From positions 1 through 64,000 of the IMG/VR virus record IMGVR_UViG_2883497546_000001: a stretch of DNA of 64,000 nucleotides, one strand, 5' to 3'. How positions within the stretch are numbered: the first letter of the stretch is position 1; every line of letters starts with the position of its first letter. Positions 1 through 64,000 of this stretch are shown piece after piece. Source of the stretch: a virus. Lineage: Duplodnaviria; Caudoviricetes. A program made the position numbers and the translations under genes. The notes under the pieces are model-generated. The model did not search any database. It worked only from the letters and a program-made list of their open reading frames with translations, and had not been told where the DNA came from.

Positions 1-477
1 TCACGGCTGCTTCGTCGCGGGTGACGGCGCTCCCGCGTGCGGTGATTGCGAATTCGATTGCGATTGCAGTCGCTCGCTGACCACATGCTTCACCACACTC
101 TTGAAATAGTCCGTCTGCTCCTGGATGAGGCCCGTCAGCGCCTCCATCCCCTCCGCCGTCCGGTTCAGTGCCTCCAGCATCCGCTGCTCCCTCGCCACCG
201 TCTCCGCCTTGTACTCCGCCTGTTGCTTCAGCAGCAGCCTCACCAGAAACACCACCGCAATGAGCAGCAGCACCTTCAGGCTCACATCCTCCCAGCCCTT
301 CGCTTCCGCCGCGATATCACCCACCATCGCAAACGTCGCCACCGCCGAAGCCATCATCGCCTTCCCATGCTCCTGCCAATCATGCAGCACCACCATCAAA
401 AGCATCCTCATACCCACCTCCATCTCCCAACACCTCGCATCCCAAACCAAGAACCAAGAACTGCTAAATCCCCTCAA
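1..477 (-). CDS. Putative holin-like membrane protein (true start probably ~410)
   Basis: One hydrophobic helix (VSLKVLLLIAVVFLVRLLL) followed by a coiled-coil; last gene of the tail/lysis-oriented - strand cluster. Confidence 0.4.
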   Translation of the reverse strand: MRGFSSSWFLVWDARCWEMEVGMRMLLMVVLHDWQEHGKAMMASAVATFAMVGDIAAEAKGWEDVSLKVLLLIAVVFLVRLLLKQQAEYKAETVAREQRMLEALNRTAEGMEALTGLIQEQTDYFKSVVKHVVSERLQSQSNSQSPHAGAPSPATKQP

Positions 478-887
478 GGCGTAATCGCCGGCGGCGCCAC
501 CGCAGGCACCACACCTGGCACCTCCGCAGAGATCGCCGCCCCGTGCGCCGCCGCATTTGCCTCAATCGCCTTACCCTTCAGCGCATTATCAGACACATGT
601 TTTCTGGTCGCTTCCTTCAGCGCCACCTGGTTCGTCGCCTCCGCTGCCTGGGTCGTCACCGCGCCAAAATAGCTCGTCGCCAGCGTGCCCACCATCACCG
701 CACCATCCCGGAAGGACTTCTCGTGGTTGTGAATCACCCCATACCCCTTCCGATATGCCCCCTTCCCCCCAAGGCTCGCATACGTCGCCGACCTCCCCTC
801 ACCATCACGCTCATGCATGACCACGCAAGATGACAGCGCCAGAAAGCTCGCGCCAAGCATCGCTCTCACGATGGGCCGGGCGTTCAC
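474..887 (-). CDS. Putative lipoprotein
   Basis: Signal peptide with lipobox LALSSC; GTG start overlaps the upstream stop (GTGA). Confidence 0.55.
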   Translation of the reverse strand: MNARPIVRAMLGASFLALSSCVVMHERDGEGRSATYASLGGKGAYRKGYGVIHNHEKSFRDGAVMVGTLATSYFGAVTTQAAEATNQVALKEATRKHVSDNALKGKAIEANAAAHGAAISAEVPGVVPAVAPPAITP

Positions 888-1054
888 TGCGCACCTCCCA
901 TGTTTGCTCCCATGATGCCGCCAGCCATGCTGCCCAATGCGGCCTGAATGGCTGCATCAAAAGGGTCTGCCTGCGTTGGAGCCAAGCTGCATGAGCTCAG
1001 CATGACGACGGCCATCGCCGCCAGGATTGGAATTCCTTTCATAGTTGGAATCAT
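884..1054 (-). CDS. Small lipoprotein, 56 aa (not in ORF track)
   Basis: Manual translation MIPTMKGIPILAAMAVVMLSSCSLAPTQADPFDAAIQAALGSMAGGIMGANMGGAQ*; lipobox LSSC; stop overlaps the next start. Confidence 0.55.
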   Translation of the reverse strand: MIPTMKGIPILAAMAVVMLSSCSLAPTQADPFDAAIQAALGSMAGGIMGANMGGAQ

Positions 1055-1176
1055 GACTCGTTATTTACGGTGAAGTGTTGGCTGGGCAGTCGCCCTCGTC
1101 TCGTACCAGCCTGAAGGGGCCAGCAATGCTTGAGCTTCCGCGATGAGCCGTCGCCTCTGTAGTGAATGGCCTCTCT

Positions 1177-1800
1177 CTAGAAACGAATTCTCTGGTGCGG
1201 CACCACCGTGGTGCCGTTGTTGGTAAGCGCCAGACCACGTTTCAGTTCGACCACATCTCGTACCAGTGGAGCATAGAAGACCAGCGCTTGGGGACGGAGG
1301 ACGGCCGCAGAATAGGTTTTCATATACGCAATCATCTCATCCCCGCCGAGCGCTGCTGACCACATCGCCACCTCGCTGATCTCACCATTGAAAAAGTAGG
1401 AGGTTCCCGGGCGCACCCCTATCGTCACATTCTTGGTGGGGTTGGAAACACTGGCGGAAGATGTGGATGAAGCGACAAGCGCACCGTTCACATAGAGCGA
1501 TAACGCCGTTCCACTTCGCGTGACCATCACCCGGTAGACTGCGTTCACTGGGATGACAGGACTGTCCATGAGGGCCGTTCCCACCCCAGCCCGCACTTTC
1601 GACTGATACACCTCAAGGTCAAAGTAGTTGCTGGGGTCAATACCCTTGGAAAAGACCACGCCTGATGAAGTCGCTGTGTAGTCCACCGTGTACGGATAAA
1701 TCGTCGCCGCCACGGAGAATGGCCCCGTGCCAAGCTCCAGCGCAGTGCTGGACGCCGCGGTGATGGATTGGGACGACGCCCTGGAAAATGCCCGCGCCAT
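1177..1800 (-). CDS. LamG/concanavalin A-like lectin domain protein (tail-associated)
   Basis: LYVNG...IG...FFNGEISEVAMWSAAL pattern; translationally coupled (TAATG) to tail fibre 1. Confidence 0.8.
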   Translation of the reverse strand: MARAFSRASSQSITAASSTALELGTGPFSVAATIYPYTVDYTATSSGVVFSKGIDPSNYFDLEVYQSKVRAGVGTALMDSPVIPVNAVYRVMVTRSGTALSLYVNGALVASSTSSASVSNPTKNVTIGVRPGTSYFFNGEISEVAMWSAALGGDEMIAYMKTYSAAVLRPQALVFYAPLVRDVVELKRGLALTNNGTTVVPHQRIRF

Positions 1801-3122
1801 TACTGCAGTTGCACCTCCAGGTGGTGGAGTTCAGCGTCTCCGGTAGCGTTGTCGTTGGCCACATCGCGCCGTATCCTCAGGCGAAAGGCGTCGCCCGCAA
1901 TCAGGCTCGTTGGCAACTGTGCCTGACTGAATGAAACACTCGTGATTTTGGACACGCCGGCTGTCCCGGGCACCGTGCTTGCGGTGATGGTCCGTGGAGA
2001 GTCAAAGGCATCGCCATCCATATCCAGCGAGCCCTCCACCACACGCTCAAAGGCCACATCCCAGCCAACAGTTCCTGTGGTCGCACTCGTTGCTGCCCAT
2101 TGCACCAGCACCGTGATCCCATTCGCAAGAGAGACCCCTTCGGGAATCCTGCCAGAAAACACAGCCGCCTCAGCACTCGTATCATCAAAGTCCAGCACCG
2201 GCCTCGAGTTCCGCGTATCAAATGTGGCAAATCCACTGGCCGGAGGCTCATTCTGAAATGGGTGAAATTGAAAGAGCACCTTGCTCACAGAGCGCCCCAG
2301 CACGGTCAGTAAATCCGAAACCGAAAGTTCTTCCACAGGACCCGCTGCAGGACTCTTGCGTCCCAGAATCCTCTGCCCGCTGCTCACGCCTTGGAGCTTC
2401 GCATAAGGGATGAAAGCATCCGGGACATTGTTCAGGGTAAGCTGTCCCGCCAGGGTCACATCGCTCCAGTTTCCGGCAGCCGGGCCGCTGGCGCGATATA
2501 TCGCAGATGAATCCAGTTGGACTCCAAGCTGACCCACGAAGTCCGGCACCTTCACCCCACGCTCGCCGTCGTTGAGCCAGTACGCCGTCGGCGCAGAGTG
2601 CACAGAGCCCGGCAGGGATACCAGCAAGCGCAGCGCCAGACGATCCTGCAGAGCAGGGGCACCATTCGCATCGAATCCGAACACCGTATTCGCCCTCGTC
2701 GCCTCAGAGAGCGCCGCCACATCACCCGCCTTGTCATTCAGCCGGAAGCACCGTCCCAGCTTGCGCGAGAGCGACTGCACCAGCATCGTCAGCTTGTCCA
2801 GTCCTCGCGTCAGCGTGTCTGCCGGAAGGGCCCCCGTGGATTGGAAATCGGCACTCTGCGTCTGCTGCGGCTCCCGGTAGATCGTCAGGGAATGCGTATC
2901 GCTGTACGCCGCTGTGGTCTTCAGGCTTCCCCCTAGCGCACTGGCCGCACCCGTCAGCGTGTAGTGCGTCGACTCCACCAGCAACGTCTCGGCGCCATTC
3001 GCATCCGCCAGCACCACCCGGATGTCCGCGTTGGTCAGGAAATAGAACGGCACACTGTAGGGTGTCGTGGTCGAACCGTTCCCCACATACTGAATTCGGG
3101 AAGTCTCTGAAGCAACCGGCAT
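1800..3122 (-). CDS. Tail fibre 1 (T7 gp17-like N-terminal anchor)
   Basis: RIQYVGNGSTTTPYSVPFYFL...LDKLTMLVQ; start chosen at MPVASE by alignment with fibre 2. Confidence 0.8.
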   Translation of the reverse strand: MPVASETSRIQYVGNGSTTTPYSVPFYFLTNADIRVVLADANGAETLLVESTHYTLTGAASALGGSLKTTAAYSDTHSLTIYREPQQTQSADFQSTGALPADTLTRGLDKLTMLVQSLSRKLGRCFRLNDKAGDVAALSEATRANTVFGFDANGAPALQDRLALRLLVSLPGSVHSAPTAYWLNDGERGVKVPDFVGQLGVQLDSSAIYRASGPAAGNWSDVTLAGQLTLNNVPDAFIPYAKLQGVSSGQRILGRKSPAAGPVEELSVSDLLTVLGRSVSKVLFQFHPFQNEPPASGFATFDTRNSRPVLDFDDTSAEAAVFSGRIPEGVSLANGITVLVQWAATSATTGTVGWDVAFERVVEGSLDMDGDAFDSPRTITASTVPGTAGVSKITSVSFSQAQLPTSLIAGDAFRLRIRRDVANDNATGDAELHHLEVQLQ

Positions 3123-3135
3123 AGGAAGGATGTTA

Positions 3136-3151
3136 CGTGTTTTCTGGCACC
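3136..3151 (-). promoter_or_regulatory. Virion-regulon motif copy (GGTGCCAGAAAACACG)
   Basis: First base is 29 nt upstream of the ATG at 3122. Confidence 0.6.
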
Positions 3152-3373
3152 ATGCAACTGAAATGATCATTCTAAAGTCGTGAGTCACGACCGGCCTCCA
3201 CCGCTATGGAGGTTTGTGTGGAATGGACGTGGATGGATGAGCGTGGACTCCCCGCGTTTACAGCACTGTCTGAAGGGCGGCAGAATCCTCCAGCGCGCAT
3301 GCGTGTCAGTTAAGAAACCGTGATGGGACCAGCAGGGAATTGGCGCACTGCCCGCCAACTCAACGCCCCAGTT

Positions 3374-3440
3374 CGCTTTGCGTCTTGGAGTGCGGTGGCA
3401 AGGGCCTCCCTGGAGGCCGCGACACCGCTTTGAACGAAGG
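3374..3440. repeat. REP-like element family 1 (GCGTCTTGGAGTGCGGTGGC...GAGGCCGCGACACCGCTTTGAACG)
   Basis: Other copies at ~7547-7616, 45917-45982, 48078-48147, 53580-53609 (partial), 57074-57140, and 58745-58915 (with inverted half CCGCACTCCAAGACGC). Confidence 0.85.
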
Positions 3441-3713
3441 AATCTCGCCGTGATCTCCTGGAGAGCTTACACGGAACCCAGCATCCGATGCGCCTAAGTG
3501 GGTGGGTATTTTGAAAGTGGTCCGCGATGTCATCTCCATGAAGCTCTCGCTCCCTCTATTCAGAACGTTGTCGCGCTAACTCTTGCCACGCGCATCGGTC
3601 AGAAACGTTCGGCTTTCACCTGCTTGAGATGCTTCTGTCCATACAGCTCGCAGATGCTCATATTTCCGAGCAGATGCTGTAGACAGAACCTCCTTCAATG
3701 CAAAGGTCCGCCG

Positions 3714-5279
3714 ATGCATGGCTACTTGCGATTGGTTCTGGCCTTTGGAGTTCTCGCTTACCACCTGGGGTATGGCGTGGGCGCGCTTCATTTGGGCCCC
3801 ATTTGTGTGGTAGTGTTCTACATCCTTTCAGGCTATGTCGTGGCGAAGTTGCTCGACAGGTTCTTTCCTCCGGGGACGCTTTGGCTCTTCTACAAGGAGC
3901 GTTTTCTACGGATTTATCCGGTTTACGCACTGCTGCTTCTTGTCAGTGCAGTTTTCTTCTTTGGTGCGGGGATCGGTCAGCCCGAGGCTACCGCTTTAAA
4001 TGTCTTCGCCCACATCACCGTCGTTCCATTGAACTATTTTATGTTTTGGGATGTGGCGGTGCTGCGCTCGATCAATCTGTCATTGCTTCCAACGGCATGG
4101 TCACTCGCTCTTGAGATCCAGGCCTTCATGATTTTACCACTGATCTTGCGTTCGAGTGTTGCGAAGGGTCTTTTGGGAATGATTTCGCTGGTCATTTTCG
4201 GCCTCTCAGTAAATGCGGTTATCGATCCAAACCTTTGGGGCTATAGGTTGTTGCCAGGGGTGCTTTTTATGTTCTTGGCAGGTGGTGTTCTCTACAAAGT
4301 GCTGGAATCCCACGCTGCCGACGGAGCAATATTCGCAAAGTTCTACCTTCTGACCTCATGGCTTGGAGTACTCGCATCTTGCCTTGTCGCTTGGTCGATT
4401 GGCAGGTTTCAATTGGGACTGCCCTCCCCGGCTCTCGGGTTCCTGCTCGGTCTCCCTTTGGCCTGGATCACTACCAACAAGATTAGGCTTCCCGGCGGGG
4501 CAATGGCGGGCCAGCTTTCATACGGCGTGTTTCTAATTCACATGCCGTTGATCTACGCCTACTCCTTCTACTTTAAGGCAGAGGTGAAAAGTCTGACGTG
4601 TCTTGTGGCGGTCTCGATAGCGTCGTTGATCGTGTCTTGGCTGGTTGTGACGACCATAGAGCGCATGGTTTGGAAATGGCGACGTTCAATCACGAATTCT
4701 GCTGCTTCGCATTCACGAGTTCGGTCGGCGGAGCAGTCTGTAGAAGCTCGGTCGCAGCTCCGTTTTGCCAGTTCTTGGCCATTCAGATTGGCGCTTTCCC
4801 TTGTTGCATTGGGTTCAGTGTTTGCGATTTTCCAGGCTAGGGTCGGATATCCGTTGGTTCGAACGTCTCCCATCCCCGTGAATGCGATCAGTCAATCTGG
4901 GGACGGCGTCTTTTCTGCCTCTCTACCCTTCACGAAACATCGTCCCAATCCTGTGCATCTCCGTACCCGGTTGATTGAGAATGGCAGAAGCCCGATGGAA
5001 CGTGTTTGGAGCAGTAGCGAAGTGCGGCGATCCACCGAGGGAGTGTACTCAACGAGTCGGAGCCAGGTGTGGTTCAAAACATCGGATGGTACCGACCCCA
5101 GGACAAACGGGAGAGCCTATGCACTTGTGTTCCCCTTGGTGCCGCCGCTGTGGTTGGAGATAGGCGGTTGGATTGTGATTGTAATCCTTGTTCCGCTGTC
5201 GGTGTCGATAGGAAGACGCCAATGCTCCGTAGCCTCCGATTCGCGTCCGCATGCGGTGCCTTCGGCTACGTGCGGATGA
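3714..5279 (+). CDS. Acyltransferase-3 (OafA-like) membrane O-acyltransferase with C-terminal extension
   Basis: LRLVLAFGVLAYH, VFYILSGY, FYKERFLRIYP, AWSLALE, LSYGVFLIH motifs; many TM helices; atypical composition. Confidence 0.85.
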   Translation: MHGYLRLVLAFGVLAYHLGYGVGALHLGPICVVVFYILSGYVVAKLLDRFFPPGTLWLFYKERFLRIYPVYALLLLVSAVFFFGAGIGQPEATALNVFAHITVVPLNYFMFWDVAVLRSINLSLLPTAWSLALEIQAFMILPLILRSSVAKGLLGMISLVIFGLSVNAVIDPNLWGYRLLPGVLFMFLAGGVLYKVLESHAADGAIFAKFYLLTSWLGVLASCLVAWSIGRFQLGLPSPALGFLLGLPLAWITTNKIRLPGGAMAGQLSYGVFLIHMPLIYAYSFYFKAEVKSLTCLVAVSIASLIVSWLVVTTIERMVWKWRRSITNSAASHSRVRSAEQSVEARSQLRFASSWPFRLALSLVALGSVFAIFQARVGYPLVRTSPIPVNAISQSGDGVFSASLPFTKHRPNPVHLRTRLIENGRSPMERVWSSSEVRRSTEGVYSTSRSQVWFKTSDGTDPRTNGRAYALVFPLVPPLWLEIGGWIVIVILVPLSVSIGRRQCSVASDSRPHAVPSATCG

Positions 5280-6534
5280 TATAATTCAGGACAAAAGTGG
5301 GCTGCACATTCGGATGTGCTTGGTCGCTTCCTGCGGATCCTGAAGTTGCGGCGGTCGGGAAACCGCCGTAACGGCTTCCCGCGATATTCGAGGGGTTGTC
5401 GAAACCCGTGCCGTTGTTGTTATATGAGTGGGTGTGGCTGGGCATTTGGGCTGCGGTGAGTTGATGACGGTCGGAGCCACCAGTCGCCCCGAGGGTGGAG
5501 CCATTGATGCCGGGATTGCCTGTCCCACTGTTGGTTAGACGTAATGCTGCGCTTCCGCCCATATTATCCATACCGGCCACAGTGCGGCCTCGGAGGTCTG
5601 GAAGCGTGAATGTGGTAGAACCGTCACCTGAGCCAAACGTGGTGCCAACAGCAGCAAAGAGCGCTGTGTAAGTCGTCCGGCTCACCGCTTGGCCGTAGCA
5701 CAAAAGCCAGCCCGTCGGAGCGGATGGGCCTGCATAAGGCGCAATGATGCCCGGTGGCATGTGCGTCGCCACAGACGCCGCATCCCGCGCATCCACATAC
5801 GCCTTCACACTCTGTTGCGAGGGCGCACGCAGCGCATCGTTGCCCGCCATATCATCCTCATCCCGGACCAGCAGACTCCAGTTCCCCGCACTCGACCCCG
5901 AGCTCCGATACAGAGCCGAAGTATTGAGCTGCACCCCCAGCTGCCCCACAAAATCCGGCACCTTCAGCCCCCGCTCACCATCATCCGACCAGAACGCCGT
6001 CGGCGCACCCTGCAACGAACCCGACAGTGACAACAGCGACAGCAGCGCCACCCGGTCCCGGAGCACCGGATCCCCGCTCGACCCAAAACCAAACACCGTA
6101 TTCGCCTTCGTCGCCTCAGACAGCGCCACCACATCGCCCGCCTTGTCATTCAGCCGGAAGCACCGCGTCACCTTGCGAGAGAGCGACTGCACCAGCATCG
6201 TCAGCTTATCCAGCCCACGCGTCAGCGTATCCGCCGGCAGCGCCCCCGTCGACTGGAACTCCGCACTCTGCGTCTGCTCCGGCTCCCGATAAATCGTCAG
6301 CGTGTGCGTCCCATCATATCCCACCACCGTCGTCAGACTCCCGCCTCCAGCCTCACCCGCACCCGTCAGCGCATAGTGCGTCGTCTCCGTCAGCGGGCTC
6401 TCCACACCATTCCCATCCGTCAGCACCACCTTGATATCCGCCTCACTCAGGAAATAGAACGGCACACTATACGGCGTCACCCACGACCCATTGCCGGTGT
6501 ACTGGATGCGCGAAATCTCGGAAGCAACAGGCAT
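5266..6534 (-). CDS. Tail fibre 2 (gp17-like N-terminus plus phage tail collar domain)
   Basis: N-terminal ~220 aa paralogous to fibre 1; collar motif GIIAPYAGPSAPTGWLLCYGQAVSRTTY..LFAAVGTTFGSGDGSTTFTLPDLRGR. Confidence 0.88.
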   Translation of the reverse strand: MPVASEISRIQYTGNGSWVTPYSVPFYFLSEADIKVVLTDGNGVESPLTETTHYALTGAGEAGGGSLTTVVGYDGTHTLTIYREPEQTQSAEFQSTGALPADTLTRGLDKLTMLVQSLSRKVTRCFRLNDKAGDVVALSEATKANTVFGFGSSGDPVLRDRVALLSLLSLSGSLQGAPTAFWSDDGERGLKVPDFVGQLGVQLNTSALYRSSGSSAGNWSLLVRDEDDMAGNDALRAPSQQSVKAYVDARDAASVATHMPPGIIAPYAGPSAPTGWLLCYGQAVSRTTYTALFAAVGTTFGSGDGSTTFTLPDLRGRTVAGMDNMGGSAALRLTNSGTGNPGINGSTLGATGGSDRHQLTAAQMPSHTHSYNNNGTGFDNPSNIAGSRYGGFPTAATSGSAGSDQAHPNVQPTFVLNYIIRT

Positions 6535-6547
6535 GGCTATAGTATAG

Positions 6548-6563
6548 TGTACTTTCTGGTACC
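6548..6563 (-). promoter_or_regulatory. Virion-regulon motif copy (GGTACCAGAAAGTACA) within a TTGCGG-N16-TATACT promoter-like sequence
   Basis: 29 nt upstream of the ATG at 6534; TATACT lies 6 nt before the ATG (leaderless-like). Confidence 0.65.
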
Positions 6564-6696
6564 CGCAACCCAATTCTCCCATCCCAGGAGAAGGCCATAC
6601 ATCCCCTGAAGCCGTGATGCCCGATCACTTCAGTCCACGCCCCACGGTCAAGCAACACCACGCAGCGCAAATGCACAGCAGGGCAGGGGAGCATTC

Positions 6697-6759
6697 GATA
6701 GCCTGGAGGGCCTTCGTCCACCCACTCAACTCACGCTCCACCTGCACGGGCCTGACGTT
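6697..6759. repeat. ~65-bp cassette-boundary repeat (GATAGCCCGGAGGGCCTTCGAATACCCACCCAGCTCACGCTCCACCTGCACGGGCCTGACGTT)
   Basis: Copies at ~8116-8177, 8603-8665, 13865-13930, 14621-14684, 17125-17188, 19463-19529; diverged copies at 52272-52332 and 57881-57942. Confidence 0.85.
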
Positions 6760-6811
6760 CGTCCCCCTCGCGGCACTCCGCATCCTCACCCACCGCCCAC
6801 AGGCAAAACCC

Positions 6812-7342
6812 TCACGCCAGCCGATTCTCCTCAGTCAAACGCTCAATAAGCTCCGTAACCTCCGCCTCTCGATCACCCAGGCCACTCCACGTCGACAGCA
6901 TAATCGCTATGCTCAGCCGGTCATACTTGCGCATCGCGAGCGACGCCATCCTCACAAATCGCGCATACGTCTCCGCGTCAAATCTCAGATAGTAAAACCC
7001 CGCCACCCAATTCGTCATTTGCGCCTCGCTCAGCTTGCCCGGCTCTTGCTCTTGTTCCAGCCTCTCCCACAGCCACCCCGTCCCGGGTCCCGTGCGCGCC
7101 GCCAGTCGCACCGCCTTCACCGTCGACCCCAGGCGGAGAGGCGTGCATGTCGAGGTCAGCACCGCATAGCACGCCGCCAGCAGTTCCTCCTCCGTACGTT
7201 CACCGCTCCACCGCTCCAGCAGCACATCCGCCTCGTGATCATTGAGCTCATCACCACGCAACGCATCCAGCACCTGCAAAACATCCTCAGCAGCATTCAT
7301 AAAATTTCTCAGCGTACCAGACAGCAGAGTGCGGTTCAGCAC
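6812..7342 (-). CDS. Hypothetical protein (possible orphan immunity protein)
   Basis: 176-aa acidic helical ORF at the distal end of the cassette array, followed by the boundary repeat. Confidence 0.5.
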   Translation of the reverse strand: MLNRTLLSGTLRNFMNAAEDVLQVLDALRGDELNDHEADVLLERWSGERTEEELLAACYAVLTSTCTPLRLGSTVKAVRLAARTGPGTGWLWERLEQEQEPGKLSEAQMTNWVAGFYYLRFDAETYARFVRMASLAMRKYDRLSIAIMLSTWSGLGDREAEVTELIERLTEENRLA

Positions 7343-8266
7343 AACTCACCATCGCGCATTCGTTCGTTCATTTGTTGAGACTTGCGAAATAGACTGACAA
7401 TTCTCTGCTTTGTGATTTGGAACTGAACCACCAAGTTGCAGTCTGGGGGACCGCAGGCTCCCGCGAACCGCATGTGCGTCAGGTTAAAAAGCTGTGCGTG
7501 GTCTCAACAGCGAAATGGAACGCTGCGGACGCACTCGACGTACCAGTTCGCATTGCGTCTTGGAGTGCGGTGGCATCGGCCTCCCTTGAGGCCGCGACAC
7601 CGCCTTCAACGAAGGGATTCCGTCTAGATTTCACGCAGTACGTCAGAAGAATCCAGCATTCTCTAATGAGAACGCATCTTGGGGATTTTGGAATGTAAAT
7701 CTGCTCCATCATTCTCATCCCCTTCGTTCAAGGCGGTGTCGCGTGCGCAGGGCGGCTCGGAGACTTGGAGTCCCTTACCGCAAAAAAGTTCAAACAAGCT
7801 GCGTCCGCCTCTCCCGCTTGATCTTCACCACATCGCCATGCACAGGAGCAGCCCTCGGCAGTGAGGTCACGAGCAGAGTCACCGCCCACAGTGTGATGTA
7901 GAGAGCTCCGGCCGCCACCCACTCAGACCCTCACCAGCAAACGCGCATTCATAGCCGCGTGCGAAGCCGCGAGGAACGAGCAACCTCCCGGTGCTTCAAT
8001 ATCTCCAAATCGATTGCCACACCCAATGCCATTGGTTGGCCACGTGGGTGCGTTCTACACCAGCGTGGACCACACCACCGCAGACCTTCGGGTGTATCAG
8101 AGCATGATGCCTTGGGCAGCCCGGAGGGCCTGCGAAAGCCCTCTCTGCTCGCGCTCCACCTGCACGGGCCTGACGTTAGCCGTCCTATGAGTCGCGCACT
8201 GATGCCACCTTTCCTGAAGACATTTAGATTCGAAAAGGCCACGGAGAGGGGTAGTCAGAAGCTTTC

Positions 8267-8482
8267 CTAGTCCAGTACAGCACCGAGAGATTCGGCGAGA
8301 GCCCGAAACTCTGTTCTCTTGATCTCACTCTCGAATTGAAGAGTTACCGGTTCACCGCCAATGACATTTTCAATCAGGGCCTTTGCGTCACCAAGACCAA
8401 CCCCCGAGTATCTTCCAACTGCTGCCATTAATGAAACCACTTTCGTCTTTGGCTTCAGTCGAACGATTTTGAGTGTGTTCAT
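8267..8482 (-). CDS. Small protein with ribosomal L7/L12 C-terminal-like pattern (possible orphan immunity)
   Basis: KVVSLMAAVGRYSGVGLGDAKALIE...LAESLGA; ATG overlaps the stop of a short upstream stub (ATGA). Confidence 0.55.
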   Translation of the reverse strand: MNTLKIVRLKPKTKVVSLMAAVGRYSGVGLGDAKALIENVIGGEPVTLQFESEIKRTEFRALAESLGAVLD

Positions 8483-8717
8483 AGTCCGATTTTCAACATA
8501 ATCTGGCGAGGATAATGCACGCCCCCTTCTTCGCCGCCGTTCCTTCTCAGGAAGCGGACCCGCGGGTTAGCTGAGTGGGGGAGTCCCGCAAGAACTGACC
8601 GTGGATAGCCCGAAGGGCCTTCGAATACCCACCCAGCTCACGCTCCACCCGCACGAGCCTGACGGTGGGGCCTACCGTGTGTCCACACGCTCGAGTGCCA
8701 GGCAGTGCCTGCTGAAC

Positions 8718-9128
8718 CTACTCGCGTAGCTTCCACTCATTGCTCTTGGATGCCTCAAGAAGCCGAGCTGCATGGGCTTCGTTGGTGTTCAGTTCCCTGG
8801 CGGCTGTCGCTGCATCCCAGTCCTTGATGGCCTCGGTCACTTTCTCTTCGTAGTCCGAACCGTATTGTCCGGAGAGGGCATTGTACGTGCGCAGCATCTC
8901 TTCTTGCCATCCTCGGTACCTTCTTCCCAATTCGGGACTGTTTCCCTGGACATTAGGTTTCCAGTCTTTCTCCTCAACATAGATGGTTTTGAACTCGTCA
9001 TCGTTGAGCTTGGTGAAGAATGCATCCTCGGTAAACGTGAACTTCCACCTGGCCAACGATGCGCGTCTTCCAAGTTCAGCAACGATGCCGTTGGCGTCAA
9101 GTTCATCTGGTGTGTTATCAAAAGACAT
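8718..9128 (-). CDS. Hypothetical protein (possible immunity protein)
   Basis: 136-aa acidic ORF, lower GC, directly downstream of a toxin-immunity pair. Confidence 0.55.
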   Translation of the reverse strand: MSFDNTPDELDANGIVAELGRRASLARWKFTFTEDAFFTKLNDDEFKTIYVEEKDWKPNVQGNSPELGRRYRGWQEEMLRTYNALSGQYGSDYEEKVTEAIKDWDAATAARELNTNEAHAARLLEASKSNEWKLRE

Positions 9129-9168
9129 AATACATCATAGCTTCAGCCGCGCGCCACGCGAAGCTGGC

Positions 9169-9375
9169 CTAAAGCATGGGAATTGCCTTGGCCCCATCTT
9201 TGTCTACGTCGACACGAATGAAGCTGGGATCAGAGTCAATCATATCAAGGGTCTGAACTGCGCACACCCATTTGTCTTCCGTTTTGACTTTTGTCATTGA
9301 AACGGAAACGAGCTCAGACTCATCAACACCCGACTCCTTGAGAATCGAATCAAGAACTTTTCGAATATCGTTCAT
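9169..9375 (-). CDS. Putative immunity protein B (68 aa)
   Basis: Starts immediately after the toxin stop; same length as and homologous to 17213-17419 (MND..K.L...L..SGV...W.C.......P.FIR..V...GA..IPML). Confidence 0.7.
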   Translation of the reverse strand: MNDIRKVLDSILKESGVDESELVSVSMTKVKTEDKWVCAVQTLDMIDSDPSFIRVDVDKDGAKAIPML

Positions 9376-9895
9376 TTAGTGATTATTTATGTTTAGCATG
9401 AACTTGAGAGATCGAGGGCCAAACTCTGACTCATAGAACAGCATGTCTTTTACCGCCTCATCCAGCTCTTCATTGGTGAACCGATGTTCGAACTTTACTA
9501 TCTGTTCAAAAACATACAACTCACGGTGGTATGTTTTTAGTTTGCGGTACTCAGCCAATCCCAGTTCAGAGCACTGTTTTGCATGGCAGATCTCGTGGAA
9601 ATAGTCGAAATAGGTCGCATTGGATCCAAGATGCATTTTTCCTTTGAGTGCCCGAAATAATGCTCGTGCTTTCTTTGTCCGCAAATAGGCGTCAGAGTTT
9701 CTCACCAATTTCCACTGGGGCCTGCCAGGTAATGTAAGTTCAGCCAGTTCCTTCTTTATGGCGGTGAACATTCCTTCCGTCAGCCTGATTCCGCCGAGCC
9801 TGCCAGTGTTCCTCAATGGAGCAGCGTCAATATCATCGGAACTTCGATTGGCCCTCGCAGCTCTTAAGACATCAATCAGACTGCGGACATCGCTA
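9376..9895 (-). pseudogene. Zincin-like HExxH metallopeptidase toxin tip (Tox-MPTase4-like), separated from its N-terminal part by IS5
   Basis: ATYFDYFHEICHAKQ...GLAEY...RELYVF; homologous to the C-terminus of 17416-19416; frame continues up to the IS junction. Confidence 0.7.
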
Positions 9896-10750
9896 GGTCG
9901 TGTCTGAAAACCTGTATTTAGGACCTTAGCCAGTCAATCACTGCGGCGAAGTGAATAAGGGACAGGAAGTTCTGAGCAAGCTTGTCACGACGGGTGGCGG
10001 TGCAGCCCCATCGCTTCAAGCGGCAGAAGAAGTTCTCCACCCGGTATCGAGTGCGGTAAAGTTTCTTGGGGATGCGCACCTGATGTTTGCGGTTCTTCTT
10101 GGTGGGGAAGCACGGTTGATGACCCAAAGCGCGTAGTGTGTCGCGAAGTTTGTCATCATCAAAACCCTTGTCCCCCACGATGCGCAGATTACATCCCGCT
10201 CTGATTAGATTGACCACATGACGTCCTTCGTAAGCCTGTCCTTCAATGAGCGCTGTGTTGACCAAGCGACCTTGGGCATCGGTCAGAGCCATGAGCTTGG
10301 TGTTGCGTCCACCACGCGTCTTTCCCATGGCTTGTGTGGCAGCACCGCCAGCGGGATTGGCCGCGCATTGGTGCACCAGGATGTGAGTGCCATCCACCAA
10401 GCGCACCGGACCGCGGACTCGGCGCGTGAAGACCTCCAGGATTTTGAACCAAAGGCCCTCCTTGGCCCAGCGGCTGTGCCAGCCGTGAATGGTGGAGTAC
10501 GGCCCGAACCGCTCTGGCAGGTCACGCCAGGGCCCTGCGTTGCGCAGGCGATAGAACAGGGCGTCCAATAACAGGCCCAAGTCGGTGCGAGGTCGCCCGC
10601 CTTGATTTACCTGGGCACCACCATTTTTGTGAGCCGCTTTTTCAGCGGCTCCCACCAGAGAAATCGAACTTTCATGTCGTTCCTATGCTGCCACCAAATA
10701 TCCTCTGAGCCACGTTATTTAAGACTCATTTGAGGTTCTCAGACATGACC
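9896..10750 (-). mobile_element. IS5-family insertion sequence, 855 bp
   Basis: 18-bp TIRs GGTCGTGTCTGAAAACCT / GGTCATGTCTGAGAACCT; CTAG at both junctions (9893-9896, 10750-10753). Confidence 0.92.
9918..10655 (-). CDS. IS5-family DDE transposase
   Basis: GRP...WRDLPERFGPYSTI, LVDGT, GKTRGGRNTK, VGDKGFD, YRTRYRVENFFCRLK. Confidence 0.93.
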   Translation of the reverse strand: MGAAEKAAHKNGGAQVNQGGRPRTDLGLLLDALFYRLRNAGPWRDLPERFGPYSTIHGWHSRWAKEGLWFKILEVFTRRVRGPVRLVDGTHILVHQCAANPAGGAATQAMGKTRGGRNTKLMALTDAQGRLVNTALIEGQAYEGRHVVNLIRAGCNLRIVGDKGFDDDKLRDTLRALGHQPCFPTKKNRKHQVRIPKKLYRTRYRVENFFCRLKRWGCTATRRDKLAQNFLSLIHFAAVIDWLRS

Positions 10751-13700
10751 TAGGATTGTTCAGATGTGAAGAATCGCCTTGTGGACTTTGTTGTCGGGAT
10801 TCGGGGGCGATCGCATGCATCGCCACAAGAGGAGGTTGTGGTCCGTCTTTAATTGGCGATTGCAACGGAAGTCCGAATGCCAAGCGATTCTCTTCGGAAA
10901 TCTTCGCCGTTGCTCCTTGGCCTTCTTGAAATCTCCCATTTGTGCCAAAGGATGAAGCCCCGTTCAACAGTGTACGGGATGTTGTCATGGCGGTGACATC
11001 TGTGTCTTTACCTTTCGTCCCCTTCACCATCCCCCTCCGCGTCGCCCGGATAAGGCCACGCACGTGCGCATCAAGCACCTCTTGGGTCATCTCTTGGGAC
11101 GGAGCACCCAGCGGATTGAACGCACGCACCACCCAGTCGCGCATCGCCTGCCACATGCGCTGCATCACACTGCCGGGTTCTAGTTGCGCACGGCCCTCCA
11201 TGTTGCCCACCTGATGGGCAAACCACTCCAGCGCCAGCGCCTCCCTATTGCCGGTCAAGTGCGTGTAGCGCCCTTCAAGCTCTTGCATCTGCTCAGCGGG
11301 TATCGCCGCCGCCAGCTTCTTCCATTCCTCAGCAAACTTGCTGTCGCTCTCCCGCAACGCATCAAACCCATGGTGCCCCACCCGCTCATGCACCACCACG
11401 CGTGCAAGTGCCTGCGCCGCCGTCTCGCCCTCCAGCACACGCACATTGTCACGGAAGATCACCACCGTGCCATCACGCGGGTCATGGAATCCCTCTGCGT
11501 CCTGCATGATGTCCCAGTCCTCCGCGTGATAGCGTTGCTGTTCGGGACGACCTTGCAGACCATCCAGGGCCGCGTGGTTATCCACGACAAGCACGTTGCC
11601 ATAGATGGCACGCCCCTGCGCCGTGTTCTTGAGCCGCGCCTCCGCAGCAGTCGTCTCCGCCCGCGTTACACCGGTCCGCTTGACTCGCTCGGAGCCGGTG
11701 GCTTCGCCTAGGCTGTAGAAGAGGATGTTTGGACTTTGGTCTGTGCCACGTAGTCTAAATAACGGTGACTCAGATTGCGAAGTTGCTTCTCCTCCTCTGT
11801 GAGGTGGGTATGCGCCGAAAGATTTTGAAGGACGCGACCCAAGCTCCAGTCCCTCCAGCCTGACTTTTGCCAGGAGGGCCCGAGCAAGCGTTGTCTCACC
11901 AACTCCGCTACGTCCGGGGTCCAGTCCTGTAACGAGAGCTGCGTAATCGTCTTCAGAAAGTTGTCGCCAGTGAGATGGTCCTCCATCCGTGCCTCCTTGC
12001 TTTTGCCATACAGTATCCGTGTCTGGGTCATAACGCAAGTCCTCCAGCGACTTTCCTCGTGCCTGCATTTCACTGGCCACGTAGTTCATCTCCGCACGCA
12101 GTAGCAGATCCAGATTGTGTCTGAAGTCCACCTCCGACTTCTCCTCGCGCCATTCTGACCTTGCCGGTAGGAACTTGTTATTTCTGTCTTTGGCGTCATA
12201 TGGCTGCAAATGCCGTGAAGTGCGGTGCCGCAGCATGCTGGAGATCATGTGGCTGATGCGTCTTCGTTGGGCAATCGGAGTGACATCACGCCCATCTGGT
12301 ATGAACACCAGGCCGTTGTTGTGCGCATAGGTCTGCACTGCCTGGTAAATGAGGTCGCCTCCCTGCACCTTCTTGGCGACCTGACCCGCGCGATTACCCT
12401 GCGTGTCCACCCAGACCGTGCCATCAGTCATGACATTGACCACCACATCTCCGCCTTGGTTGATCTTTACGGTGTAGGACCGTGCAATGTCCTCGTTCAT
12501 GGGCACATTGGGCTCCACCAGCACATTTTCGGGCTCCTTCACTTTGGACGCCATCGTCTGCATGATGGCATTCAGATCCTTATCAGCCACCGCGGGCCCG
12601 CGCCGGAACGTGTCATCTGTAGCCAGTGACTGGAATGTCTCCGCCAGTACGTTGACGTCACTGCCGCCTTGCCGCTGCTGCGCATCAGCGCCACTGAAGC
12701 TCAGTCTCCCTTCAGCCCCCACACCCACCTCCGCTGGCATCTGCGTTTCCTTGCCACCACCATCATTTCCCATCACACCCTCCACCGCCAGCGAACCACC
12801 TCGCGAGATCACCTGCGAAGTGATCAGCGCCGTGATGTCATTAAACTCGGCGGACTGAACGCCTCACCCTCAAACACCGTGTGCCCCAGCGCCGCCACAT
12901 ACTCCTCCAGCACCTCCTCCGGCATCCCCTGAATCTCCATCTTCGCCAGCCGTTCATTCGCCCGCGCCAGGAACCTCGCTGCCTTCTCCGCACCCATCTT
13001 CTGCGCAAACGCCTGGAAGAGCCCCTCCTTCACTACCGCCTCCTGCTGCCCCGCACTCATCCGCCGGAACGCCTTCGCCACCCCCGGCGCCTTGATGAAG
13101 CCACCCAGCCTCTCTGAACCATTCTCCACCATCTGGTGCACAAACGCCCCTCGCAGCTTCTCCCACGGCGACCCCGGTTGATACCCCGCCTCCAGGCCAA
13201 GGATCACCTTCCCATCCGCACCCCGGTGCATCTCCAACCCCTCGAAGTGCAGGTCCGTAAAAGCCTTGCTCGCCACATGCGAGGCCGAGGCCGCCACCGT
13301 CTGCCCCGCCAGTCCCAGCGTCCCCAGCGCCAGGCGCGTCAGCAGCAGTTTCTCCACCTCATGACGGCCCTCCACCGTCGCCAGTCGACGCAGCCCCAGC
13401 CCCGCCAGATCCATCGCGCCCTTCTTCGTCGCCGTCGCCGCCCCGCCCGTCGTCCCCAGTTCCACACCGAACGACGCCGAGCTCACCGTGAAGTCCAGCA
13501 CCTGCCCCCACCATGAGTTCTCGCGCCTCATCTCCGTGAGTGCCTCCTGCAACATGATGGCGTCACCATCGGTCATCTGCTCACCCCGTTTCAGCTTCTC
13601 CGCGGAAGCCGCCACCGACGCCAGATAACCTATTTCCACAAACCCACCTACAAACGGCGCCCGTTCCTCCCAGAACCGCGGATTGAGCAGCAACTCCACC

Positions 13701-13804
13701 ACACCTTTCGGCAGCTCACTTGCCGAATCGAAGATCGCCTGACTCTCAAACGCCGCCATCAGTGCCTCATCATCATCCAGAATCGGCCCCAGTGCCGCCC
13801 GCAT
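10751..13804 (-). pseudogene. Cassette 4: second polyvalent/ejection-like protein fragment (frameshift near 12850, IS-interrupted)
   Basis: ORFs 12824-13804 and 10719-12812 abut in different frames; contains LARVVVHERVGHHG (zincin-like HExxGH); begins right after the boundary repeat. Confidence 0.6.
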
Positions 13805-14018
13805 CTTTTCAGGAAGCGGACCCGCGGGACGACAGGGTAGGGGAGTCTATCAGCGAGTACCTTTGGATTGCCCGGAGGGCCTTCGAATACCCACCCAGCT
13901 CACGCTCCACCTTCATCGGACTGACGTTGGGCCCCACAAGTAGTGGAGCGCTAATAGCCTGCAGCACGTCCTACCAGCCATCCCCGTTTTTTAGATGCAT
14001 GGCTGTGACCTGCTTCCA

Positions 14019-14573
14019 TTACTGATTTTCGATGAAGCTCAACAAGGCCTTGGCGTCTTTGTATTTCCACGGTGCCGGATTGCCAAACTGCACCACCTCA
14101 CCGCGCTCCTTCACTCCCGCCGCTTGCCGCACCGCCGCGTTCAGCCCTTCGGTCACCAGACCCGCCGGCAGCCGCGTCCCATCCTTGCGACGCCCCAGCA
14201 CATCCGCCGTCACAATCGCACTGATGGCCTCCGTCAGCGACCGCGGTGCCTTGTCCGCAGACCCCAGCACCTCCGCATCCGCCGCACTCAGGAACTTCTG
14301 CCCCGTTGCCTTCTCCGCCAGGCGCACCCACAGCAGCCCCTGCTCCCGTGTATAGCGACCGTTATCCAGTCCCGCCTTCCACCGGCCCTCAACCTGCTCC
14401 TCCACCGCAGTAAGCACATTGCCCCCGCGGAAGATGGTCGAGACCATCGTGCGCACATTATTACGTCGCTCCGCCCGATTGCTTCCCAGCACATGCCACG
14501 TCGCCGCCAGCGACTCCTCCCGCGTCATCCCACGCAGCTGCCCCGCCACCACCGCAGCGTCCGCCGCCTGTTC
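14019..14573 (-). pseudogene. Cassette 3: truncated anchor copy fused to an unrelated 20-aa tail
   Basis: Near-identical to ~22613-23106 up to VVQFG, then NPAPWKYKDAKALLSFIENQ*. Confidence 0.8.
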
Positions 14574-14708
14574 AGCAGACCTGTTGTAGATGCATCAGTG
14601 GAGCAGGGGAGTACCCATCTGGATAGCCCGGAGGGCCTTCGAATACCCACCCAGCTCACGCTCCACCTTCATCGGACTGACGTTTGGCGTTCTCCAGAGT
14701 CTGCGTTG

Positions 14709-17086
14709 TCACTTGGCAGCTGCTGCTGCGGCACGCTCCAGATTTTCACGAAGCGCTCCTTTCGGATGCAATACCTTCACATCGAAAGGAAGCAGGAGAT
14801 CGCCAACACGTACGGCATTCTCTTGGTGGAGATCTATCACGGCCGTATTGTCGGAAGCACGGTAGAAGGAGGATGGAGGCACGAGTTGCACAAAGCCTTG
14901 CTCTCTCATTGTCTTGCCGATGAAATTCGTATCTACGGAGTCTCCTCTGATCGTCGGTTGTGAGATGACGAGTCTTACACCGCCATCGCGATCAATATGC
15001 ACCCCATGAACCGCTATGTCATCGCCAAAAAGGGCATTGGCATTGGCTGCACTTTCAAGGTAGTTGATAATGGATGCCTCTTCCCGACGCATGTCCCACG
15101 TTCCTTGGTGGGCAACCGGCCACATCCCAAAATATTCACCCACACCGAGCGTCAACTTTATCACCCGATCCCCGTGAAGAAATACATGGTGTTCCATTTG
15201 ACCCACGTCTTCAGCACCATCGAGTGCCCATTCTGGTGGGAGACTTTGAATCAGGACTCTGCGTTCTCTTGCCCAGTCGACGAGCCATGCCCGCTCCCGT
15301 CGTCGCTGCGCAGTCCGAGCTTGCGGTCCTCCTGCCGGGCTTCCCGTAGGCGGCGCACTTGTGCCAAAAACTCTTCGGTAGTCATGGTGCGCTGTTTCGA
15401 GACGAGTTCGCGCCTCTCCTCGGGAGTGGCCAAATGAGGGACGCCGCGAAGGTGTGGTGGAGTGCTGCGAAGTTCCATAAAGCAAGTTGTCTATATCATT
15501 GATGGCGTTGTCTTGCGAGCGTTTCTTGTCCTCGTCATTTCCGTGATAGGCTTGCCATTGAGCCTGAAGTCGATCGTGAAGAGGTTTGTTTTCGTGTTCG
15601 AGGAATTCTGCGCTTGAATACCCTGCGGCCCGGGCCGCCTGATTGAGCCAAGCAGCAGGACTGAGGGAATGGGATTGACTTCCAGCCTCTTCAGTAGTAG
15701 TATTGTCTTGCGCTCCTGGTTGAGGTGTCTGTACCGCTTGAGACTGGGGCTGTCTCGGAATCCCGATAGCACCGGGACCCCCTTGAGGGGCTAGGCCGGA
15801 AACAGGTCGGACTCGTTCGACCAATGCGCCCCTGAATTGACGCTTGCTCAGTTCGGGGGCGTACTGCGTTACGAGGGCATATTGATCTTTGATGGCACCG
15901 TCCTCGACAATGACCATGTGAGTTCCCTCCGCGTAGTTGCGGAAGTAGAATGTCTCAGGTCCATTGGTCACTCGTACCTGCGCATCGGAGATGGTTTTCT
16001 CTACCGCTCCCACCCAATCCAACTTCTCGGGGCGCAGCGTGCGATCTTCCTGATTCTTGTCGATATTTTCTCCAATGAGATGAGCTGCGCGGTTCTCCAA
16101 CGGATCACCAAATGCTCCTCGCTTTTGGGGATTGGCTATGGTGACTTTGCTCCCCAAGGGTCTTCGACTTTGGGTGCCTTTCCTAACCAAGCGGCAACGT
16201 TCCGCACCAGTGTTTCCCAAGTTCCGCGCCTTTCCGCAAACACGGGGCGACTGTCTTTGAGCTTCGGCAGAAACTTCTTCGCAGAATCCCACGTGTGCCC
16301 CGTCTTCACCTCCTCCCACGACCCCGGCTTGTCCTGCCTCATCTTCGGCACCATGCCGAATGTCGCCACATCGATCTCCCCACGGCTTGCTGCCTCCTCC
16401 GTTATCGATTCGGAACGACTCGTATCATCGATAGCCGCACTTTCATTACCATTGCCTCTTCCATCCGTCCCCATCAAATCATCCAGGAACCCCTCATAGT
16501 CCGCCCCCAGCCGTCCCTCCGCTCGCGCCTTGTTCAGCGCCCGTGCCCGTGAAAACACCTGCCCAAACAACGCCCGCCACGCCCGCAGGAACTGCCCAAA
16601 CTGCACCACCTCACCGCGCTCCTTCACTCCCGCCGCTTGCCGCACCGCCGCGTTCAGCCCTTCGGTCACCAGACCCGCCGGCAGCCGCGTCCCATCCTTG
16701 CGACGCCCCAGCACATCCGCCGTCACAATCGCACTGATGGCCTCCGTCAGCGACCGCGGTGCCTTGTCCGCAGACCCCAGCACCTCCGCATCCGCCGCAC
16801 TCAGGAACTTCTGCCCCGTCGCCTTCTCCGCCAGCCGCACCCACGCCAGCCCCTGCTCGCGTGTATAGCGCCCGTTATCCAACCCCGACTTCCACCGTCC
16901 CTCAATCGGCTCCTCCACCGCCGTGAGCACATTCCCTCCGCGGAAGATGGTCGAGACCATCGTGCGCACATTATTGCGCCGCTCCGCACGATTGCTTCCC
17001 AGCACATGCCAGGTCGCCACCAGCGACTCCTCCCGCGTCATCCCGCGCAGCTGCCCTGCCACCACCGCAGCGTCCGCCGCTTGTTC
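14709..17086 (-). pseudogene. Cassette 2: anchor + shared domain B + alternative polyvalent-protein kinase tip (1-nt frameshift near 16146)
   Basis: GGTGACTTTGC here versus GGTGACTTTTGC in cassette 1; tip GQMEHHVF...VIKLT...NALFGDDI...VISQP...DLHQEN...PFD. Confidence 0.8.
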
Positions 17087-17212
17087 AGCGGAACTGCTAT
17101 ATATTTATCAGCAGGACAGTCTGCATAGCCTAGTGGGCCTTCGAACAACCACCTAGCTCACGCTCCACCTACACGGACCTGACGTTGGTGCGTTTAGACT
17201 TGCTAAGCTGTG

Positions 17213-17419
17213 CTACAGCATCGGAATAACACGAGCCCCGCCTTCATACACTTGGATACGAATGAACCCAGGTTCGATCTCCTTCGTCTTTTCAGTGGCT
17301 ATTGAGCACTCCCAAAGATCTTTGTCTTTGTCTTTGAAAAGAGCAATGTCAATCGCGTCAGAGGCTGCTACACCTGATTTGCTGAGCGCGATTTGTAATA
17401 TTTTGAAAGGGTCATTCAT
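17213..17419 (-). CDS. Putative immunity protein A (68 aa)
   Basis: ATGA overlap with the toxin stop; paralog of 9169-9375; lower GC. Confidence 0.7.
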   Translation of the reverse strand: MNDPFKILQIALSKSGVAASDAIDIALFKDKDKDLWECSIATEKTKEIEPGFIRIQVYEGGARVIPML

Positions 17420-19416
17420 ATTCCAAGCATGTATTTGAGTGTTCTAGGCCCGAACTTTCTATAAGCAATCAGAGCGTCTTCAATCGCACGATCAATTTCA
17501 AAATCAGTAAACCGGTAGTCATATTTGGCAATCTGATCAAAGACGTACATCTCTCGATCGAATGTGCGCATTTTACGGTAGCCTGCCAGGCCCAATTCAG
17601 CCCGTTGTCTAGCATGGCAGAGTTCGTGGAAGTAGTCAAGGTAAGTGGCATCCGAACCCAAGTGCATTTGGCAGGTTTCAGGATTGAATCCAGCGCGCGC
17701 TTCCTGGCTTTCAAGATAGGCGTCAGAGTTTCTCACCAACGTCCACTTGCTCTCTCCAGCAGGCGTAAGGTCGGCCATTCTCTTTTCGATTGCATCGAGC
17801 ATGCCTTCCGTGAGCAGGATTCCTTCATGCCTGCCTGTGCCTCGGAAAGGTGCAGTATCGATCTCCCCTGAAACCCGCGAGTTTCTTGCTGCCTTCAGCT
17901 TGTCTACCAGCTGGTTCAATTCTTCAGCCGAAGTGGGAGCAACAAAGGCAGCGCCGGGACTTCTAAGAGTTGTGCCGGGGTCTTCTGGGAGCAACGACAT
18001 CGATTGACTTCCAGCCTCTTCAGTAGTAGTATCCTCTTGCGCTCCTGGTTGAGGTGTCTGTACCGCTTGAGACTGGGGCTGTCTCGGAATCCCGATAGCA
18101 CCGGGACCCCCTTGAGGGGCTAGGCCGGCACCCGGTCGGATTCGTTCGACCAATGCGCCCCTGAATTGACGCTTGCTCAGTTCGGGGGCGTACTGCGTTA
18201 CGAGAGCATATTGATCTTTGATAGCGCCGTCCTCGACAACGACCATGTGAGTTCCCTCCGCATAGCTGCGGAAGTAGAAGGTCTCAGGCCCATTGGTGAC
18301 TCGCACTTGCGCATGTGAGATGGTTTTCTCGACCGCCCCAACCCAATCCAGTTTTTCGGGGCGCAGTGTACGATTTTCCTGAGCTTTGTCTACATTCTCA
18401 CCAATCAAGTGTGCGGCTCGATTCTCCAGTGGGTCACCAAACGCTCCTCGTCTTTGGGGATGGGCTATGGTGACTTTTGCCCCCCACGGGTCTTCGACCT
18501 TGGGTGCCTTTCCTAACCACGCAGCAACGTTCCGCACCACCGTCTCCCAAGTGCCGCGCCTTTCGGCAAACACAGGGCGACTGTCTTTGAGCTTCGGCAG
18601 GAACTTCTTTGCAGAATCCCACGTGTGCCCCGTCTTCACCTCCTCCCACGACCCCGGCTTGTCCTGCCTCATCTTCGGCACCATGCCGAATGTCGCCAGA
18701 TCGATCTCCCCACGGCTTGCTGCCTCCTCCGTTATCGATTCGGAACGACTCGTATCATCGATAGCCGCACTTTCATTACCATTGCCTCTTCCATCCGTCC
18801 CCATCAAATCATCCAGGAACCCCTCATAGTCCGCCCCCAGCCGTCCCTCCGCTCGCGCCCTGTTCAGTGCCCGTGCCCGTGAAAACACCTGCCCAAACAG
18901 CGCACGCCACGCCCGCAGGAACTGCCCAAACTGCACCACCTCACTTCGCTCCTTCACTCCCGCCGCTTGCCGCAACGCCGCGTTCAGCCCTTCGGTCACC
19001 AGACCCGCCGGCAGCTTCGTCCCATCCTTGCGACGCCCCAGCACATCCGCCGTCACAATCGCACTGATGGCCTCCGTCAGCGACCGCGGTGCCTTATCCG
19101 CAGACCCCAGCACCACCTCATCCGCATCCGCCAGGAACTTCTGCCCCGTCGCCTTCTCCGCCAGCCGCACCCACGCCAGCCCCTGCTCGCGTGTATAGCG
19201 ACCGTTATCCAGCCCGGACTTCCACCGGCCCTCAATCGGTTCCTCCACCGCCGTGAGCACATTGCCCCCGCGGAAGATGGTCGAGACCATCGTGCGCACG
19301 TTGTTGCGCCGCTCCGCACGATTGCTTCCCAACACATGCCACGTCGCCGCCAGCGACTCCTCCCGCGTCATTCCACGCAGTTGCCCCGCCACCACCGCCG
19401 CGTCCGCCGCCTGCAC
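17416..19416 (-). CDS. Cassette 1: anchor + domain B + HExxH metallopeptidase toxin tip (probably silent, no genuine start)
   Basis: Near-identical to 22418-23103 and similar to 21017-21746; tip DATYLDYFHELCHARQRAELGLAGY. Confidence 0.8.
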   Translation of the reverse strand: MQAADAAVVAGQLRGMTREESLAATWHVLGSNRAERRNNVRTMVSTIFRGGNVLTAVEEPIEGRWKSGLDNGRYTREQGLAWVRLAEKATGQKFLADADEVVLGSADKAPRSLTEAISAIVTADVLGRRKDGTKLPAGLVTEGLNAALRQAAGVKERSEVVQFGQFLRAWRALFGQVFSRARALNRARAEGRLGADYEGFLDDLMGTDGRGNGNESAAIDDTSRSESITEEAASRGEIDLATFGMVPKMRQDKPGSWEEVKTGHTWDSAKKFLPKLKDSRPVFAERRGTWETVVRNVAAWLGKAPKVEDPWGAKVTIAHPQRRGAFGDPLENRAAHLIGENVDKAQENRTLRPEKLDWVGAVEKTISHAQVRVTNGPETFYFRSYAEGTHMVVVEDGAIKDQYALVTQYAPELSKRQFRGALVERIRPGAGLAPQGGPGAIGIPRQPQSQAVQTPQPGAQEDTTTEEAGSQSMSLLPEDPGTTLRSPGAAFVAPTSAEELNQLVDKLKAARNSRVSGEIDTAPFRGTGRHEGILLTEGMLDAIEKRMADLTPAGESKWTLVRNSDAYLESQEARAGFNPETCQMHLGSDATYLDYFHELCHARQRAELGLAGYRKMRTFDREMYVFDQIAKYDYRFTDFEIDRAIEDALIAYRKFGPRTLKYMLGI

Positions 19417-19548
19417 AGCAGACCTGCTATGTCTATATCAGCGGAGTAGGGGAGCACCCATCTGGATAGCCCGGAGGGCCTTCGAATACCATCCCAGCTC
19501 ACGCTCCATCTGCACGGGCCTGACGTTGGACCTGCGGGAGCACATCTG

Positions 19549-22500
19549 CTATCGCCCCTCAAAATTATTCTTTTCTTGCTCCAGAACGTCCTTTCCTGGA
19601 TTCAAAACTTGAAGGTCGATGGGCACCAGAACGTTGTCTGACGTCAGAATGAAGTTCCTCGGATGCGCATCCGTGATCTTCGCGCCCGTCTTGTGATGTG
19701 TCCATGTATTGGGCCCGGTCGGTTCAAAACCTTGCTGCTCAAACCAAGCCGCAACATCTCCAACTTCGGGTGAACGTCCGGCAATGAAGGGCTGGGAAAT
19801 GACCACAGCCGGCCCCGAGGTGGTCTCTACGATACCCTCAATGCGGATATCATCATGGAACAACTGATTGCTCCATTTGATGTTCCTGAGATAATCGGCT
19901 AGCTTTCCTCGTGCACCAAAGTTTGGAGGTCGCGTGATCTTCATCACTCGGCCAGCTTCGCGTACACCAAAAACCTGGTGCTCGGCTCCACCCTCAAACT
20001 CCTTGAAGGATGGAGTCAGCCTTGCGAATCCTGCTGGCTCGATGAGCCATCCGTCTTCTCTGGCCCACGATACCACGGATTGGGACTCGGCACGGAGCCG
20101 TTCTCCCGCATCTGCTTGTGCATTTGCTCGATCGTCATCTTCTGCGCGCGCAAGGAGTGCTCCAAGCGCAGCTTGCGCATCTCTTCGGCGTTCAGTACCT
20201 TGACCATGCTGTTGAACATAAGGGATTGGAATGTTGGAGTCAATGTTTGTTCCACCGCCAGTCGGCTGGCTTTCTAAGTCCTGTGGTGCTCGAGTTTTGC
20301 CCGATTCTTCAGGCGAGCTTGGTAGCATCGAGAACGTCGCAGTTTCATCCATCAGCTCTGCATTGACTTTCAAAGCTTCACGGAGTACCTTCTCTCGCAC
20401 CTGCTGAATGCCGTGTAGCTCTGCTCCTTCATTGGAGCCGTGCCGCGATACGCCCTCGGGGCCGTCAGCAGGTGTGTTTGTGTCCGGAACGGGAAGAATC
20501 ACCTCGAGGACCTGTCCGTCGTACACCCACCTGCCGTTGGCATCTTCATGTACAGTCAGCCGGACCATTGTCTCCTGACCATCGAACCGGACAGGCAACG
20601 CAAGTTTGTGGAACAACTGTAGTCCAGGGACGCTGTTCTTTCGAGAGTCCGGCTTTTCAGAGCGAACGTAGATGGCGCGTTGAAATAGCTCGCGTAAGTG
20701 ACCCATAAGTGACGCTTTGCGAGGGTCCGCTGCATATCGGTTCCAGTGCTCCAATCCGCTCTTGCTCACGTGGATCTCGCGCCCTCTTTCGGCATTGACG
20801 ATGGGGCCTTTCTCTCGCGCATCCTGTAGCGCAGCCTTCATCCTATCTCGCCGCTCGCGCGGCGCGATACCCCGCCAATTGGCTACATCCGGTACATCCA
20901 AGGTTGGTGCTGCCACAGCCTTGGCAATACGAATCTCCTGAGACTCGTTTGGGACAATGCTATAGGACTCCACGTCATCTAGCCCCGTGCCAGTTTTTGT
21001 GGGGGAAGGCACTGGTTGACTTTCCCTTGCACTAGTGGTAGTATCACCATGCGCTTCTGGTCGAGGTGTCTGTACCGCTTGAGACTGGGGCTGCGTCGGA
21101 ATCCCGACAGAACCGGGACCCCCTTGAGGGGCAAGGCCGGGAACAGGTCGGACTTGTTCGACCAATGCGCCCCTGAATTGACGTTTGCTCAGTTCGGGGG
21201 CGTACTGCGTTACCAACGAATACTGGTCTTTAATGGCACCGTCTTCGACGATGACCATGTGAGTTCCCTCCGCATAGCTACGGAAGTAGAAGGTCTCAGG
21301 CCCATTAGTGACTCGTACTTGAGCATCCGAGATGGTTTTCTCCACAGCGCCGATCCAGTCGAGCTTGTCGGGATCCAAAGTGCGATTCTCTTCGTTCTTA
21401 TTAAGATTCTCGCCAATAAGATGTGCAGCTCTATTATCCAGCGGATTTCTAAAGCCGCCACGCTTCTGGGGATTGGCCGTTGCAACCATTGCACCCCATG
21501 GGTCTTTGATAGTCGGGGTCTTTCCCAGCCACGTCGCCACCTTCTGCACCAGAACCTCCCAAGTACCGCGCTTCTCAGGAAATGCCGGTCGGCTGTCTTT
21601 GAGCTTCGGCAGAAACTTCTTCGCAGAATCCCATGTATGCCCCGTCTTCACCTCCTCCCAAGACCCCGGCTTGTCCTGCCTCATCTTCGGCACCATGCCG
21701 AATGTCGCGAGATCGATCTCTCCACGGCTTGCCGGTTCCGTTATCGTATCATTCTCTAGCTGAGAAGCGCTCTCGCCGTGTTGACTTCCATCAGCTTCAT
21801 GGAATACTTCCTTCAAGCCTTCGATAGCAGGGCCGTGCTGGGTAGAAGTGCCGTCAAAGGCGCCATCGCCCTGAGCAAGCCAGGCTTCGAAGGCCCCTTT
21901 GTTTTTGTGCGTGATCAACCCAAGCGATTCCGCTTCTCGAATCTCCGCCAGTAGTTCGCCGGGTTCCTTGCCGAACAGTGTCTTTGCCTCCAAGACGTGC
22001 TGTCCTTCACGTTCATGCACCGTGAAATACGCCGTCAGCGGACCTTGTGACGTCGCAAGACTGGTCACGATGGAGTGCGCCTTGCGGTCCCCGGGACTCA
22101 CATACACAAGCATTGGATTGTCCATCGCTCCGGGGAACTTCTTCAGTACCTCTTCCGTGAGCTCAGAGTGCTTGCCGCGCTTCTTGCGCACCTTGCTCAA
22201 GCGAATCCACATGGGCAGGTCCGGTACCCCGGCCTTCCGCAGCACCTCGCCCGGACGCCCCATATCCAAAATCGCATTGGCCGGAAGTCGCCCTTTGACC
22301 GCCGCTTCGACGTTCTCCGCAAAAGGCACCGGAGCCACACCAAAGGTCACCCCGTTCTCCTCCCATAGCGTTTCCCCGGGATTGAGGGTGAGGGGAGTGG
22401 TCTTCCCATCGGAGAGCTCCGTTATCGATTCGGAACGACTCGTGCCATCGATAGCGGCATCCTGGTTGCTATTACCACTCCCATCCACCCCCATCAAATC

Positions 22501-25311
22501 ATTCAGGAACCCCTCATAGTCCTCACCCAACCGTCCCTCCGCTCGCGCCTTGTTCAGCGCCCGTGCCCGTGAAAACACCTGCCCAAACAACGCCCGCCAC
22601 GCCCGCAGGAACTGCCCAAACTGCACCACCTCACCGCGCTCCTTCACTCCCGCCGCTTGCCGCACCGCCGCGTTCAGCCCTTCGGTCACCAGACCCGCCG
22701 GCAGCCGCGTCCCATCCTTGCGACGCCCCAGCACATCCGCCGTCACAATCGCACTGATGGCCTCCGTCAGCGACCGCGGTGCCTTGTCCGCAGATCCCAG
22801 CACCTCCGCATCCGCCGCACTCAGGAACTTCTGCCCGGTCGCCTTCTCTGCCAGCCGCACCCACAGCAGCCCTTGCTCCCGTGTATAGCGACCGTTATCC
22901 AGCCCGGACTTCCACCGGCCCTCAATCGGTTCCTCCACCGCCGTGAGCACATTGCCCCCGCGGAAGATGGTCGAGACCATCGTGCGCACATTATTACGTC
23001 GCTCCGCACGATTGCTTCCCAACACATGCCACGTCGCAGCCAGCGACTCCTCCCGCGTCATCCCGCGCAGCTGCCCTGCCACCACCGCAGCGTCCGCCGC
23101 TTGTTCCTCGGACACCACGTGCTCCGCCACGTCATCCTCCAATGACCTGCTCTCACCCGGCGCCACAGCGAAAGCCTCCGGCGTCCCCGCTCGCTTCTGG
23201 TCCATGAACACCTCGCCCATGCGGGCCACCGAGTCCACCACCTGCATCTCCACATCCGTGAGGTGCTGCTCCGCATACTGCCGCGCCTCTCCCCAGGTCT
23301 CCGCGCGGACTGCCGTTCCATTCTTGAGTGATACAATGTATCCGTTTCCATCATTCGCGATCTTCGGCACCATCCCCAGCCGCTGCCCATCACTCTGCGC
23401 CTGCTGTGCCTCACCCAATCGTGCTCGATACCGCTCCTCAAACTCCGCTGCCACCTCTCGCGATGCCCTGCCGCGCGCTTCCTGCAGCGCCGCCTGCGCC
23501 GCCTCCAGCTTGCCTTCCATCGCCAGGCCAATGATCTTGATGCGGTCCGCCTCCACGTACCCCGCCGCACCCAGCGAAATATTGTCCGCGAGAATGGCCC
23601 GCGCCATGGCCACGTCCCTGACTGAAGCCGCACCCAGACCCAGAAGCGTCAATGGCAGCAGACCCACGGCCACATCGCCGCGCGTGTTCAAGTAGCGTTC
23701 CTTCTCCCGCTCCACATCTACTCCAGGAAGATCCTTCTTGATCGCCGCAAAGAGCGCGTGCGTTGCAGGAAGTGTTACATCCTGCACCCCTTCCTGCACA
23801 TTCTGGTAAACGTAGTTGCCACCCACCTTCAGCAGCGCCATCCCAATCATCTCCCGCTTCAGCCCTCCTTGAACCAACTGACGCAGCGAGGGCATCGTAT
23901 TCAGCACCTTCAGTCCCACCATGTCGGGGACCATCTCCAGCACCCCTGAGGTCAGCGCGATTCGGCGCGCATACGGGATGGGCATGTCAGGATATTCCAG
24001 CCTGAGCTGCTCATAGTTGTTCGCAGTGTAGTGCTGGACAATGACCGGGGCCGCCGCACCTCGCGTCAACCCCATCACGCCCAAGATGCCCATCGATACC
24101 CCAAACGTCGACGCCGTGACCGAGTCATTCGGCGAGGCCATATGCGCCATCTGCCGCACCTGGCGCGCCACATTCACCTTCTCCCGCTCCCGCTCCTTGT
24201 ATTGTCTCACCAGCGCAGACTCATCAGCGTCGAGCCTCTTCTCAACACCACCAATGATGGGTATGTGGCCCACTGCTGCCGTTCCCATCGACATCCTCGC
24301 CGCGAAGACCTGAGCCCTGTTTCTGCTCTCCTGCTCCTTGAAAAACTTCGCGGCATCCTCCCGATTTGTGATCTTCGGTACCGTGGTCGTCACCGGAGTG
24401 AGCATGTCGTCCGGCACACTCTCGATGCCTTCCTCTTGGAAGCTCGTATCACCAGTGACAAACCTCTCCAGGGCCGACCCGGCTTGCAGCCACCATCCCC
24501 TTTTTCCCTTCTCCTGCTCACCGCGCACCTTCGCGCTGTGCAGCGCTGCCAGCGTCACCAGCGTGCGATTTCGCTGTGGCAGATCCGCCAGCTTCTCAAT
24601 CCAGGCCCTCGTATCCGCGTCATTAAACGGCTCCGCGGCAGACGCCAGCTTCTGAATCTCCGCGCGATGTGGCGCCAGCGCCTCCTTCGTCGTCAGGTAG
24701 GCATCGATGAAAGTCTTCCGGGAGTCCTCAGAGTAGCCCGGCTTCGCCTTGTTCTGCGACTCCCAGGCACTCAGTTCATCCAGCCCAATGCCCTTCCCTC
24801 TGCCCTCAATCGCAGCCGTTGTCCCGCCCTTGGCTGCATCATCCAGGGATTGAAGCGTTGCCTGGATGTGCAAATACACCTCATCATCCGTCGCCGTATC
24901 CCGGCCCATCCTCGTGTATACATAGTTCGCCTTGTATAGCGGATATTCCAGATTCACCTCGTCCGTCGTTTTCCCATCAGCATGGGCAAAGAACGCGACG
25001 TTGAACATCTGCCGCTTCTCCGACTCCGCATGGGGCGAATAGCGCGTCAGCCTGTCCAGTTCCTCAGCCTCCTCAGGATCGAGTTCCGGCTTTTCTTTGA
25101 AGTAGCCTCGCACCCGGTTGTAGTCCGCCGCCTGTTGTTGCGCCAGCGCGGAGTAGGGTTCGCGCCCCTCGCGGCGCACCCGCTCGTGGTACTCCGCCAT
25201 CGTTTGTTCTGCCGTCACAATCTGGTCGGCAGGGATTTTTCCGTTCTCCAGACTCTGGCGTAGAGTGTCCGCCGCCAGATCTAGTTCCTCAGATTCCGTG
25301 ATGGTGGGCAT
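19549..25311 (-). CDS. Large internal virion/ejection protein (gp16 position) with C-terminal polyvalent domains: MuF-C-like, unknown domain B, LPD3-like, Kinase-PolyVal-like
   Basis: Synteny after gp14/gp15-like genes; LDMGRPGEVLRKAGVPDLP..KH..L.EE.LKKFP.AMDNP (MuF-C); VNAERGREIHVSKSGLEH...VRLTVHED.NG..YD (LPD3); GGAEHQV..VMKIT..NQLFHDDI..VISQP..DAHPRN..PID (kinase). Confidence 0.8.
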   Translation of the reverse strand: MPTITESEELDLAADTLRQSLENGKIPADQIVTAEQTMAEYHERVRREGREPYSALAQQQAADYNRVRGYFKEKPELDPEEAEELDRLTRYSPHAESEKRQMFNVAFFAHADGKTTDEVNLEYPLYKANYVYTRMGRDTATDDEVYLHIQATLQSLDDAAKGGTTAAIEGRGKGIGLDELSAWESQNKAKPGYSEDSRKTFIDAYLTTKEALAPHRAEIQKLASAAEPFNDADTRAWIEKLADLPQRNRTLVTLAALHSAKVRGEQEKGKRGWWLQAGSALERFVTGDTSFQEEGIESVPDDMLTPVTTTVPKITNREDAAKFFKEQESRNRAQVFAARMSMGTAAVGHIPIIGGVEKRLDADESALVRQYKEREREKVNVARQVRQMAHMASPNDSVTASTFGVSMGILGVMGLTRGAAAPVIVQHYTANNYEQLRLEYPDMPIPYARRIALTSGVLEMVPDMVGLKVLNTMPSLRQLVQGGLKREMIGMALLKVGGNYVYQNVQEGVQDVTLPATHALFAAIKKDLPGVDVEREKERYLNTRGDVAVGLLPLTLLGLGAASVRDVAMARAILADNISLGAAGYVEADRIKIIGLAMEGKLEAAQAALQEARGRASREVAAEFEERYRARLGEAQQAQSDGQRLGMVPKIANDGNGYIVSLKNGTAVRAETWGEARQYAEQHLTDVEMQVVDSVARMGEVFMDQKRAGTPEAFAVAPGESRSLEDDVAEHVVSEEQAADAAVVAGQLRGMTREESLAATWHVLGSNRAERRNNVRTMVSTIFRGGNVLTAVEEPIEGRWKSGLDNGRYTREQGLLWVRLAEKATGQKFLSAADAEVLGSADKAPRSLTEAISAIVTADVLGRRKDGTRLPAGLVTEGLNAAVRQAAGVKERGEVVQFGQFLRAWRALFGQVFSRARALNKARAEGRLGEDYEGFLNDLMGVDGSGNSNQDAAIDGTSRSESITELSDGKTTPLTLNPGETLWEENGVTFGVAPVPFAENVEAAVKGRLPANAILDMGRPGEVLRKAGVPDLPMWIRLSKVRKKRGKHSELTEEVLKKFPGAMDNPMLVYVSPGDRKAHSIVTSLATSQGPLTAYFTVHEREGQHVLEAKTLFGKEPGELLAEIREAESLGLITHKNKGAFEAWLAQGDGAFDGTSTQHGPAIEGLKEVFHEADGSQHGESASQLENDTITEPASRGEIDLATFGMVPKMRQDKPGSWEEVKTGHTWDSAKKFLPKLKDSRPAFPEKRGTWEVLVQKVATWLGKTPTIKDPWGAMVATANPQKRGGFRNPLDNRAAHLIGENLNKNEENRTLDPDKLDWIGAVEKTISDAQVRVTNGPETFYFRSYAEGTHMVIVEDGAIKDQYSLVTQYAPELSKRQFRGALVEQVRPVPGLAPQGGPGSVGIPTQPQSQAVQTPRPEAHGDTTTSARESQPVPSPTKTGTGLDDVESYSIVPNESQEIRIAKAVAAPTLDVPDVANWRGIAPRERRDRMKAALQDAREKGPIVNAERGREIHVSKSGLEHWNRYAADPRKASLMGHLRELFQRAIYVRSEKPDSRKNSVPGLQLFHKLALPVRFDGQETMVRLTVHEDANGRWVYDGQVLEVILPVPDTNTPADGPEGVSRHGSNEGAELHGIQQVREKVLREALKVNAELMDETATFSMLPSSPEESGKTRAPQDLESQPTGGGTNIDSNIPIPYVQQHGQGTERRRDAQAALGALLARAEDDDRANAQADAGERLRAESQSVVSWAREDGWLIEPAGFARLTPSFKEFEGGAEHQVFGVREAGRVMKITRPPNFGARGKLADYLRNIKWSNQLFHDDIRIEGIVETTSGPAVVISQPFIAGRSPEVGDVAAWFEQQGFEPTGPNTWTHHKTGAKITDAHPRNFILTSDNVLVPIDLQVLNPGKDVLEQEKNNFEGR

Positions 25312-25314
25312 GGT

Positions 25315-27081
25315 CTATTGCTTGAGCTTTGCTTTCAAATCTTGAATAGGACTGGGTGGCCGTACGATGGCTGCCCCATCTGGTCCCAGGGTTGCCCGTC
25401 TGCCCTCCCGCCGCCGGTGTTGCGCCGGGGACTCCAGCGCTCTCGCTCCTGCTCCCCGCCGGTCTAGCGAAGTATGATCCGTCAGCCACTCAACCACCTG
25501 CTTGGGAGAGGCATTGGGATAGGCCTGGAGAAAGCCGTCCATGGCTTGCTCCAGTTCCATCGCCCGCATCGCACTCGCATTGCGCGTTTCCGGATTCACA
25601 AACTCCTCGCCTCGTAGCGACTTCTCGAACAATTCGCGTGTGAAAGGAGTGAGTTTCGCCATGGCCTCGGGCGAGGCGTCTTTCCCGAAAGTCCCCTTCA
25701 GGGAAAGAAAAGAGCGCCACCTTTCCTGCGGACCTTTGATGGCACGCAACCTATCCGTTGCAAAGCCAAGACCAAAGACCTCCAGCTTCTCCTTGTCCGC
25801 GAGCGCATCAAAAAGATACTTCGGTCCCCGATATCGAATTGGCTCACCATTCGAATCCCGCAGCGCTTCCTGATCGTGCCAGGTGCGAATCAGTGTGCGC
25901 CCCTCCTGCGCAGCCAGCGACTCCGGCTTCCCACTATTGATTCGCGTCGCCAGCGCCTTGTCCAACTCCAGCTGCATCTCTCGTGGATACTGCGCGTGCT
26001 GAAGTCGAAACCACACCTGCTGCAGCCTCGCACCAGGTGCCGTGGGGTCATGTGATCCTATCGCCTTCTTCAGACGGAATACTTCCGCCATGTCTGGTGG
26101 GCCGCCTTGCATCACCCGCTGCATCAGTGTCGACAGCGTGGCATCGCGCATTCCCTGCGGGACATGCGTCTGTATCCACTTCTCCCGGTCCGCATCAGTT
26201 GCCACCGCATTCGTCCGCACCGCATCACGTAGATTCTCGAGCAGCGCCTTCTGATTCCAATAGACCGATTCCTGTGCGTCGGTCTTCACCTCCGTCCATG
26301 TCGCGTCATTCAATCCTACAAACGCCGCCGGTAAATTCTTTGCCTTCGGATCCTGCGCATACTTCAGCACCACCTCCGGTTGCGTCTCCACCATTGCCGT
26401 CCGCTGATTCGCATAGATGTCTTGCACGGCACGTCGCGTATTCTCATCCGACTGTTGCGGAGTTTCCAACTTCAGCGCCACCGCTTGGTTGCCTGCATCC
26501 GCCACCCCTTGAATACTCCTCTGCTGCACCGCACGGCCTCGCGCCTGCTGCACCGCCGCCCCCGCCCGCGAAAACTGCACCTTCGCCGCATCAATCCCCG
26601 CCTGGATAAGCCCCCGCTCGCCAAACTGGTTCACATCCCGGTCCACCTGGCTCCGTACCACGGGCGCATAGCGCTTCTCAGAAAAATACTTCTGCGTCGC
26701 CGTCACCCGTCGCTGCCACTCCGCCTGCCATCCATCCGAATCCGGATTCTCCAGCCGCCACTGCTCGAAGCGCAGCGTCTCATTCTGCATGTGGTCCCGC
26801 GCCTCTTCCAGGTCCGCATAGTTCCGCGCCTTCGCACTCTGCTCCGCCAGTTCCGTCATCGCGCCACCCAGGGTGCTCATCGCCTTGCCCCACGCCTCCC
26901 CCGCGATCACGTCACCCTTCCCCCAGTTATCCGGCAGCTCCGGCTGCTCATACGCCTGCGCTGCCGCTTGCGCCAGGCCCGCATAGTCCGCCTGATATCT
27001 CGCCTCTGGCACCAGAGCTTTCGCCGCCGCCTCCGGCGCCCCCGGCATCTGCCCATCGTTATACAAAGGAATCGTCGCCAT
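25315..27081 (-). CDS. Internal virion protein (gp15 position)
   Basis: MATIPLY start and Ala/Gln-rich helical sequence; position between gp14-like and gp16-like genes. Confidence 0.65.
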   Translation of the reverse strand: MATIPLYNDGQMPGAPEAAAKALVPEARYQADYAGLAQAAAQAYEQPELPDNWGKGDVIAGEAWGKAMSTLGGAMTELAEQSAKARNYADLEEARDHMQNETLRFEQWRLENPDSDGWQAEWQRRVTATQKYFSEKRYAPVVRSQVDRDVNQFGERGLIQAGIDAAKVQFSRAGAAVQQARGRAVQQRSIQGVADAGNQAVALKLETPQQSDENTRRAVQDIYANQRTAMVETQPEVVLKYAQDPKAKNLPAAFVGLNDATWTEVKTDAQESVYWNQKALLENLRDAVRTNAVATDADREKWIQTHVPQGMRDATLSTLMQRVMQGGPPDMAEVFRLKKAIGSHDPTAPGARLQQVWFRLQHAQYPREMQLELDKALATRINSGKPESLAAQEGRTLIRTWHDQEALRDSNGEPIRYRGPKYLFDALADKEKLEVFGLGFATDRLRAIKGPQERWRSFLSLKGTFGKDASPEAMAKLTPFTRELFEKSLRGEEFVNPETRNASAMRAMELEQAMDGFLQAYPNASPKQVVEWLTDHTSLDRRGAGARALESPAQHRRREGRRATLGPDGAAIVRPPSPIQDLKAKLKQ

Positions 27082-27096
27082 AACCGATATGCAAGC

Positions 27097-27984
27097 TCAA
27101 AATTTAAATCCAAATCCCGTCACCTTCGCCTTCGTCGCCAGGACGGTCCCCGTTCCTTTCGCTGAAGCATTCATCGCCGCCCCGGTTGAAGCGGCCGCAC
27201 CGGCCCCCTTCGCCGTCTCGCCAAACAAGCTCCCCCAGGTCCCATACGACCCCGCAAGAGACAGCATCGTAGTGCCAATCCCCGTCACCAACCCCGCCGT
27301 CGCCGCACTCTTCATCCCCGACGCCTCATTCAAGCCCGCCAGTCGGTGAAACTCCGCCTCCCGCATCTGCATCCGCGCACGAACCGGCGCCAGCGCCCCC
27401 TCAGCCCGCAACAGGGATGCCTGCATCTTGTACTGCGCCGAGCTCACCTCACCGCCATAGCGCTGCATCTGCGCGTCCCACAGCAGACTGTCCCGCTTCG
27501 TATTCGTCTCATACCACGCATCACTTAGGGCCAGCTGCATATACCGCGCACTCTCCGCCAGCACCTCCACGGGCGACCCCGCCATGGCCACACCACCCTT
27601 CGCAAACCGCGCCCGCTGCAGCGCCGCCACACGCAACTGATCCTCACGCGTCCGCCGCTGCTGCTCCACCCCCCTCGAAAGCTCACCCTGCGCCTGCCCC
27701 TCGAGCATCCGCGCATTCGTCTCAGCCGTCTGCCGCGCTATCGCCGCATTCGCCTCCACCTGGCCCGCCTGCGCTCTTGCCGACCACTCCGCCAGCGCCT
27801 GCTGCTGCCGGATGTTCTGTGCCTGCACAGCATAGTTATACTTCGTCAGTGCCTCCTGATTCCGCGCCGCCTCCTTCTGTGCGTTGTATTGCATCCCCAG
27901 GCCCACACCGCTTGCCACCACGCCGGCAGCCCCGACGCCAACCATTATCTGCTGCGCCAATGTCAATCCCGCAAACCATGCCAT
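27097..27984 (-). CDS. Internal virion protein (gp14-like)
   Basis: Hydrophobic Gly/Ala N-terminus, Q/A-rich coil, QRARFAKGGVAMAGSP motif; start MAWFAG. Confidence 0.75.
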   Translation of the reverse strand: MAWFAGLTLAQQIMVGVGAAGVVASGVGLGMQYNAQKEAARNQEALTKYNYAVQAQNIRQQQALAEWSARAQAGQVEANAAIARQTAETNARMLEGQAQGELSRGVEQQRRTREDQLRVAALQRARFAKGGVAMAGSPVEVLAESARYMQLALSDAWYETNTKRDSLLWDAQMQRYGGEVSSAQYKMQASLLRAEGALAPVRARMQMREAEFHRLAGLNEASGMKSAATAGLVTGIGTTMLSLAGSYGTWGSLFGETAKGAGAAASTGAAMNASAKGTGTVLATKAKVTGFGFKF

Positions 27985-27988
27985 AGTA

Positions 27989-28432
27989 TTATGCGATTGT
28001 GATAAGGGACGAAAGCCCCTCATCGAGTTTCACAAAGCCGTGTTTCTCAGCCTGCCTTGCCAGGGTGCCTTTCGCGTACGCCTTGATGACCGACACGTCA
28101 TTCGCCACGGCAATTGCCTTCAGCGCGCCCAGACAGTGCCTGCAGGCCGCCAGCCCCATCGCCGGCGAGAGTCCCGGCTTCGTGATCAAACCCTCCCAAA
28201 ACCCAACTCCAATGCCATAACAAAGATAAATCCACGATGCAGCCACCGCCTCCCCATCACACTCCACCACAATCCCCATCGGTGGCAGCAGATTCTCCAG
28301 CAACCTCCCCATGCCACGCCCCTCCATCCACCCCGCCACCATCTGGTAATCTCCCACCTTCTCCCCATAACTCCTCACCACCCACCTCCCAACCTCCTGC
28401 TCCTGCTCGTCCTCAACATCATTCATCCTCAT
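27989..28432 (-). CDS. GNAT-like virion assembly protein (gp13 position)
   Basis: LPPMGIVVE.DGEAVAASWIY...GF pattern; located between tail tubular B and the gp14-like gene. Confidence 0.6.
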   Translation of the reverse strand: MRMNDVEDEQEQEVGRWVVRSYGEKVGDYQMVAGWMEGRGMGRLLENLLPPMGIVVECDGEAVAASWIYLCYGIGVGFWEGLITKPGLSPAMGLAACRHCLGALKAIAVANDVSVIKAYAKGTLARQAEKHGFVKLDEGLSSLITIA

Positions 28433-28657
28433 TGCATCACCCCCTTTGCATTTTTCATTTTGCACCTCTCACTTTGCATTCCCTTCCCGACGCCCCATCA
28501 CTCCCATCGTCCCCTCTGCCTCCTCTGCGTCCTCTGCGTCCTCTGCGTCCTTCGCCACTTTGCTGTTCTCCACAATCCACCCCTGATTCCCCACCACACA
28601 CACCATCCTCATCCCCTTTGCTGCTTAGCTGCTCCGCTGCTTTGCGACAAACCAACC

Positions 28658-28799
28658 CACCGTCACACCGTCACACCGTCACACCGTCACACCGCTCACC
28701 GCTCACCGCTCACCGCTCACCGCTCACCGCTCACCGCTCACCGCTCACCGCTCACCGCTCACCGCTCACCGCTCACCGCTCACCGCTCACCGCTCACCG
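28658..28799. repeat. Tandem repeat (CACCGTCA)x4 + (CACCGCT)x~16
   Basis: Directly read; follows the tail tubular B stop. Confidence 0.95.
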
Positions 28800-28816
28800 T
28801 CGCACTGGCCCACCGG

Positions 28817-31264
28817 CTAGCTATCCACCGAAAACACACACACCATCGCCAGCAAATTCAGCGGCTGCGGCTGCCTCTGCCGTATCGCCACATGCACCGC
28901 ACTCGCATATGGCGCATTGATATCCCACTCCATATCATCCGTCCGCAGCGGCGGCGCCACATCCAGCACATCCTGCGCCCTCCGGAACGGAATCTCCTCC
29001 CACATCCCCGCACCCGAATTGAGATTCGGATTCGGCGAAATCTCCGCCCCCAGCGACTCATGCACCGAGAGAATCATCTTCACCGGTCGGAACAAACGCC
29101 CGCGGCTCCCCCCATTCTCCAGTTGCAGCTCAATCTTCGTCGGCTGCAGCAGCGGCGTAAACGGCAGGCCCACCACTACCACCTCCGCCTCACGATCCAG
29201 CGTGATCGCGCCACCACTCACCGTCTTGCTCACCTGTGTCGCCCCATCCGCACGCACCACCACCACCTCACCCTCCAGGTGACCCAGCCCAGTAATCGTA
29301 TCCGTCGCTGCACCACTATACGTCGTCGCACTATCCATGCACACCAGCCTCGCCGGATTTGAATAATCAAACTGCGCCATCGCCGGGTGGAAGCTCTCGA
29401 TATACCTGACCGTCACTCCATCCACTACCCGCTTTACCACAAACCACACCTCGTCCGAAGTCCCATTCGCCGAGTAGTTCACGCTCACACTTTCAAAGTC
29501 ACCCTCCGTCTCATGAATATGCCAGCCCGTCACCTCATGCTCCCGCTGGTACGTCAGCCCCACCAGCTTCCCATTCCCCGTCACTGCCCATAAAATCGCA
29601 TCCCTTCGCGACTGGAATGCCGTCTGCCGGATACCACCCTCCGTCACATGCTCAGACAGAATCGTCAAATCCTGCGCCTTCAGCGAATCCTCCTCAAAAC
29701 TGTACGCCATCTCCGAAACCGTCCGCCCATACCGCTGCACAAACAGCACCACATTCTTGATCAGCCGCGCCATCAAATGCTCACTGCCCTCACTCGACTG
29801 GCACGACACCCGCACCGTCGTCTGCGTGATCGGCGTCGCATCAGATCCACTGTGCATCAGCCACTCCTCCGCCGCCGTCCCGATGATCAAGCCCGTACTG
29901 TTCCCCGTCATCCACTGCACCTGGCTGCTCTGCGTCGACGCCAGCACATAGTCAAAGCTCGCATCATCCAGCGTCGACTTCCGGAAGTTCTCAAAGTCCC
30001 CAATCGCCGACCCCCACACCCGCACCGGCTCCCTCGCCGTCCCCCCATAAATCACCCGCTGCTCGTGAAACGCCACCGTCCTCGGAAATCCCTGGTGCGG
30101 ACTCCACGCCCCCTCGCACCAGGTCGTCGTGGCAGCCGTGGCGCCCAGCGGCTTCGTTACCGTGGCCGTGACTTGCGTGCCACTCGTATAGGCCGTGACT
30201 TTCACTACCCCATAGACCTTGGAGTCTACCGCCTCAATGCGCGCATACCCGCTGCCAGAACTCCAGAAAGTCGAGCGCATGCGAATCAGCACCTCAGTCG
30301 GCTCATCGTATGAAATGGGGGCCACATTGCGGTCAGACACACCGCCGAAGGTACGCACCGTCTGCCACGTGGCACCATTGTCTTCGCTACGGTCAATGTG
30401 AATGCGTGCCGTCCATGTTCCAGTGGTGAAAAATTCCCACCGACCAATCACACGCAACGTTCCGCTCGTGTTATTGCCGTTGAGAATCAGGTCCACGAGC
30501 GCACTGTCCCGCCGGTGTGCAATCTGCCAGTGCGACCCCACATGGTTCGCATTGAATAGCGCCGCCGATGCCGTCAGCGTGATACTCCCCGTCGTCGCGG
30601 AAGGTGTGATCGTCGTCGACTCCACATTCTCATCCAGCATCGCCGGCCAATCCCACACCACTTCCGCCAGCGTCCAGTTATCATCCGCGAGCCGCGAAAG
30701 CTTCCGCGGTGCATACCCCGGATGCACCAGGTAGATCACGTCATTGATCTGCGTGAACTGAATCTCAAACACATCCGTCTCCAGGTAAGGGGAGGGGAGT
30801 TCATAGATCTCCTGCGCCACCCAGCGCCCCGCCCCCAGGTCCGTCGCAAACGCCGCTGCAGACGTATGCGCCACCACACAGAAGTATATCGTAGCACTCA
30901 CCGTCACATAGCTCCCCATCGCATACGGCGTCCCCGTCACCCACGCCCCCGCGCTCGCCTTCTTCACCTGCTGCCGGTTCGACCAGAACCGCACATACCC
31001 ATCACCCAGCTCAATCTGGAAACTCGTCGTCCGCGAAAAGTTAAAAGGAATCAACGCCGCCTTCTTATTCCCAAACTTCGCCCTCCCCATAAACTCCGTC
31101 CCCGGTCGCGAAAACACCCCGCCCACCGCCCGCGGAATAAAATTCCGCAACCGCCTGCACCCCGACCGATACTTCCCCGTATCCGCCCGCGCATCCATCA
31201 ACGGCGAAAGCTCCCCGCCATTGAAATTACTAATCAACTCATGAATCGCCCCCGACATAAACAA
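28817..31264 (-). CDS. Tail tubular protein B / nozzle (T7 gp12-like)
   Basis: NFNGGELSP.M.AR.D, GFPRTVAFHEQR, VLFVQRYG, DLTILSEH, V.GWHIH; ~815 aa. Confidence 0.9.
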   Translation of the reverse strand: MFMSGAIHELISNFNGGELSPLMDARADTGKYRSGCRRLRNFIPRAVGGVFSRPGTEFMGRAKFGNKKAALIPFNFSRTTSFQIELGDGYVRFWSNRQQVKKASAGAWVTGTPYAMGSYVTVSATIYFCVVAHTSAAAFATDLGAGRWVAQEIYELPSPYLETDVFEIQFTQINDVIYLVHPGYAPRKLSRLADDNWTLAEVVWDWPAMLDENVESTTITPSATTGSITLTASAALFNANHVGSHWQIAHRRDSALVDLILNGNNTSGTLRVIGRWEFFTTGTWTARIHIDRSEDNGATWQTVRTFGGVSDRNVAPISYDEPTEVLIRMRSTFWSSGSGYARIEAVDSKVYGVVKVTAYTSGTQVTATVTKPLGATAATTTWCEGAWSPHQGFPRTVAFHEQRVIYGGTAREPVRVWGSAIGDFENFRKSTLDDASFDYVLASTQSSQVQWMTGNSTGLIIGTAAEEWLMHSGSDATPITQTTVRVSCQSSEGSEHLMARLIKNVVLFVQRYGRTVSEMAYSFEEDSLKAQDLTILSEHVTEGGIRQTAFQSRRDAILWAVTGNGKLVGLTYQREHEVTGWHIHETEGDFESVSVNYSANGTSDEVWFVVKRVVDGVTVRYIESFHPAMAQFDYSNPARLVCMDSATTYSGAATDTITGLGHLEGEVVVVRADGATQVSKTVSGGAITLDREAEVVVVGLPFTPLLQPTKIELQLENGGSRGRLFRPVKMILSVHESLGAEISPNPNLNSGAGMWEEIPFRRAQDVLDVAPPLRTDDMEWDINAPYASAVHVAIRQRQPQPLNLLAMVCVFSVDS

Positions 31265-31587
31265 TCATCCTCCCTCTAAACCTTCACCTCTTTCTCAGGC
31301 CACAACCAAGAACCAAGCACTAAGACCTCAGTCTCCGAAGTTCCTCTGCGTCTCTATGTCTCAGCGTTGAACCCAACGCGCCCAACCACATCCAGCACAG
31401 GCACTTTTCATTTTCCATTTTGCACTTTTCATTTTGCATTCTGAACTGCCAGCCCAAGCGTCCGCACCCAGCAATCTCCCCATTAGCGTCTGTTAGCGGT
31501 CCCAATCCCACCACCTTCCACCCATCCCTCAAAAATTTCCGTGCCTCCGTGTCTCTGCGTCTCCGTGTTGAACCCCAGCATCAACCA

Positions 31588-32190
31588 TCAACCTGCATAC
31601 CGCGACATCGCCAGGTCCGAATCTTCCCACATCCCCACACGCCTCGGCCTCGACTCATTCGCATCCGTCTGTCGCGCCCGCGCCATCGCCTCCTTCGCCT
31701 CCCGCGTCAGCCGGTCCTTGATTCCATCGTCCTTCGTCAGCTTCGTACAGATGCGCATCGCCAGTCGCAGCGTCAGCGCCTCCACAAACAGCGGGTCGAA
31801 CAAATTCGCATCCGTCACCCGCTTCAGATACACCACACTCGCCGCATCCTCATCCGTCAGCAGCACCAGCCCACCCTCCGGCCCATTCGCAATCTGGAAA
31901 TCATCCTCCGTCTGCCACGCATCCAGCCCGTTGAACTCCACCAGCCGGATGAAATCCGCCGGCAACTGATACTGGTACCCCCACCCAAACACCGGCACCA
32001 CATTCAGCGCCGAAAGCGCCGCCAGCGACCTCGCAAAGCTCCACGGATGCGTCCTCAGCAGCGCATCCCTCGTCGGCCCAAAGAACAACCGGCAAACCGC
32101 CGCCTGGTTCGACGTCTCATTGATATCCACAATGCTATAACTATCGCCCACCTCCGCGAGCGCCAGATTGCATATCTGCGTATCATTCAT
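31588..32190 (-). CDS. Tail tubular protein A / adaptor (T7 gp11-like)
   Basis: QICNLAL..VG, RDALLRTHPWSFA, YQLPADFIR, FDPLFVEALTLRLA. Confidence 0.9.
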   Translation of the reverse strand: MNDTQICNLALAEVGDSYSIVDINETSNQAAVCRLFFGPTRDALLRTHPWSFARSLAALSALNVVPVFGWGYQYQLPADFIRLVEFNGLDAWQTEDDFQIANGPEGGLVLLTDEDAASVVYLKRVTDANLFDPLFVEALTLRLAMRICTKLTKDDGIKDRLTREAKEAMARARQTDANESRPRRVGMWEDSDLAMSRYAG

Positions 32191-32231
32191 ACCTCAAAAA
32201 AATCCTCTACGTCCTCGTCCCCGTTCTCCTC

Positions 32232-32293
32232 CTCAGTCCTCAGTCCTCAGTCCTCAGTCCTCAGTCCTCAGTCCTCAGTCCTCAGTCCTCAGT
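32232..32293. repeat. Heptamer repeat (CAGTCCT)x~9
   Basis: Directly read. Confidence 0.95.
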
Positions 32294-32684
32294 CTCCGAA
32301 GTTCCTCTGCGTCTCCGTGTCTCTGTGTTGAACTCACTGCACCCAACCACACCCAGTCCCCAACTTTGCATTTTTCATTTTGCATCTCTCACTTTGCATT
32401 CAACCCCGCGAGCCACTGCCCATAGTCAGAAACTTCCATTGCACCCCCACCAACCTTCCATCACGCCCCCCAACCAAAGCACCCCGCGCAGCGCACCTCT
32501 TCACCCAAAAAAGACACACCACGCGAGGCACTATCATCCCCTCAGCCAACCAACCAAACCCTCATTCACATTAGCGTTCCATTAGCGAATATTAGCGGTC
32601 CCTCACCTTCCTAAGATTAGTGTCCCATTAGTGTTCATCAGTGGTTGAGCCGCAATTATCCTCCGCCGGTACGTCATCGCTTCC

Positions 32685-33140
32685 TCACCCCAGCGTATAC
32701 CCCACATGCCACACCTGGTCATGCGTCGCCAGGTTCGTCACCGTCGTCGGCGTAAACGTCACCCACAGCTCCTCCGGAAACTTGTAGGGCGTCAGAAACG
32801 CATCCCCCTTCGTTCCCGCCTCGCTGAAGGCCTTCCTCCCCGCTGTCCCACCCAGCGCCAGCGCCGCACCATAGCGATCATCATCATTCTCGTCGCCAAT
32901 CTTCCCCGTCAGCGCATCCCCCGGATCACCGTGGTCCACCGAGCACAGCGCCGGAATCACCCGCGCCCCCTTCGGCAGCTTCGCCAGGAAGATCACATCA
33001 GACGTCGTCAGCGCCGTCACCGCAATCTTCACATCCACATAACGCACATCCCCGCCAAACGCCCGGAGACTCGGCGCCTCCGAAAAGTCACTCTCCGCCG
33101 CCAGTTGCCCCGCCCCCAAATCCGTATATTTATTCGCCAT
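32685..33140 (-). CDS. Capsid decoration/cement protein
   Basis: DVIFLAKLPKGARVI...IGD..DDDRY; immediately downstream of the capsid gene. Confidence 0.7.
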   Translation of the reverse strand: MANKYTDLGAGQLAAESDFSEAPSLRAFGGDVRYVDVKIAVTALTTSDVIFLAKLPKGARVIPALCSVDHGDPGDALTGKIGDENDDDRYGAALALGGTAGRKAFSEAGTKGDAFLTPYKFPEELWVTFTPTTVTNLATHDQVWHVGYTLG

Positions 33141-33273
33141 ATTCTCTCTTTAGATAAAAAGTTTAAATTCGTGCTCCTGCTCCTGCTCTTCCTCTTGCTC
33201 ACCTCAGTGGAGCCAGACTCACGGTGCCCATCTCCACCAGGTCAGATCAAATCAGATCAGTCGCCCCCCCTCG

Positions 33274-34170
33274 TTAAGGCGATTCATCGCAGTACACCCG
33301 CACCACCTTCTCATTCTCCGAGCGCACCGCACCCAGGCGACCCACGGAGCGAATCTGCTTCGCATGCCGCTTGTCCGGGCGCACATCAATGTAGCTGTTG
33401 CGCGCACCCTCACCCAGCTTGATGGCCGACTTGTGCCACGCAAAGCATGACCGCACATCCGTGGCCACATTGCGCGCCAGCCGCTGTGTCGGAATCCACG
33501 TGAATCCCATCCAGTAGCTGATCTTCCCATCCTTCAGCGCCATCAGGTCACTGAAGTCACGGCTCGTCGCCTCCGTCAGCGCCAGCAGATTATCCAGCTG
33601 CTTCGCCCCATAGCAGAAAAAGCGCTCACTCTCCGGCACCTCATTCACATTCAGGATGCGCGCCGCCTCGCGAATCTTCCCAAACGTCAGCCCGCTGTTC
33701 GCCGGCGTCCCACTCGGCACATAGTCCACCGCAATCGACTGGCCCGCAGGGAAGGGGTCCGTCGTCGTGCCCTCCTCACCGATATAGCGCGTCGCATCGA
33801 AGGCCGAAATGACAATGTCATCCACCTTGCGATTGTACGCCATCGCCATATTGCGCACCTCATCCGAGTCCGGCAACACAATCTGCCCCAGCTGGCGTTC
33901 ATCATCCTCATCGAAGCTGATCACCTTCTCGAACTTGCGCGCATACAGCCAGTACTTCTCCCCTGAGGTATCACCCTCCGGCGTATCGCCCTTCCGCGTC
34001 GTCACCTCATCCATCTCATAGTCATTCAGCAGATTGAATGACTTCCGCTTGCCCGTCAGGTTGCCACCCGGCGATACCGCCAGGCGCAGCCGGCAGTCCA
34101 TCTGTTGAGCCACATGCGTCCAGTTCCTCTCGAACTCCGTCGGGTAAAACTGCGTAATATCCAAAGACAT
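33274..34170 (-). CDS. Major capsid protein
   Basis: EF..NW.HVAQQM..RLR, AMAYNRKVDDIVI, L.DG.I..WMGF.WI..RL, GAVR.E..KVV. Confidence 0.88.
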   Translation of the reverse strand: MSLDITQFYPTEFERNWTHVAQQMDCRLRLAVSPGGNLTGKRKSFNLLNDYEMDEVTTRKGDTPEGDTSGEKYWLYARKFEKVISFDEDDERQLGQIVLPDSDEVRNMAMAYNRKVDDIVISAFDATRYIGEEGTTTDPFPAGQSIAVDYVPSGTPANSGLTFGKIREAARILNVNEVPESERFFCYGAKQLDNLLALTEATSRDFSDLMALKDGKISYWMGFTWIPTQRLARNVATDVRSCFAWHKSAIKLGEGARNSYIDVRPDKRHAKQIRSVGRLGAVRSENEKVVRVYCDESP

Positions 34171-34901
34171 AATCGTTATTCTTGCGAGTCGTAGTCTGTA
34201 TCCCGCTCACAGCACCCACCCATCCACCATTCCTTCTCAGGAACCCACCCGCCGTCATCACGACAGAGCAGAGCAGGGGAGGGGAGATGAACAAAAGCCG
34301 GACACAGAAAAAATCCAGTTCCTGGTCACTTCCATACACACCAGGGAGCCGTCCCTCGCAGTTGTCAGCACCCGCTGGCTGCTCGTTGAGGCAAAAACAA
34401 AAATCGTCACCACCACCAGGTTATCAGAGCTTCATGACCCCGGCCCAGCAACAGCACGCCCAACCTGTACCGTGTTTTCTGCCACCGCGCAACTCCAAAA
34501 TACAGTGGCGTACAAAAGTGGGTTTGAAATTTTTCATCGGGTCGTGCGTGGTCGCACTCCAACACAGACGTCACCGCTGGTATTCGTCACCCTCCTGCGG
34601 TTCACCCTGCTTTCCCCGGGCCGGGTCATTCGGCAGCTCGGCCAGGAGCTCCGGTTCATCTCGTGTTCCGCTGGCTGCACTGGGACTTCCGCTCAAGCGA
34701 ATGCTCCGGCGCCAGCCAGCAATTCACCACGCGTCCTTTCACAGGCTCCTTCTCCTCCCCAAAAAATTCTCCACTCCATAGGTAAAAACCAATGGCCAAC
34801 TTGTTAAAAAAGTGATTGGCTGCCCTCTTTCCTCCTCACCCCCGCGACCGTCTCCCAGCGGTCCGTCTGCCCACACACTGCCACCGCTCCAAGACTCAGT
34901 G

Positions 34902-36176
34902 ATGACCCGCGCCAATTCTATTAAAGACAAAACTCTTTCCGGTATCAAGCTGACGAGCCTTCTGGATGACATTCGGCCCTTTCTCCAATCGCATGCAGTG
35001 GGCCATCCAAAACACAGGCGCATGCCCCCCGTCGCCCTCGTTTTTGGCGCCGGCATCAACCATTCCCTGGTGGACAAATCAAGTCGTGTAGTTCGGGAGT
35101 TGCTCTCCTGGCGCGGACTGCTCAGGCACCTTGCATGGTATCCTCTGGACCCTCCACCCGAGGACCGCTATCCCCAGATTTCCCAGTCCAAGACCTCTTG
35201 GCAAAAATACCTCCGGAAAAAATTTCGCGACTCCGAATCCGAGGAGAATTTCATCAGGCGCGTGTCACTCATCGAGGCCATGCTTGCAAACAACCCTGAT
35301 GCTGAGCGCTTTGCTGCCGTCGCTCACCTCATGCGCCACGAGATGAAGGCCGAGCTCATCGACGAAAAGACAAAGAAAAGGGGAGACCTCTGGGACATTG
35401 CCATGGGCCGCGTGATGAAAAAGCTCTGCTCCCACGCCAAAATCAGCGCGTGGGATCCCGTCCTTCGCCGCGCTGGCACCCTCGCACGCCAGGGCCGGGT
35501 CAAGCTTCTCACCACGAATTTCGATTCTCTCATTGGCCGCAAAGCCAGACTCCCCGTGCTCGCCACTCCAGATGCGACAACTGCCGAGGCCGCCCGGCAG
35601 CGCCCCCTGGACCTCTGGACGCCCAACCCCCACGGTGGTGGCACCCCTTTCTCTTCAGGCCTGCATGCCTACAATCTCCTCCATTGGATTCCTTTCGCCT
35701 GGGAAAGCTGGCGCACCGGGAAGGGCTCTCTGAAGGAGAGTCTCGCGGCCGAAGTCGCTTCCGTCCTCCACATTCATGGATGGGGCGGCTCACCCAAAGG
35801 GATCATCTTCGGAACCGTGGAATACCATGAGGCCGGCAAGGCAGCGGATTCTCGACAGTGTCCTAATGACGTCATCGAGAGGATATTACGAAAAGATTGT
35901 ATCACCATCTTCCTCGGCACAAGTGAGGGGCTTATGGACTCCCATCTGCTCAAGATTTGGAGCAATGCCAGCAAGGGGGAACTCGGAGCCAATTGGTGGC
36001 TCTTAAATTCGGTTTACGATGGAGAAAAAGTGTTGCGCAAGTGGGAAGAACGTACACAGTCCGAGGAATTCTCCACTCATGTCCAACCAGTCTGGCATGG
36101 CAAAAACGACTTGGCAGGTGCCGTCCCCAAGGTCGTCATGTCCCTCTTCGACGAGTTGGAACGCCGGGAACAATAA
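34902..36176 (+). CDS. SIR2-like (SIR2_2) NAD-binding protein, candidate antiphage NADase
   Basis: LVFGAGIN, LLTTNFD, LHIHG, IIFGTVEY, IFLGTS motifs. Confidence 0.8.
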   Translation: MTRANSIKDKTLSGIKLTSLLDDIRPFLQSHAVGHPKHRRMPPVALVFGAGINHSLVDKSSRVVRELLSWRGLLRHLAWYPLDPPPEDRYPQISQSKTSWQKYLRKKFRDSESEENFIRRVSLIEAMLANNPDAERFAAVAHLMRHEMKAELIDEKTKKRGDLWDIAMGRVMKKLCSHAKISAWDPVLRRAGTLARQGRVKLLTTNFDSLIGRKARLPVLATPDATTAEAARQRPLDLWTPNPHGGGTPFSSGLHAYNLLHWIPFAWESWRTGKGSLKESLAAEVASVLHIHGWGGSPKGIIFGTVEYHEAGKAADSRQCPNDVIERILRKDCITIFLGTSEGLMDSHLLKIWSNASKGELGANWWLLNSVYDGEKVLRKWEERTQSEEFSTHVQPVWHGKNDLAGAVPKVVMSLFDELERREQ

Positions 36177-36308
36177 GCCCTTGGCTTACTTGACAAGATC
36201 AACCCCGGGCACGACCAGTACCCTGTTCACACACGTTGCACCTTTGGGTAAACGTGAACCTGAACGAAATCTTAGTCGGGGGGCTGGGATTTCATTGAAA
36301 TTTTTATC

Positions 36309-36830
36309 ATGACAGCAAAGATGTTACGCTACGAAGCTCCCCCATTGGAGAGGTTGGAAGATCTCGTTCTACGAGGCTTGGGCCCCCGAAGAGGTTCGGA
36401 AAATTTCCGCCGCCTGGGTGCGAAAATACGGCAAACGGCGGAACATCACCCAAAAGACCTTTTCCTTCTCGCCAAGCTATATTGGTTTATTGCAAGAAAT
36501 TTAGGAGAAGCATCCAAGCCTCGTCTCCAGGATCTCCAGAAGGAACTGGAAAAACATAGAAACACACTTTTGTCGAACTTGGATCTCCAGACAAAAGAGA
36601 TGGAGGCGCTTATTAAGTTCCTCAATCTACCTGATTCCGACCAGGACGACGCAGATGCTTGGTGGCGCGTAGAGACAAACGTACCCGAGCAGATTAGCCC
36701 CGGGCCGCTTTTGTTCTTCTCGCAGTTTGTGAAGAAACCCACCCGCCCGCGCCCCGTCATGCAATCCTACGGGACTTTGAGCACGGAGCATCCAGACTCC
36801 TTGCGAAAGAAGAATCCCGGGATGTACTAG
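36309..36830 (+). CDS. Hypothetical protein
   Basis: 173-aa ORF with ATG, co-oriented with the SIR2 gene. Confidence 0.55.
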   Translation: MTAKMLRYEAPPLERLEDLVLRGLGPRRGSENFRRLGAKIRQTAEHHPKDLFLLAKLYWFIARNLGEASKPRLQDLQKELEKHRNTLLSNLDLQTKEMEALIKFLNLPDSDQDDADAWWRVETNVPEQISPGPLLFFSQFVKKPTRPRPVMQSYGTLSTEHPDSLRKKNPGMY

Positions 36831-37310
36831 GCCTTGGAAAGTGGGGTGTCCATGGTGTCGCCACTCTTGCGCACCATCGCGGAAAAGCCCAGGTCGCGAA
36901 ACGTACTCGCCAGTCGAGATGCGGTGAGGCAGCAGGCGGTAGTTCGCTCTCACGTCTGAGCTTGACCCTGCCATACCGGCCCTCCCTCCATCCATCCACG
37001 CCGTTATCGGCGTGCACGTGACTGGGAGACCTTGGCCCCTCTCCACAGAAGTACCAGGAGAGGAAGGGCGTCCAAAGGTGCGGCACTGGCACTATCGCGC
37101 CCGCACACCAGTGAATCCTGCCGGCATTACCCGCAGGACGCCCCCGCCAGCCTTGGGATAGCGCAAGCCGCGTCACTCGGCGGCTGGATCATGGGAATTT
37201 TCTTTGAAAACTTCGACCGAATGTCTTCTCATGGGCTTGGTTTGTGCAAACATCTGTAAAACGAACAACTTCATCCGCACACTCCTCGTAAATTCGCCCC
37301 GCATTTCAGC

Positions 37311-40300
37311 ATGACTCACGAGAATCAAGAATCGCAAAGCACACTTCGGTATCATGATTTTGTCCTTCTCATGGCGTCACTGGATGCTGAATGGTCACGG
37401 CACACCGCCCAACCCCAGAAAGCTTTCGAAAAAACCTTCACCAGCTTTCAAAACTACTGCGGAAGTTTCAGGGACAGCGGGCATAAGAATTTCAAAAAGT
37501 GGCGCACCCGTTCCTCTCCATCGGAGTCCATGGACGAGTATCTCTACAACCCCACCAACTGGCTCCCCCTTGGACATCCCGACGCCCTGTGCCTCACCCT
37601 CGGAGATGATTTGGATGCGGTTCAGGCCGTGATCGAAACTTACAAGAAGACAGTCGAAGAAGTGAGTGTCGGATTCTGCCCCATCACCCGCAGCCTCATC
37701 CCACCTGGCGTCTCGCGTCGCCACCTCAAACATTTCGTTGAGCCCAATGAGCTCTTCGGCAAACCGAAACCCGCACAGCCTCCGCTCCTTTTCCTCGCCC
37801 GGCTCAAGATGCAGGGCGTTCTCTCCCTCGGTCGTGCCCTTCTCGCCCAGCAGTCCCTCTTCGGCCTTATCTGCAAGCGCATAGATGCCGCTCTGCACAC
37901 GTTGCGTAAAGCCGATGATCAGGGGCTTTATTCACGCAGCGACCTGAATTCCCTCAGGCTCACCTTCCTCGATCTCCTGGAAGAGGAGGAAATAGGCATC
38001 CTGTTTCTCTGTAGCAACTACTCCGTCCCCATGTCCATCGTCTCCCATCTGCAAAGCCTCACCTTTGCAGACCTCTTGGAGCACGACCCGCGTCTGGTTC
38101 AAATTCTCGAAAGCAGCAGCCATTACAAGAAGCTCAAAGAATTCCACCAGACTCTTCAGGAGGAAAACTCGGCCACCCCTCCGTCTTCGCCTTCCTCCGC
38201 TTCCGCTGCCGGACTCTGTGAAGGAATGAGCGGAGCTCACCTTTTGCGTTGGACCCGGAGCACCGTGGCCATCTCTTGGGACTACTTCCGCTCCGTGCTC
38301 GACCCCACCGCCAGGACCAGGAAATCTTCCATGTCGATCAACGGCTTCGTCAGCTCCCTGACGGACATCGGTCACCCTCCGGGGCACCAGGCCGATATGG
38401 AGAAACACTTGAGGAACGGACTCAGCAACGGCTTGAAAAAAAGCGTGCCCACCGGTCGGTCCCTCCCAGGCCCTCGCAGCCCGGACCCCAGCCTCAAGTG
38501 TCGTCTCCATCTGGTTGGTGCCACAGACTACCTTCTCCAGCTGTCTGACTGTGGCCAGACGCCCCGCAAGGCCAGGACCGGCAAGATGGGCTCGGCGTAT
38601 CGCACTTCGCTCAACAAGGTCAAGCCCCATACCATGACATCGGAGAATGTCGCTCTCCGCGGGCCAGACTCCCTCGTGCACATCTCGCTCCTCGTCCAGA
38701 TGTGGGCCGGCGTGCTCGACTCCATCAGCCAGTTGGACAAGCCATCCGGATTCAGCGGCAGGCATGTCAGCAGTTGGGCCACACGCCTCATGGTACCAGT
38801 GCCCATTTGCGCGCACCAGGACATGGAGGATTGGTTCCACCCCACAGTGCCTGCAGGTCACACTGCCCTCGTTAAGGAAGTGCTTGCCGTCGCGCGGGAT
38901 GTGCTCTTCCCGGAAAAGGATGATGACGCACGCTTCACCTTCTCCGCTGGAGGCCTCCGAAATCATACTCGCGCTCTGGGCATCCCCGTGGCCACCCGCC
39001 GCGCACTTATCAATCTCCTGGAGAATTTCTTCTCCATCCTGTCCAACCCGCTCCTCTTCGATGTCGTGTTGGACTACTATGACGTCCTCGCCACCCTCTA
39101 CCGGATCCTCACCCAGGAGCGTCCCGAGGATTCCGAATGGCCCCCTCAGCATGACTACTCCCGCCGTCTCCCCACGGAGGGCGGCGTCGAGCCCATCCAC
39201 GCCATGCTGGAGAGCCTCTCCTCTGCTCTCAGCCTCCGTCAGCGCCGTCTCTATCCAGAGACTCCTCTCAGGGACTGGTCCCTCGATTTCCGGACAAACT
39301 TCATCCAGATCATCCTCTCCGCAGAAGCTGCTCTCAAGGCCTCTGCCGGCATTCTCAGAAAGGTCGTCCGCGGTGATGAGCATGGGCGTGATACCCTCGG
39401 AGTCGTCCACCACGTCACCTTCGAAGAGGGCATCCGGGCCATTTCTTGTGACTTCATCATGGAGACCGCCGGCACCGGCCCCAGCCTCGCCATCTTCGCC
39501 TCGGACATGGCCCATCTCACTCACGTGCCCGGCTATGCAGACTTCTTCCACGAAGGCTTCCACCTGATTTATAATGACATGGTTCGCCAGCAGATTCGCG
39601 ACACCATCGCACTCCAGGTCAAGGATGGCCTCAGACCAGCACTCAATGAAGAGAGCTTCTCCGACCTCGACACCCAGCTCAGTGAGATCTTCGTGCACCT
39701 CATGATGCACCTCTTCGTCTTCGATGGAGACTGGCGCCTCGCCCTCAGACAGCACGCCATCAGCTTCTCCACAAGCATGGCGAGCGCCTTCAACAACCCA
39801 GCAGATGTGCGGACTTCATTCCTGAATAATTTTGGCCCCATCAGCGTCGCCAGTCTCGTCACAAATGCCGCGAGTACTCGCGCGAAGCCCGGACATATCG
39901 GCATGCAGAGCCTGGGAGACCACGACTGGCCTGTTCTTTCTTCCGCCCACGGCTTCTTTGAAAACGTCATCGACATCCTCCGCCCCGTACTCACGGATCA
40001 TGTCTGGATCTTTGACTCCGTGGATGCCCCTGAGAATGGTCCCGCCATGAAAGGAAGTGATCGCGTTATCCGCGGGTTCATGAAACGTTATGCGGATAAT
40101 CTCGGATTCCTTCAAATTCTCTGGGAGCGCGCCATCTTCGTCTATCAGATGTTTGTGGCCCGCGTCCTTCAGGAAACGGGCGACCATAAGCACTTGGGAG
40201 TGAAGCCTCCCCCCGATCATGCGGGAGCCTATGATGGATTGACATATCCCCCAAGTTGCAAACGCCCCTGCCGCGATTTGAAGGCTGCCGACTTCAAGGC

Positions 40301-40859
40301 ATTTCGTGAAATCCAGCGCCAGCTCGATGCAGCCATCGGTGCCACGCGGAATCACGGGCAGCCTGGCTACGCCCCTCTCATCGCTGCCACCGTGCTTCAG
40401 GGCAAGGCCGAGAAAGGTTATTGCCTCGATGCCACTCTCGTAGCCTGCCGCGTGCTCCATCGTTGTATGGTGGACATGGAGGCCCTCCTCGAGCTCAAGA
40501 AGAAGCGCATCGTCCGCTTCCTCCCGCGGGATGGCAGTACAGGAGCGATCGCGCTTTCTCCCCACGTGAGCTACTCACCCATGATGCTGGACCGCACTGC
40601 CACCCAGCTTTTCAGTTGCTCGCCCAATGCCCGGCGTATCCGCACCGGCCTGCAAATCGCTACCCTCAAGACCTTTTGGGACATGGCCTCCCGCAACCGC
40701 GCACGACGCCTCATCTCCCTCTTGGACAAGGCGGGAAAAGCGAGGGCGGCACAGCGTGCCCTGGCATCGCGCAAGCAAAAGAACGCCGCAACTGCCAGTC
40801 GAAAGGCAAAAAAGTCTGTCAAGAAGCGCGCGAAACGCTCAACCCCTGCGGTCGCATGA
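37311..40859 (+). CDS. Large hypothetical protein with HExxH motif
   Basis: 1182-aa ORF; FFHEGFH followed by a downstream E (LSEIFVH); basic C-terminal tail. Confidence 0.7.
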   Translation: MTHENQESQSTLRYHDFVLLMASLDAEWSRHTAQPQKAFEKTFTSFQNYCGSFRDSGHKNFKKWRTRSSPSESMDEYLYNPTNWLPLGHPDALCLTLGDDLDAVQAVIETYKKTVEEVSVGFCPITRSLIPPGVSRRHLKHFVEPNELFGKPKPAQPPLLFLARLKMQGVLSLGRALLAQQSLFGLICKRIDAALHTLRKADDQGLYSRSDLNSLRLTFLDLLEEEEIGILFLCSNYSVPMSIVSHLQSLTFADLLEHDPRLVQILESSSHYKKLKEFHQTLQEENSATPPSSPSSASAAGLCEGMSGAHLLRWTRSTVAISWDYFRSVLDPTARTRKSSMSINGFVSSLTDIGHPPGHQADMEKHLRNGLSNGLKKSVPTGRSLPGPRSPDPSLKCRLHLVGATDYLLQLSDCGQTPRKARTGKMGSAYRTSLNKVKPHTMTSENVALRGPDSLVHISLLVQMWAGVLDSISQLDKPSGFSGRHVSSWATRLMVPVPICAHQDMEDWFHPTVPAGHTALVKEVLAVARDVLFPEKDDDARFTFSAGGLRNHTRALGIPVATRRALINLLENFFSILSNPLLFDVVLDYYDVLATLYRILTQERPEDSEWPPQHDYSRRLPTEGGVEPIHAMLESLSSALSLRQRRLYPETPLRDWSLDFRTNFIQIILSAEAALKASAGILRKVVRGDEHGRDTLGVVHHVTFEEGIRAISCDFIMETAGTGPSLAIFASDMAHLTHVPGYADFFHEGFHLIYNDMVRQQIRDTIALQVKDGLRPALNEESFSDLDTQLSEIFVHLMMHLFVFDGDWRLALRQHAISFSTSMASAFNNPADVRTSFLNNFGPISVASLVTNAASTRAKPGHIGMQSLGDHDWPVLSSAHGFFENVIDILRPVLTDHVWIFDSVDAPENGPAMKGSDRVIRGFMKRYADNLGFLQILWERAIFVYQMFVARVLQETGDHKHLGVKPPPDHAGAYDGLTYPPSCKRPCRDLKAADFKAFREIQRQLDAAIGATRNHGQPGYAPLIAATVLQGKAEKGYCLDATLVACRVLHRCMVDMEALLELKKKRIVRFLPRDGSTGAIALSPHVSYSPMMLDRTATQLFSCSPNARRIRTGLQIATLKTFWDMASRNRARRLISLLDKAGKARAAQRALASRKQKNAATASRKAKKSVKKRAKRSTPAVA

Positions 40860-40863
40860 CCCC

Positions 40864-41757
40864 TCACCCCATCCGCAGCCTCCGTATCTGCTCCGCCACC
40901 ATCGCCTGTCGCTCCGGCCCATTCGCCCCGTGATAGTCATTATACAGCGGATTCGACTTGTTCGTCTGGATGTCATCCGCCTGCTGCCCTCGCGTCAATC
41001 GTAGCGCCCCACTGCCACCCGTCTCCTGGCGATCCTCGCTCACCAGCGAGGCCATCGCGTGCAGCGCTCGAATCATCGCCGGATTATCTCCAATCGCCGG
41101 ATCATTCACATCCAGCCGCGCCATCGCCGCCACCCGCTGCGCCCCTTGCAGGTTCGTCTCATACCGCTCACCCCATTCACGCTGCAGACCCTGCACCAGC
41201 GCCTCCCGACCGCTCGCCGCCTCCTGCTGATACTGCGAAAGCGCCCCCATCTGCTGTCCATTCCACCACTCCACCAGCTCCTGCGCCGCTGCCGCCGGGA
41301 TGTGATGCTTGTGCGCCACCGCAGAAAAACCGCGCACCATCTCCTCATTCCACAGCTCCGCCGGCACATTCTCCGGCCGGGCAATCCCATACCCATCCGG
41401 CCTCTCCGGCACCCCCAGATTCTTCCGCCACGCCGCCACCTCCTCCGGCCTCGCCTCCGCACCCGGCGGCTGCATCCGCTGCCCCAGCTTCTTCTCCAGC
41501 TCCCCGTACGACTTCAGCACATCCTGAATCGGCGTCCCCTCAAACTTCCTTATCGATCCCGCATAAGGCCGCAAATCCTCCGACAACCTCCCCGAAAGCC
41601 CCGGCGCAAACTTCCCATCCACCAGCCATTCGCCGCCACCAGCAGCACCGCCACCATTGCCAGCACCGCCACCATTGCCAGCACCACCACCGGCCATCCC
41701 ACCCTGGTTCGCATACCCCTGCTGCGTCTCCACACTTCCGTTCACGTCTTCAGTCAT
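40864..41757 (-). CDS. Head scaffolding protein
   Basis: LKSYGELEKKLG, LGVPERPDGY, LQREWGERYE.NL..A; located between portal and capsid. Confidence 0.85.
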   Translation of the reverse strand: MTEDVNGSVETQQGYANQGGMAGGGAGNGGGAGNGGGAAGGGEWLVDGKFAPGLSGRLSEDLRPYAGSIRKFEGTPIQDVLKSYGELEKKLGQRMQPPGAEARPEEVAAWRKNLGVPERPDGYGIARPENVPAELWNEEMVRGFSAVAHKHHIPAAAAQELVEWWNGQQMGALSQYQQEAASGREALVQGLQREWGERYETNLQGAQRVAAMARLDVNDPAIGDNPAMIRALHAMASLVSEDRQETGGSGALRLTRGQQADDIQTNKSNPLYNDYHGANGPERQAMVAEQIRRLRMG

Positions 41758-41885
41758 ATCAATATCGCTCTTTCGTTATTTGGTTTGTGATTAAACAATC
41801 AGTGCCGCCATTCATAGCCTCTGAAACAAGGCCCCTCACGTGTCCTATAGGACCCAGTGATGAAAATCATTCGCTTGGAAGTTCA

Positions 41886-41960
41886 GTCGCGGAGCGACGG
41901 CCGTGTCCTAGCCCGGCCTTTCAAGGCCGGATATGCAAGTGAGGATTCGCGTCGCAGAGC
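41886..41960. repeat. REP-like family 2 (GTCGCGGAGCGACGGCCGT..TAGCCCG.CCTTTCAAGGCCGG)
   Basis: Copies at ~48442-48525 and 49491-49540. Confidence 0.75.
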
Positions 41961-42383
41961 GCCGCTCGAATCGCCGAACCTTGCTGAGTTCAGGGACCCA
42001 AGTGTCGTCCCACTCGCACCGAGCCTCGGTCTGTCACCCCACTCACCAAAACACTCGGTGGGGAGCCGCTGCGCCGGCTTCCAAACTAGGTGGGCGGAGG
42101 AGGTGTGGAACGCACGTAGAGCAAGCCGCCTGCACCTCCAAACTTCACCTGATGCCCTCTCAGCACCCACCACACCCCCTAGACCTTCTCACGGCCAACC
42201 TTCAAAAGCTAGTGCCTATTAGTGTCCATTAGTGGTTCCCCAATCAAACCACCTCCTCGTCCCTTGAGGCACCTATTCAACTTCATCCTCAGTCTCAGTC
42301 TCAGTCTCCGAAGTTCCTCTGTGTCTCTGTGTTGAATCCCATATAGGTGAACACACCCATTTCCCCCCTGCCACCAGCCCCCT

Positions 42384-42776
42384 TCACCCCATAATCACCC
42401 TCGGCTTCACCACCACCACCTCATCATCTTCATCCTCAAAATCCGACACCGGCCCACCATCCTCACCCACAGCTCCCCTCACGCCACATCGCCCCACCAT
42501 CATCACACCCTCATCCACCTCCGGACAAACCCGGTTCCCATACCTCCGCTTAAACTCCTCCGGCTGATATTCCCTATACCACGCCATCACCTCCGGCGTC
42601 TTATCACCCTTCGCCGGATCCGTCGGAAAAGGGCAGGGGACCACACTCACCAAAGCCACCTCCTCACCATCCTCCACAGCCGCCTTACCCTTCACCACAG
42701 CCGAACGCGCCGTCACCTTCGCCACGCGCCTGGTACTCTTCACAGCCTCCTTCTTCTTCTTCATAACCTCAACCAC
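42384..42776 (-). CDS. Phage head-region hypothetical protein
   Basis: P.DPAKGDKTPEVMAWYREY.PEEFKRRYG; codon usage like neighbouring virion genes. Confidence 0.65.
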   Translation of the reverse strand: MVEVMKKKKEAVKSTRRVAKVTARSAVVKGKAAVEDGEEVALVSVVPCPFPTDPAKGDKTPEVMAWYREYQPEEFKRRYGNRVCPEVDEGVMMVGRCGVRGAVGEDGGPVSDFEDEDDEVVVVKPRVIMG

Positions 42777-42922
42777 CTCCCAACATCACAGATCCACCCC
42801 ATCACCACTCCCTCAAAAATCCTCCGTGCCTTCGCGTCTCCGTGTCTCCGTGTCTCCGTGTCTCCGTGTTGAATCCCACGATCTCAAACACACCCAGCCG
42901 CTCACCGCTCACCGCTCACCGC

Positions 42923-43297
42923 TCACACCCCCACCACCACCGGCGCCGCCTCCATCTTCCCCTTAGACTTCGCCGATTCAACCCGCTCCAGCACATACCG
43001 CACCACCGCCGCCGACCCATCAAAGTGAATCCCCCCAATCAGCGCCGCCACCGCATTCGCCCTCGTCGCCACCGCATCAAACCTTGGCCTCTCACACGGA
43101 AAATGCGCACACAAATCCGCCAGCACCCGCTGCCCCTCCTTGGATCCAAACACCCGCGCATACATCTTCCCCAGCTCCCACTCCTCCTCCTGCCTCCTCC
43201 TCAGCCCCTCCGCCGCCATCTCCGCCTGCCCCAAAACCGGTGTACCATCATTCATCATAAAATATCTCCCAAAGAGAGTTTCACTCATCACGCCCAT
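42923..43297 (-). CDS. Bbp19-like protein
   Basis: YARVFGSKEGQRVLADL, directly after portal. Confidence 0.75.
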   Translation of the reverse strand: MGVMSETLFGRYFMMNDGTPVLGQAEMAAEGLRRRQEEEWELGKMYARVFGSKEGQRVLADLCAHFPCERPRFDAVATRANAVAALIGGIHFDGSAAVVRYVLERVESAKSKGKMEAAPVVVGV

Positions 43298-43314
43298 CTC
43301 AGTCCCTCAACAAT

Positions 43315-43388
<74 letters not shown>

Positions 43389-43517
43389 CCTTCCCTCAGT
43401 CTCCGAAGTTCCTCTGCGTCTCTGTGTCTCTGTGTTGAACCCACTGCACCCTACCACACCCATCACCCCTCCTCATTAGTGTCCCGTTAGTGCCCATGAG
43501 TGGTTCTCCAATCAAAC

Positions 43518-43879
43518 CATCGTCCTACCGCTTACCGTCCCACCGCTTACCGTCCCACCGCTCACCGTCCCACCGCTCACCGTCCCACCGCTCACCGTCC
43601 CACCGCTCACCGTCCCACCGCTCACCGTCCCACCGCTTACCGTCCCACCGCTTACCGTCCCACCGCTCACCGTCCCACCGCTCACCGTCCCACCGCTCAC
43701 CGTCCCACCGCTCACCGTCCCACCGCTCACCGTCCTACCGCTCACCGTCCCACCGCTTACCGTCCCACCGCTTACCGTCCCACCGCTCACCGTCCTACCG
43801 CTCACCGTCCTACCGCTCACCGTCCCACCGCTTACCGTCCCACCGCTCACCGCTCACCGCTCACCGCTCACCGCTCACC
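43518..43879. repeat. 15-mer tandem repeat (CGTCCCACCGCTYAC)x~22 + (CACCGCT)x4 overlapping the portal stop
   Basis: Directly read; no spacers. Confidence 0.95.
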
Positions 43880-45568
43880 GAGCAGCCCCATCATCGGCGA
43901 ATCCTTCGGAATCTTCCCCGCATTCGCCGCCGCCCGGCTCATCTGTTCCACCGCATCCGCCTGCTGCGCCTGTTGTTGCGCCTGCGCCCGCGCCGCACGC
44001 ATCGCCGCCACCTCATCCGGGTCCCGATTATACTCCGGCGGCAACCCTCGATTCCGCGCACTCCCGCGGATCATCTCATCCAGGTTGAAGTTATCCATCA
44101 CATCCGGCGCCATCTGCGCGATCGACCCCACAAGGCTCAGCACACTTCCCACCGCCGTATTATCCGCCTCCTTCAGCGCCAGCGCGATTCTTGAAGAAAA
44201 CAGCACCTGCGGCTCCGGAATAAACAAATTCCCACGCCCATCGCTGCTGATCATCTCCCTCGGCGGCGACGGCAAAATCCCCCGACGCAGCAGAATCCGG
44301 AAGAAGCGCATCAGCTGCGCCGTCAGCCACTCCGTCACCAGCAGCGTATACGTCGCCGCAAACTGCCGCGCCTGCTCACCCACACGCGCCCGCACCTCCT
44401 CCGCCGTGATGTTCGCCCGCTCCATCCGCGAAATTGCCAGCCACATATTCACCTGGAAGAACGCCTCAATCTGGCTCCGCTTCTGGTCCGCCCGCTGCAC
44501 CCCCAGACCATAGTCACCCTCCATCCCCCACGCCTGCGGCCGCGCCGCATCCCCCGTCGCCGGGTCGAACCACGTGATCCCACCCGCGCGATAATCAATA
44601 TCCCCCTTGAACCCCGTCGGAATCAGCAACGGCGGATTCGCCTTCTTCTCCGCCAGCACATCCAGGCACTTCTGCAGCAGGTTCAGCTGGCGCATATCCG
44701 GCAGCGCCATGAACGCCGGCGAATATCCATACGGCGCCGTCTCCTCATTCCCCTCCCACGTACTCCAGCGGGACACACTGAAAGGCATCTCATCATACCC
44801 CGCCACCCGCAGCGGCTGCTTCGCATCCTTCTCCATCCACACCGAGGCAAAAGGCTTGTTCACCCCGTCCATCTTCCCAATGATACGCTCCGCCTCCGCA
44901 CGCGGATAAATGCAGTGCAGCACCGTGAATTGCGTATCCTGCTTCCCACGCCCCGCGTCAAAGCACTCCCGCACCTTCGCGCTCACCGTCTCCCGGCCAA
45001 ACTTCTCCACCAGCTGCCGCGCCGTGAAGCGTTTCTCAAAATCCAGCGAATCCACCACACCATCCGCATTCTCCGCCATCGTATACGAGCCAATGCGATG
45101 ATGCCGGAACACCACCGGCACATTCGGGTCCGCATCACTCTCCTCCGAGTACAGGCACGCCGTCCCGAAGCACGTCCGGTCACTCACAAACTCATAAGAC
45201 TGCGGATAAAACTTCGACGCACTCAGATGCAGCCTCGCCAGTCTCGTCGCCTGCTGACACCACTGCTGCACCCGGAAATCACCCGCCAGCCCCGGAGGCG
45301 GATCAAACGAGAACCACACCTGGTCATGCGGGATGATATCTGAGGTCTGCCCTCTGACCGCCACATCCAGCGCATAGTATCCACTCCCATCATAGATCTG
45401 CGCCTCCTTCTGCCCGTCCGGCAGATGACTGCTGTTCGTGATGCTCGCCTTCCGCGGACAGAAATAATCCGCAATCATCTGCCACTGCGCATCCCACGGC
45501 GCCCGCGCACTCTTCCGCGCCTCATACGTCGCCACACACTCCTCCACAATCTCCTTCTCGCTTCTCAT
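43868..45568 (-). CDS. Portal / head-tail connector (T7 gp8-like)
   Basis: W.AQWQMIADYF.P, CFGTACLY, GYDEMPF.V.RW, YGYSPA..ALPD..QLN, ITAEEV..R..E; 566 aa. Confidence 0.92.
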   Translation of the reverse strand: MRSEKEIVEECVATYEARKSARAPWDAQWQMIADYFCPRKASITNSSHLPDGQKEAQIYDGSGYYALDVAVRGQTSDIIPHDQVWFSFDPPPGLAGDFRVQQWCQQATRLARLHLSASKFYPQSYEFVSDRTCFGTACLYSEESDADPNVPVVFRHHRIGSYTMAENADGVVDSLDFEKRFTARQLVEKFGRETVSAKVRECFDAGRGKQDTQFTVLHCIYPRAEAERIIGKMDGVNKPFASVWMEKDAKQPLRVAGYDEMPFSVSRWSTWEGNEETAPYGYSPAFMALPDMRQLNLLQKCLDVLAEKKANPPLLIPTGFKGDIDYRAGGITWFDPATGDAARPQAWGMEGDYGLGVQRADQKRSQIEAFFQVNMWLAISRMERANITAEEVRARVGEQARQFAATYTLLVTEWLTAQLMRFFRILLRRGILPSPPREMISSDGRGNLFIPEPQVLFSSRIALALKEADNTAVGSVLSLVGSIAQMAPDVMDNFNLDEMIRGSARNRGLPPEYNRDPDEVAAMRAARAQAQQQAQQADAVEQMSRAAANAGKIPKDSPMMGLLGER

Positions 45569-46184
45569 CAGATAAAAAAGATAAGGTTACAGCATCACCA
45601 CCACTCACCCTCCGCCATCACTCCATCACTCCATCATCGGCATCCGTGCACCAGCTCCACACCATCCGCCTTCGCGGTTCTCCCCATTTTGCACTTTGCA
45701 CCTTTCATCTCTCACTTGGCATTCCCTCCAAAGAAGCCTCGCAAGTCAGCAGGATATCGTCCGATAATAACTTCTCCTCGTACACCACCACCCCCACCGT
45801 CATTCATACTCTGAGGCAGCCCACCATTCCCGGTGCTCATTTGATTCGCAAAAATGAAGCCGCGCAGCACTTAAGCTGGGGGCTTACATAGAGCATACTC
45901 ACTCAACTCACTAAGTCGCTATGCGTCTTGGAGTGCGGTGGCAAAGGCCTCCCTTGAGGCCGCGACACCGCTTTGAACGAAGCGTTTCTGTCCTGATATT
46001 CCCAGAAGAATCTCGCATACGCCCTCTCGCATCACCCCACCGAACCCAACACCCGATTCCAGCATTTCAGCTCCACACCACCCACCTTTCAGCCCTCTCT
46101 CCATTTTGCACTTTGCATCTTTCATCTCTCACTTTGCATTCCGGTTCCCACCTCGCCTTCACTTCAGCCCGCACCTTCCGCTCC

Positions 46185-46252
46185 CACGCCTCACGCCTCA
46201 CGCCTCACGCCTCACGCCTCACGCCTCACGCCTCACGCCTCACGCCTCACGC
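46185..46252. repeat. Heptamer repeat (CACGCCT)x~9
   Basis: Directly read. Confidence 0.95.
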
Positions 46253-46258
46253 ATTCGT

Positions 46259-46365
46259 GCCCTGAAGGGGCACAGGAGCCCAGCCCAGGGTTAGGGAGCC
46301 TAAGCGACCGACACCCTGGGTGATCGAGTAAAAGAAGCTCGACCCTGAAGGGGTCGCAGAGCCGT
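46259..46365. repeat. REP-like family 3 (CCCTGAAGGG...CCCAGGGTTAGGGAGC..AGCGACCGACACCCTGGG...CCCTGAAGGG)
   Basis: Related copies at ~48690-48800 and 53800-53900. Confidence 0.75.
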
Positions 46366-46417
46366 CGAAATCACCGCGGACACTCCACTCCGAATACATA
46401 TAACCACCGCTTACCGC

Positions 46418-46819
46418 TTACTGTCCACCCCCACCCAAAAGCGTCCCACCCCCCAGCACCTTCTCACTCCCCTGAGACGCATACGCATTTGTATACCCAG
46501 ACCCCCATCCATACCCGCCCGTCTCACCCGCCAGCACCGTCTTCCTCAGACCCTTCCGGCGATTCAAATCCCGCCTCGTCTGCTCATCCGCCTGCGCCAC
46601 CTCCGCACTCGTCGCCGTCGGGGGTGGGGGAGCCGGCGGTGGCGGAGCCGGGGTCGGCGGAATGTGAATCTTCGGCATCTTCGGGAACTTGATGGGCTCC
46701 TGCTTCGGAGCCGGAGGCGGAGCCTGACTCCTGCCACCCCCGAAGTTGAACCGCGTCAGCCTCCCACCCGGCTGTGCCTTCGCATAGTTCGTATAGTCGT
46801 ATCCGTCGATCATTCTCAT
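46418..46819 (-). CDS. Small Pro-rich pre-portal virion protein (gp7.3-like position)
   Basis: Pro-rich; RRKGLRKTVLAG...TLLG. Confidence 0.65.
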   Translation of the reverse strand: MRMIDGYDYTNYAKAQPGGRLTRFNFGGGRSQAPPPAPKQEPIKFPKMPKIHIPPTPAPPPPAPPPPTATSAEVAQADEQTRRDLNRRKGLRKTVLAGETGGYGWGSGYTNAYASQGSEKVLGGGTLLGGGGQ

Positions 46820-46844
46820 AAGCCTGCTCTGCTCTACTCCCTGG

Positions 46845-47315
46845 TTATCCTCCTAAAATCGTATCGCTCCCATACGGCTGCCCAAACGAGCGACCTCCAC
46901 CCGACAGCAGCGTCCTCTTCTTCTTCAATCCCCCTGCGGTCCCCGCAGTACTCGCAGCCTGCGGCGGCGCTTGCGTGTACCCCGCTGCCGCCGTCGCCGC
47001 CCCTGAAGCGCCGCTGCCACCACCACCACCGATGCTTGCAGATTGTGTTTTCTGTCCCGACACCGCCGCCTTGGGCTTCGCCCCATACGGCCCGTCACCA
47101 TACCCCACCTTGAAGTCCAGCTCCTTGGTCTTGTTCCCAGTGTTGGACTGATGTATCGCCAGCGCCATCATCCGGACAAAGTCCGGTTGATTCTGGATCC
47201 GCTTCGGTTCCCCTGGAATCGTCTTCGGCACCTTCGCGCCACCGCCATGATTCAGCCTGTCGAGCCTGCCATCCGGCCGGAAAGAAGGCATGGTAATAAA
47301 GCCATCAACATTCAT
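46845..47315 (-). CDS. Small pre-portal virion protein, first gene of the head operon
   Basis: GLKKKRTLLSGG...TILGG resembles the downstream gene; start MNVDG. Confidence 0.6.
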   Translation of the reverse strand: MNVDGFITMPSFRPDGRLDRLNHGGGAKVPKTIPGEPKRIQNQPDFVRMMALAIHQSNTGNKTKELDFKVGYGDGPYGAKPKAAVSGQKTQSASIGGGGGSGASGAATAAAGYTQAPPQAASTAGTAGGLKKKRTLLSGGGRSFGQPYGSDTILGG

Positions 47316-47328
47316 ACACCGTCCACAA

Positions 47329-47344
47329 TGTACTTTCTGGTACC
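47329..47344 (-). promoter_or_regulatory. Virion-regulon motif copy (GGTACCAGAAAGTACA)
   Basis: Identical 16-mer to 6548-6563; 29 nt upstream of the ATG at 47315. Confidence 0.65.
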
Positions 47345-47509
47345 CGCCCATTCTAAGCCCCTCCCATCCCATGTCCAATAAAATCTTCTACACCGCATCC
47401 CGACACAACCCCTCAGCTTCCTCCACTTTGCATTTTTCACCTTCCATTTTTCATTTTGCATTCATCGCACAACACTCCACTCAGCCCGACCAAACCAAGA
47501 ACAAGAACC

Positions 47510-47821
47510 TCATAACTCCTTCCTCACCGGAACCATCACATCCCACCACCATCCCTCATACCCACGCATCACCCCCTTCGCAAAATCCTTCCCCGCCAGC
47601 CAGTCATACGGCGCGCGAAACGTCTTCACCCAACCCTCCGGCCTCGCCCCTCGCTTCGCATACGCCATCGAAAGCGGCCACCCCGTCGTCACACAGATCG
47701 ACACCGGCGGCACAATGATCAAATACGCCATCACCACCAGCACCCCGAGCCACACCCATTTCTTGAGGCTCGACGACTCATACGGATCCTTCATCCACGC
47801 TTCCGGCTTGTTCTTCTTCAT
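47510..47821 (-). CDS. Small membrane protein, family W (1)
   Basis: TM helix with Y.....P, followed by W...F.AP..WL...Y..WW. Confidence 0.65.
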   Translation of the reverse strand: MKKNKPEAWMKDPYESSSLKKWVWLGVLVVMAYLIIVPPVSICVTTGWPLSMAYAKRGARPEGWVKTFRAPYDWLAGKDFAKGVMRGYEGWWWDVMVPVRKEL

Positions 47822-48622
47822 ACAGGTCTCAAATCTGGGTGTCGCACCGACCAAAAGCAACTCCCACACCCATCTATCTGCATCCTGCTTTATCTCACCT
47901 CCGAAAAACGTCTCGTGGGCCACGCCGCACCCAGGGCAACAAAGCACCTCGCCACACCCACCTCGCGCGCAGCACCTTGGAGTGCGTGCTCCCGCCTCGC
48001 ACATGAGCGTCAATTCAAGAAAACCGTACTTGGGTGAACAGGGAACCAGTGCACGGCCCATCAACTCAACGTACCAGTTCGCTATGCGTCTTGGAGTGCG
48101 GTGGCACAGGCCTCCCTTGGGGCCGCGACACCGCTTTGAACGAAGGGAAGTGGCCCGGATGTCGGAGAACTTCGGCGGAATCCAGCATCCAAGTTTCCCC
48201 GGGGGACTGTGTCCTGGAAATTAGATCATGATTTCGATCCATCATGCTCATGCTCTCCGTTCAAAGCGATATCGCATCTCGCGGGCCGGGACTTGCCGCA
48301 CGCAGTCCACGACGCGGATGTCCGATGCCCGATGTCGGAGGAGTGTGGCACCACAAGACCTCCGCACAACATGCATACCAGATTCAGGTGAGACATCACA
48401 AGGCGTGCCCTCCCCACAACGATGGCACTGACAAGATCCTCAGTCGCGGAGCGACGGCCGTATCTTAGCCCGCCTTTCAAGGCCGGGTAAAGCCCCAATC
48501 ACACCAGCGTCGCGGAGCGACACCCGAACCACGACCTCCCCCTCGATCCGCCAGCTTGGCAACGCTTCAAGCAAGCGGTTGATTCCACGTTTCAATTGAG
48601 TGACCATGAAATCTAGTATCTA

Positions 48623-48878
48623 TTGAGGCTTGCGAAATAGACCGACAATTCTCTGGTCTGTGATTTGGACTGAACTGCGAAGTTGCAGTCTGAAGGACTG
48701 CAGGACCCCGCGAAGAGAGACCAGGGTTAGGGAGCATCTAGCGACCGACACCCTGGGTGGATGTGGAAAAAAATTGTCGGACTCTGAAGGAGTCCAGGAG
48801 AGCGTCGCCAGATCCTTCCGGGCATTCCGCCAGATCGCAGAACATTCGAAACCTGTCAGTCTATCTCGCAAGCCTCAA
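48623..48878. mobile_element. MITE, 256 bp
   Basis: 25-bp TIRs TTGAGGCTTGCGAAATAGACCGACA / TTGAGGCTTGCGAGATAGACTGACA; partial copies at ~7375-7465 and 53755-53925. Confidence 0.8.
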
Positions 48879-48920
48879 GAATAGAAACGATCCCACCCAA
48901 AACCACAAAGAGCGAAACAC

Positions 48921-49307
48921 ATGAGTGCGGAAGAAGATCCCAGCTCCCCACCCATCACTATCTCCCAGGGGATTGCCACCTGGGTGGACCCAGAAACCGG
49001 TCAGGTGATGATGGGTACGGTCACTCCAGTGTTGGAGCACCTCTTCGATGACACCATGATCGAACTTCGCATTTCTTTTCCCAATGTTCCATCAGCAGCC
49101 GACGCCCAAAGACTGCGGAGCACATTGCCTGCACTGAAAGGACTCGCAGTACCCGATGCCTTGCAAGTTTTGGGTCAGTCCAAAGAATACCTCGTAGGGA
49201 TATTCCACAAGCGGCCCGGCCGTGAGCTGGCTGAAGCATTGCAAGCCCTCGGCTACCGGATCATCACGTCCATCTTGCCTTCGCCACCGCAATCCTCCCA
49301 AAGCTGA
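48921..49307 (+). CDS. Hypothetical protein
   Basis: 128-aa ORF with ATG between repeats. Confidence 0.55.
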   Translation: MSAEEDPSSPPITISQGIATWVDPETGQVMMGTVTPVLEHLFDDTMIELRISFPNVPSAADAQRLRSTLPALKGLAVPDALQVLGQSKEYLVGIFHKRPGRELAEALQALGYRIITSILPSPPQSSQS

Positions 49308-49901
49308 GCCTTTCGGCACACAGGTACCACCTTTCGCGCAGTGCTTTAGCGCTATTCGCCGCATGCCCGATGTCGGAGGAGTGCGGCACCACAAGACCCC
49401 ACATAGCATACCCACCAGATTCCGATGAGCGGTCACAGAGTGTGCATCCTCCACAGCGATGGCAATGGCGTTGGCACGGACAAGACACTCAGTCGCGAGC
49501 GACGGCCGTATCTTAGCCCTGCCTTTCAAAGCCGGGTAGTCATCAGACACCCGAACCCACCAGCGCATCCAGGAATCTCTGACTCCCTCAGCGCTCCACG
49601 ACCCACGGAAAATCGTGCACAGAGCGGAGTCGTCTCGTGAGCCACGCCGCGCCCCGGGCAACAAAACACCTCGCCACCTACCACCTTGCGCGCAGCGCCT
49701 TGGAGTGCGCGTGCGAAGCACCGCTTTGAACAGCGCCACATCACGCCCGCGTCAGCCCAGCGCATCCATACTCGCACATCCCGCCTTCGCAGGCCCCCCG
49801 GGCTTCCCAAATCACCCTCACCCTCACGCCCACGACAACAGTATTCCCCAACCACGTCTCATCCGCCTTCACCTCTCTCTCGCCCTCTCTCACCCAATCC
49901 G

Positions 49902-50165
49902 CTACATATTATACACCCGCTTCCAATACCAGGTGTCATACGCGCTTAATGGATCCTTCAACGGTGTGTGCAGTTGCAGGAAATACCACGGCCCCGAGTA
50001 CACTCGAAACCACGGCTTGGGCTGCACAAACGGCAGGCCCGCTCCCGTCAGATGCCCCACCACCGGCACACTCAGCACATACACCAACGGCACCGCCAGG
50101 ATGGAAAACACCCACCCCCACCCGTGGCCAGATTTCTCAGGCATCTTTTCAGAAGGTCCTTCCAT
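49902..50165 (-). CDS. Small membrane protein, family W (2)
   Basis: LVYVLSVP...PWFRVYSGPW....TPLKDPLSAYDTWYW. Confidence 0.7.
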   Translation of the reverse strand: MEGPSEKMPEKSGHGWGWVFSILAVPLVYVLSVPVVGHLTGAGLPFVQPKPWFRVYSGPWYFLQLHTPLKDPLSAYDTWYWKRVYNM

Positions 50166-50203
50166 GGTTCACTTCGCCTCCACTCCATTCATTTCACTTC
50201 ACT

Positions 50204-50569
50204 CTACCGCATCTCCTCCTTCATCAGCTTCTCAAACCTCCAATGGTAGTGCCATGTCCGGTAGCTCTCCAGCGGCTCATGCAGCGGTCGCACCCGCACC
50301 AGCCACTCCCACGGCTGCATATACAGATGCAGCCACCTCGGTCGCTTGTTGTACATCATCCCCCCCGGCGTACCCCCCATCCCACGGTACTCCACCATCG
50401 GCAAAGTCAGCACATACACCAACACCACACCCATCACCCCCAGCACCGCCCAAGTCATCCCCCTGCCTCCCGCGCCACGTTTACGCTCATGCTCATGCTC
50501 ATGCTCATGCTCATGCTCATGCTCATGCCCCTCCCGCGAGTCAGCATCTTCTTCCGCAGCATTCTTCAT
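50204..50569 (-). CDS. Small membrane protein, family W (3), with (HE)n tract
   Basis: LVYVLTLP...PRWLHLYMQPW....PLHEPLESYRTW; (GCTCAT)x7. Confidence 0.7.
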   Translation of the reverse strand: MKNAAEEDADSREGHEHEHEHEHEHEHERKRGAGGRGMTWAVLGVMGVVLVYVLTLPMVEYRGMGGTPGGMMYNKRPRWLHLYMQPWEWLVRVRPLHEPLESYRTWHYHWRFEKLMKEEMR

Positions 50570-50816
50570 AAGACACATGAACGAACCAGCCCCTGCTCCC
50601 GTCCAAGCGAACACGGCACCAGCGTCTCCCCAGCCTACAAAATCCCCCTCACCTCATCCACCCAAAAAAGATCCTCCTCCTCCTCGTACTCCTTCTCGCC
50701 CTCGAATCCCTCCACCACCACGCACGCAGGCAAGCACGCAATCCCACCACTTTTCATTTTTCATTTCGCACCTCTCACTTTGCATTCCTCACCCACCAAC
50801 CTTCCATCTTCCCCGC

Positions 50817-51560
50817 ATGACCCCCATACACCGCATCCCCCTCCGCATTCTCTTATCCCTCACGCTGGCTCTCCTCCTCAGCGTCACCATCACCTCCACC
50901 GTCACGGCCGACATCACCGCACCCAAGCCAGCCACCGCCAGTGCCAAGACCGCTGACGAAATCACCTTCGCCGCCCTCCAGGGCCGCGTCTGGGTCCTCG
51001 CCCTCGTCGACTTCCTCCACGACGCCAAGCTCAGCGAAAAAGACCGCAAAGCCGTCTACGCACTCTATCTCTATCACGAGCTCAAAGTCGCCGGCCTCGA
51101 CGCCGAGCACGCCAACGGCGCCGCCGCCCTCGCCACCAATACCGCCATCTACCAGCGCACCCTCGGCGAAGACTTCCAGGCCAGGCTCACCCAGGCCATC
51201 CGCGTCCCCTTCGAGCGACCCTATCTCGAAAACCCCAAGCTCAACGTCACCGAGCCCCAAAGACTCTCCATCACCTCCCACTTCAGAAAACTCCTCGACC
51301 CCATCCGCATCGCAGACAAGGACAAGCTGCCCACCCCCGAGTGGCTCACCGAAATGGATCTCAGCGCCGTCCTCATCAAAGACCTCAAGAACAGCCTCGA
51401 CCTCTGGAACGACGGCAAAGTCGTCGACGAAGACGAAAACGAAAAACTCTACGAAGCCGTCGAAAAGGATCTCGACCGCATCATCGATCGCATCGACGAA
51501 GACGAAGACCTCATCGACGAAGCCTGGAAAACCGCCGCCACCGCCTGGCTTAGGGAGTGA
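50817..51560 (+). CDS. Secreted hypothetical protein
   Basis: Signal peptide MTPIHRIPLRILLSLTLALLLSVTITSTVTA; host-like codon usage. Confidence 0.7.
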   Translation: MTPIHRIPLRILLSLTLALLLSVTITSTVTADITAPKPATASAKTADEITFAALQGRVWVLALVDFLHDAKLSEKDRKAVYALYLYHELKVAGLDAEHANGAAALATNTAIYQRTLGEDFQARLTQAIRVPFERPYLENPKLNVTEPQRLSITSHFRKLLDPIRIADKDKLPTPEWLTEMDLSAVLIKDLKNSLDLWNDGKVVDEDENEKLYEAVEKDLDRIIDRIDEDEDLIDEAWKTAATAWLRE

Positions 51561-51570
51561 TGAGCGGCGA

Positions 51571-51831
51571 CTAAAACATCCACCACTCCTCGTACCGGGT
51601 CAGCGGCTCATTTAGCAGACTCGTTCGTTGCAGCCACATCCACGGTTCCGCCAGCCTCGCCGCCCAGGTCGGATATGGCGCCAGCGGATGCCTCCCCGGC
51701 AGCGACGGCCCAAGGCAGTGGAGCAGGGGAGGGATCCCCAGCACATACACCAGCACCACTGCCGACGGAGCCAGCACCCACACCGTCCAGCGCCCGCGCT
51801 TTCGGACAGTTGGTGTATCAGCAACACTCAT
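51571..51831 (-). CDS. Small membrane protein, family W (4)
   Basis: LVYVLGIPP...PTW....EPWMWL...LNEPLTRYEEWW; ATGA overlap with the upstream paralog. Confidence 0.7.
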   Translation of the reverse strand: MSVADTPTVRKRGRWTVWVLAPSAVVLVYVLGIPPLLHCLGPSLPGRHPLAPYPTWAARLAEPWMWLQRTSLLNEPLTRYEEWWMF

Positions 51832-52136
51832 GACGTAGGTGCCGTGAAATAGAAGAACCACTTCATCCACCACTCCCCATATTCATGCATCGGCTTGTGC
51901 AGCGGCGTATGGTTGTACAGCACGTCCCCCGGCGCCATGTACCACTTCAGCCAGGTCGGCGCTGGCTTTGGCTTTCCCATATCCGGGTGACGCAACCCAG
52001 TCACCCAGAACATCAGCGGCGGCAGCGTCAGCAGGTACAGTATCAGAGCCCCCAGCACCACCATCAGGCTCAGCACCCACCCACTCCACCGCGGGCGTTT
52101 TACCGCTTGGGACTCCTTGTTCATCACCTCAGGCAT
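51828..52136 (-). CDS. Small membrane protein, family W (5)
   Basis: ILYLLTLPP...PTWLKWYMAP....TPLHKPMHEYGEWW. Confidence 0.7.
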   Translation of the reverse strand: MPEVMNKESQAVKRPRWSGWVLSLMVVLGALILYLLTLPPLMFWVTGLRHPDMGKPKPAPTWLKWYMAPGDVLYNHTPLHKPMHEYGEWWMKWFFYFTAPTS

Positions 52137-52388
52137 GGTAAATTCAGATTCCTCTTCATTGCGCCCAGCATCTATCCAAGTCCCGCCTCCCGCCAGTTCA
52201 AAAACAAACATCAACCTGAGCGCATCCTGTTCACTCATCTTTTTGGAGAGACCAGAGTCAAAACATCCATCAGGACCGCCCAGAGGGCCTTCGTCCACCC
52301 GTCACTCGCATGGCCACCCCCTCACTCTGACGCTCCCGCCAAAAAGAGAAACGCCACTAACAGCCCGGCTCGGGACGGATATGGAACC

Positions 52389-53101
52389 ATGAGTGGTCCT
52401 GAACTTCATAACACGCCGCCTCGAACGTGGCCGTCAAAGGTCATCAGGCTCCTTCTACTCGGCTGCTTGTTGCTCGGCGTTGGGCTGGCGTTTCGCTCCA
52501 TCTACGTCTCGCAAGACCGACCGCTCAAGCGAGAGCTTGCTTTGAGTATCGGCGTGGACGGTGTGAACTATCCTGTAACCTTCTACCGCACCTTTGCGAA
52601 CCCCCCGGTCATTGGAGAAATCGTGGAGCACTCACCCCGTGAGCACGGGGAACGGCCTTGATCGAGTGGAAACCCGGCACACGTCTGATGCATGTAGAAG
52701 GCAAAGGCTTTGCCGTCATTCTCAATCGTAGGCAATTGGACGCACTTCGCGAATGCGCGGTGCAGATTCAAATGAAGCGTGTGCCATCATCAAAGCCCGA
52801 TTTTCACATCCCAGAATCAACGGGTAAGCGATGGTTCCGGGTCAGCCTGAGAGACCCGGGACAGAAATCACGTGTTCTCTCCTGGAGGTATAGTCGATAC
52901 GAAGCATCCAGTGTTGAAAAGTCAGTTCCAGAAAGTTTGAAAGATTGGCTGGAGGTCACTTTTCCACAGCGTGCACCCTCCATCACCTTTTGTTTTCCAG
53001 CCCTGGATATCGAGCTTCGGCGGGATGAGTTCAACGCGTGTGCGGGAATGGATGTGGACATTGATATCCTGATCGACCAGACCCATGAGCCAAAGCAATA
53101 G
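52389..53101 (+). pseudogene. Probable frameshifted membrane-anchored hypothetical protein
   Basis: TM-bearing ORF ends at 52661; the next frame continues to 53101; shift near GGGG at ~52647. Confidence 0.45.
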
Positions 53102-54086
53102 CGGAACAACAGATGTAGTGCGGCTTGTAGAATAGGCTGCCCAATACCGTCGCAGTCTTCCTGTTCTGTCCGAGGCATGAGACACAATTGCCTTTGTTTA
53201 CACGGTGAAACCAAGGCGCACGAAGCGCACATCTGCCATGGTCTTTCATGTTCATCCATGTGAGGAGAAGTCGTGACCTCGCATGGCGGAAGGACGCACT
53301 CCCAAGGAGCGGCGTGCTTTAGCCGCCGTGGGAGCGTGAAAGGCATGGCCTGCGCCGCACCGCGCACCATCATGTGACAAGACTCTTTTGGCTGCTGAAA
53401 GGGATGTTCACGGTCACTCGGTGTTGCAGACGGGGCGACGCTTCAACGGCGGCTAAAGCACGCCGCTCCTTGGGGTGGCATCCTCGTCTGTTGTGGCAAG
53501 GCGATCGAGGCCCCATGCTCGAAGACCATGGATGCTCTCTCAACCCATGCATCAATGTGGGTAAGAGATAGGGCACGGGTCCCCTGAGGCCGCGACACCG
53601 CTTTGAACGGAGACCTACAGTCCCCGCCTTCCCCCAAAGCACTCGCGGAATCCATCATCTCCAACGTCCCAATCAGAATCCACTTTTGGCACATTCCATA
53701 ACCCGGTGGGAAGCCGCTGCGTCAGCCTCCCACGGATACTTGCTGAACAAACGGACGATTCCCTGATCGGTGATTCGGACTGAACTGCGAAGTTGCAGTC
53801 TGAAGGACTGCCGGAACCCAGCTCAGGGTTAGGGAGCTTCTAGCGACCGACACCCTGGGTGATGTGAAAAAAGTTGTCGGACTCTGAAGGTGTCCAGGAG
53901 AGCTTCGCCACGTCATTCCGGGAATTCCCCGCATAGGAGTCCACCCACTCTGACGCTTCCGTCCAATAGAAACGTCCGCAGAACATTCCCACCCAGTCAT
54001 TAAATTCTGCGTCCTACGTGTCCTATGTGTCCTATGCTCCCCCAGCCAACCCTCCAACCCCCCCCGCCGACCCCGAACACCTCACA

Positions 54087-54123
54087 TTGACACCCCATAT
54101 GCCAGAATGTACTTTCTGGCACC
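54087..54123 (+). promoter_or_regulatory. Sigma70-type promoter TTGACA-N17-TACTTT overlapped by palindrome TGCCAGAA-N6-TTCTGGCA
   Basis: -35 at 54087-54092, -10 at 54110-54115, ATG 8 nt later; the bottom strand reads GGTGCCAGAAAGTACA. Confidence 0.75.
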
Positions 54124-54870
54124 ATGGATTCTATCAGCGAAAGTCTCGCATCCCCAGGCACCTCCGGCTCACCCATCCCGGAACTCTCCGCCCTCGCCCC
54201 CACCCACGAAGCCTTCGCCCAGGCCATCTCCCTCGGCGAGGAACCCGCAGCCGCCTGCCAGCGCCTCTTCCGCGGCAAGACTGCCGCCACCGCAGGGAAA
54301 AAGGCCGCCGCGCTTCTCGCAGACCCCGCCATCGCCGCACGCATTGCCGGGCTGCAGCGTCAGGCCGACCACATCGCCCGCCATCACGCGCACTTCACCA
54401 AGGCCGACCTCATCACCTTCCTCGTCGAGACCATCCAGACGCCCGTCAGCAGCGTCGACCAGCACCACCGCCAGTGCCAGGAGTGGACCCGCGACGAACT
54501 CACCACCTCCGGCCGCAGGGCAAACGCCACATCCCAGCAGAAAACACAATCGCCAACTTCAAAGAAGTCCACCGCCACCAAGGCATCCTCTAGAGCCGCG
54601 AAAGCAAACGACACCAGCAATGGGGCAGGGGAGGGACTCGGCACCATCACCCAGGAAGCAGGCACAGGCACAGGCACAGGCGCTGAAACCGACACCGCAC
54701 CCGCACCCCCCATCCTCCTCCGCAGCAAAACCAAAGTCCCCAGCAAACTCGACGCCGCAAAACTCCTCGCCACCCTCTGCGGCTGGCACGCCCCCGCTAA
54801 ACTCGAAAGCAACGTCGCCCTTGGCCTCGCACCCACCGTGGAAGAAGCCCTCACCCGACTGCTGCGCTAG
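54124..54870 (+). CDS. terS: Terminase small subunit
   Basis: HEAFAQ...G..AA...AAALLADPAIAARIAGLQ, K..SKLDAAKLLA..CGW; upstream of terL. Confidence 0.75.
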   Translation: MDSISESLASPGTSGSPIPELSALAPTHEAFAQAISLGEEPAAACQRLFRGKTAATAGKKAAALLADPAIAARIAGLQRQADHIARHHAHFTKADLITFLVETIQTPVSSVDQHHRQCQEWTRDELTTSGRRANATSQQKTQSPTSKKSTATKASSRAAKANDTSNGAGEGLGTITQEAGTGTGTGAETDTAPAPPILLRSKTKVPSKLDAAKLLATLCGWHAPAKLESNVALGLAPTVEEALTRLLR

Positions 54871-54900
54871 TCCACCGGTGCGACGGTGAGCAGTGCGACG

Positions 54901-54962
54901 GTAAGCAGTAAGCAGTAAGCAGTAAGCAGTAAGCAGTAAGCAGTAAGCAGTAAGCAGTAAGC
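54901..54962. repeat. Heptamer repeat (GTAAGCA)x~9
   Basis: Directly read; follows the terS stop. Confidence 0.95.
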
Positions 54963-55274
54963 CGCCGCCATACACGGAACGCCTCACTCAACCTTCGCTG
55001 CTCCGCTGCTTTGCGACGAAACCCACCAGCGCACTACCTCCCATGCGCCCAAGTCCCTCCCACGAGCCACCCTCCGCGCCCTCTGCCTCCTCCCGCGTCG
55101 AGACACATCACCTCCCATCACACCGCATACCACCAAACCCAACCCCTCCAATCCTCTGCGTCCTTTGCCCCTCATGCCCCTTTGCGGTTAACCCGAATCC
55201 ACCCCTGACCCACCACCTCCCACAATCCAATTCCTCAGGCTATCAACTATCAACCCTCAACTATCAACTTACCG

Positions 55275-56867
55275 ATGCTCACCGATAAACTCACCACCCT
55301 CCTCTCCGACAAAGCCTGGCGTCTACGCCACCTCTACCTCATCCTCCCCGAGGACACGAGCACCGCACAGGAAAACACCGGCATCATCCCCCTCGTCCTC
55401 CGAGCCGAGCAGGAAACCTTCATGCAGGCACGCCACACGCGGAACTTCGTCCCCAAGGCGCGCAAATTGGGCATGTCCACCTTCATCGTCATCGACTACC
55501 TCGACGAATGCCTCTGGAATAAAGATACCCACTGCGCCCACGTCGACTTCCGCAAGGACGACGCCGCCAAAAAGCTCGCCATCGCCCGACTCGCCTGGGA
55601 GCGCGGCCCCGAGCACCCCAATCCCGCCATCGCCGAAATCTGGCGCGGCCTCCACGCCAAGCTCAAACTCGTAAAGTCCAACGACTCCTGCCTCGCCTGG
55701 AGCAACGGCTCCCATCAAGAAGCCAACATGTCCTTCATGGGCGGCACCCCGCGCCGCCTCCACATCTCCGAATACGGACCCCTCGCCGCCCAGCGACCCG
55801 AAGCCGCCGCCCGCGTCCGCCAGGGCTCCTTCAATGCCGTCCCCGCCACCGGCATCATCGATATCGAGACCACCATGGAAGGCGGCCCCATAGGCGAGTG
55901 TTATGAAATCTTCCGCCTCGCGTGCGATGCCACCGGCCGCCAGCTCTCACCCCTCGACTGGAAGCTCCACTTCTTCCCCTGGTACCACCATCCCTCCTAC
56001 ACCCTCCCACACCACACCCCGCGCAAGCCCGAGACCGAGCGTTATTTCCGCGAGCTGAAATCAAAGCACAACATCACCATCCCATTGGAGCGACAGGCCT
56101 GGTACGAGCGCAAAGCCGCCGAGCAGCGCGAGAGCATGTACACCCAGTTCCCCTCCACCGCAGACGAGTGCGTGAAGGCCACCACGCGCGATCCCATCTA
56201 CCCCGAGATCACCCTCCTGCGCACCCAGGGCCGGGTAAAAGACTTCAGCCACGAGCGCAGCCTCCCGTTATTCACCGCCTGGGACCTCGGCATCAGCGAC
56301 TACACCTCCGGCTGGCTCATCCAGCCCTCCGGTCGCGACCTCCTCATCCTCGCCTGGCATGAAGGCGAAGGCCACGGCGCCGCGAATGTCGCCGACGTCA
56401 TCCGCAACTGGGAATCCCAGTTCAGCCGCCGCATCGCCATGCATTATCTCCCGCACGATGCGAATATCCGCGAGAAAGGTTCCGGCCGCACGTATATCGA
56501 CCAGCTCGCCGCTGCCGGCATCTCCCGCCACAGCATCCGCATCGTCCCCCGCACCCCCGATATCTGGACCGGCATCAATGACGTGCGCGATATCCTCCCC
56601 AAGTGCTGGTTCCACACCCGCACTGACCAACCTCGCAAGAGCCTCGAAGGCCGCGACCTCCCCTCCGGCCTCCAGTGCCTCGAAGCCTATCGCAAGCAGC
56701 CACCCACCCCCGGCGGCGCCCTTCGCCCCATGCCCCTCCACGACGCCTGCTCCCACAGCGCCGATGCCTTCCGCACCTTCGCCGAAGCCCACGCCGCCGG
56801 CCTCATCACCACCCACACCGGCCACGAACCCAAGCCCAAAGTCCTCATGGGCGTCCGCGGCGCATAA
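55275..56867 (+). CDS. terL: Terminase large subunit
   Basis: Walker A PKARKLGMST, Walker B LHISE, IETT, nuclease TAWDLG.SD, HYLPHD, SHSADAFR. Confidence 0.92.
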   Translation: MLTDKLTTLLSDKAWRLRHLYLILPEDTSTAQENTGIIPLVLRAEQETFMQARHTRNFVPKARKLGMSTFIVIDYLDECLWNKDTHCAHVDFRKDDAAKKLAIARLAWERGPEHPNPAIAEIWRGLHAKLKLVKSNDSCLAWSNGSHQEANMSFMGGTPRRLHISEYGPLAAQRPEAAARVRQGSFNAVPATGIIDIETTMEGGPIGECYEIFRLACDATGRQLSPLDWKLHFFPWYHHPSYTLPHHTPRKPETERYFRELKSKHNITIPLERQAWYERKAAEQRESMYTQFPSTADECVKATTRDPIYPEITLLRTQGRVKDFSHERSLPLFTAWDLGISDYTSGWLIQPSGRDLLILAWHEGEGHGAANVADVIRNWESQFSRRIAMHYLPHDANIREKGSGRTYIDQLAAAGISRHSIRIVPRTPDIWTGINDVRDILPKCWFHTRTDQPRKSLEGRDLPSGLQCLEAYRKQPPTPGGALRPMPLHDACSHSADAFRTFAEAHAAGLITTHTGHEPKPKVLMGVRGA

Positions 56868-57281
56868 CGGAAACGTCGAGCCTAAGCGCAGAAGGCTGCT
56901 CCAGAAGCCTTTCAGTCGTGAACCTCACTCCGAATGCAAAATGAAAAGTGAGAAATGAAAAATGCAAAGTTACGCGTGCACCTCCGCATCGTGTCGAAGT
57001 GCGCCCGCATAAAAATCTGTGATGGGGATAAGCAAGGCAATCGCTCATCGCACACCGACCCATCATACCAGGTCGCTATGCGTCTTGGAGTGCGGTTGCA
57101 CAGGCCTCCCTTGAGGCCGCGACACCGCTTTGAACGAAGGAACTTCATCCCGATGTCCCGGAGCACCCCAGCGAAGTCCAGCACTCCAAGCTTCCCACCA
57201 CCACCACCACTTTGCATTTTTCATTCATCACTTTTCATTTTGCATTCCCTTCGTCACAATCACCTCTGCTCCTCACCCCCC

Positions 57282-57863
57282 ATGTCCCGCCACACCAGGT
57301 TCATCGCCCTCGCCATCTTCGCGCTACTGCTCGGCATTCCCCTCGGTTATCTCGTGCTCGCCTGGCACCCGGCAGCACCGCTCACGTTCCATCTGGAACG
57401 CGGCGAGCCCACGGTGCGGAATGTGAAACTTCTAGGCAGCTACCGCGCACGCTGGGTCAGGGTTGAAAACTCCAGCTTCACGCCCATCGAATTTCGCGGC
57501 GCCACCCTCCTGCTCAAGTCTGGACCGATGACTTCTTGGGATGCGCCACCCGGCCTTATCTTGCTTGTGCATGGCGCCCTGATCACTCCAATTCCGCGCA
57601 CATTCCCGCCCCCGCTGGTTGTTCCTGCACGCGGACGTATCGTGGCAGATGCCATGCTGGCTCCGCCGCTGGTGGAGGAGCTTCCGAAGGACAACGTTTG
57701 CGTCCTCTATCAATGGCAGTCCCTGCCTCGCTCGAAAGCATCCTCGATGGCGAAATGGCTGCAGGACCACGGACCAGCCTGGGCCGGGAAGTACATCCCT
57801 CGATTCGAACCATGGGAAGAGTACACCCCCCTGGAAGGAGCACTGCCACCTGAGGGGAATTGA
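57282..57863 (+). CDS. MSRR-family membrane-anchored protein (1)
   Basis: MSRHTRFIALAIF...WHP..PLTF; VRVENSS..PI. Confidence 0.8.
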   Translation: MSRHTRFIALAIFALLLGIPLGYLVLAWHPAAPLTFHLERGEPTVRNVKLLGSYRARWVRVENSSFTPIEFRGATLLLKSGPMTSWDAPPGLILLVHGALITPIPRTFPPPLVVPARGRIVADAMLAPPLVEELPKDNVCVLYQWQSLPRSKASSMAKWLQDHGPAWAGKYIPRFEPWEEYTPLEGALPPEGN

Positions 57864-58002
57864 CGATCCATCCATCCTTCGGACCGCCCAGAGGGCCTTC
57901 ATCCACCCGCACTCCGAGTCGCCACCCACTCACCCTGACGTTCCACCCAAACAAGACTTCAGATTTGAACTCTCAATTTTCAAATTTCAAATCCTCACCC
58001 CC

Positions 58003-58539
58003 ATGTCCCGCCGCATAAAGCTCATCATCCTCGCCATCTTCCTCGTGCTGCTCGCCATTCCAACGGTACACTTCTACCTTCACTGGCGGCCCAGGAACCC
58101 TCTTCACTTTCAGTTGGTAAATGTTGAGCCACCAGTCGCCGGAGATCCCAGGTACGCGCGCACAGCCCGAATCGTGGTCCACAACACCTGCGGCACCCCG
58201 ATTCACCTCGAGTTTTCAGAGGTCACCAACTCCGATGCACGCGGGTACGGATACGGGCAGATCTATCCTGAGCTCCGGGTCGGGCCCCATTTGGAAGATA
58301 CCATCGTCCCCTCGCACGGCAGCGTTGCAATGACCTCCACATGGTTCCTGGGGGTACCAGGCAACACTCCTCCTGCTGATGACTTGAAGGTGAAGTACAC
58401 GTGGAACTCTGACCTCAAGTGGCGGACCAGACGCCTCTACCAGCAGCTCTTCGATCTAGCCCCCAATTTTTTCGCGGGGAAACTCCCTGCAATCGTGACC
58501 GACCTCGACACCACGCCACTGCAAGGAGCAGTAAAATGA
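58003..58539 (+). CDS. MSRR-family membrane-anchored protein (2)
   Basis: MSRRIKLIILAIFLVLLAIP...W.P.NPLHF. Confidence 0.8.
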   Translation: MSRRIKLIILAIFLVLLAIPTVHFYLHWRPRNPLHFQLVNVEPPVAGDPRYARTARIVVHNTCGTPIHLEFSEVTNSDARGYGYGQIYPELRVGPHLEDTIVPSHGSVAMTSTWFLGVPGNTPPADDLKVKYTWNSDLKWRTRRLYQQLFDLAPNFFAGKLPAIVTDLDTTPLQGAVK

Positions 58540-59119
58540 GCGGCCGGGTGACGTGATCTCCTGTGCCCGACGTTCCGCCCATCTCACAGCACATCTGAAT
58601 TCCTTCGTTCGTGCGCACTCAATCAAGGAAGAACACCCCGTGAGAAAGCGCAGGACCTCGCCTCATGAATGAACGTCAGGTCAATAAATAGCCGATGGTG
58701 TCAGCAGGGAAATGACGCATAACATACCAACTCATCACCCCAGGTCGCTATGCGTCTTGGAGTGCGGTGGCACAGGCCTCCCTTGAGGCCGCGACACCGC
58801 TTTCAGAGGGGTAGCACCTTCGGAGTTGGAGCGTCACATCTCTCCATGATCCTCAACCCCTCCGCCAAAAGCGGTTTCGCGCTTGAGCGCTTGCCACCGC
58901 ACTCCAAGACGCAAAGCGCTTCTTCCCCGTGCCCGATGAAAGCGAGCCGAGGTCAGCGTTCGACACGCCCGCATCACCCCCACTTTGCATTTTTCATTCA
59001 TCACTTTCCATTTTGCATTCCCTTCTTCACAATCACCACGGCCTGTCTCCGATAGTCTCCCCATTCACTCTATTTCTCGGCCCTGATTTGAAGGCCTAAA
59101 TCATAGATCATAAATCGCG

Positions 59120-59668
59120 ATGTCCCGCCGCACGAAGGTCATTCTCCTACTGGTCTCCCTTGCGCTGGTGAGCCTCACCGCAGTGAACCTCGGTCTCGTC
59201 TGGGCTCCGGAGAATCCATTGCGCTTCCGCATCATCGCCCCGCCACCAGAGAAACTGGAGAGAGCATTCCACGACGGCACGGCACACGTCAGCGGCTACC
59301 AGGTGGAAGTGGAGAATACCACAGGTGCCACCATACGCCTGCTGAGAGCGGAACTGTTCGGGCCGGAGGAGTCTGATGGCAGTCGGGTCCAATTCAGCAA
59401 CGTGCAGACCGCGTCAGCTGCCGCGGAACAGGACCTGGTCATCCCCCCACATGGCTCTCGTCGCCTTGAGCTCTCCATGTTCGAGGCCACGTATGTCGCG
59501 GAACTTGCCCGGTCAGAAATGACCTGCACCTTCCTCTCCCGGTCCAAGGAGAACTACATGAATCTCCTCGACTATGTGGACCGCAAATGGCCATCCCTTT
59601 CCCTCTCCATGCGCTTCTACCCACTTCTGGATGGGAATTCCGTGCCAGTCCAGATGAGCGAGCAGTAG
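59120..59668 (+). CDS. MSRR-family membrane-anchored protein (3)
   Basis: MSRRTKVILL...WAPENPLRF; VEVENTT. Confidence 0.8.
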   Translation: MSRRTKVILLLVSLALVSLTAVNLGLVWAPENPLRFRIIAPPPEKLERAFHDGTAHVSGYQVEVENTTGATIRLLRAELFGPEESDGSRVQFSNVQTASAAAEQDLVIPPHGSRRLELSMFEATYVAELARSEMTCTFLSRSKENYMNLLDYVDRKWPSLSLSMRFYPLLDGNSVPVQMSEQ

Positions 59669-59728
59669 ATCCTCCCTCGGATGGGTCCGTGCGTACTCCT
59701 CCAATCTCAGATCATAAATAGCCTCCCC

Positions 59729-60256
59729 ATGTCCCGCCGCACGAAGCTCATCATCACCACTCTCTTCCTCGTGTTGCTTGCCATTCCCGCGGTGCATTTC
59801 TATTTCCATTGGCGACCAGAGAATCCATTGCGCTTCCAGATCGGCAACGCTGGAGCGGGCTTTCCTCTGAATCCACATGACCTAAGAGTGCCTGTCATCG
59901 TCCGCAACTCCAGTGCCACGCCCATCCATCTCCAGTTCGCTATCATCGCGACGAAGAAGAAGGAGCAGGTTGGCGCCATCCTGCCTCCAGTGTGGCTCGG
60001 GTCCAAGACGTACGACGAAGTCGTCCCTCCCTACGGTACCTTGGAAATGTATTGCTCGGAGAGGAACTTTATCGCTGACGCGCGCGCTCCCGGGTATCTG
60101 CAGGTAGCGTACATCTGGGATTCTAACCTCAGGTACCGGGCGAAGTCCCTGTATGGAGACCTTGGCTATCGCATCTCTCAGTGGCTGTCCCTCGACCTCC
60201 CTTACATCTCTCCTGAAAGCGACACCGCACCGCTGGAAATCGACACGGGAAAGTGA
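59729..60256 (+). CDS. MSRR-family membrane-anchored protein (4)
   Basis: MSRRTKLIITTLFLVLLAIP...WRPENPLRF. Confidence 0.8.
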   Translation: MSRRTKLIITTLFLVLLAIPAVHFYFHWRPENPLRFQIGNAGAGFPLNPHDLRVPVIVRNSSATPIHLQFAIIATKKKEQVGAILPPVWLGSKTYDEVVPPYGTLEMYCSERNFIADARAPGYLQVAYIWDSNLRYRAKSLYGDLGYRISQWLSLDLPYISPESDTAPLEIDTGK

Positions 60257-60343
60257 ACTTGCTCCATCATCCCCGTCCCCTTCCTCCCCGCACCTTGATT
60301 TGAAATCCCCAATCACAAATCAAAAAATCATAAATAGCTCCCC

Positions 60344-60934
60344 ATGTCCCGCCGCACGAAGCTCATCATCGCCGCGCTCTTCCTCGTGCTGCTCGCCGTT
60401 CCCGCAGCCTACGTCGCACTCACCTGGCATCCCGCATTCCCGCTGCGCTTCCATCTTGAAAGCATCGACTCGGAACCGTTGGAAGAAGACCCTCGCTATC
60501 GGGGGCTGCGCGTGCGTGTTGAAAACACCAGCCCGATCCCGGTGCATATTTGCGGAGGTATGCTGTATACGAACTTTGGAATACCTGTCTTTGGCGGTCC
60601 TGAAGGGCTCCTTCTGCCACTCGAGTTTAGAGACGGCATTCCATCGAGGAACCCTGATGAGCCGGTGATCGTTCCCGCACACGGAGAACTCCACATTCGC
60701 GGTGCCCTGGGCGCCAAACTGACGCAGATCCCGCAGGGAGGGGAAATTTCCGTGCAATGCACGTGGGAAACCGCAACACGTGCCGGGGCTGGACGTGCGG
60801 TGAATTGGATCAGATACAGCTGTCCGCAATGGGAGACAGGGCGGCTTCCCATGATAGAGCCCCTGAGAACGACAGTGCCGCTGGAGACCAAAGGTCACGC
60901 ACCAGCACCACCGCAAGAACCATCCGCACCCTGA
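60344..60934 (+). CDS. MSRR-family membrane-anchored protein (5)
   Basis: Conserved N-terminus; VRVENTSPIPV. Confidence 0.8.
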   Translation: MSRRTKLIIAALFLVLLAVPAAYVALTWHPAFPLRFHLESIDSEPLEEDPRYRGLRVRVENTSPIPVHICGGMLYTNFGIPVFGGPEGLLLPLEFRDGIPSRNPDEPVIVPAHGELHIRGALGAKLTQIPQGGEISVQCTWETATRAGAGRAVNWIRYSCPQWETGRLPMIEPLRTTVPLETKGHAPAPPQEPSAP

Positions 60935-60981
60935 TTTGAAATCCCCAATCACAAATCAAAAATCATAAATAGCGCTTCCCC

Positions 60982-61536
60982 ATGTCCCACCGCACAAAGC
61001 TCATCATCGCCGCGATTTTCCTCGTGCTGATCGCCATCCCGGCGGCATACGTCATACGCACCTGGCATCCTACCAATCCGCTTCGATTTCGGTTTTCCGA
61101 GGTCCACCCTGAGGCGGACCTCAAAAAGGGCATTCGCAAGATCACTGTCACCGTGGAAAATGCCAGCGATGCTCCCGTCCAGCTCTACGGTGCGAGTATC
61201 GAAGTTCCCAACAGCAAGGGCAGGGCGCCTGAGCGGGCCGGCTTCTGCGGTCCCTGGAGTCATAGCTCGATTGGTGGCGCGAGTAGACCTGTCAGGTTCG
61301 TGGTGGTCCCGGCCCGGGGTACCACCCGCATCACCGCTGAGCTCCGTACTGAATATATGACGGATGGCAAAAGCGGCCGCCTTCAGGTGACCTATCATTG
61401 GATGTCAGTGACGAAGTCCAAAAGTGCCGGACTGTTTAAATGGATCCACGGAGGCAGCCCGCAATGGTTGCGCAGCCTCAGCCCTGATTTCAAGATCAAG
61501 CCTGATATTGCTCCCCTGGAAGGAGTCGCAGAGTAG
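60982..61536 (+). CDS. MSRR-family membrane-anchored protein (6)
   Basis: Conserved N-terminus; VTVENASDAPV. Confidence 0.8.
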   Translation: MSHRTKLIIAAIFLVLIAIPAAYVIRTWHPTNPLRFRFSEVHPEADLKKGIRKITVTVENASDAPVQLYGASIEVPNSKGRAPERAGFCGPWSHSSIGGASRPVRFVVVPARGTTRITAELRTEYMTDGKSGRLQVTYHWMSVTKSKSAGLFKWIHGGSPQWLRSLSPDFKIKPDIAPLEGVAE

Positions 61537-61613
61537 TCGCCGGCCCGCATCAACTCCCAAGGTCTCCCAGCTCTCCCTTTCAAATCATCAATCAAAAATC
61601 ATAAATAGTCCTC

Positions 61614-62234
61614 ATGTCCCGCCGCACGAAGCTCCTCATCACCCTGCTCTTCCTCGTGCTGCTCGCCATCCCCGCGGTGTACGTCGCCCTCACCTGGAGT
61701 CCCGTGAACCCCCTGCGCATCCGCATCGCACCCGCCGCAGGGAGGGCTCCACTGCCCATCGAGCCCTTAGGCTACTACGTGCTGCCCATTGAGGTGGAGA
61801 ATACAAGCTCCACCACCGTGCATCTGATGCATGTGTCACCTAGCATCAGTCCTCCATCCAGTACGTCACGCGGAGATTCTGCGGTGGAATTACCCTTTCT
61901 TCTAAACCACATTAGGAGCTTCAGCATCGTCATCCCACCACACAGCACTGTCCCCGCGCATCTGACTATCTATCGCAAGGACCTCGCCATTGCGGAGCTG
62001 AACGGCTCCCTCTGGGCTAAATATGGGTGGGTCTCCATAAGGAAGGCCACCACCATGAGATTCATGGAGTGGATTGGCTCCTTCCCGCCTGGCTCGTGGT
62101 GTGAGCCTGTGCCACATCCCCGACCTGACTATGACTCCGTACCCGTGGAGTTTCCCAAAGGCACCGCCGCCTCTTTTGGCATCTCTCTGGAACCCACGTC
62201 TGGCTTTGAAGGCAGGGGCCCTCTCTCCAGATAA
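61614..62234 (+). CDS. MSRR-family membrane-anchored protein (7)
   Basis: Conserved N-terminus; IEVENTSSTTV. Confidence 0.8.
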   Translation: MSRRTKLLITLLFLVLLAIPAVYVALTWSPVNPLRIRIAPAAGRAPLPIEPLGYYVLPIEVENTSSTTVHLMHVSPSISPPSSTSRGDSAVELPFLLNHIRSFSIVIPPHSTVPAHLTIYRKDLAIAELNGSLWAKYGWVSIRKATTMRFMEWIGSFPPGSWCEPVPHPRPDYDSVPVEFPKGTAASFGISLEPTSGFEGRGPLSR

Positions 62235-62369
62235 AGATAAGGTCTGGCACCGGCACTCATCCCATTTTGCATTTTTCATGCATCACTTTTCACTTTGCAT
62301 TTCTACGGCCCGCACCAGCGCATTGATTTGAAATCTCCAATCTCAAATCATCAATCATAAATAGCCCCG

Positions 62370-62975
62370 ATGTCCCGCCGCACGAAGCTCATCATCCTCG
62401 CGCTCTTCCTCGTGTTGCTCGCCATCCCCGCGGCATACGTCGCCCTCACCTGGCATCCACAGAATCCCCTCCACTTCCACCTGGAGCGCATCCATCAGGC
62501 CTCGGAGCTGGACCACAAGGGCGGCCGCAGGCTCCGCATCAGAGTTGAAAATTCCAGTCACGCGGAAATCCACCTCTTCAAGGTCCTCATGGAAGAGCAG
62601 GGGAACAGTCCGGACTGGGTGGACCATTCTGGGTTTATCAACGCAGAATCTCAGCGCGAGCAGGGGATTCAAGTGCAGGAGCATGCCATCATCATCCCTC
62701 CCCGGAGCACCATCCACCTCACCGGATATCTTCGTCCTGAGCTGCTGTCCTCCGCACAGCAGGGCCGCATCGCTGCCCACTACTACTGGAATTCCCAAAT
62801 CATCCGAAAGTCGGAGCGGGGAATGCGTTGGTTCAATCAACACAGTCCACGGATGCTGCGGAATCTCATCTTCCTGCCTGAGTACCTCGTGGATGAGGCT
62901 CCACTGGAATCCGCCCCAGGTGTGGAGATTCCCCCAACTCCACCACCACCCGCCACCACTCCCACCCGTGAGTGA
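62370..62975 (+). CDS. MSRR-family membrane-anchored protein (8)
   Basis: Conserved N-terminus; IRVENSSHAEI. Confidence 0.8.
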   Translation: MSRRTKLIILALFLVLLAIPAAYVALTWHPQNPLHFHLERIHQASELDHKGGRRLRIRVENSSHAEIHLFKVLMEEQGNSPDWVDHSGFINAESQREQGIQVQEHAIIIPPRSTIHLTGYLRPELLSSAQQGRIAAHYYWNSQIIRKSERGMRWFNQHSPRMLRNLIFLPEYLVDEAPLESAPGVEIPPTPPPPATTPTRE

Positions 62976-63030
62976 TTTGAAATCTCCAATCATAAATCAT
63001 AAATCATAAATCATAAATAGCGTCCCTCCA

Positions 63031-63582
63031 ATGTCCCGCCGCACGAAGCTCATCATCCTCGCAGTCTTCCTCGTGCTGCTCGCCATCCCCGCGGCATACG
63101 TCGCGCTCACCTGGAGTCCGAAGGATCCCTTGCGCGTCCGTTTGATCAGTATGGATATGCCGGGGGAGCAGGATCCATTCAAACAAATGACCATGCGCAT
63201 GGAGTTGGAAAATACCAGTACGGTCCCCATTTTCGTTGGCGATGTGGTATTCCGCGCCCGGCGGAAAACCGGCGTCAATGGCGATCCTATGTTCCAGAGA
63301 ATCTACCTTTTCTCACCGGACGGTTCGTCGAACTGGTTCCACACCATCGCACCGCGCAGCACGCAACTTTTCTCTGCAGATGTCACCGGGTACGACCAGG
63401 CGACGGTGGACATGGACAGCGCCGAGATGGTGTACCTTTACGAAAGTGATACGGAACATCGCATCAATGAACTCTGGAGTCGCGGCATCGAGCGCGTCCC
63501 TTATTGGATCACAAAACACTTGCCCGAGCCATTGAGCGACAGTGACCAGGCTGCGGCATCCATCGAGCCCCCACCTCACTAG
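63031..63582 (+). CDS. MSRR-family membrane-anchored protein (9)
   Basis: Conserved N-terminus; MELENTSTVPI. Confidence 0.8.
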   Translation: MSRRTKLIILAVFLVLLAIPAAYVALTWSPKDPLRVRLISMDMPGEQDPFKQMTMRMELENTSTVPIFVGDVVFRARRKTGVNGDPMFQRIYLFSPDGSSNWFHTIAPRSTQLFSADVTGYDQATVDMDSAEMVYLYESDTEHRINELWSRGIERVPYWITKHLPEPLSDSDQAAASIEPPPH

Positions 63583-63641
63583 AAGAGGCGAAGCGTTCCT
63601 GGCAATAGCTGTAGATAGTATCGTGCCAATCTTCTCCCCCC

Positions 63642-63749
63642 ATGTCCCGCCGCGCAAAGCTCATCCTCCTCGCGCTCTTCCTCGTGCTGCTCGCCATCCC
63701 GGTGACATATATCGCCCTCACCTGGCATCCGAACCTAGCGGTCGAGTAG
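63642..63749 (+). pseudogene. MSRR-family stub: constant N-terminus only (35 aa)
   Basis: MSRRAKLILLALFLVLLAIPVTYIALTWHPNLAVE*. Confidence 0.75.
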
Positions 63750-63815
63750 CATCAGAGGGATGAACACTTTGCATTTTTCATTCATCACTTTTCACTTTGC
63801 ATTCCCCTTCGCGAA

Positions 63816-64000
63816 ATGAGCTCTACCGTCCTCTCCCAAGCCCTCGCCCTCTACGACAGGGCAGGGGAGACCCAGACCGGGACCCCAACACAATCCCGCA
63901 CCTTCGAGGAGGACCTCGCCGCCTTCATCCACACCGGCCGCGTCTACATCACGCCCACCTGCGTCCTCTTCGCCAAAGCCGTCCCATCTCACCGCGAGTA
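63816..64000 (+). CDS. Hypothetical protein, probably phage-derived (runs off window)
   Basis: MSSTVLSQALALY...RTFEEDLAAFIHTGRVYITPTCVLFAK; resembles small genes that follow terL in podovirus-like elements. Confidence 0.5.
   Translation, partial: MSSTVLSQALALYDRAGETQTGTPTQSRTFEEDLAAFIHTGRVYITPTCVLFAKAVPSHRE

Follow-up and report, generated by a model that had tools for sequence, protein, structure and literature searches.

To our knowledge, few domesticated phage particles are known (RcGTA, BaGTA, PBSX and tailocins), intermediate stages are rarely seen, and we know of almost no phage biology in the Verrucomicrobial phylum. In lateral transduction, prophages replicate and package DNA before excision. 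The RcGTA of Alphaproteobacteria is a siphovirus-like particle encoded by ~15 kb without a replication module, and is conserved over whole orders. Clusters of the RcGTA type lie within extreme peaks of GC skew, and G-rich codons are favoured in them over C-rich ones (PMC9836097). In Bartonella, a run-off origin of phage descent is coupled to the GTA (PMC2697382, PMC3610622). In Verrucomicrobium spinosum, a large kinase-bearing polyvalent protein is followed by smaller ORFs with alternative domains, an arrangement likened to polymorphic-toxin cassettes (Iyer et al. 2017, PMC5512222). The Bordetella podophage BPP-1 (Rauchvirus) has 42.5 kb and carries its own polymerase, primase, helicase, cI/cro, integrase, excisionase and a retroelement cassette.

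The window, by which we mean the whole stretch of 64,000 nucleotides analysed, is most of a ~98-kb prophage-derived element in a Verrucomicrobiaceae chromosome, bounded at about -1.5 kb and +96.5 kb in window coordinates. The element shares its portal family with BPP-1 and HTVC010P-type pelagiphages at 28-30% identity, and its module order is that of BPP-1: terS, terL, two small genes, portal, protease/scaffold, capsid, tube A, tube B, internal proteins, giant gene, fibres. It differs from BPP-1 in its size, in a replication module of the DUF1376/DnaC type, in the missing integrase, in the inverted terminase block and in an extreme strand skew that BPP-1 lacks. As in RcGTA, phage-derived particle genes are chromosomally fixed without an integrase; unlike RcGTA, which lies on the leading strand far from repeats, the element abounds in repeats, has podovirus-like virion genes, keeps a replication module and is patchily distributed. 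GTAs are defined by having neither excision nor autonomous replication; the element has no excision functions, yet its initiator and loader are conserved, and BaGTA is an exception that likewise keeps a phage origin. In common with BaGTA and lateral transduction, a phage origin beside particle genes and variable surface-protein arrays could amplify and preferentially package neighbouring DNA, although the virion type and replication proteins of BaGTA are unrelated to those of the element. The element is on balance probably a grounded prophage derivative, still functional and immobile as a unit.

Gene content and layout

As the first-pass annotation had described them, the ORFs for virion and packaging proteins are open and full length, with profiles matched end to end. 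They form a complete T7/BPP-1-type virion set plus terS and terL, all intact over 56 kb (Table 1). The same annotation was right that they are spread over more than 55 kb (1177-56867) and that terS and terL face away from the portal. The gene order from portal to fibres is collinear with BPP-1, and the PF12236 portal, the PF19821 capsid protein, tubes A and B and the internal proteins stand in the canonical order of a BPP-1-like podophage module. The terminase genes are the left end of a ~40-kb block that is inverted relative to the portal, whereas relatives keep terL-X-Y-portal on a single strand. Inverted repeats were looked for at the inversion breakpoints, and none remain.

Table 1. Position and supporting matches of features of the element (window coordinates, except where prefixed L001)
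Feature	Position	Strand	Match or remark
DUF1353 gene	L001:19509-19979	-	left of window
Candidate endolysin, TIGR02594/CHAP-like	L001:18563-19042	-	left of window, at -1.4 kb
Tail-fibre region	1177-6582	-	LamG-like gene, fibre 1, fibre 2
LamG-like gene	1177-1800	-	Pfam Laminin_G_3, 8.5e-18
Fibre 1	1800-3188	-	paralogue of fibre 2
Acyl_transf_3 gene, antisense	3498-5279	+	between both fibres; Pfam 3.5e-19; no skew
Fibre 2	5266-6582	-	Collar domain, Pfam 7.3e-25
68-aa partner of orphan Tox-MPTase4 tip	9169-9375	-	
Orphan Tox-MPTase4 tip	9376-9816	-	Pfam 2e-14
IS5-family transposase	9918-10655	-	Pfam DUF4096/DDE_Tnp_1; adjoins orphan Tox-MPTase4 tip
Cassette zone	10719-19416	-	downstream of giant gene; Pfam
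LPD37 protein	10719-12812	-	Pfam
Cassette-zone ORF	12824-13804	-	
Cassette-zone ORF	14019-14552	-	
Kinase-tip cassette (Kinase-PolyVal)	14709-16319	-	Pfam
68-aa partner of Tox-MPTase4 cassette	17213-17419	-	
Tox-MPTase4 cassette	17416-19416	-	Pfam
Giant polyvalent internal (ejection) protein, 1920 aa	19549-25311	-	Pfam MuF_C, LPD3, Kinase-PolyVal
Internal virion proteins, 588 aa + 308 aa + 158 aa	25315-28465	-	phrog_418 (internal virion protein)
Tail tube B	28817-31264	-	phrog_376, 1.9e-191, profile 9-709 of 712
Tail tube A	31588-32190	-	phrog_394, 1.3e-52
Head-proximal protein, 151 aa	within 32685-34170, with capsid gene	-	
Major capsid protein	33274-34170	-	PF19821, 4.2e-67, profile 2-293 of 293
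Antisense cargo island, capsid-scaffold interval	34812-40859	+	SIR2-like gene, 173-aa ORF, 1182-aa ORF
Scaffold/protease-like gene	40864-41757	-	scaffold-small gene-portal region matches phrog_3742 and phrog_458
Small gene	42384-42776	-	between scaffold/protease-like gene and portal
Portal	43868-45568	-	PF12236, E = 3.9e-100, profile 3-487 of 489
Gene Y	46418-46819	-	upstream of portal in compact relatives too (tblastn/blastp)
p177	46845-47378	-	upstream of portal in compact relatives too (tblastn/blastp)
p184	within 46418-48064	-	third small gene of p177/gene Y region
terS	54124-54870	+	phrog_51
terL	55275-56867	+	terS/terL region: phrog_2472, phrog_26724, phrog_2
Tandem paralogous gene array, in-window part	56955-64000	+	extends past window to 94621
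Phage gene X, conserved, embedded in array	63816-64217	+	homologues between terL and portal in relatives
DnaC-like loader, beyond array	94708-95433	-	Pfam IstB_IS21; PDB DnaC 6qel 1.8e-8
DUF1376 initiator	95420-96505	-	Pfam DUF1376

The closest metagenomic relatives are compact: their portals are 85%, 81%, 79% and 64% identical, on contigs of up to 36.9 and 39.7 kb. A portal pattern made from the single protein found none among viral contigs, but an alignment query recovered relatives in IMG/VR; those of 38-41 kb are rated complete, and in one of them a tyrosine integrase occurs together with terminal repeats. Across the uncultured metagenome contigs L154, L156, L157 and L158, identity to the proteins of the element is 64-85% for the portal, 70-87% for the capsid and 63-81% for tube B, and the internal virion proteins have orthologues in compact relatives. 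The genes of these relatives follow the order terS-terL-X-Y-portal-...-giant, tightly packed on a single strand; in L156 a DUF1376-DnaB pair lies directly upstream of the terminase genes. The 7-/8-bp arrays, the gene array and the inversion, all present in the element, are absent from them. The element is ~2.5 times the size of complete relatives, and its capsid protein is 87% identical to those of L157 and L158 over 298/298 aa without indels, which makes self-packaging as a unit unlikely; the head size is read from this identity together with the genome sizes of the relatives.

The absence of an integrase claimed by the first-pass annotation stands, the nearest tyrosine integrase match (PF00589) being 322 kb off. 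Serine recombinases (PF00239) gave zero matches in the whole genome, six-frame searches found no integrase of any common class, and rve, HTH_3, S24 and DnaB gave zero matches within the element, the only rve matches of the genome being IS copies. No tRNA lies near the element. Two identical 51-bp sequences in direct orientation, at -2180 and +93854, were rejected as attachment sites, as they are ends of an 89-copy MITE. The flanks hold a replication module a little beyond the window; integrase and att sites were not found there. The view that phage life-cycle genes are lacking is contradicted by the DUF1376 initiator and DnaC-like loader (94.7-96.5 kb) and the candidate endolysin, which flank the window. 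The narrower statement that no integrase, repressor, helicase or polymerase is visible agrees with the zero matches to integrases, HTH_3, S24 and DnaB, and needs amending for the initiator and loader nearby (L003:10708-12505; PHROG match 'primosomal protein').

These genes bear on whether the element is still a self-transmissible large temperate phage, integrating by a system not yet recognised and using a larger head, that entered the same site independently in two species. Conserved genes are present for replication (initiator, loader), packaging (terS, terL), the virion and, with the candidate endolysin, lysis. Roughly half of the ORFs have no family match, and among them a novel recombinase, repressor or holin may be present. 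Pfam and PHROGs gave zero matches for many small ORFs, both at 45-54 kb and at 96.6-103 kb; an Rfam search of the window gave zero matches. Related inflated elements occur in further genomes of the host family, one with a tyrosine integrase 24 kb from the portal. Against these points stand the empty six-frame integrase searches, the lack of a tRNA or of any attachment-like repeat other than MITE ends, the capsid protein shared without indels with ~40-kb relatives, and the IS and MITE insertions in the element. We consider such a phage quite unlikely.

Beyond terL lies an array of ~40 paralogues whose ~183-aa products combine a membrane anchor with a predicted beta-sandwich ectodomain (Atlas model). 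An HMM built from the paralogs places 42 of its 50 genome hits at 56955-94621, the other eight being weak and elsewhere; the family is nearly private to the element and not the host-type filler it had been taken for. Nor are the microsatellites host-type, since eight of the 12 perfect heptamer arrays of the genome sit in the element. They are conserved in position. A tandem-repeat search also found a 15-mer array of 24 copies at 43521-43880. MITEs had been reported in the gaps between genes; one MITE end is indeed in the window (49680-49728), and it is the only one. IS and MITE insertions alike occur within the element, and the IS5-family element has at least seven copies in the genome.

The giant polyvalent gene occupies the slot of BPP-1 bbp10, where the compact relative L154 also has a 1920-aa gene. 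It is followed by cassettes that repeat part of it with differing tips (Tox-MPTase4, Kinase-PolyVal), in the manner of polymorphic toxins: five ORFs form one paralog family, and a cassette is 93% identical to the giant gene over 229 aa and 68% identical over a further stretch of 307 aa. A giant gene with such 68-93% identical stretches in its cassettes recalls the V. spinosum locus; the element differs in that its giant gene sits in the ejection-protein slot of a complete virion module and its Tox-MPTase4 tips have 68-aa partners. The two partner ORFs, each adjoining a Tox-MPTase4 tip, are 40% identical to each other and have zero family matches. In the cargo island between capsid and scaffold genes, the SIR2_2 match of the SIR2-like gene is weak.

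The cassettes and partner genes, with their likeness to polymorphic toxin loci (PMC5512222), raise the question of a truly domesticated, host-regulated particle, either a GTA-like packager of chromosomal DNA (perhaps preferentially of the adjacent array) or a bacteriocin-like injector of the toxin-tipped ejection protein. The candidate partner genes may do no more than shield the producing cell while assembly is under way. The inverted terminase block is directed into the array, and from terS to the array end it measures 40.5 kb, about one headful; we rejected this fit, as the block from terS to the loader is ~55 kb in the sister species. The Bartonella coupling of run-off origin and GTA is a precedent, as are the extreme skew peaks of RcGTA-type clusters, and in two species selection has kept the virion genes whole within an element that does not excise and is oversized for its head. 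Retention of its own initiator, loader and candidate endolysin speaks against this reading, as does the lack of a linked host regulator, the recurrent AT-rich heptad motif being largely private to the element, where 11 of its 18 genome copies fall. With the distribution and silent divergence described below, we regard full domestication as unlikely; a GTA-like role of the particle is possible.

Conservation and distribution

The comparison between species rests on one adequately complete congener, the sister species (G003), which shares the locus, inverted terminase block, array and flanks with the host genome (G000). The divergence of the two copies has therefore all arisen in the integrase-less, inflated state. 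Long residence under purifying selection, as the first-pass annotation proposed, is supported by the element lying at the same locus with open structural genes at dN/dS of 0.08-0.22 (terL 0.082, portal 0.093, capsid 0.098, tube B 0.22, scaffold 0.22). The initiator and helicase-loader pair gave 0.20 and 0.32. No stop codons or frameshifts were found in a dozen structural genes of either species. These values bear on a decaying cryptic prophage without present function, whose genes would be intact merely because too little time has elapsed. The missing integrase, the inversion, the IS insertion truncating a toxin tip, the MITEs and the inserted islands are what such decay would leave, but silent divergence of 0.3-0.5 has been gained in the derived state at dN/dS near 0.09, with open frames throughout, and we hold mere decay to be very improbable.

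Co-divergence with the host is not upheld. Between the two species, core genes show a silent divergence (dS) of 0.30-0.51, the host median being 0.85, and this remains about half even after composition correction, whereas flanking host genes and accessory parts have host-like dS. The low core dS could reflect exchange between both species after their split, which is unexpected of a strictly immobile element. It counts against a domesticated particle and would suit the later arrival or exchange of a self-transmissible phage, which the host-like dS of flanks and accessory parts in turn opposes. Clade-wide conservation is likewise not supported: the portal family is patchy, occurring in 11 of 101 host-family genomes, with up to three different copies in a single genome, a diversity that also argues against domestication. 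The element was not found in the other congener, an assembly just 59% complete. The cargo island is missing in the sister species (1.3 kb there against 6.3 kb in the host genome), and its best relatives elsewhere are just 39-40% identical, too distant to test compositional drift.

Strand-wise base composition

Computed GC3 skew bears out the C-richness of the top strand at third codon positions in both gene directions. Top-strand values are -0.60 for terL and -0.68 for ORF 50346-51560 among plus-strand genes, and -0.66, -0.59 and -0.74 for portal, tube B and scaffold on the minus strand. Four-fold sites have 85% G in the portal gene (minus strand) and 85% C in terL (plus strand), two-fold sites shift in the same direction, and the bottom strand is rich in G and T. 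As genes on both strands share the top-strand bias, the skew tracks the DNA strand rather than a preference for certain codons. The cargo lacks it, as had been noticed by eye (acyltransferase +0.10, kinase tip +0.08), and so does the IS5 transposase (+0.19); the skew is thus a trait that the phage core, unlike the cargo, has derived.

The skew had been called host-like, but a reading of it as amelioration is not supported. On the coding strand, GC3 skew of the host is -0.06 +/- 0.14 (1st-99th percentile -0.38 to +0.28), and the magnitude in the core is roughly ten times that of the host, far beyond the host range. In sign it agrees with the surrounding 380-kb inverted host segment (2.54-2.92 Mb), at roughly ten times the strength; a skew opposite in sign to the host holds for the replichore trend only and not for this segment. 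Apparent spill-over into the left flank (P-type ATPase, ECF sigma) was rejected as a sign of run-off replication because the whole segment has the signature of the other replichore, which the flank genes fit.

Compact relatives have a host-like four-fold composition (C 0.42-0.48, G 0.28-0.36) in contrast to the extreme skew of the element. Where terL of a relative runs in the same direction as the portal, its coding-strand bias is either opposite or missing. That the skew is general to the phage lineage was rejected, as the closest compact relatives lack it; a few distant IMG/VR relatives show extreme skew of the other polarity. With compact relatives as outgroup, about one-third of the silent changes since the split of the two species go toward the favoured base, against ~8% expected from host composition. 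No link between skew and replication type emerged: searches of five IMG/VR relatives found neither DUF1376 nor DNA_pol_A, and the DUF1376 search was empty in every control genome too. Array genes, between terL and the initiator, are not strongly skewed, which fits poorly with a simple local-replication cause.

Proposed history and significance

The grounded prophage derivative that we favour would descend from a compact podophage of 38-40 kb, its virion being of BPP-1/T7 type and its lambdoid replication module made up of a DUF1376 initiator and a helicase or helicase loader. In its lineage the terS-terL-gene X block would have been inverted and the integrase lost. Several cargo islands would have been inserted, as would a small membrane-protein gene in ~40 tandem copies; the phage-derived core would have accumulated its extreme strand-wise bias after the inversion. 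The virion set, terminase, initiator, DnaC-like loader and candidate endolysin remain intact, and purifying selection acts on them in both species. We infer particle production, in-place replication and headful packaging: upon induction the element would replicate in place with host DnaB and polymerase, particles with heads of ~40 kb would be made and filled by the headful from a pac site near terS, and the host cell would then be lysed. Presumably able neither to excise nor to fit its own head, the element would persist as a fixed chromosomal locus and not as a self-transmitting phage. Our best guess for the skew is that replication, or the exposure of single strands, follows a strongly asymmetric regime peculiar to the phage core.

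A bolder extension, to which we give only a slim chance, is that the element is a podovirus-built Verrucomicrobial counterpart of the Bartonella pairing of run-off replication and GTA, its own lambdoid origin firing in place and headful packaging being aimed rightward, by the inversion of the terminase block, into the ~38-kb array of ~40 variable membrane-protein genes. Repeated passage of the particle genes through such a one-way cycle of replication and transfer might then account for a strand bias ten times that of the chromosome. If so, extreme strand-wise skew and intergenic 7-8-bp arrays would together be a genomic signature of phage particles turned from self-propagation to service as a transfer device.

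As a grounded prophage derivative, the element resembles an early stage of phage-particle domestication, or a different path towards it. Ancestor-like compact phages with 81-85% identical portals make it possible to compare directly a fixed, inflated, integrase-less derivative with what it came from, and the two species show that selection on the particle genes persisted once the change had occurred. Further handles for experiment are the ~40-copy array, the cassettes with their toxin tips, and the microsatellites, whose positions are conserved. A GTA-like skew that follows the strand turns an unexplained correlation into a testable question of mutation and replication.

Particle genes and extent of the element

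The window maps to G000:C1:2551192-2615191 in a genome assembled as a single contig of 7.96 Mb with 59.9% G+C, and the host is a member of Verrucomicrobiaceae. Profile searches of the window recover a complete set of podovirus particle genes on the minus strand, with both terminase genes on the plus strand (see the table). The first-pass annotation had described open, full-length structural ORFs spread over more than 55 kb, with a terminase facing away from the portal, and this account is correct. The gene order from portal to fibres matches that of the Bordetella phage BPP-1; the portals of BPP-1 and of HTVC010P-type pelagiphages are the nearest to that of the window among cultured phages (28-30% identity).

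Features of the element (window coordinates; negative values lie to the left of the window, L001 is the left flank and L003 a right-side sequence)
Feature	Position	Strand	Evidence or context
TIGR02594/CHAP-like gene	-1437 to -958		just left of window
DUF1353 gene			just left of window
Two fibre genes and LamG-like gene		minus	profile search
Acyltransferase gene			separates the two fibre genes; inserted in virion module
IS5-family transposase	9918-10655		adjoins truncated toxin tip; inserted in virion module
Cassette zone		minus	LPD37, kinase and Tox-MPTase4 domains
Polyvalent protein, 1920 aa (giant gene)	19549-25311	minus	MuF_C, LPD3 and Kinase-PolyVal domains
Internal virion proteins	25315-28465	minus	profile search
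Tail tubular protein B	28817-31264	minus	profile search
Tail tubular protein A	31588-32190	minus	profile search
Major capsid protein	33274-34170	minus	PF19821, full length
Three-gene island with SIR2-like gene	34812-40859		between capsid and scaffold genes; inserted in virion module
Scaffold/protease-like gene	40864-41757	minus	profile search
Portal	43868-45568	minus	PF12236, E = 3.9e-100, full length
terS	54124-54870	plus	profile search
terL	55275-56867	plus	profile search
DnaC-like helicase loader	94708-95433		~31 kb past right end of window, directly after gene array; best solved relative E. coli DnaC, 1.8e-8
DUF1376 protein (initiator)	95420-96505		matches phage 'primosomal protein' families
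Heptamer tandem arrays, in window	28690-28794, 32230-32292, 43316-43357, 43521-43880, 46185-46247, 54901-54956
Heptamer tandem arrays, outside window	L001:13268-13365, L003:10630-10706

The window had also been thought to lack phage life-cycle genes, which does not hold for the element as a whole: a helicase loader, a DUF1376 gene and a candidate lysis gene lie just outside it. In L156, a compact relative, a DUF1376 gene followed by DnaB stands directly upstream of the terminase genes, and the loader and DUF1376 genes are therefore the replication module of the lineage itself. On the left side, the DUF1353 and TIGR02594/CHAP-like genes occupy the position held by the lysis genes in BPP-1. Homologues of TIGR02594 carry CHAP, NlpC/P60 or peptidoglycan-binding domains, and are often found on contigs of 40-47 kb. 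The element thus delimited extends from about -1.5 to +96.5 kb.

The reported lack of a visible integrase, on the other hand, is borne out far beyond the window. Six-frame searches of the whole genome found no tyrosine integrase within 320 kb of the element, no serine recombinase anywhere, rve matches only in IS copies, and no match to HTH_3, S24 or DnaB in or near the element. The element has genes for replication, packaging, the virion and probably lysis, and recognisable means of excision are absent. We regard a still-mobile large phage as quite improbable.

Rearrangement, repeats and inserted genes

The closest relatives in public assemblies are compact, with portal identities of 85%, 81%, 79% and 64% and capsid identity of up to 87% over all 298 residues. 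Their genes abut on one strand in the order terS, terL, X, (p177), Y, portal, scaffold, capsid, tube A, tube B, internal proteins and giant protein (X, Y and p177 being small conserved phage genes), and their contigs reach 36.9 and 39.7 kb. More distant IMG/VR relatives of 38-41 kb are rated complete, one of them with terminal repeats and a tyrosine integrase. In G000, the genome bearing the window, gene X (63816-64217) lies on the plus strand with terL, and gene Y and p177 lie on the minus strand with the portal. The divergent terminase is explained by one inversion of a block from 54.1 to 94.6 kb.

Tandem genes for a beta-sandwich protein of ~183 amino acids with a membrane anchor, about 40 in number, fill the inverted block and take up the space from terL to the DnaC-like gene (56955-64000 in the window and on to 94621, in the right-side sequences L002 and L003). 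The family gives 42 HMM hits between 56955 and 94621, and elsewhere in the genome only 8 weak ones. Array units diverge fast between G000 and G003, a congener bearing the same element (28-65% identity, dN/dS 0.42-0.47). The ORFs on the minus strand at 60320-60952 and 62355-62993 lie antisense to array units and are shadows of them. A scrambled relative is shared by two species of another genus (G046:C1 5.22-5.30 Mb and G065:C3 1-60 kb), with 94.7% nucleotide identity in the portal region; in it the portal adjoins a fibre gene, polyvalent proteins lie ~35 kb or more upstream, and capsid and terL were not found by BLAST.

Eight of the genome's 12 perfect heptamer arrays (at least five copies) are located in the element, directly 3' of structural-gene stop codons or at junctions. 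They follow tube B and the portal and lie in the terS-terL gap and in the gap between gene array and loader. The units include CACCGCT, TCCTCAG and GTAAGCA. Related elements in other genera have 7- or 8-bp arrays of different units at like positions, and none were found in the compact relatives. An AT-rich heptad motif, CACTTTSCATTTTSCATTC, is present at 18 sites in the window, where 0.05 would be expected; the sites span 28442-63804 (such as 31402-31441, 47438-47463, 57208-57247, 58981-59020 and 63765-63804); all but two copies share one strand regardless of the direction of neighbouring genes, and 11 of the 18 copies detected genome-wide with up to two mismatches are within the element. The first-pass view of these gaps as host-type filler needs correction: the microsatellites and the gene family are the element's own, and the only host-wide repeats are the IS5 copy and a MITE with 51-bp ends, whose 89 copies cluster between 2.2 and 2.8 Mb.

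An orphan Tox-MPTase4 tip (9376-9816) and its 68-aa partner directly adjoin the IS5-family transposase gene, whose insertion probably cut a toxin cassette near 9376-10655. Another cassette (17416-19416) contains copies of two stretches of the giant gene, one of 229 aa at 93% identity and one of 307 aa at 68%, with a Tox-MPTase4 domain at its end and a 68-aa ORF after it; the partners of the two tips are 40% identical to each other. This layout is already known in kind, as cassette-like ORFs beside kinase-bearing polyvalent proteins were described in Verrucomicrobium spinosum and likened to polymorphic toxin systems (Iyer and colleagues, PMC5512222). The 68-aa partners could shield the producer during assembly and not its siblings, and these genes alone are thus no proof of a bacteriocin-like role.

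Cargo islands beside the capsid gene recur in related elements: the island is 6.3 kb in G000 and absent in G003, about 21 kb in G022 (G022:C35, local 51.7-72.8 kb) and about 4.5 kb in G027 (G027:C131, 19.2-23.7 kb), where its ORFs lie on the opposite strand, as in G000. This suggests that the capsid-side site is an insertion hot spot.

Residence and selection

G003, the only well-assembled congener, carries the same element in the same neighbourhood, flanked by a P-type ATPase and an ECF sigma gene on one side and by the initiator, loader and further host genes on the other. The inverted terminase block and the array are present in G003, and the SIR2 island is absent. The shared block, array and location imply that the integrase-less, inflated state was already in place when the two copies split. 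The structural genes have since reached a dS of 0.30-0.51 at low dN/dS (portal 0.093, capsid 0.098, terL 0.082, tube B 0.22, scaffold 0.22), and no stop codons or frameshifts were found in the compared genes of either genome. Low dN/dS, unbroken frames and synteny are the strongest support for the earlier proposal that the particle genes are selected in a resident element, which is not a recent ordinary prophage. A functionless remnant, to which the missing excision genes might otherwise point, appears very improbable beside such constraint.

Among 137 host orthologues the median dS is 0.85 (interquartile range 0.64-1.05) and only 2% are below 0.41; for host genes whose dN is as low, the median is 0.75. 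The dS of the core, the phage-derived genes, is still about half the host value after correction for extreme composition, and flanks, replication genes and accessory genes have dS at the host level. Of 101 genomes sampled from the host family, 11 carry a portal of this family, as do four of the 61 species of the largest genus; one genome has three mutually divergent copies. The low core dS and this patchiness weigh against simple vertical domestication, and we consider true host-serving domestication of the particle unlikely.

Strand skew and the state of the element

Four-fold sites are 85% G in the portal (minus strand) and 85% C in terL (plus strand), against host averages of 41% C and 34% G. 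At two-fold sites, minus-strand genes prefer G over A (0.91-0.95; host 0.70) and also T over C, and plus-strand genes show the reverse, so that the bottom strand is G/T-rich irrespective of gene direction. GC3 skew is +0.4 to +0.74 or -0.6 to -0.68 in core genes, against -0.06 +/- 0.14 on host coding strands (1st-99th percentile -0.38 to +0.28). The element lies at the left edge of a 380-kb segment (2.54-2.92 Mb in the genome, or from -11 kb to about +370 kb in window coordinates), next to a MITE at -8889 to -8650. The segment has the GC3 signature of the other replichore, presumably owing to a large chromosomal inversion. The skew of the element has the same sign and is about ten times stronger. 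Of the host-like skew proposed by the first-pass annotation, the strand asymmetry is thus real, stronger than seen by eye, and shares its sign with the surrounding segment; its size is not host-like.

The skew of the phage core is derived. Composition is ordinary in the compact relatives whose portals are 79-85% identical, and BPP-1 has no skew. Skew is weak or absent in the cargo (acyltransferase, IS, kinase tip, array and part of the giant gene), as had been noticed for the acyltransferase and the effector tips. In relatives whose terL and portal are co-oriented, terL is neutral (the compact relative L158) or G-rich (GC3 skew of +0.43 in G027 and G001), and in G000 and G003 it is C-rich; the inversion therefore came first, and the bias was then imposed on the DNA strand. 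At sites differing between G000 and G003 the compact outgroup has the unfavoured base in 32% of cases, between the 22% expected if the favoured base were always ancestral and the 52% seen where the unfavoured base is ancestral, which yields a rough estimate that about a third of changes since the split were toward the favoured base, compared with ~8% under a host-like process and 50% at equilibrium. The pressure seems to have persisted beyond the split, perhaps with declining force. In a distant relative (L096 and L097, IMG/VR; portal 34% identical, 32-kb contig) the bias has the other polarity and is stronger still (portal four-fold sites 90% C, GC3 skew -0.8 to -0.9), and there are no microsatellites.

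The pattern is the classical one for deamination of an often single-stranded strand, and as such would point to a strongly asymmetric replication regime. A purely positional cause fits poorly with the array, which lies between terL and the initiator and is only weakly skewed. Koppenhofer, Tomasch and Lang (PMC9836097) reported that RcGTA-type clusters are located in extreme peaks of GC skew and favour G-rich codons. Their genes all run in one direction, whereas those of the element lie on both strands; its opposite-strand genes show that such a bias can belong to the strand instead of reflecting codon choice.

On balance, we lean toward the element being a fixed, rearranged and inflated descendant of a ~40-kb BPP-1-like phage, grounded but functional. 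Its particle, packaging, replication and probable lysis genes are still under selection, in an element that would have no way to excise and would be too long for its own head. The particles may work for the host in transfer or killing, or the element may instead be a selfish remnant that is still firing.

Follow-up and report, generated by a model that had tools for sequence, protein, structure and literature searches.

A podovirus-type prophage locus with an ejection-type protein and downstream candidate effector modules that share a recombining segment

The locus analyzed here lies in a 64,000-nt stretch of DNA (the window; positions 1 to 64,000 of IMG/VR record IMGVR_UViG_2883497546_000001) and belongs to a podovirus-type prophage in a Verrucomicrobiaceae genome assembled as one 7.96-Mb contig. 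It encodes an ejection-type protein of 1920 amino acids (aa), followed downstream by spare enzyme/toxin modules. We consider it reasonably probable that a T7-like (HTVC010P-type) prophage has its effector locus here, with interchangeable modules that share an adaptor segment (A) and recombine. We read it as an adaptor-headed recombining effector-module locus, and not as a proven array of silent cassettes. Coordinates are those of the window, and all genes, segments and E elements given below lie on the minus strand.

The main gene and its repeated segments

The main gene (19549..25311) is an intact 5.8-kb ORF flanked by genes for the portal, the capsid, tube proteins A and B, an internal virion protein and fibres. 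Immediately upstream lie two internal-virion genes of 588 aa (25315-27081) and 308 aa (27097-28023; phrog_418 internal virion protein), while a tail fibre gene with a Collar domain (5266..6582, ATG at 6582) is found downstream. The initial annotation had placed the main gene at the gp16 position, which holds for gene order, as it follows gp14- and gp15-like genes and precedes a fibre gene. Homology to T7 gp16 was not recovered: the main protein had no Pfam, PHROG or PDB sequence match to it, and Foldseek gave no hit at E<=0.001, a search made with a poor model (pLDDT 58.9) that leaves distant homology possible. No transglycosylase domain was detected in the protein either.

The N-terminal domain (N-domain; aa 1-735, 23107-25311) is all-helical and contains hydrophobic helices. 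It is followed by segment A, the anchor (aa 736-965, 22417..23106), which forms the C-terminal end of the region conserved in relatives, by a 670-nt MuF_C-like insert present in the main gene only (aa 966-1188, 21748..22416), and by block B (aa 1189-1426, 21034..21747), which matches no Pfam family. Profile searches of the tip (aa 1427-1920) identified LPD3 at residues 1485-1597 (1.1e-20, 74.4 bits) and Kinase-PolyVal at residues 1742-1899 (2e-11, 44.6 bits), the latter family occurring at exactly two loci in the 7.96-Mb genome. Thus, among the polyvalent-protein domains named in the initial annotation, LPD3 and Kinase-PolyVal scored above their cut-offs, whereas the internal MuF_C match remained below threshold (24.7 bits vs. 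a cut-off of 27.6); an N-terminal MuF (SPP1 gp7-like) domain was absent. No small gene adjoins the LPD3/kinase tip.

Self-blastn confirmed that the internal segment of about 690 bp is re-copied three times downstream. The main-gene interval 23103-22417 matched 19413-18727 in cassette 1 (92.2% identity), 23112-22417 matched 17092-16397 in cassette 2 (94.1%), and 23106-22616 matched 14573-14083 in cassette 3 (95.9%). The repeats therefore span 491-696 nt at 92-96% identity, compared to 690 nt for the full main-gene A, and no further copy was found elsewhere in the genome. In line with the proposed common start point, all three copies begin within 6 nt of one main-gene position. The tips do not diverge right after A, as had been supposed, since cassettes 1 and 2 have 1.5 kb in common (A plus B, 91.6% identical), and the main gene carries a B that is 82% identical to theirs at the nucleotide level, set behind the MuF_C-matching insert.

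The A copies are mosaics. When those of the main gene and cassettes 1 and 2 were aligned, all three possible site partitions occurred: the main gene was identical to cassette 2 in one tract (0/60 differences) and to cassette 1 in another (0/107), while cassettes 1 and 2 were identical to each other in two further tracts (0/48 and 0/120), the longer of which differed from the main gene at 19 of 120 sites. The anchor copies thus show recombination tracts. Differences between copies were mostly synonymous (anchor dN/dS 0.06-0.24), and copy-specific changes were enriched for synonymous sites in every copy. Taken together, the mosaic structure and the synonymous bias indicate that the copies recombine and have been under coding constraint.

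Downstream cassettes and element E

Cassette 1 (17416..19416) is an intact 2-kb ORF of 666 codons from GTG 19416, composed of A (18727-19416), B (18022-18726) and a Tox-MPTase4 tip (17416-18021; 2.3e-14). Its stop codon is overlapped as ATGA by a 68-aa gene (17213..17419), which encodes a candidate immunity/inhibitor protein. Cassette 2 (14709..17086) consists of A (16397-17086), B (15693-16396) and a tip (14709-15692) with a borderline match to Kinase-PolyVal (25.9 to 27.3 bits), a second kinase with no small gene after it; a 1-nt deletion in an A-run within B, near 16150-16166, splits it into two ORFs. In cassette 3 (14019..14573), only 491 nt of the anchor (14083-14573) are retained, followed by a 20-codon stub. 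Cassette 4 (9169..13804) lacks the anchor, as initially described, and comprises a 326-aa ORF with an ATG start (12824-13804), a 697-aa ORF with LPD37 (10719-12812; 78.7 bits), a second Tox-MPTase4 tip (9376-9903; 3.2e-14) and a second, paralogous 68-aa gene (9169-9375) that is 40% identical to the first at the protein level. It is split by an IS5-family element (~9892-10754). Two small ORFs (8267-8482 and 6812-7342) lie beyond it. The assignment of the tips as LPD3 plus kinase, HExxH peptidase with a 68-aa gene, second kinase and stub was thus upheld, with the second kinase remaining borderline.

The two Tox-MPTase4 (PF15640) tips carry the motifs HELCH, in cassette 1, and HEICH, and scored 53.9 and 53.4 bits against a curated cut-off of 25; an orthologue in G403, a genome of the same genus, scored 56.8 bits. 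All three are followed by a 68-aa gene that directly adjoins or overlaps their stop codon and that occurs in tandem in G403, so that the proposed pairing with an HExxH tip recurs three times with stop/start coupling. A search of 1.84 billion proteins recovered only five representatives of the 68-aa family, in contexts that gave no further information.

With regard to translation starts, the initial annotation found none credible in the A copies. An ATG is indeed absent from all three anchor boundaries, which read GAA in cassettes 2 and 3 and GTG in cassette 1, and an in-frame TGA lies eight codons upstream of cassettes 1 and 3. Since the known genes of the locus start with ATG in an AT-rich context, most units may be untranslated. 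However, GTG 19416 lies, in the alignment, no more than one codon from the ATG of a G403 module, which suggests that cassette 1 and its 68-aa partner can probably still be expressed and that the downstream modules are probably not all silent. Cassettes 2, 3 and 4 are damaged and not units kept ready for use.

An element of about 90 nt (E) precedes every unit by 20-45 nt. Its copies lie at 19447..19534 (~15 nt after the main stop and 31 nt before GTG 19416), 17106..17196, 14604..14694 and 13848..13938 (43 nt upstream of ATG 13804). Three more (8590-8675, 8097-8187 and 6679-6768) are found in the small-ORF region, the last of them 96 nt upstream of the fibre-gene ATG. About 20 further copies of E are found elsewhere, in 2.26-3.19 Mb, mostly from a few tens to ~370 nt upstream of co-oriented ORFs and in some cases in divergent gene pairs.

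Related phages and a congeneric genome

The N-domain occupies the same structural-operon slot in dozens of phage contigs of ~35-40 kb, and in 55 phage contigs the main gene sits between internal-virion genes and a fibre gene, a position that it also has in bona fide podovirus contigs. Their synteny (capsid, tube A, tube B, internal virion proteins, main gene, fibre) matches the order in the prophage, both of whose fibre genes match the N-terminal part of the contigs' fibres. The nearest relative, P0001, shares 41% identity, with homology limited to aa 1-943 and stopping inside the end of A. Beyond the common N-terminal domain, relatives carry different tips, namely zeta toxin, EndoU, LPD37 plus kinase, and ART plus DUF7178 plus kinase. 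The conserved N-terminus (to residue 943) with variable C-terminal payloads expected of a polymorphic modular locus was therefore observed. In these contigs, 37 nt separate the main-gene stop from the start of the fibre gene, and a main-gene segment repeated downstream was found in 0 of the 55, ~34 of which extend downstream by 1 kb or more. This suggests that arrays may accumulate only in chromosomal, possibly defective, copies.

G403, an independent assembly, shows the same design with its own anchor, which shares 29% aa identity with A and heads two downstream modules there at 94-96% nucleotide identity. Both modules are complete ATG-started ORFs, with E located 26-31 nt before each ATG. 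Module 1 matched cassette 1 over 623 residues, with a dN/dS of 0.13-0.16 and a dS of 1.4-1.9, compared to 0.35 for the capsid gene; the capsid and tube genes gave dN/dS values of 0.10-0.22 between the two species. Module 2 combines the G403 anchor with a MuF_C part that is 88.8% identical at the aa level to the main-gene insert described above, so that the same module lies inside the main gene in one genome and in a downstream anchor-headed unit in the other. The main gene of G403 is frameshifted, and no fibre homologues were found in the stretch compared. Further, main-gene pieces (111-456 nt, 78-98%) head downstream modules in G354 and G342, and the cassette-type design is also present in other genera.

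Interpretation and known systems

In the model that we favour, the main protein would consist of the N-domain followed by A and a payload assembled from MuF_C-like, B, LPD3 and kinase parts, and the downstream units would be A-B-payload or payload genes, each behind E. Gene conversion would keep the A copies near-identical within one genome while A differs strongly between genomes, and homologous recombination through A (and B) would, in the course of evolution, have shuttled payloads between fusion to the main gene and the downstream positions. The proteins may be late products that enter the capsid and are ejected before the DNA into the infected cell; packing of the main protein would use its N-domain, and that of the separate modules possibly A-mediated association. 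That A acts as a docking domain is, at this point, conjecture. The 68-aa proteins may restrain the Tox-MPTase4 peptidase in the producer or lysogen. Cassettes 2 and 3 would represent dead copies and cassette 4 an IS-broken unit.

A bolder version, which we hold to be rather doubtful, is that of a phage-derived multi-payload protein injector, i.e., an old, vertically inherited and domesticated podovirus-like particle system for bacterial conflict. It draws on the same chromosomal context in two species, on purifying selection on the structural genes, on an element far too large to package itself and on the lack of a nearby integrase. If true, A would serve as the code by which several interchangeable A-headed effectors are docked or packaged beside the ejection protein, concerted evolution would match adaptor to carrier, and the 68-aa proteins would form a new Tox-MPTase4 immunity family.

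The initial annotation proposed instead that the cassettes are silent and that recombination through the anchor changes the payload of the ejection protein. In this model the cassettes would be start-less orphans, and real-time exchange through A, in replicating DNA or among lysogens of a population, would give the sole expressed ejection protein a new payload, yielding particles with alternative effectors while the immunity genes are retained. The recombination it invoked has support: the repeats have the length and similarity that RecA or phage recombinases need, the gene-conversion tracts include the main gene, and the MuF_C module, part of the main gene here, is a downstream unit in G403. 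The missing ATGs and the TGA just upstream would also fit, and the same idea has been proposed for Verrucomicrobium spinosum (Iyer et al. 2017, PMC5512222). Silence fares worse, given the ATG-started G403 modules behind E, the GTG at the homologous position in cassette 1, purifying selection on the modules and on cassette-specific anchor changes, and the damage to cassettes 2, 3 and 4. Moreover, when direct repeats cross over, the DNA between them is lost, which would allow only one-way switching per molecule. We thus consider real-time switching unlikely.

Alternatively, the array could be a fossil record, i.e., what earlier exchanges of tips and unequal crossovers have left behind in an old and defective prophage, devoid of present function except perhaps for the small partner genes. 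The frameshift, stub and IS element in cassettes 2, 3 and 4, the cassette-free phage contigs and, in G403, the frameshifted main gene and the lack of fibre homologues in the stretch compared are in line with such decay, as is the absence of a tyrosine integrase within ~300 kb of the locus. Further, the structural region alone (~44 kb) exceeds the 33-41 kb of the longest, apparently near-complete, related phage contigs. However, the main and cassette 1 ORFs are intact, dN/dS values are low for the capsid and tube genes as well as for the module, and the same design with a different anchor has been kept in a second species and in other genera, which makes pure decay a poor prospect.

It is very improbable that E is a site-specific, integron-like cassette capture site or that the variation stems from a diversity-generating retroelement. 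E does mark every unit boundary, but the locus contains neither a recombinase nor a reverse transcriptase, its sole transposase being of the IS5 family; E matches no Rfam family, its ~20 other copies lie mostly upstream of co-oriented ORFs, and the differences between anchor copies are not adenine-specific. Lastly, an assembly artefact can be practically discounted for the repeats, which differ by 4-8%, have different flanks, lie in a single contig and recur by design in the congener's independent assembly, even if the single-base deletion in the cassette 2 A-run could be a homopolymer error.

The carrier had been taken as undescribed for toxin delivery, a view that prior reports contradict. 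Phage-head (MuF) delivery figures among the polymorphic-toxin routes of Zhang et al. 2012 (PMC3482391), and the layout was already sketched in print in 2017 by Iyer et al. (PMC5512222), who predicted that polyvalent proteins are injected, noted cassette-like ORFs adjoining a large kinase polyvalent protein of V. spinosum and proposed recombinational variability, in two sentences and a figure. The present locus resembles theirs in its giant multidomain protein with LPD3, Kinase-PolyVal, MuF_C and LPD37 among virion genes, and in smaller neighbouring ORFs with further polyvalent domains; as in V. spinosum, Kinase-PolyVal occupies exactly two genome loci, the present host belonging to the family Verrucomicrobiaceae. 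The repeated anchor, mosaic tracts, E, the Tox-MPTase4/68-aa pairs and the congener comparison go beyond that report. Polyvalent domains are also found in the 2811-aa gp47 of phi24B, detected by proteomics in its short-tailed virions (10.64898/2026.04.10.717836).

As in CdiA, Rhs and MafB systems (PMC3482391), the N-terminal part is constant and the C-terminal tips vary, the end of the constant part recurs in downstream units, the copies show evidence of recombination, and Tox-MPTase4, a toxin domain described for such systems, precedes a small coupled gene. This contrasts with a carrier that is predicted to be a phage virion protein and not a secretion-system substrate, a main-gene tip without an adjoining small gene, congener modules with their own start codons and an upstream element, and payloads that are mostly polyvalent-protein domains and not classic toxins. 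MuF polymorphic toxins of temperate phages likewise carry toxin tips on a phage head protein with predicted capsid delivery, and immunity genes adjoin the toxin as the 68-aa candidate immunity genes do here (PMC3482391; Jamet et al. 2017, PMC5576092); they differ from the present protein, in which MuF homology is confined to the internal sub-threshold match, and Jamet et al. make no mention of orphan modules.

With T7 gp14-gp16 the main protein shares its gene-order slot, large size and helical, hydrophobic N-terminal part, in contrast with the lack of detectable similarity to gp16 in sequence or fold. In some phages with multiple receptor-binding proteins, an N-terminal anchor domain is common to several of these proteins, and T4 internal proteins have capsid-targeting sequences. 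Segment A is comparable as a shared head segment and possible docking or packaging signal; unlike those segments, it is internal in the main protein.

Module layout and the repeated anchor

The window corresponds to bases 2,551,192-2,615,191 of a one-contig, 7.96-Mb genome, and the host EF-Tu groups with Verrucomicrobiaceae MAGs. A T7-like (HTVC010P-type) structural module occupies its minus strand, with genes for the portal (43868-45568), capsid (33274-34170; Phage_capsid_2, 4e-67), tail tube A (31588-32190), tail tube B (28817-31264) and an internal virion protein (27097-28023), followed by a 588-aa gene, the 1920-aa gene (19549-25311; main gene) and, past it, two fibre genes (5266-6582 and 1800-3188).

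The initial annotation had described the main gene as followed by cassettes that re-copy an internal segment, here termed anchor A (aa 736-965). These repeats were borne out by self-comparison: A (23106-22417) recurs at 19416-18727 (92%), 17086-16397 (94%) and, truncated, at 14573-14083 (96%), heading cassettes 1 (17416-19416), 2 (14709-17086) and 3 (14019-14573), all on the minus strand. No further copies were detected by a search of the rest of the genome. The copies start within 6 nt of a single main-gene position, and an in-frame TGA lies eight codons 5' of cassettes 1 and 3. The earlier layout had nevertheless missed three features. Firstly, cassettes 1 and 2 share 91.6% identity across 1.5 kb, covering A plus a second block, B, which is 82% identical in the main gene and is parted there from A by a 670-nt insert with a weak MuF_C match. 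Secondly, cassette 2 is split by a one-base deletion in an A-run. Thirdly, the anchor-less cassette 4 (9169-13804, minus strand) is broken by an IS5-family element (DUF4096 plus DDE_Tnp_1; approximately 9892-10754), which parts an LPD37 ORF from a second Tox-MPTase4 tip. An IS5-family copy that is 89% identical cuts another module (A'-MuF_C) in the congener genome described below (contig 15, 142513-143374).

With regard to the tips, domain calls matched those made initially, with LPD3 and Kinase-PolyVal in the main gene and Tox-MPTase4 in cassette 1 and at 9376-9903; cassette 2 ends in a borderline Kinase-PolyVal match and cassette 4 carries LPD37. Kinase-PolyVal was found at exactly two loci in the genome, the second being a stand-alone 309-aa ORF outside the window (genome 571188-571589). 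Searches with the Tox-MPTase4 tip returned no homologues of near-full length, and ORF 12824-13804 did not match the profile of the N-domain core significantly. The linkers at module boundaries (22417-22440, 21748-21790, 18022-18060, 15693-15730) are short and alike: SESITE precedes and TITE follows the main-gene insert, and the tips of cassettes 1 and 2 and of the congener module start with DTTT and then EEAGSQS. These could possibly be processing sites or junction microhomology.

Each Tox-MPTase4 tip is coupled to a 68-aa gene (17213-17419 and 9169-9375) that abuts or overlaps the peptidase stop, the two being 40% identical. This family has five representatives among 1.84 billion proteins. 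Since three coupled instances are known, including that of the congener, and since the small protein diverges faster, the pairs are plausible candidates for toxin and immunity functions. Zhang et al. gave no immunity family for Tox-MPTase4 (PMC3482391), and the 68-aa partner could supply its first immunity or inhibitor family.

In order to describe how the copies of A relate to each other, they were compared block by block. The closest copy switches along the anchor and all three site partitions are present. The main gene equals cassette 2 in one block (0/60 differences), cassette 1 in another (0/107) and, with 1/295 differences, cassettes 2 and 3 in a third; cassettes 1 and 2 are identical in two further blocks (0/48 and 0/120), the main gene differing from them at 19/120 in the latter. 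Further, changes private to one copy, including those of the cassettes, were enriched for synonymous sites. The shifts in nearest copy show that the main gene has exchanged sequence with the cassettes by gene conversion. Pairwise dN/dS between the copies ranged from 0.06 to 0.24, and the copies also bear the signature of translated sequence, which stems either from translation of the copies themselves or from differences imported from functional alleles. A diversity-generating retroelement (DGR) was rejected as the source of variation, as the differences in the anchor lacked an adenine-specific pattern.

Comparison with a congeneric genome

The most informative comparison was with G403, a 7.9-Mb genome of the same genus in which the element lies in the same context. 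The capsids are 94% identical at the amino acid level, the flanks 80-86% and the core region on the rpoBC side 96% at the nucleotide level. The N-domain (aa 1-735 of the main protein), however, is only 24% identical and the G403 anchor (A') 29%. That part of the gene (23107-25311 vs. G403 contig 15, 133907-136144) was replaced wholesale. The G403 main gene, whose tip is a zeta toxin, is frameshifted between N-domain and anchor (ORFs of 745 and 737 aa) and also contains in-frame stops.

In G403, A' is itself repeated (94-96% at the nucleotide level) and heads two downstream modules, both of which are complete ORFs with an ATG 26-31 nt past a copy of E, a repeat of approximately 90 nt. Module 1 combines A', B and Tox-MPTase4, has two 68-aa genes in tandem behind it, and matches cassette 1 over 623 residues. 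Module 2 joins A' to a MuF_C part, and the insert inside the main gene studied here is 88.8% identical to that part. When the two genomes were compared, dN/dS was 0.13-0.16 and dS 1.4-1.9 for B, the peptidase tip and the 68-aa gene, whereas the capsid had a dS of 0.35. Synonymous divergence far above that of the capsid, at low dN/dS, marks the modules as constrained alleles of old age, which spread by exchange and not through descent along with the backbone.

These results also bear on the claim that the cassettes are silent, which could not be established, as the congener modules look like ordinary genes and cassette 1 looks expressible. In the alignment, the GTG of cassette 1 (19416) falls no more than one codon from the G403 ATG and has equal spacing from E; the codon at that position in cassettes 2 and 3 is GAA. 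Cassettes 2-4 resemble products of decay more than a reservoir kept ready for use.

The E element

Seven copies of E were found in the window (6679-19534) and two in G403 (contig 15, 138748-138830 and 141320-141405). Those in the window precede cassettes 1-3, the fibre gene at 6582, an ORF that starts with ATG at 13804, and two units of small ORFs. The invariant core reads AACGTCAG ... GGTGGAGCGTGAGCTGGG ... TTCGAAGGCCC. E lies 20-45 nt ahead of cassette anchors and module starts and approximately 100 nt ahead of fibre and small-ORF starts. Around 20 weaker copies occur elsewhere, mostly at genome positions 2.26-3.19 Mb, usually a few tens to approximately 370 nt 5' of co-oriented ORFs and in some cases between divergent ORFs.

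We infer that E is a 5' leader or promoter-proximal element. Neither a sigma-70-like promoter nor an intrinsic terminator was found in it. It is non-coding, since the two genomes differ in the reading frame of the downstream ORF relative to E, and a coding leader peptide was rejected because substitutions in the E alignment showed no third-position bias. A known RNA was likewise rejected, as E matched no Rfam family and the predicted hairpin, lacking any compensatory change, is unsupported. Although the main-gene TAG, E and the anchor share one frame, read-through into cassette 1 was discarded because cassette 2's E contains in-frame stops and the G403 E is in a different frame relative to its ORF.

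Relatives of the main gene and proposed function

Homology to T7 gp16 was not detectable. PHROGs and PDB sequence searches with the main protein and the cassettes gave no matches, and the fold predicted for the N-terminal 965 aa was poor (pLDDT 58.9), with only noise in the PDB. The N-terminal 735 aa are common to only three proteins in an index of 5.8 billion sequences. Alignment to the nearest (P0001, 41% identity) covers residues 1-943 and ends inside the end of A, so that A is the tail of the constant region; the other relatives end in a zeta toxin, or in ART, DUF7178 and kinase domains.

An IMG/VR scan with the conserved core of the N-domain identified 55 contigs of up to 33-41 kb. In those checked, the gene order was capsid, tube A, tube B, internal virion proteins, main-gene homologue and fibre, with 37 nt from the homologue's stop to the fibre start in three contigs checked. 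C-terminal domains in viral contigs were ART-PolyVal (10/27), DUF7178, LPD37, MuF_C, LPD13, LPD3 or GNAT, and none of the 55 contigs contained a downstream repeat of a main-gene segment. A genome search found chromosomal copies in another genus of the family. In that of G354, main-gene pieces of 111-456 nt (78-98%) head downstream modules; in G342, a 190-nt piece does so. In G342, the C-terminal end of the main protein is a bacterial EndoU nuclease domain (3.9e-20; contig 24, L011, 1-4500), and the gene is followed by a 550-nt gap before the next long ORF, which could leave room for a small immunity gene.

These observations are consistent with a locus made up of effector modules headed by A, of which one is fused to the ejection-type N-domain and the rest lie downstream. 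On this reading, A is homogenised within a genome through gene conversion, and over evolutionary time modules are reshuffled via recombination through A and B. Packaging of the main protein into virions is predicted from gene order, from the published inference that polyvalent proteins are injected (PMC5512222) and from phi24B proteomics, a precedent for a polyvalent protein in virions (10.64898/2026.04.10.717836).

The suggestion that this carrier is an undescribed delivery route did not hold. Iyer et al. (2017) had already likened small ORFs near a large one in Verrucomicrobium spinosum to polymorphic-toxin cassettes, with possible recombination into the main locus (PMC5512222), and delivery of polymorphic toxins by phage heads is also published (PMC3482391, PMC5576092). 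Because it belongs to the Verrucomicrobiaceae and has Kinase-PolyVal in exactly two loci, the organism is probably their V. spinosum or a close relative. To this the present analysis adds the anchor at nucleotide level, evidence for recombination and selection, the E element, the congener comparison and a candidate immunity family. The value of the locus is that it makes a known idea testable: effectors entering with phage DNA are widely predicted and hardly studied, and this is a tractable case. Two congeneric genomes share a module design with very different anchors (29% aa), one module has demonstrably moved between fused and free positions, and a polymorphic-toxin peptidase is coupled to an unstudied 68-aa partner. 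Learning whether A serves in recombination, in capsid docking or in both would reveal how the cargo injected by phages, or by phage-derived particles, becomes diverse.

Some further observations concern the element as a whole. The structural region (1177-45568 and beyond) alone measures approximately 44 kb, which exceeds the length of the largest related phage contigs, and the closest tyrosine integrase is approximately 320 kb off; the element may not be capable of self-packaging. Ten flanking ORFs gave no Pfam match. A plus-strand island (34170-40864) separates the capsid gene from the scaffold gene; it is missing in G403, where 1.6 kb lies between these genes. Neither of the two large ORFs of the island (34812-36176 and 37311-40859) had a Pfam match at E<=0.001. 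Related viral contigs have a single fibre gene, and both fibre genes of the window show matches to its N-terminal part. The two are separated by an acyltransferase gene (3498-5279, plus strand), and the fibre gene at 1800-3188 is followed by a LamG-type gene (1177-1800).
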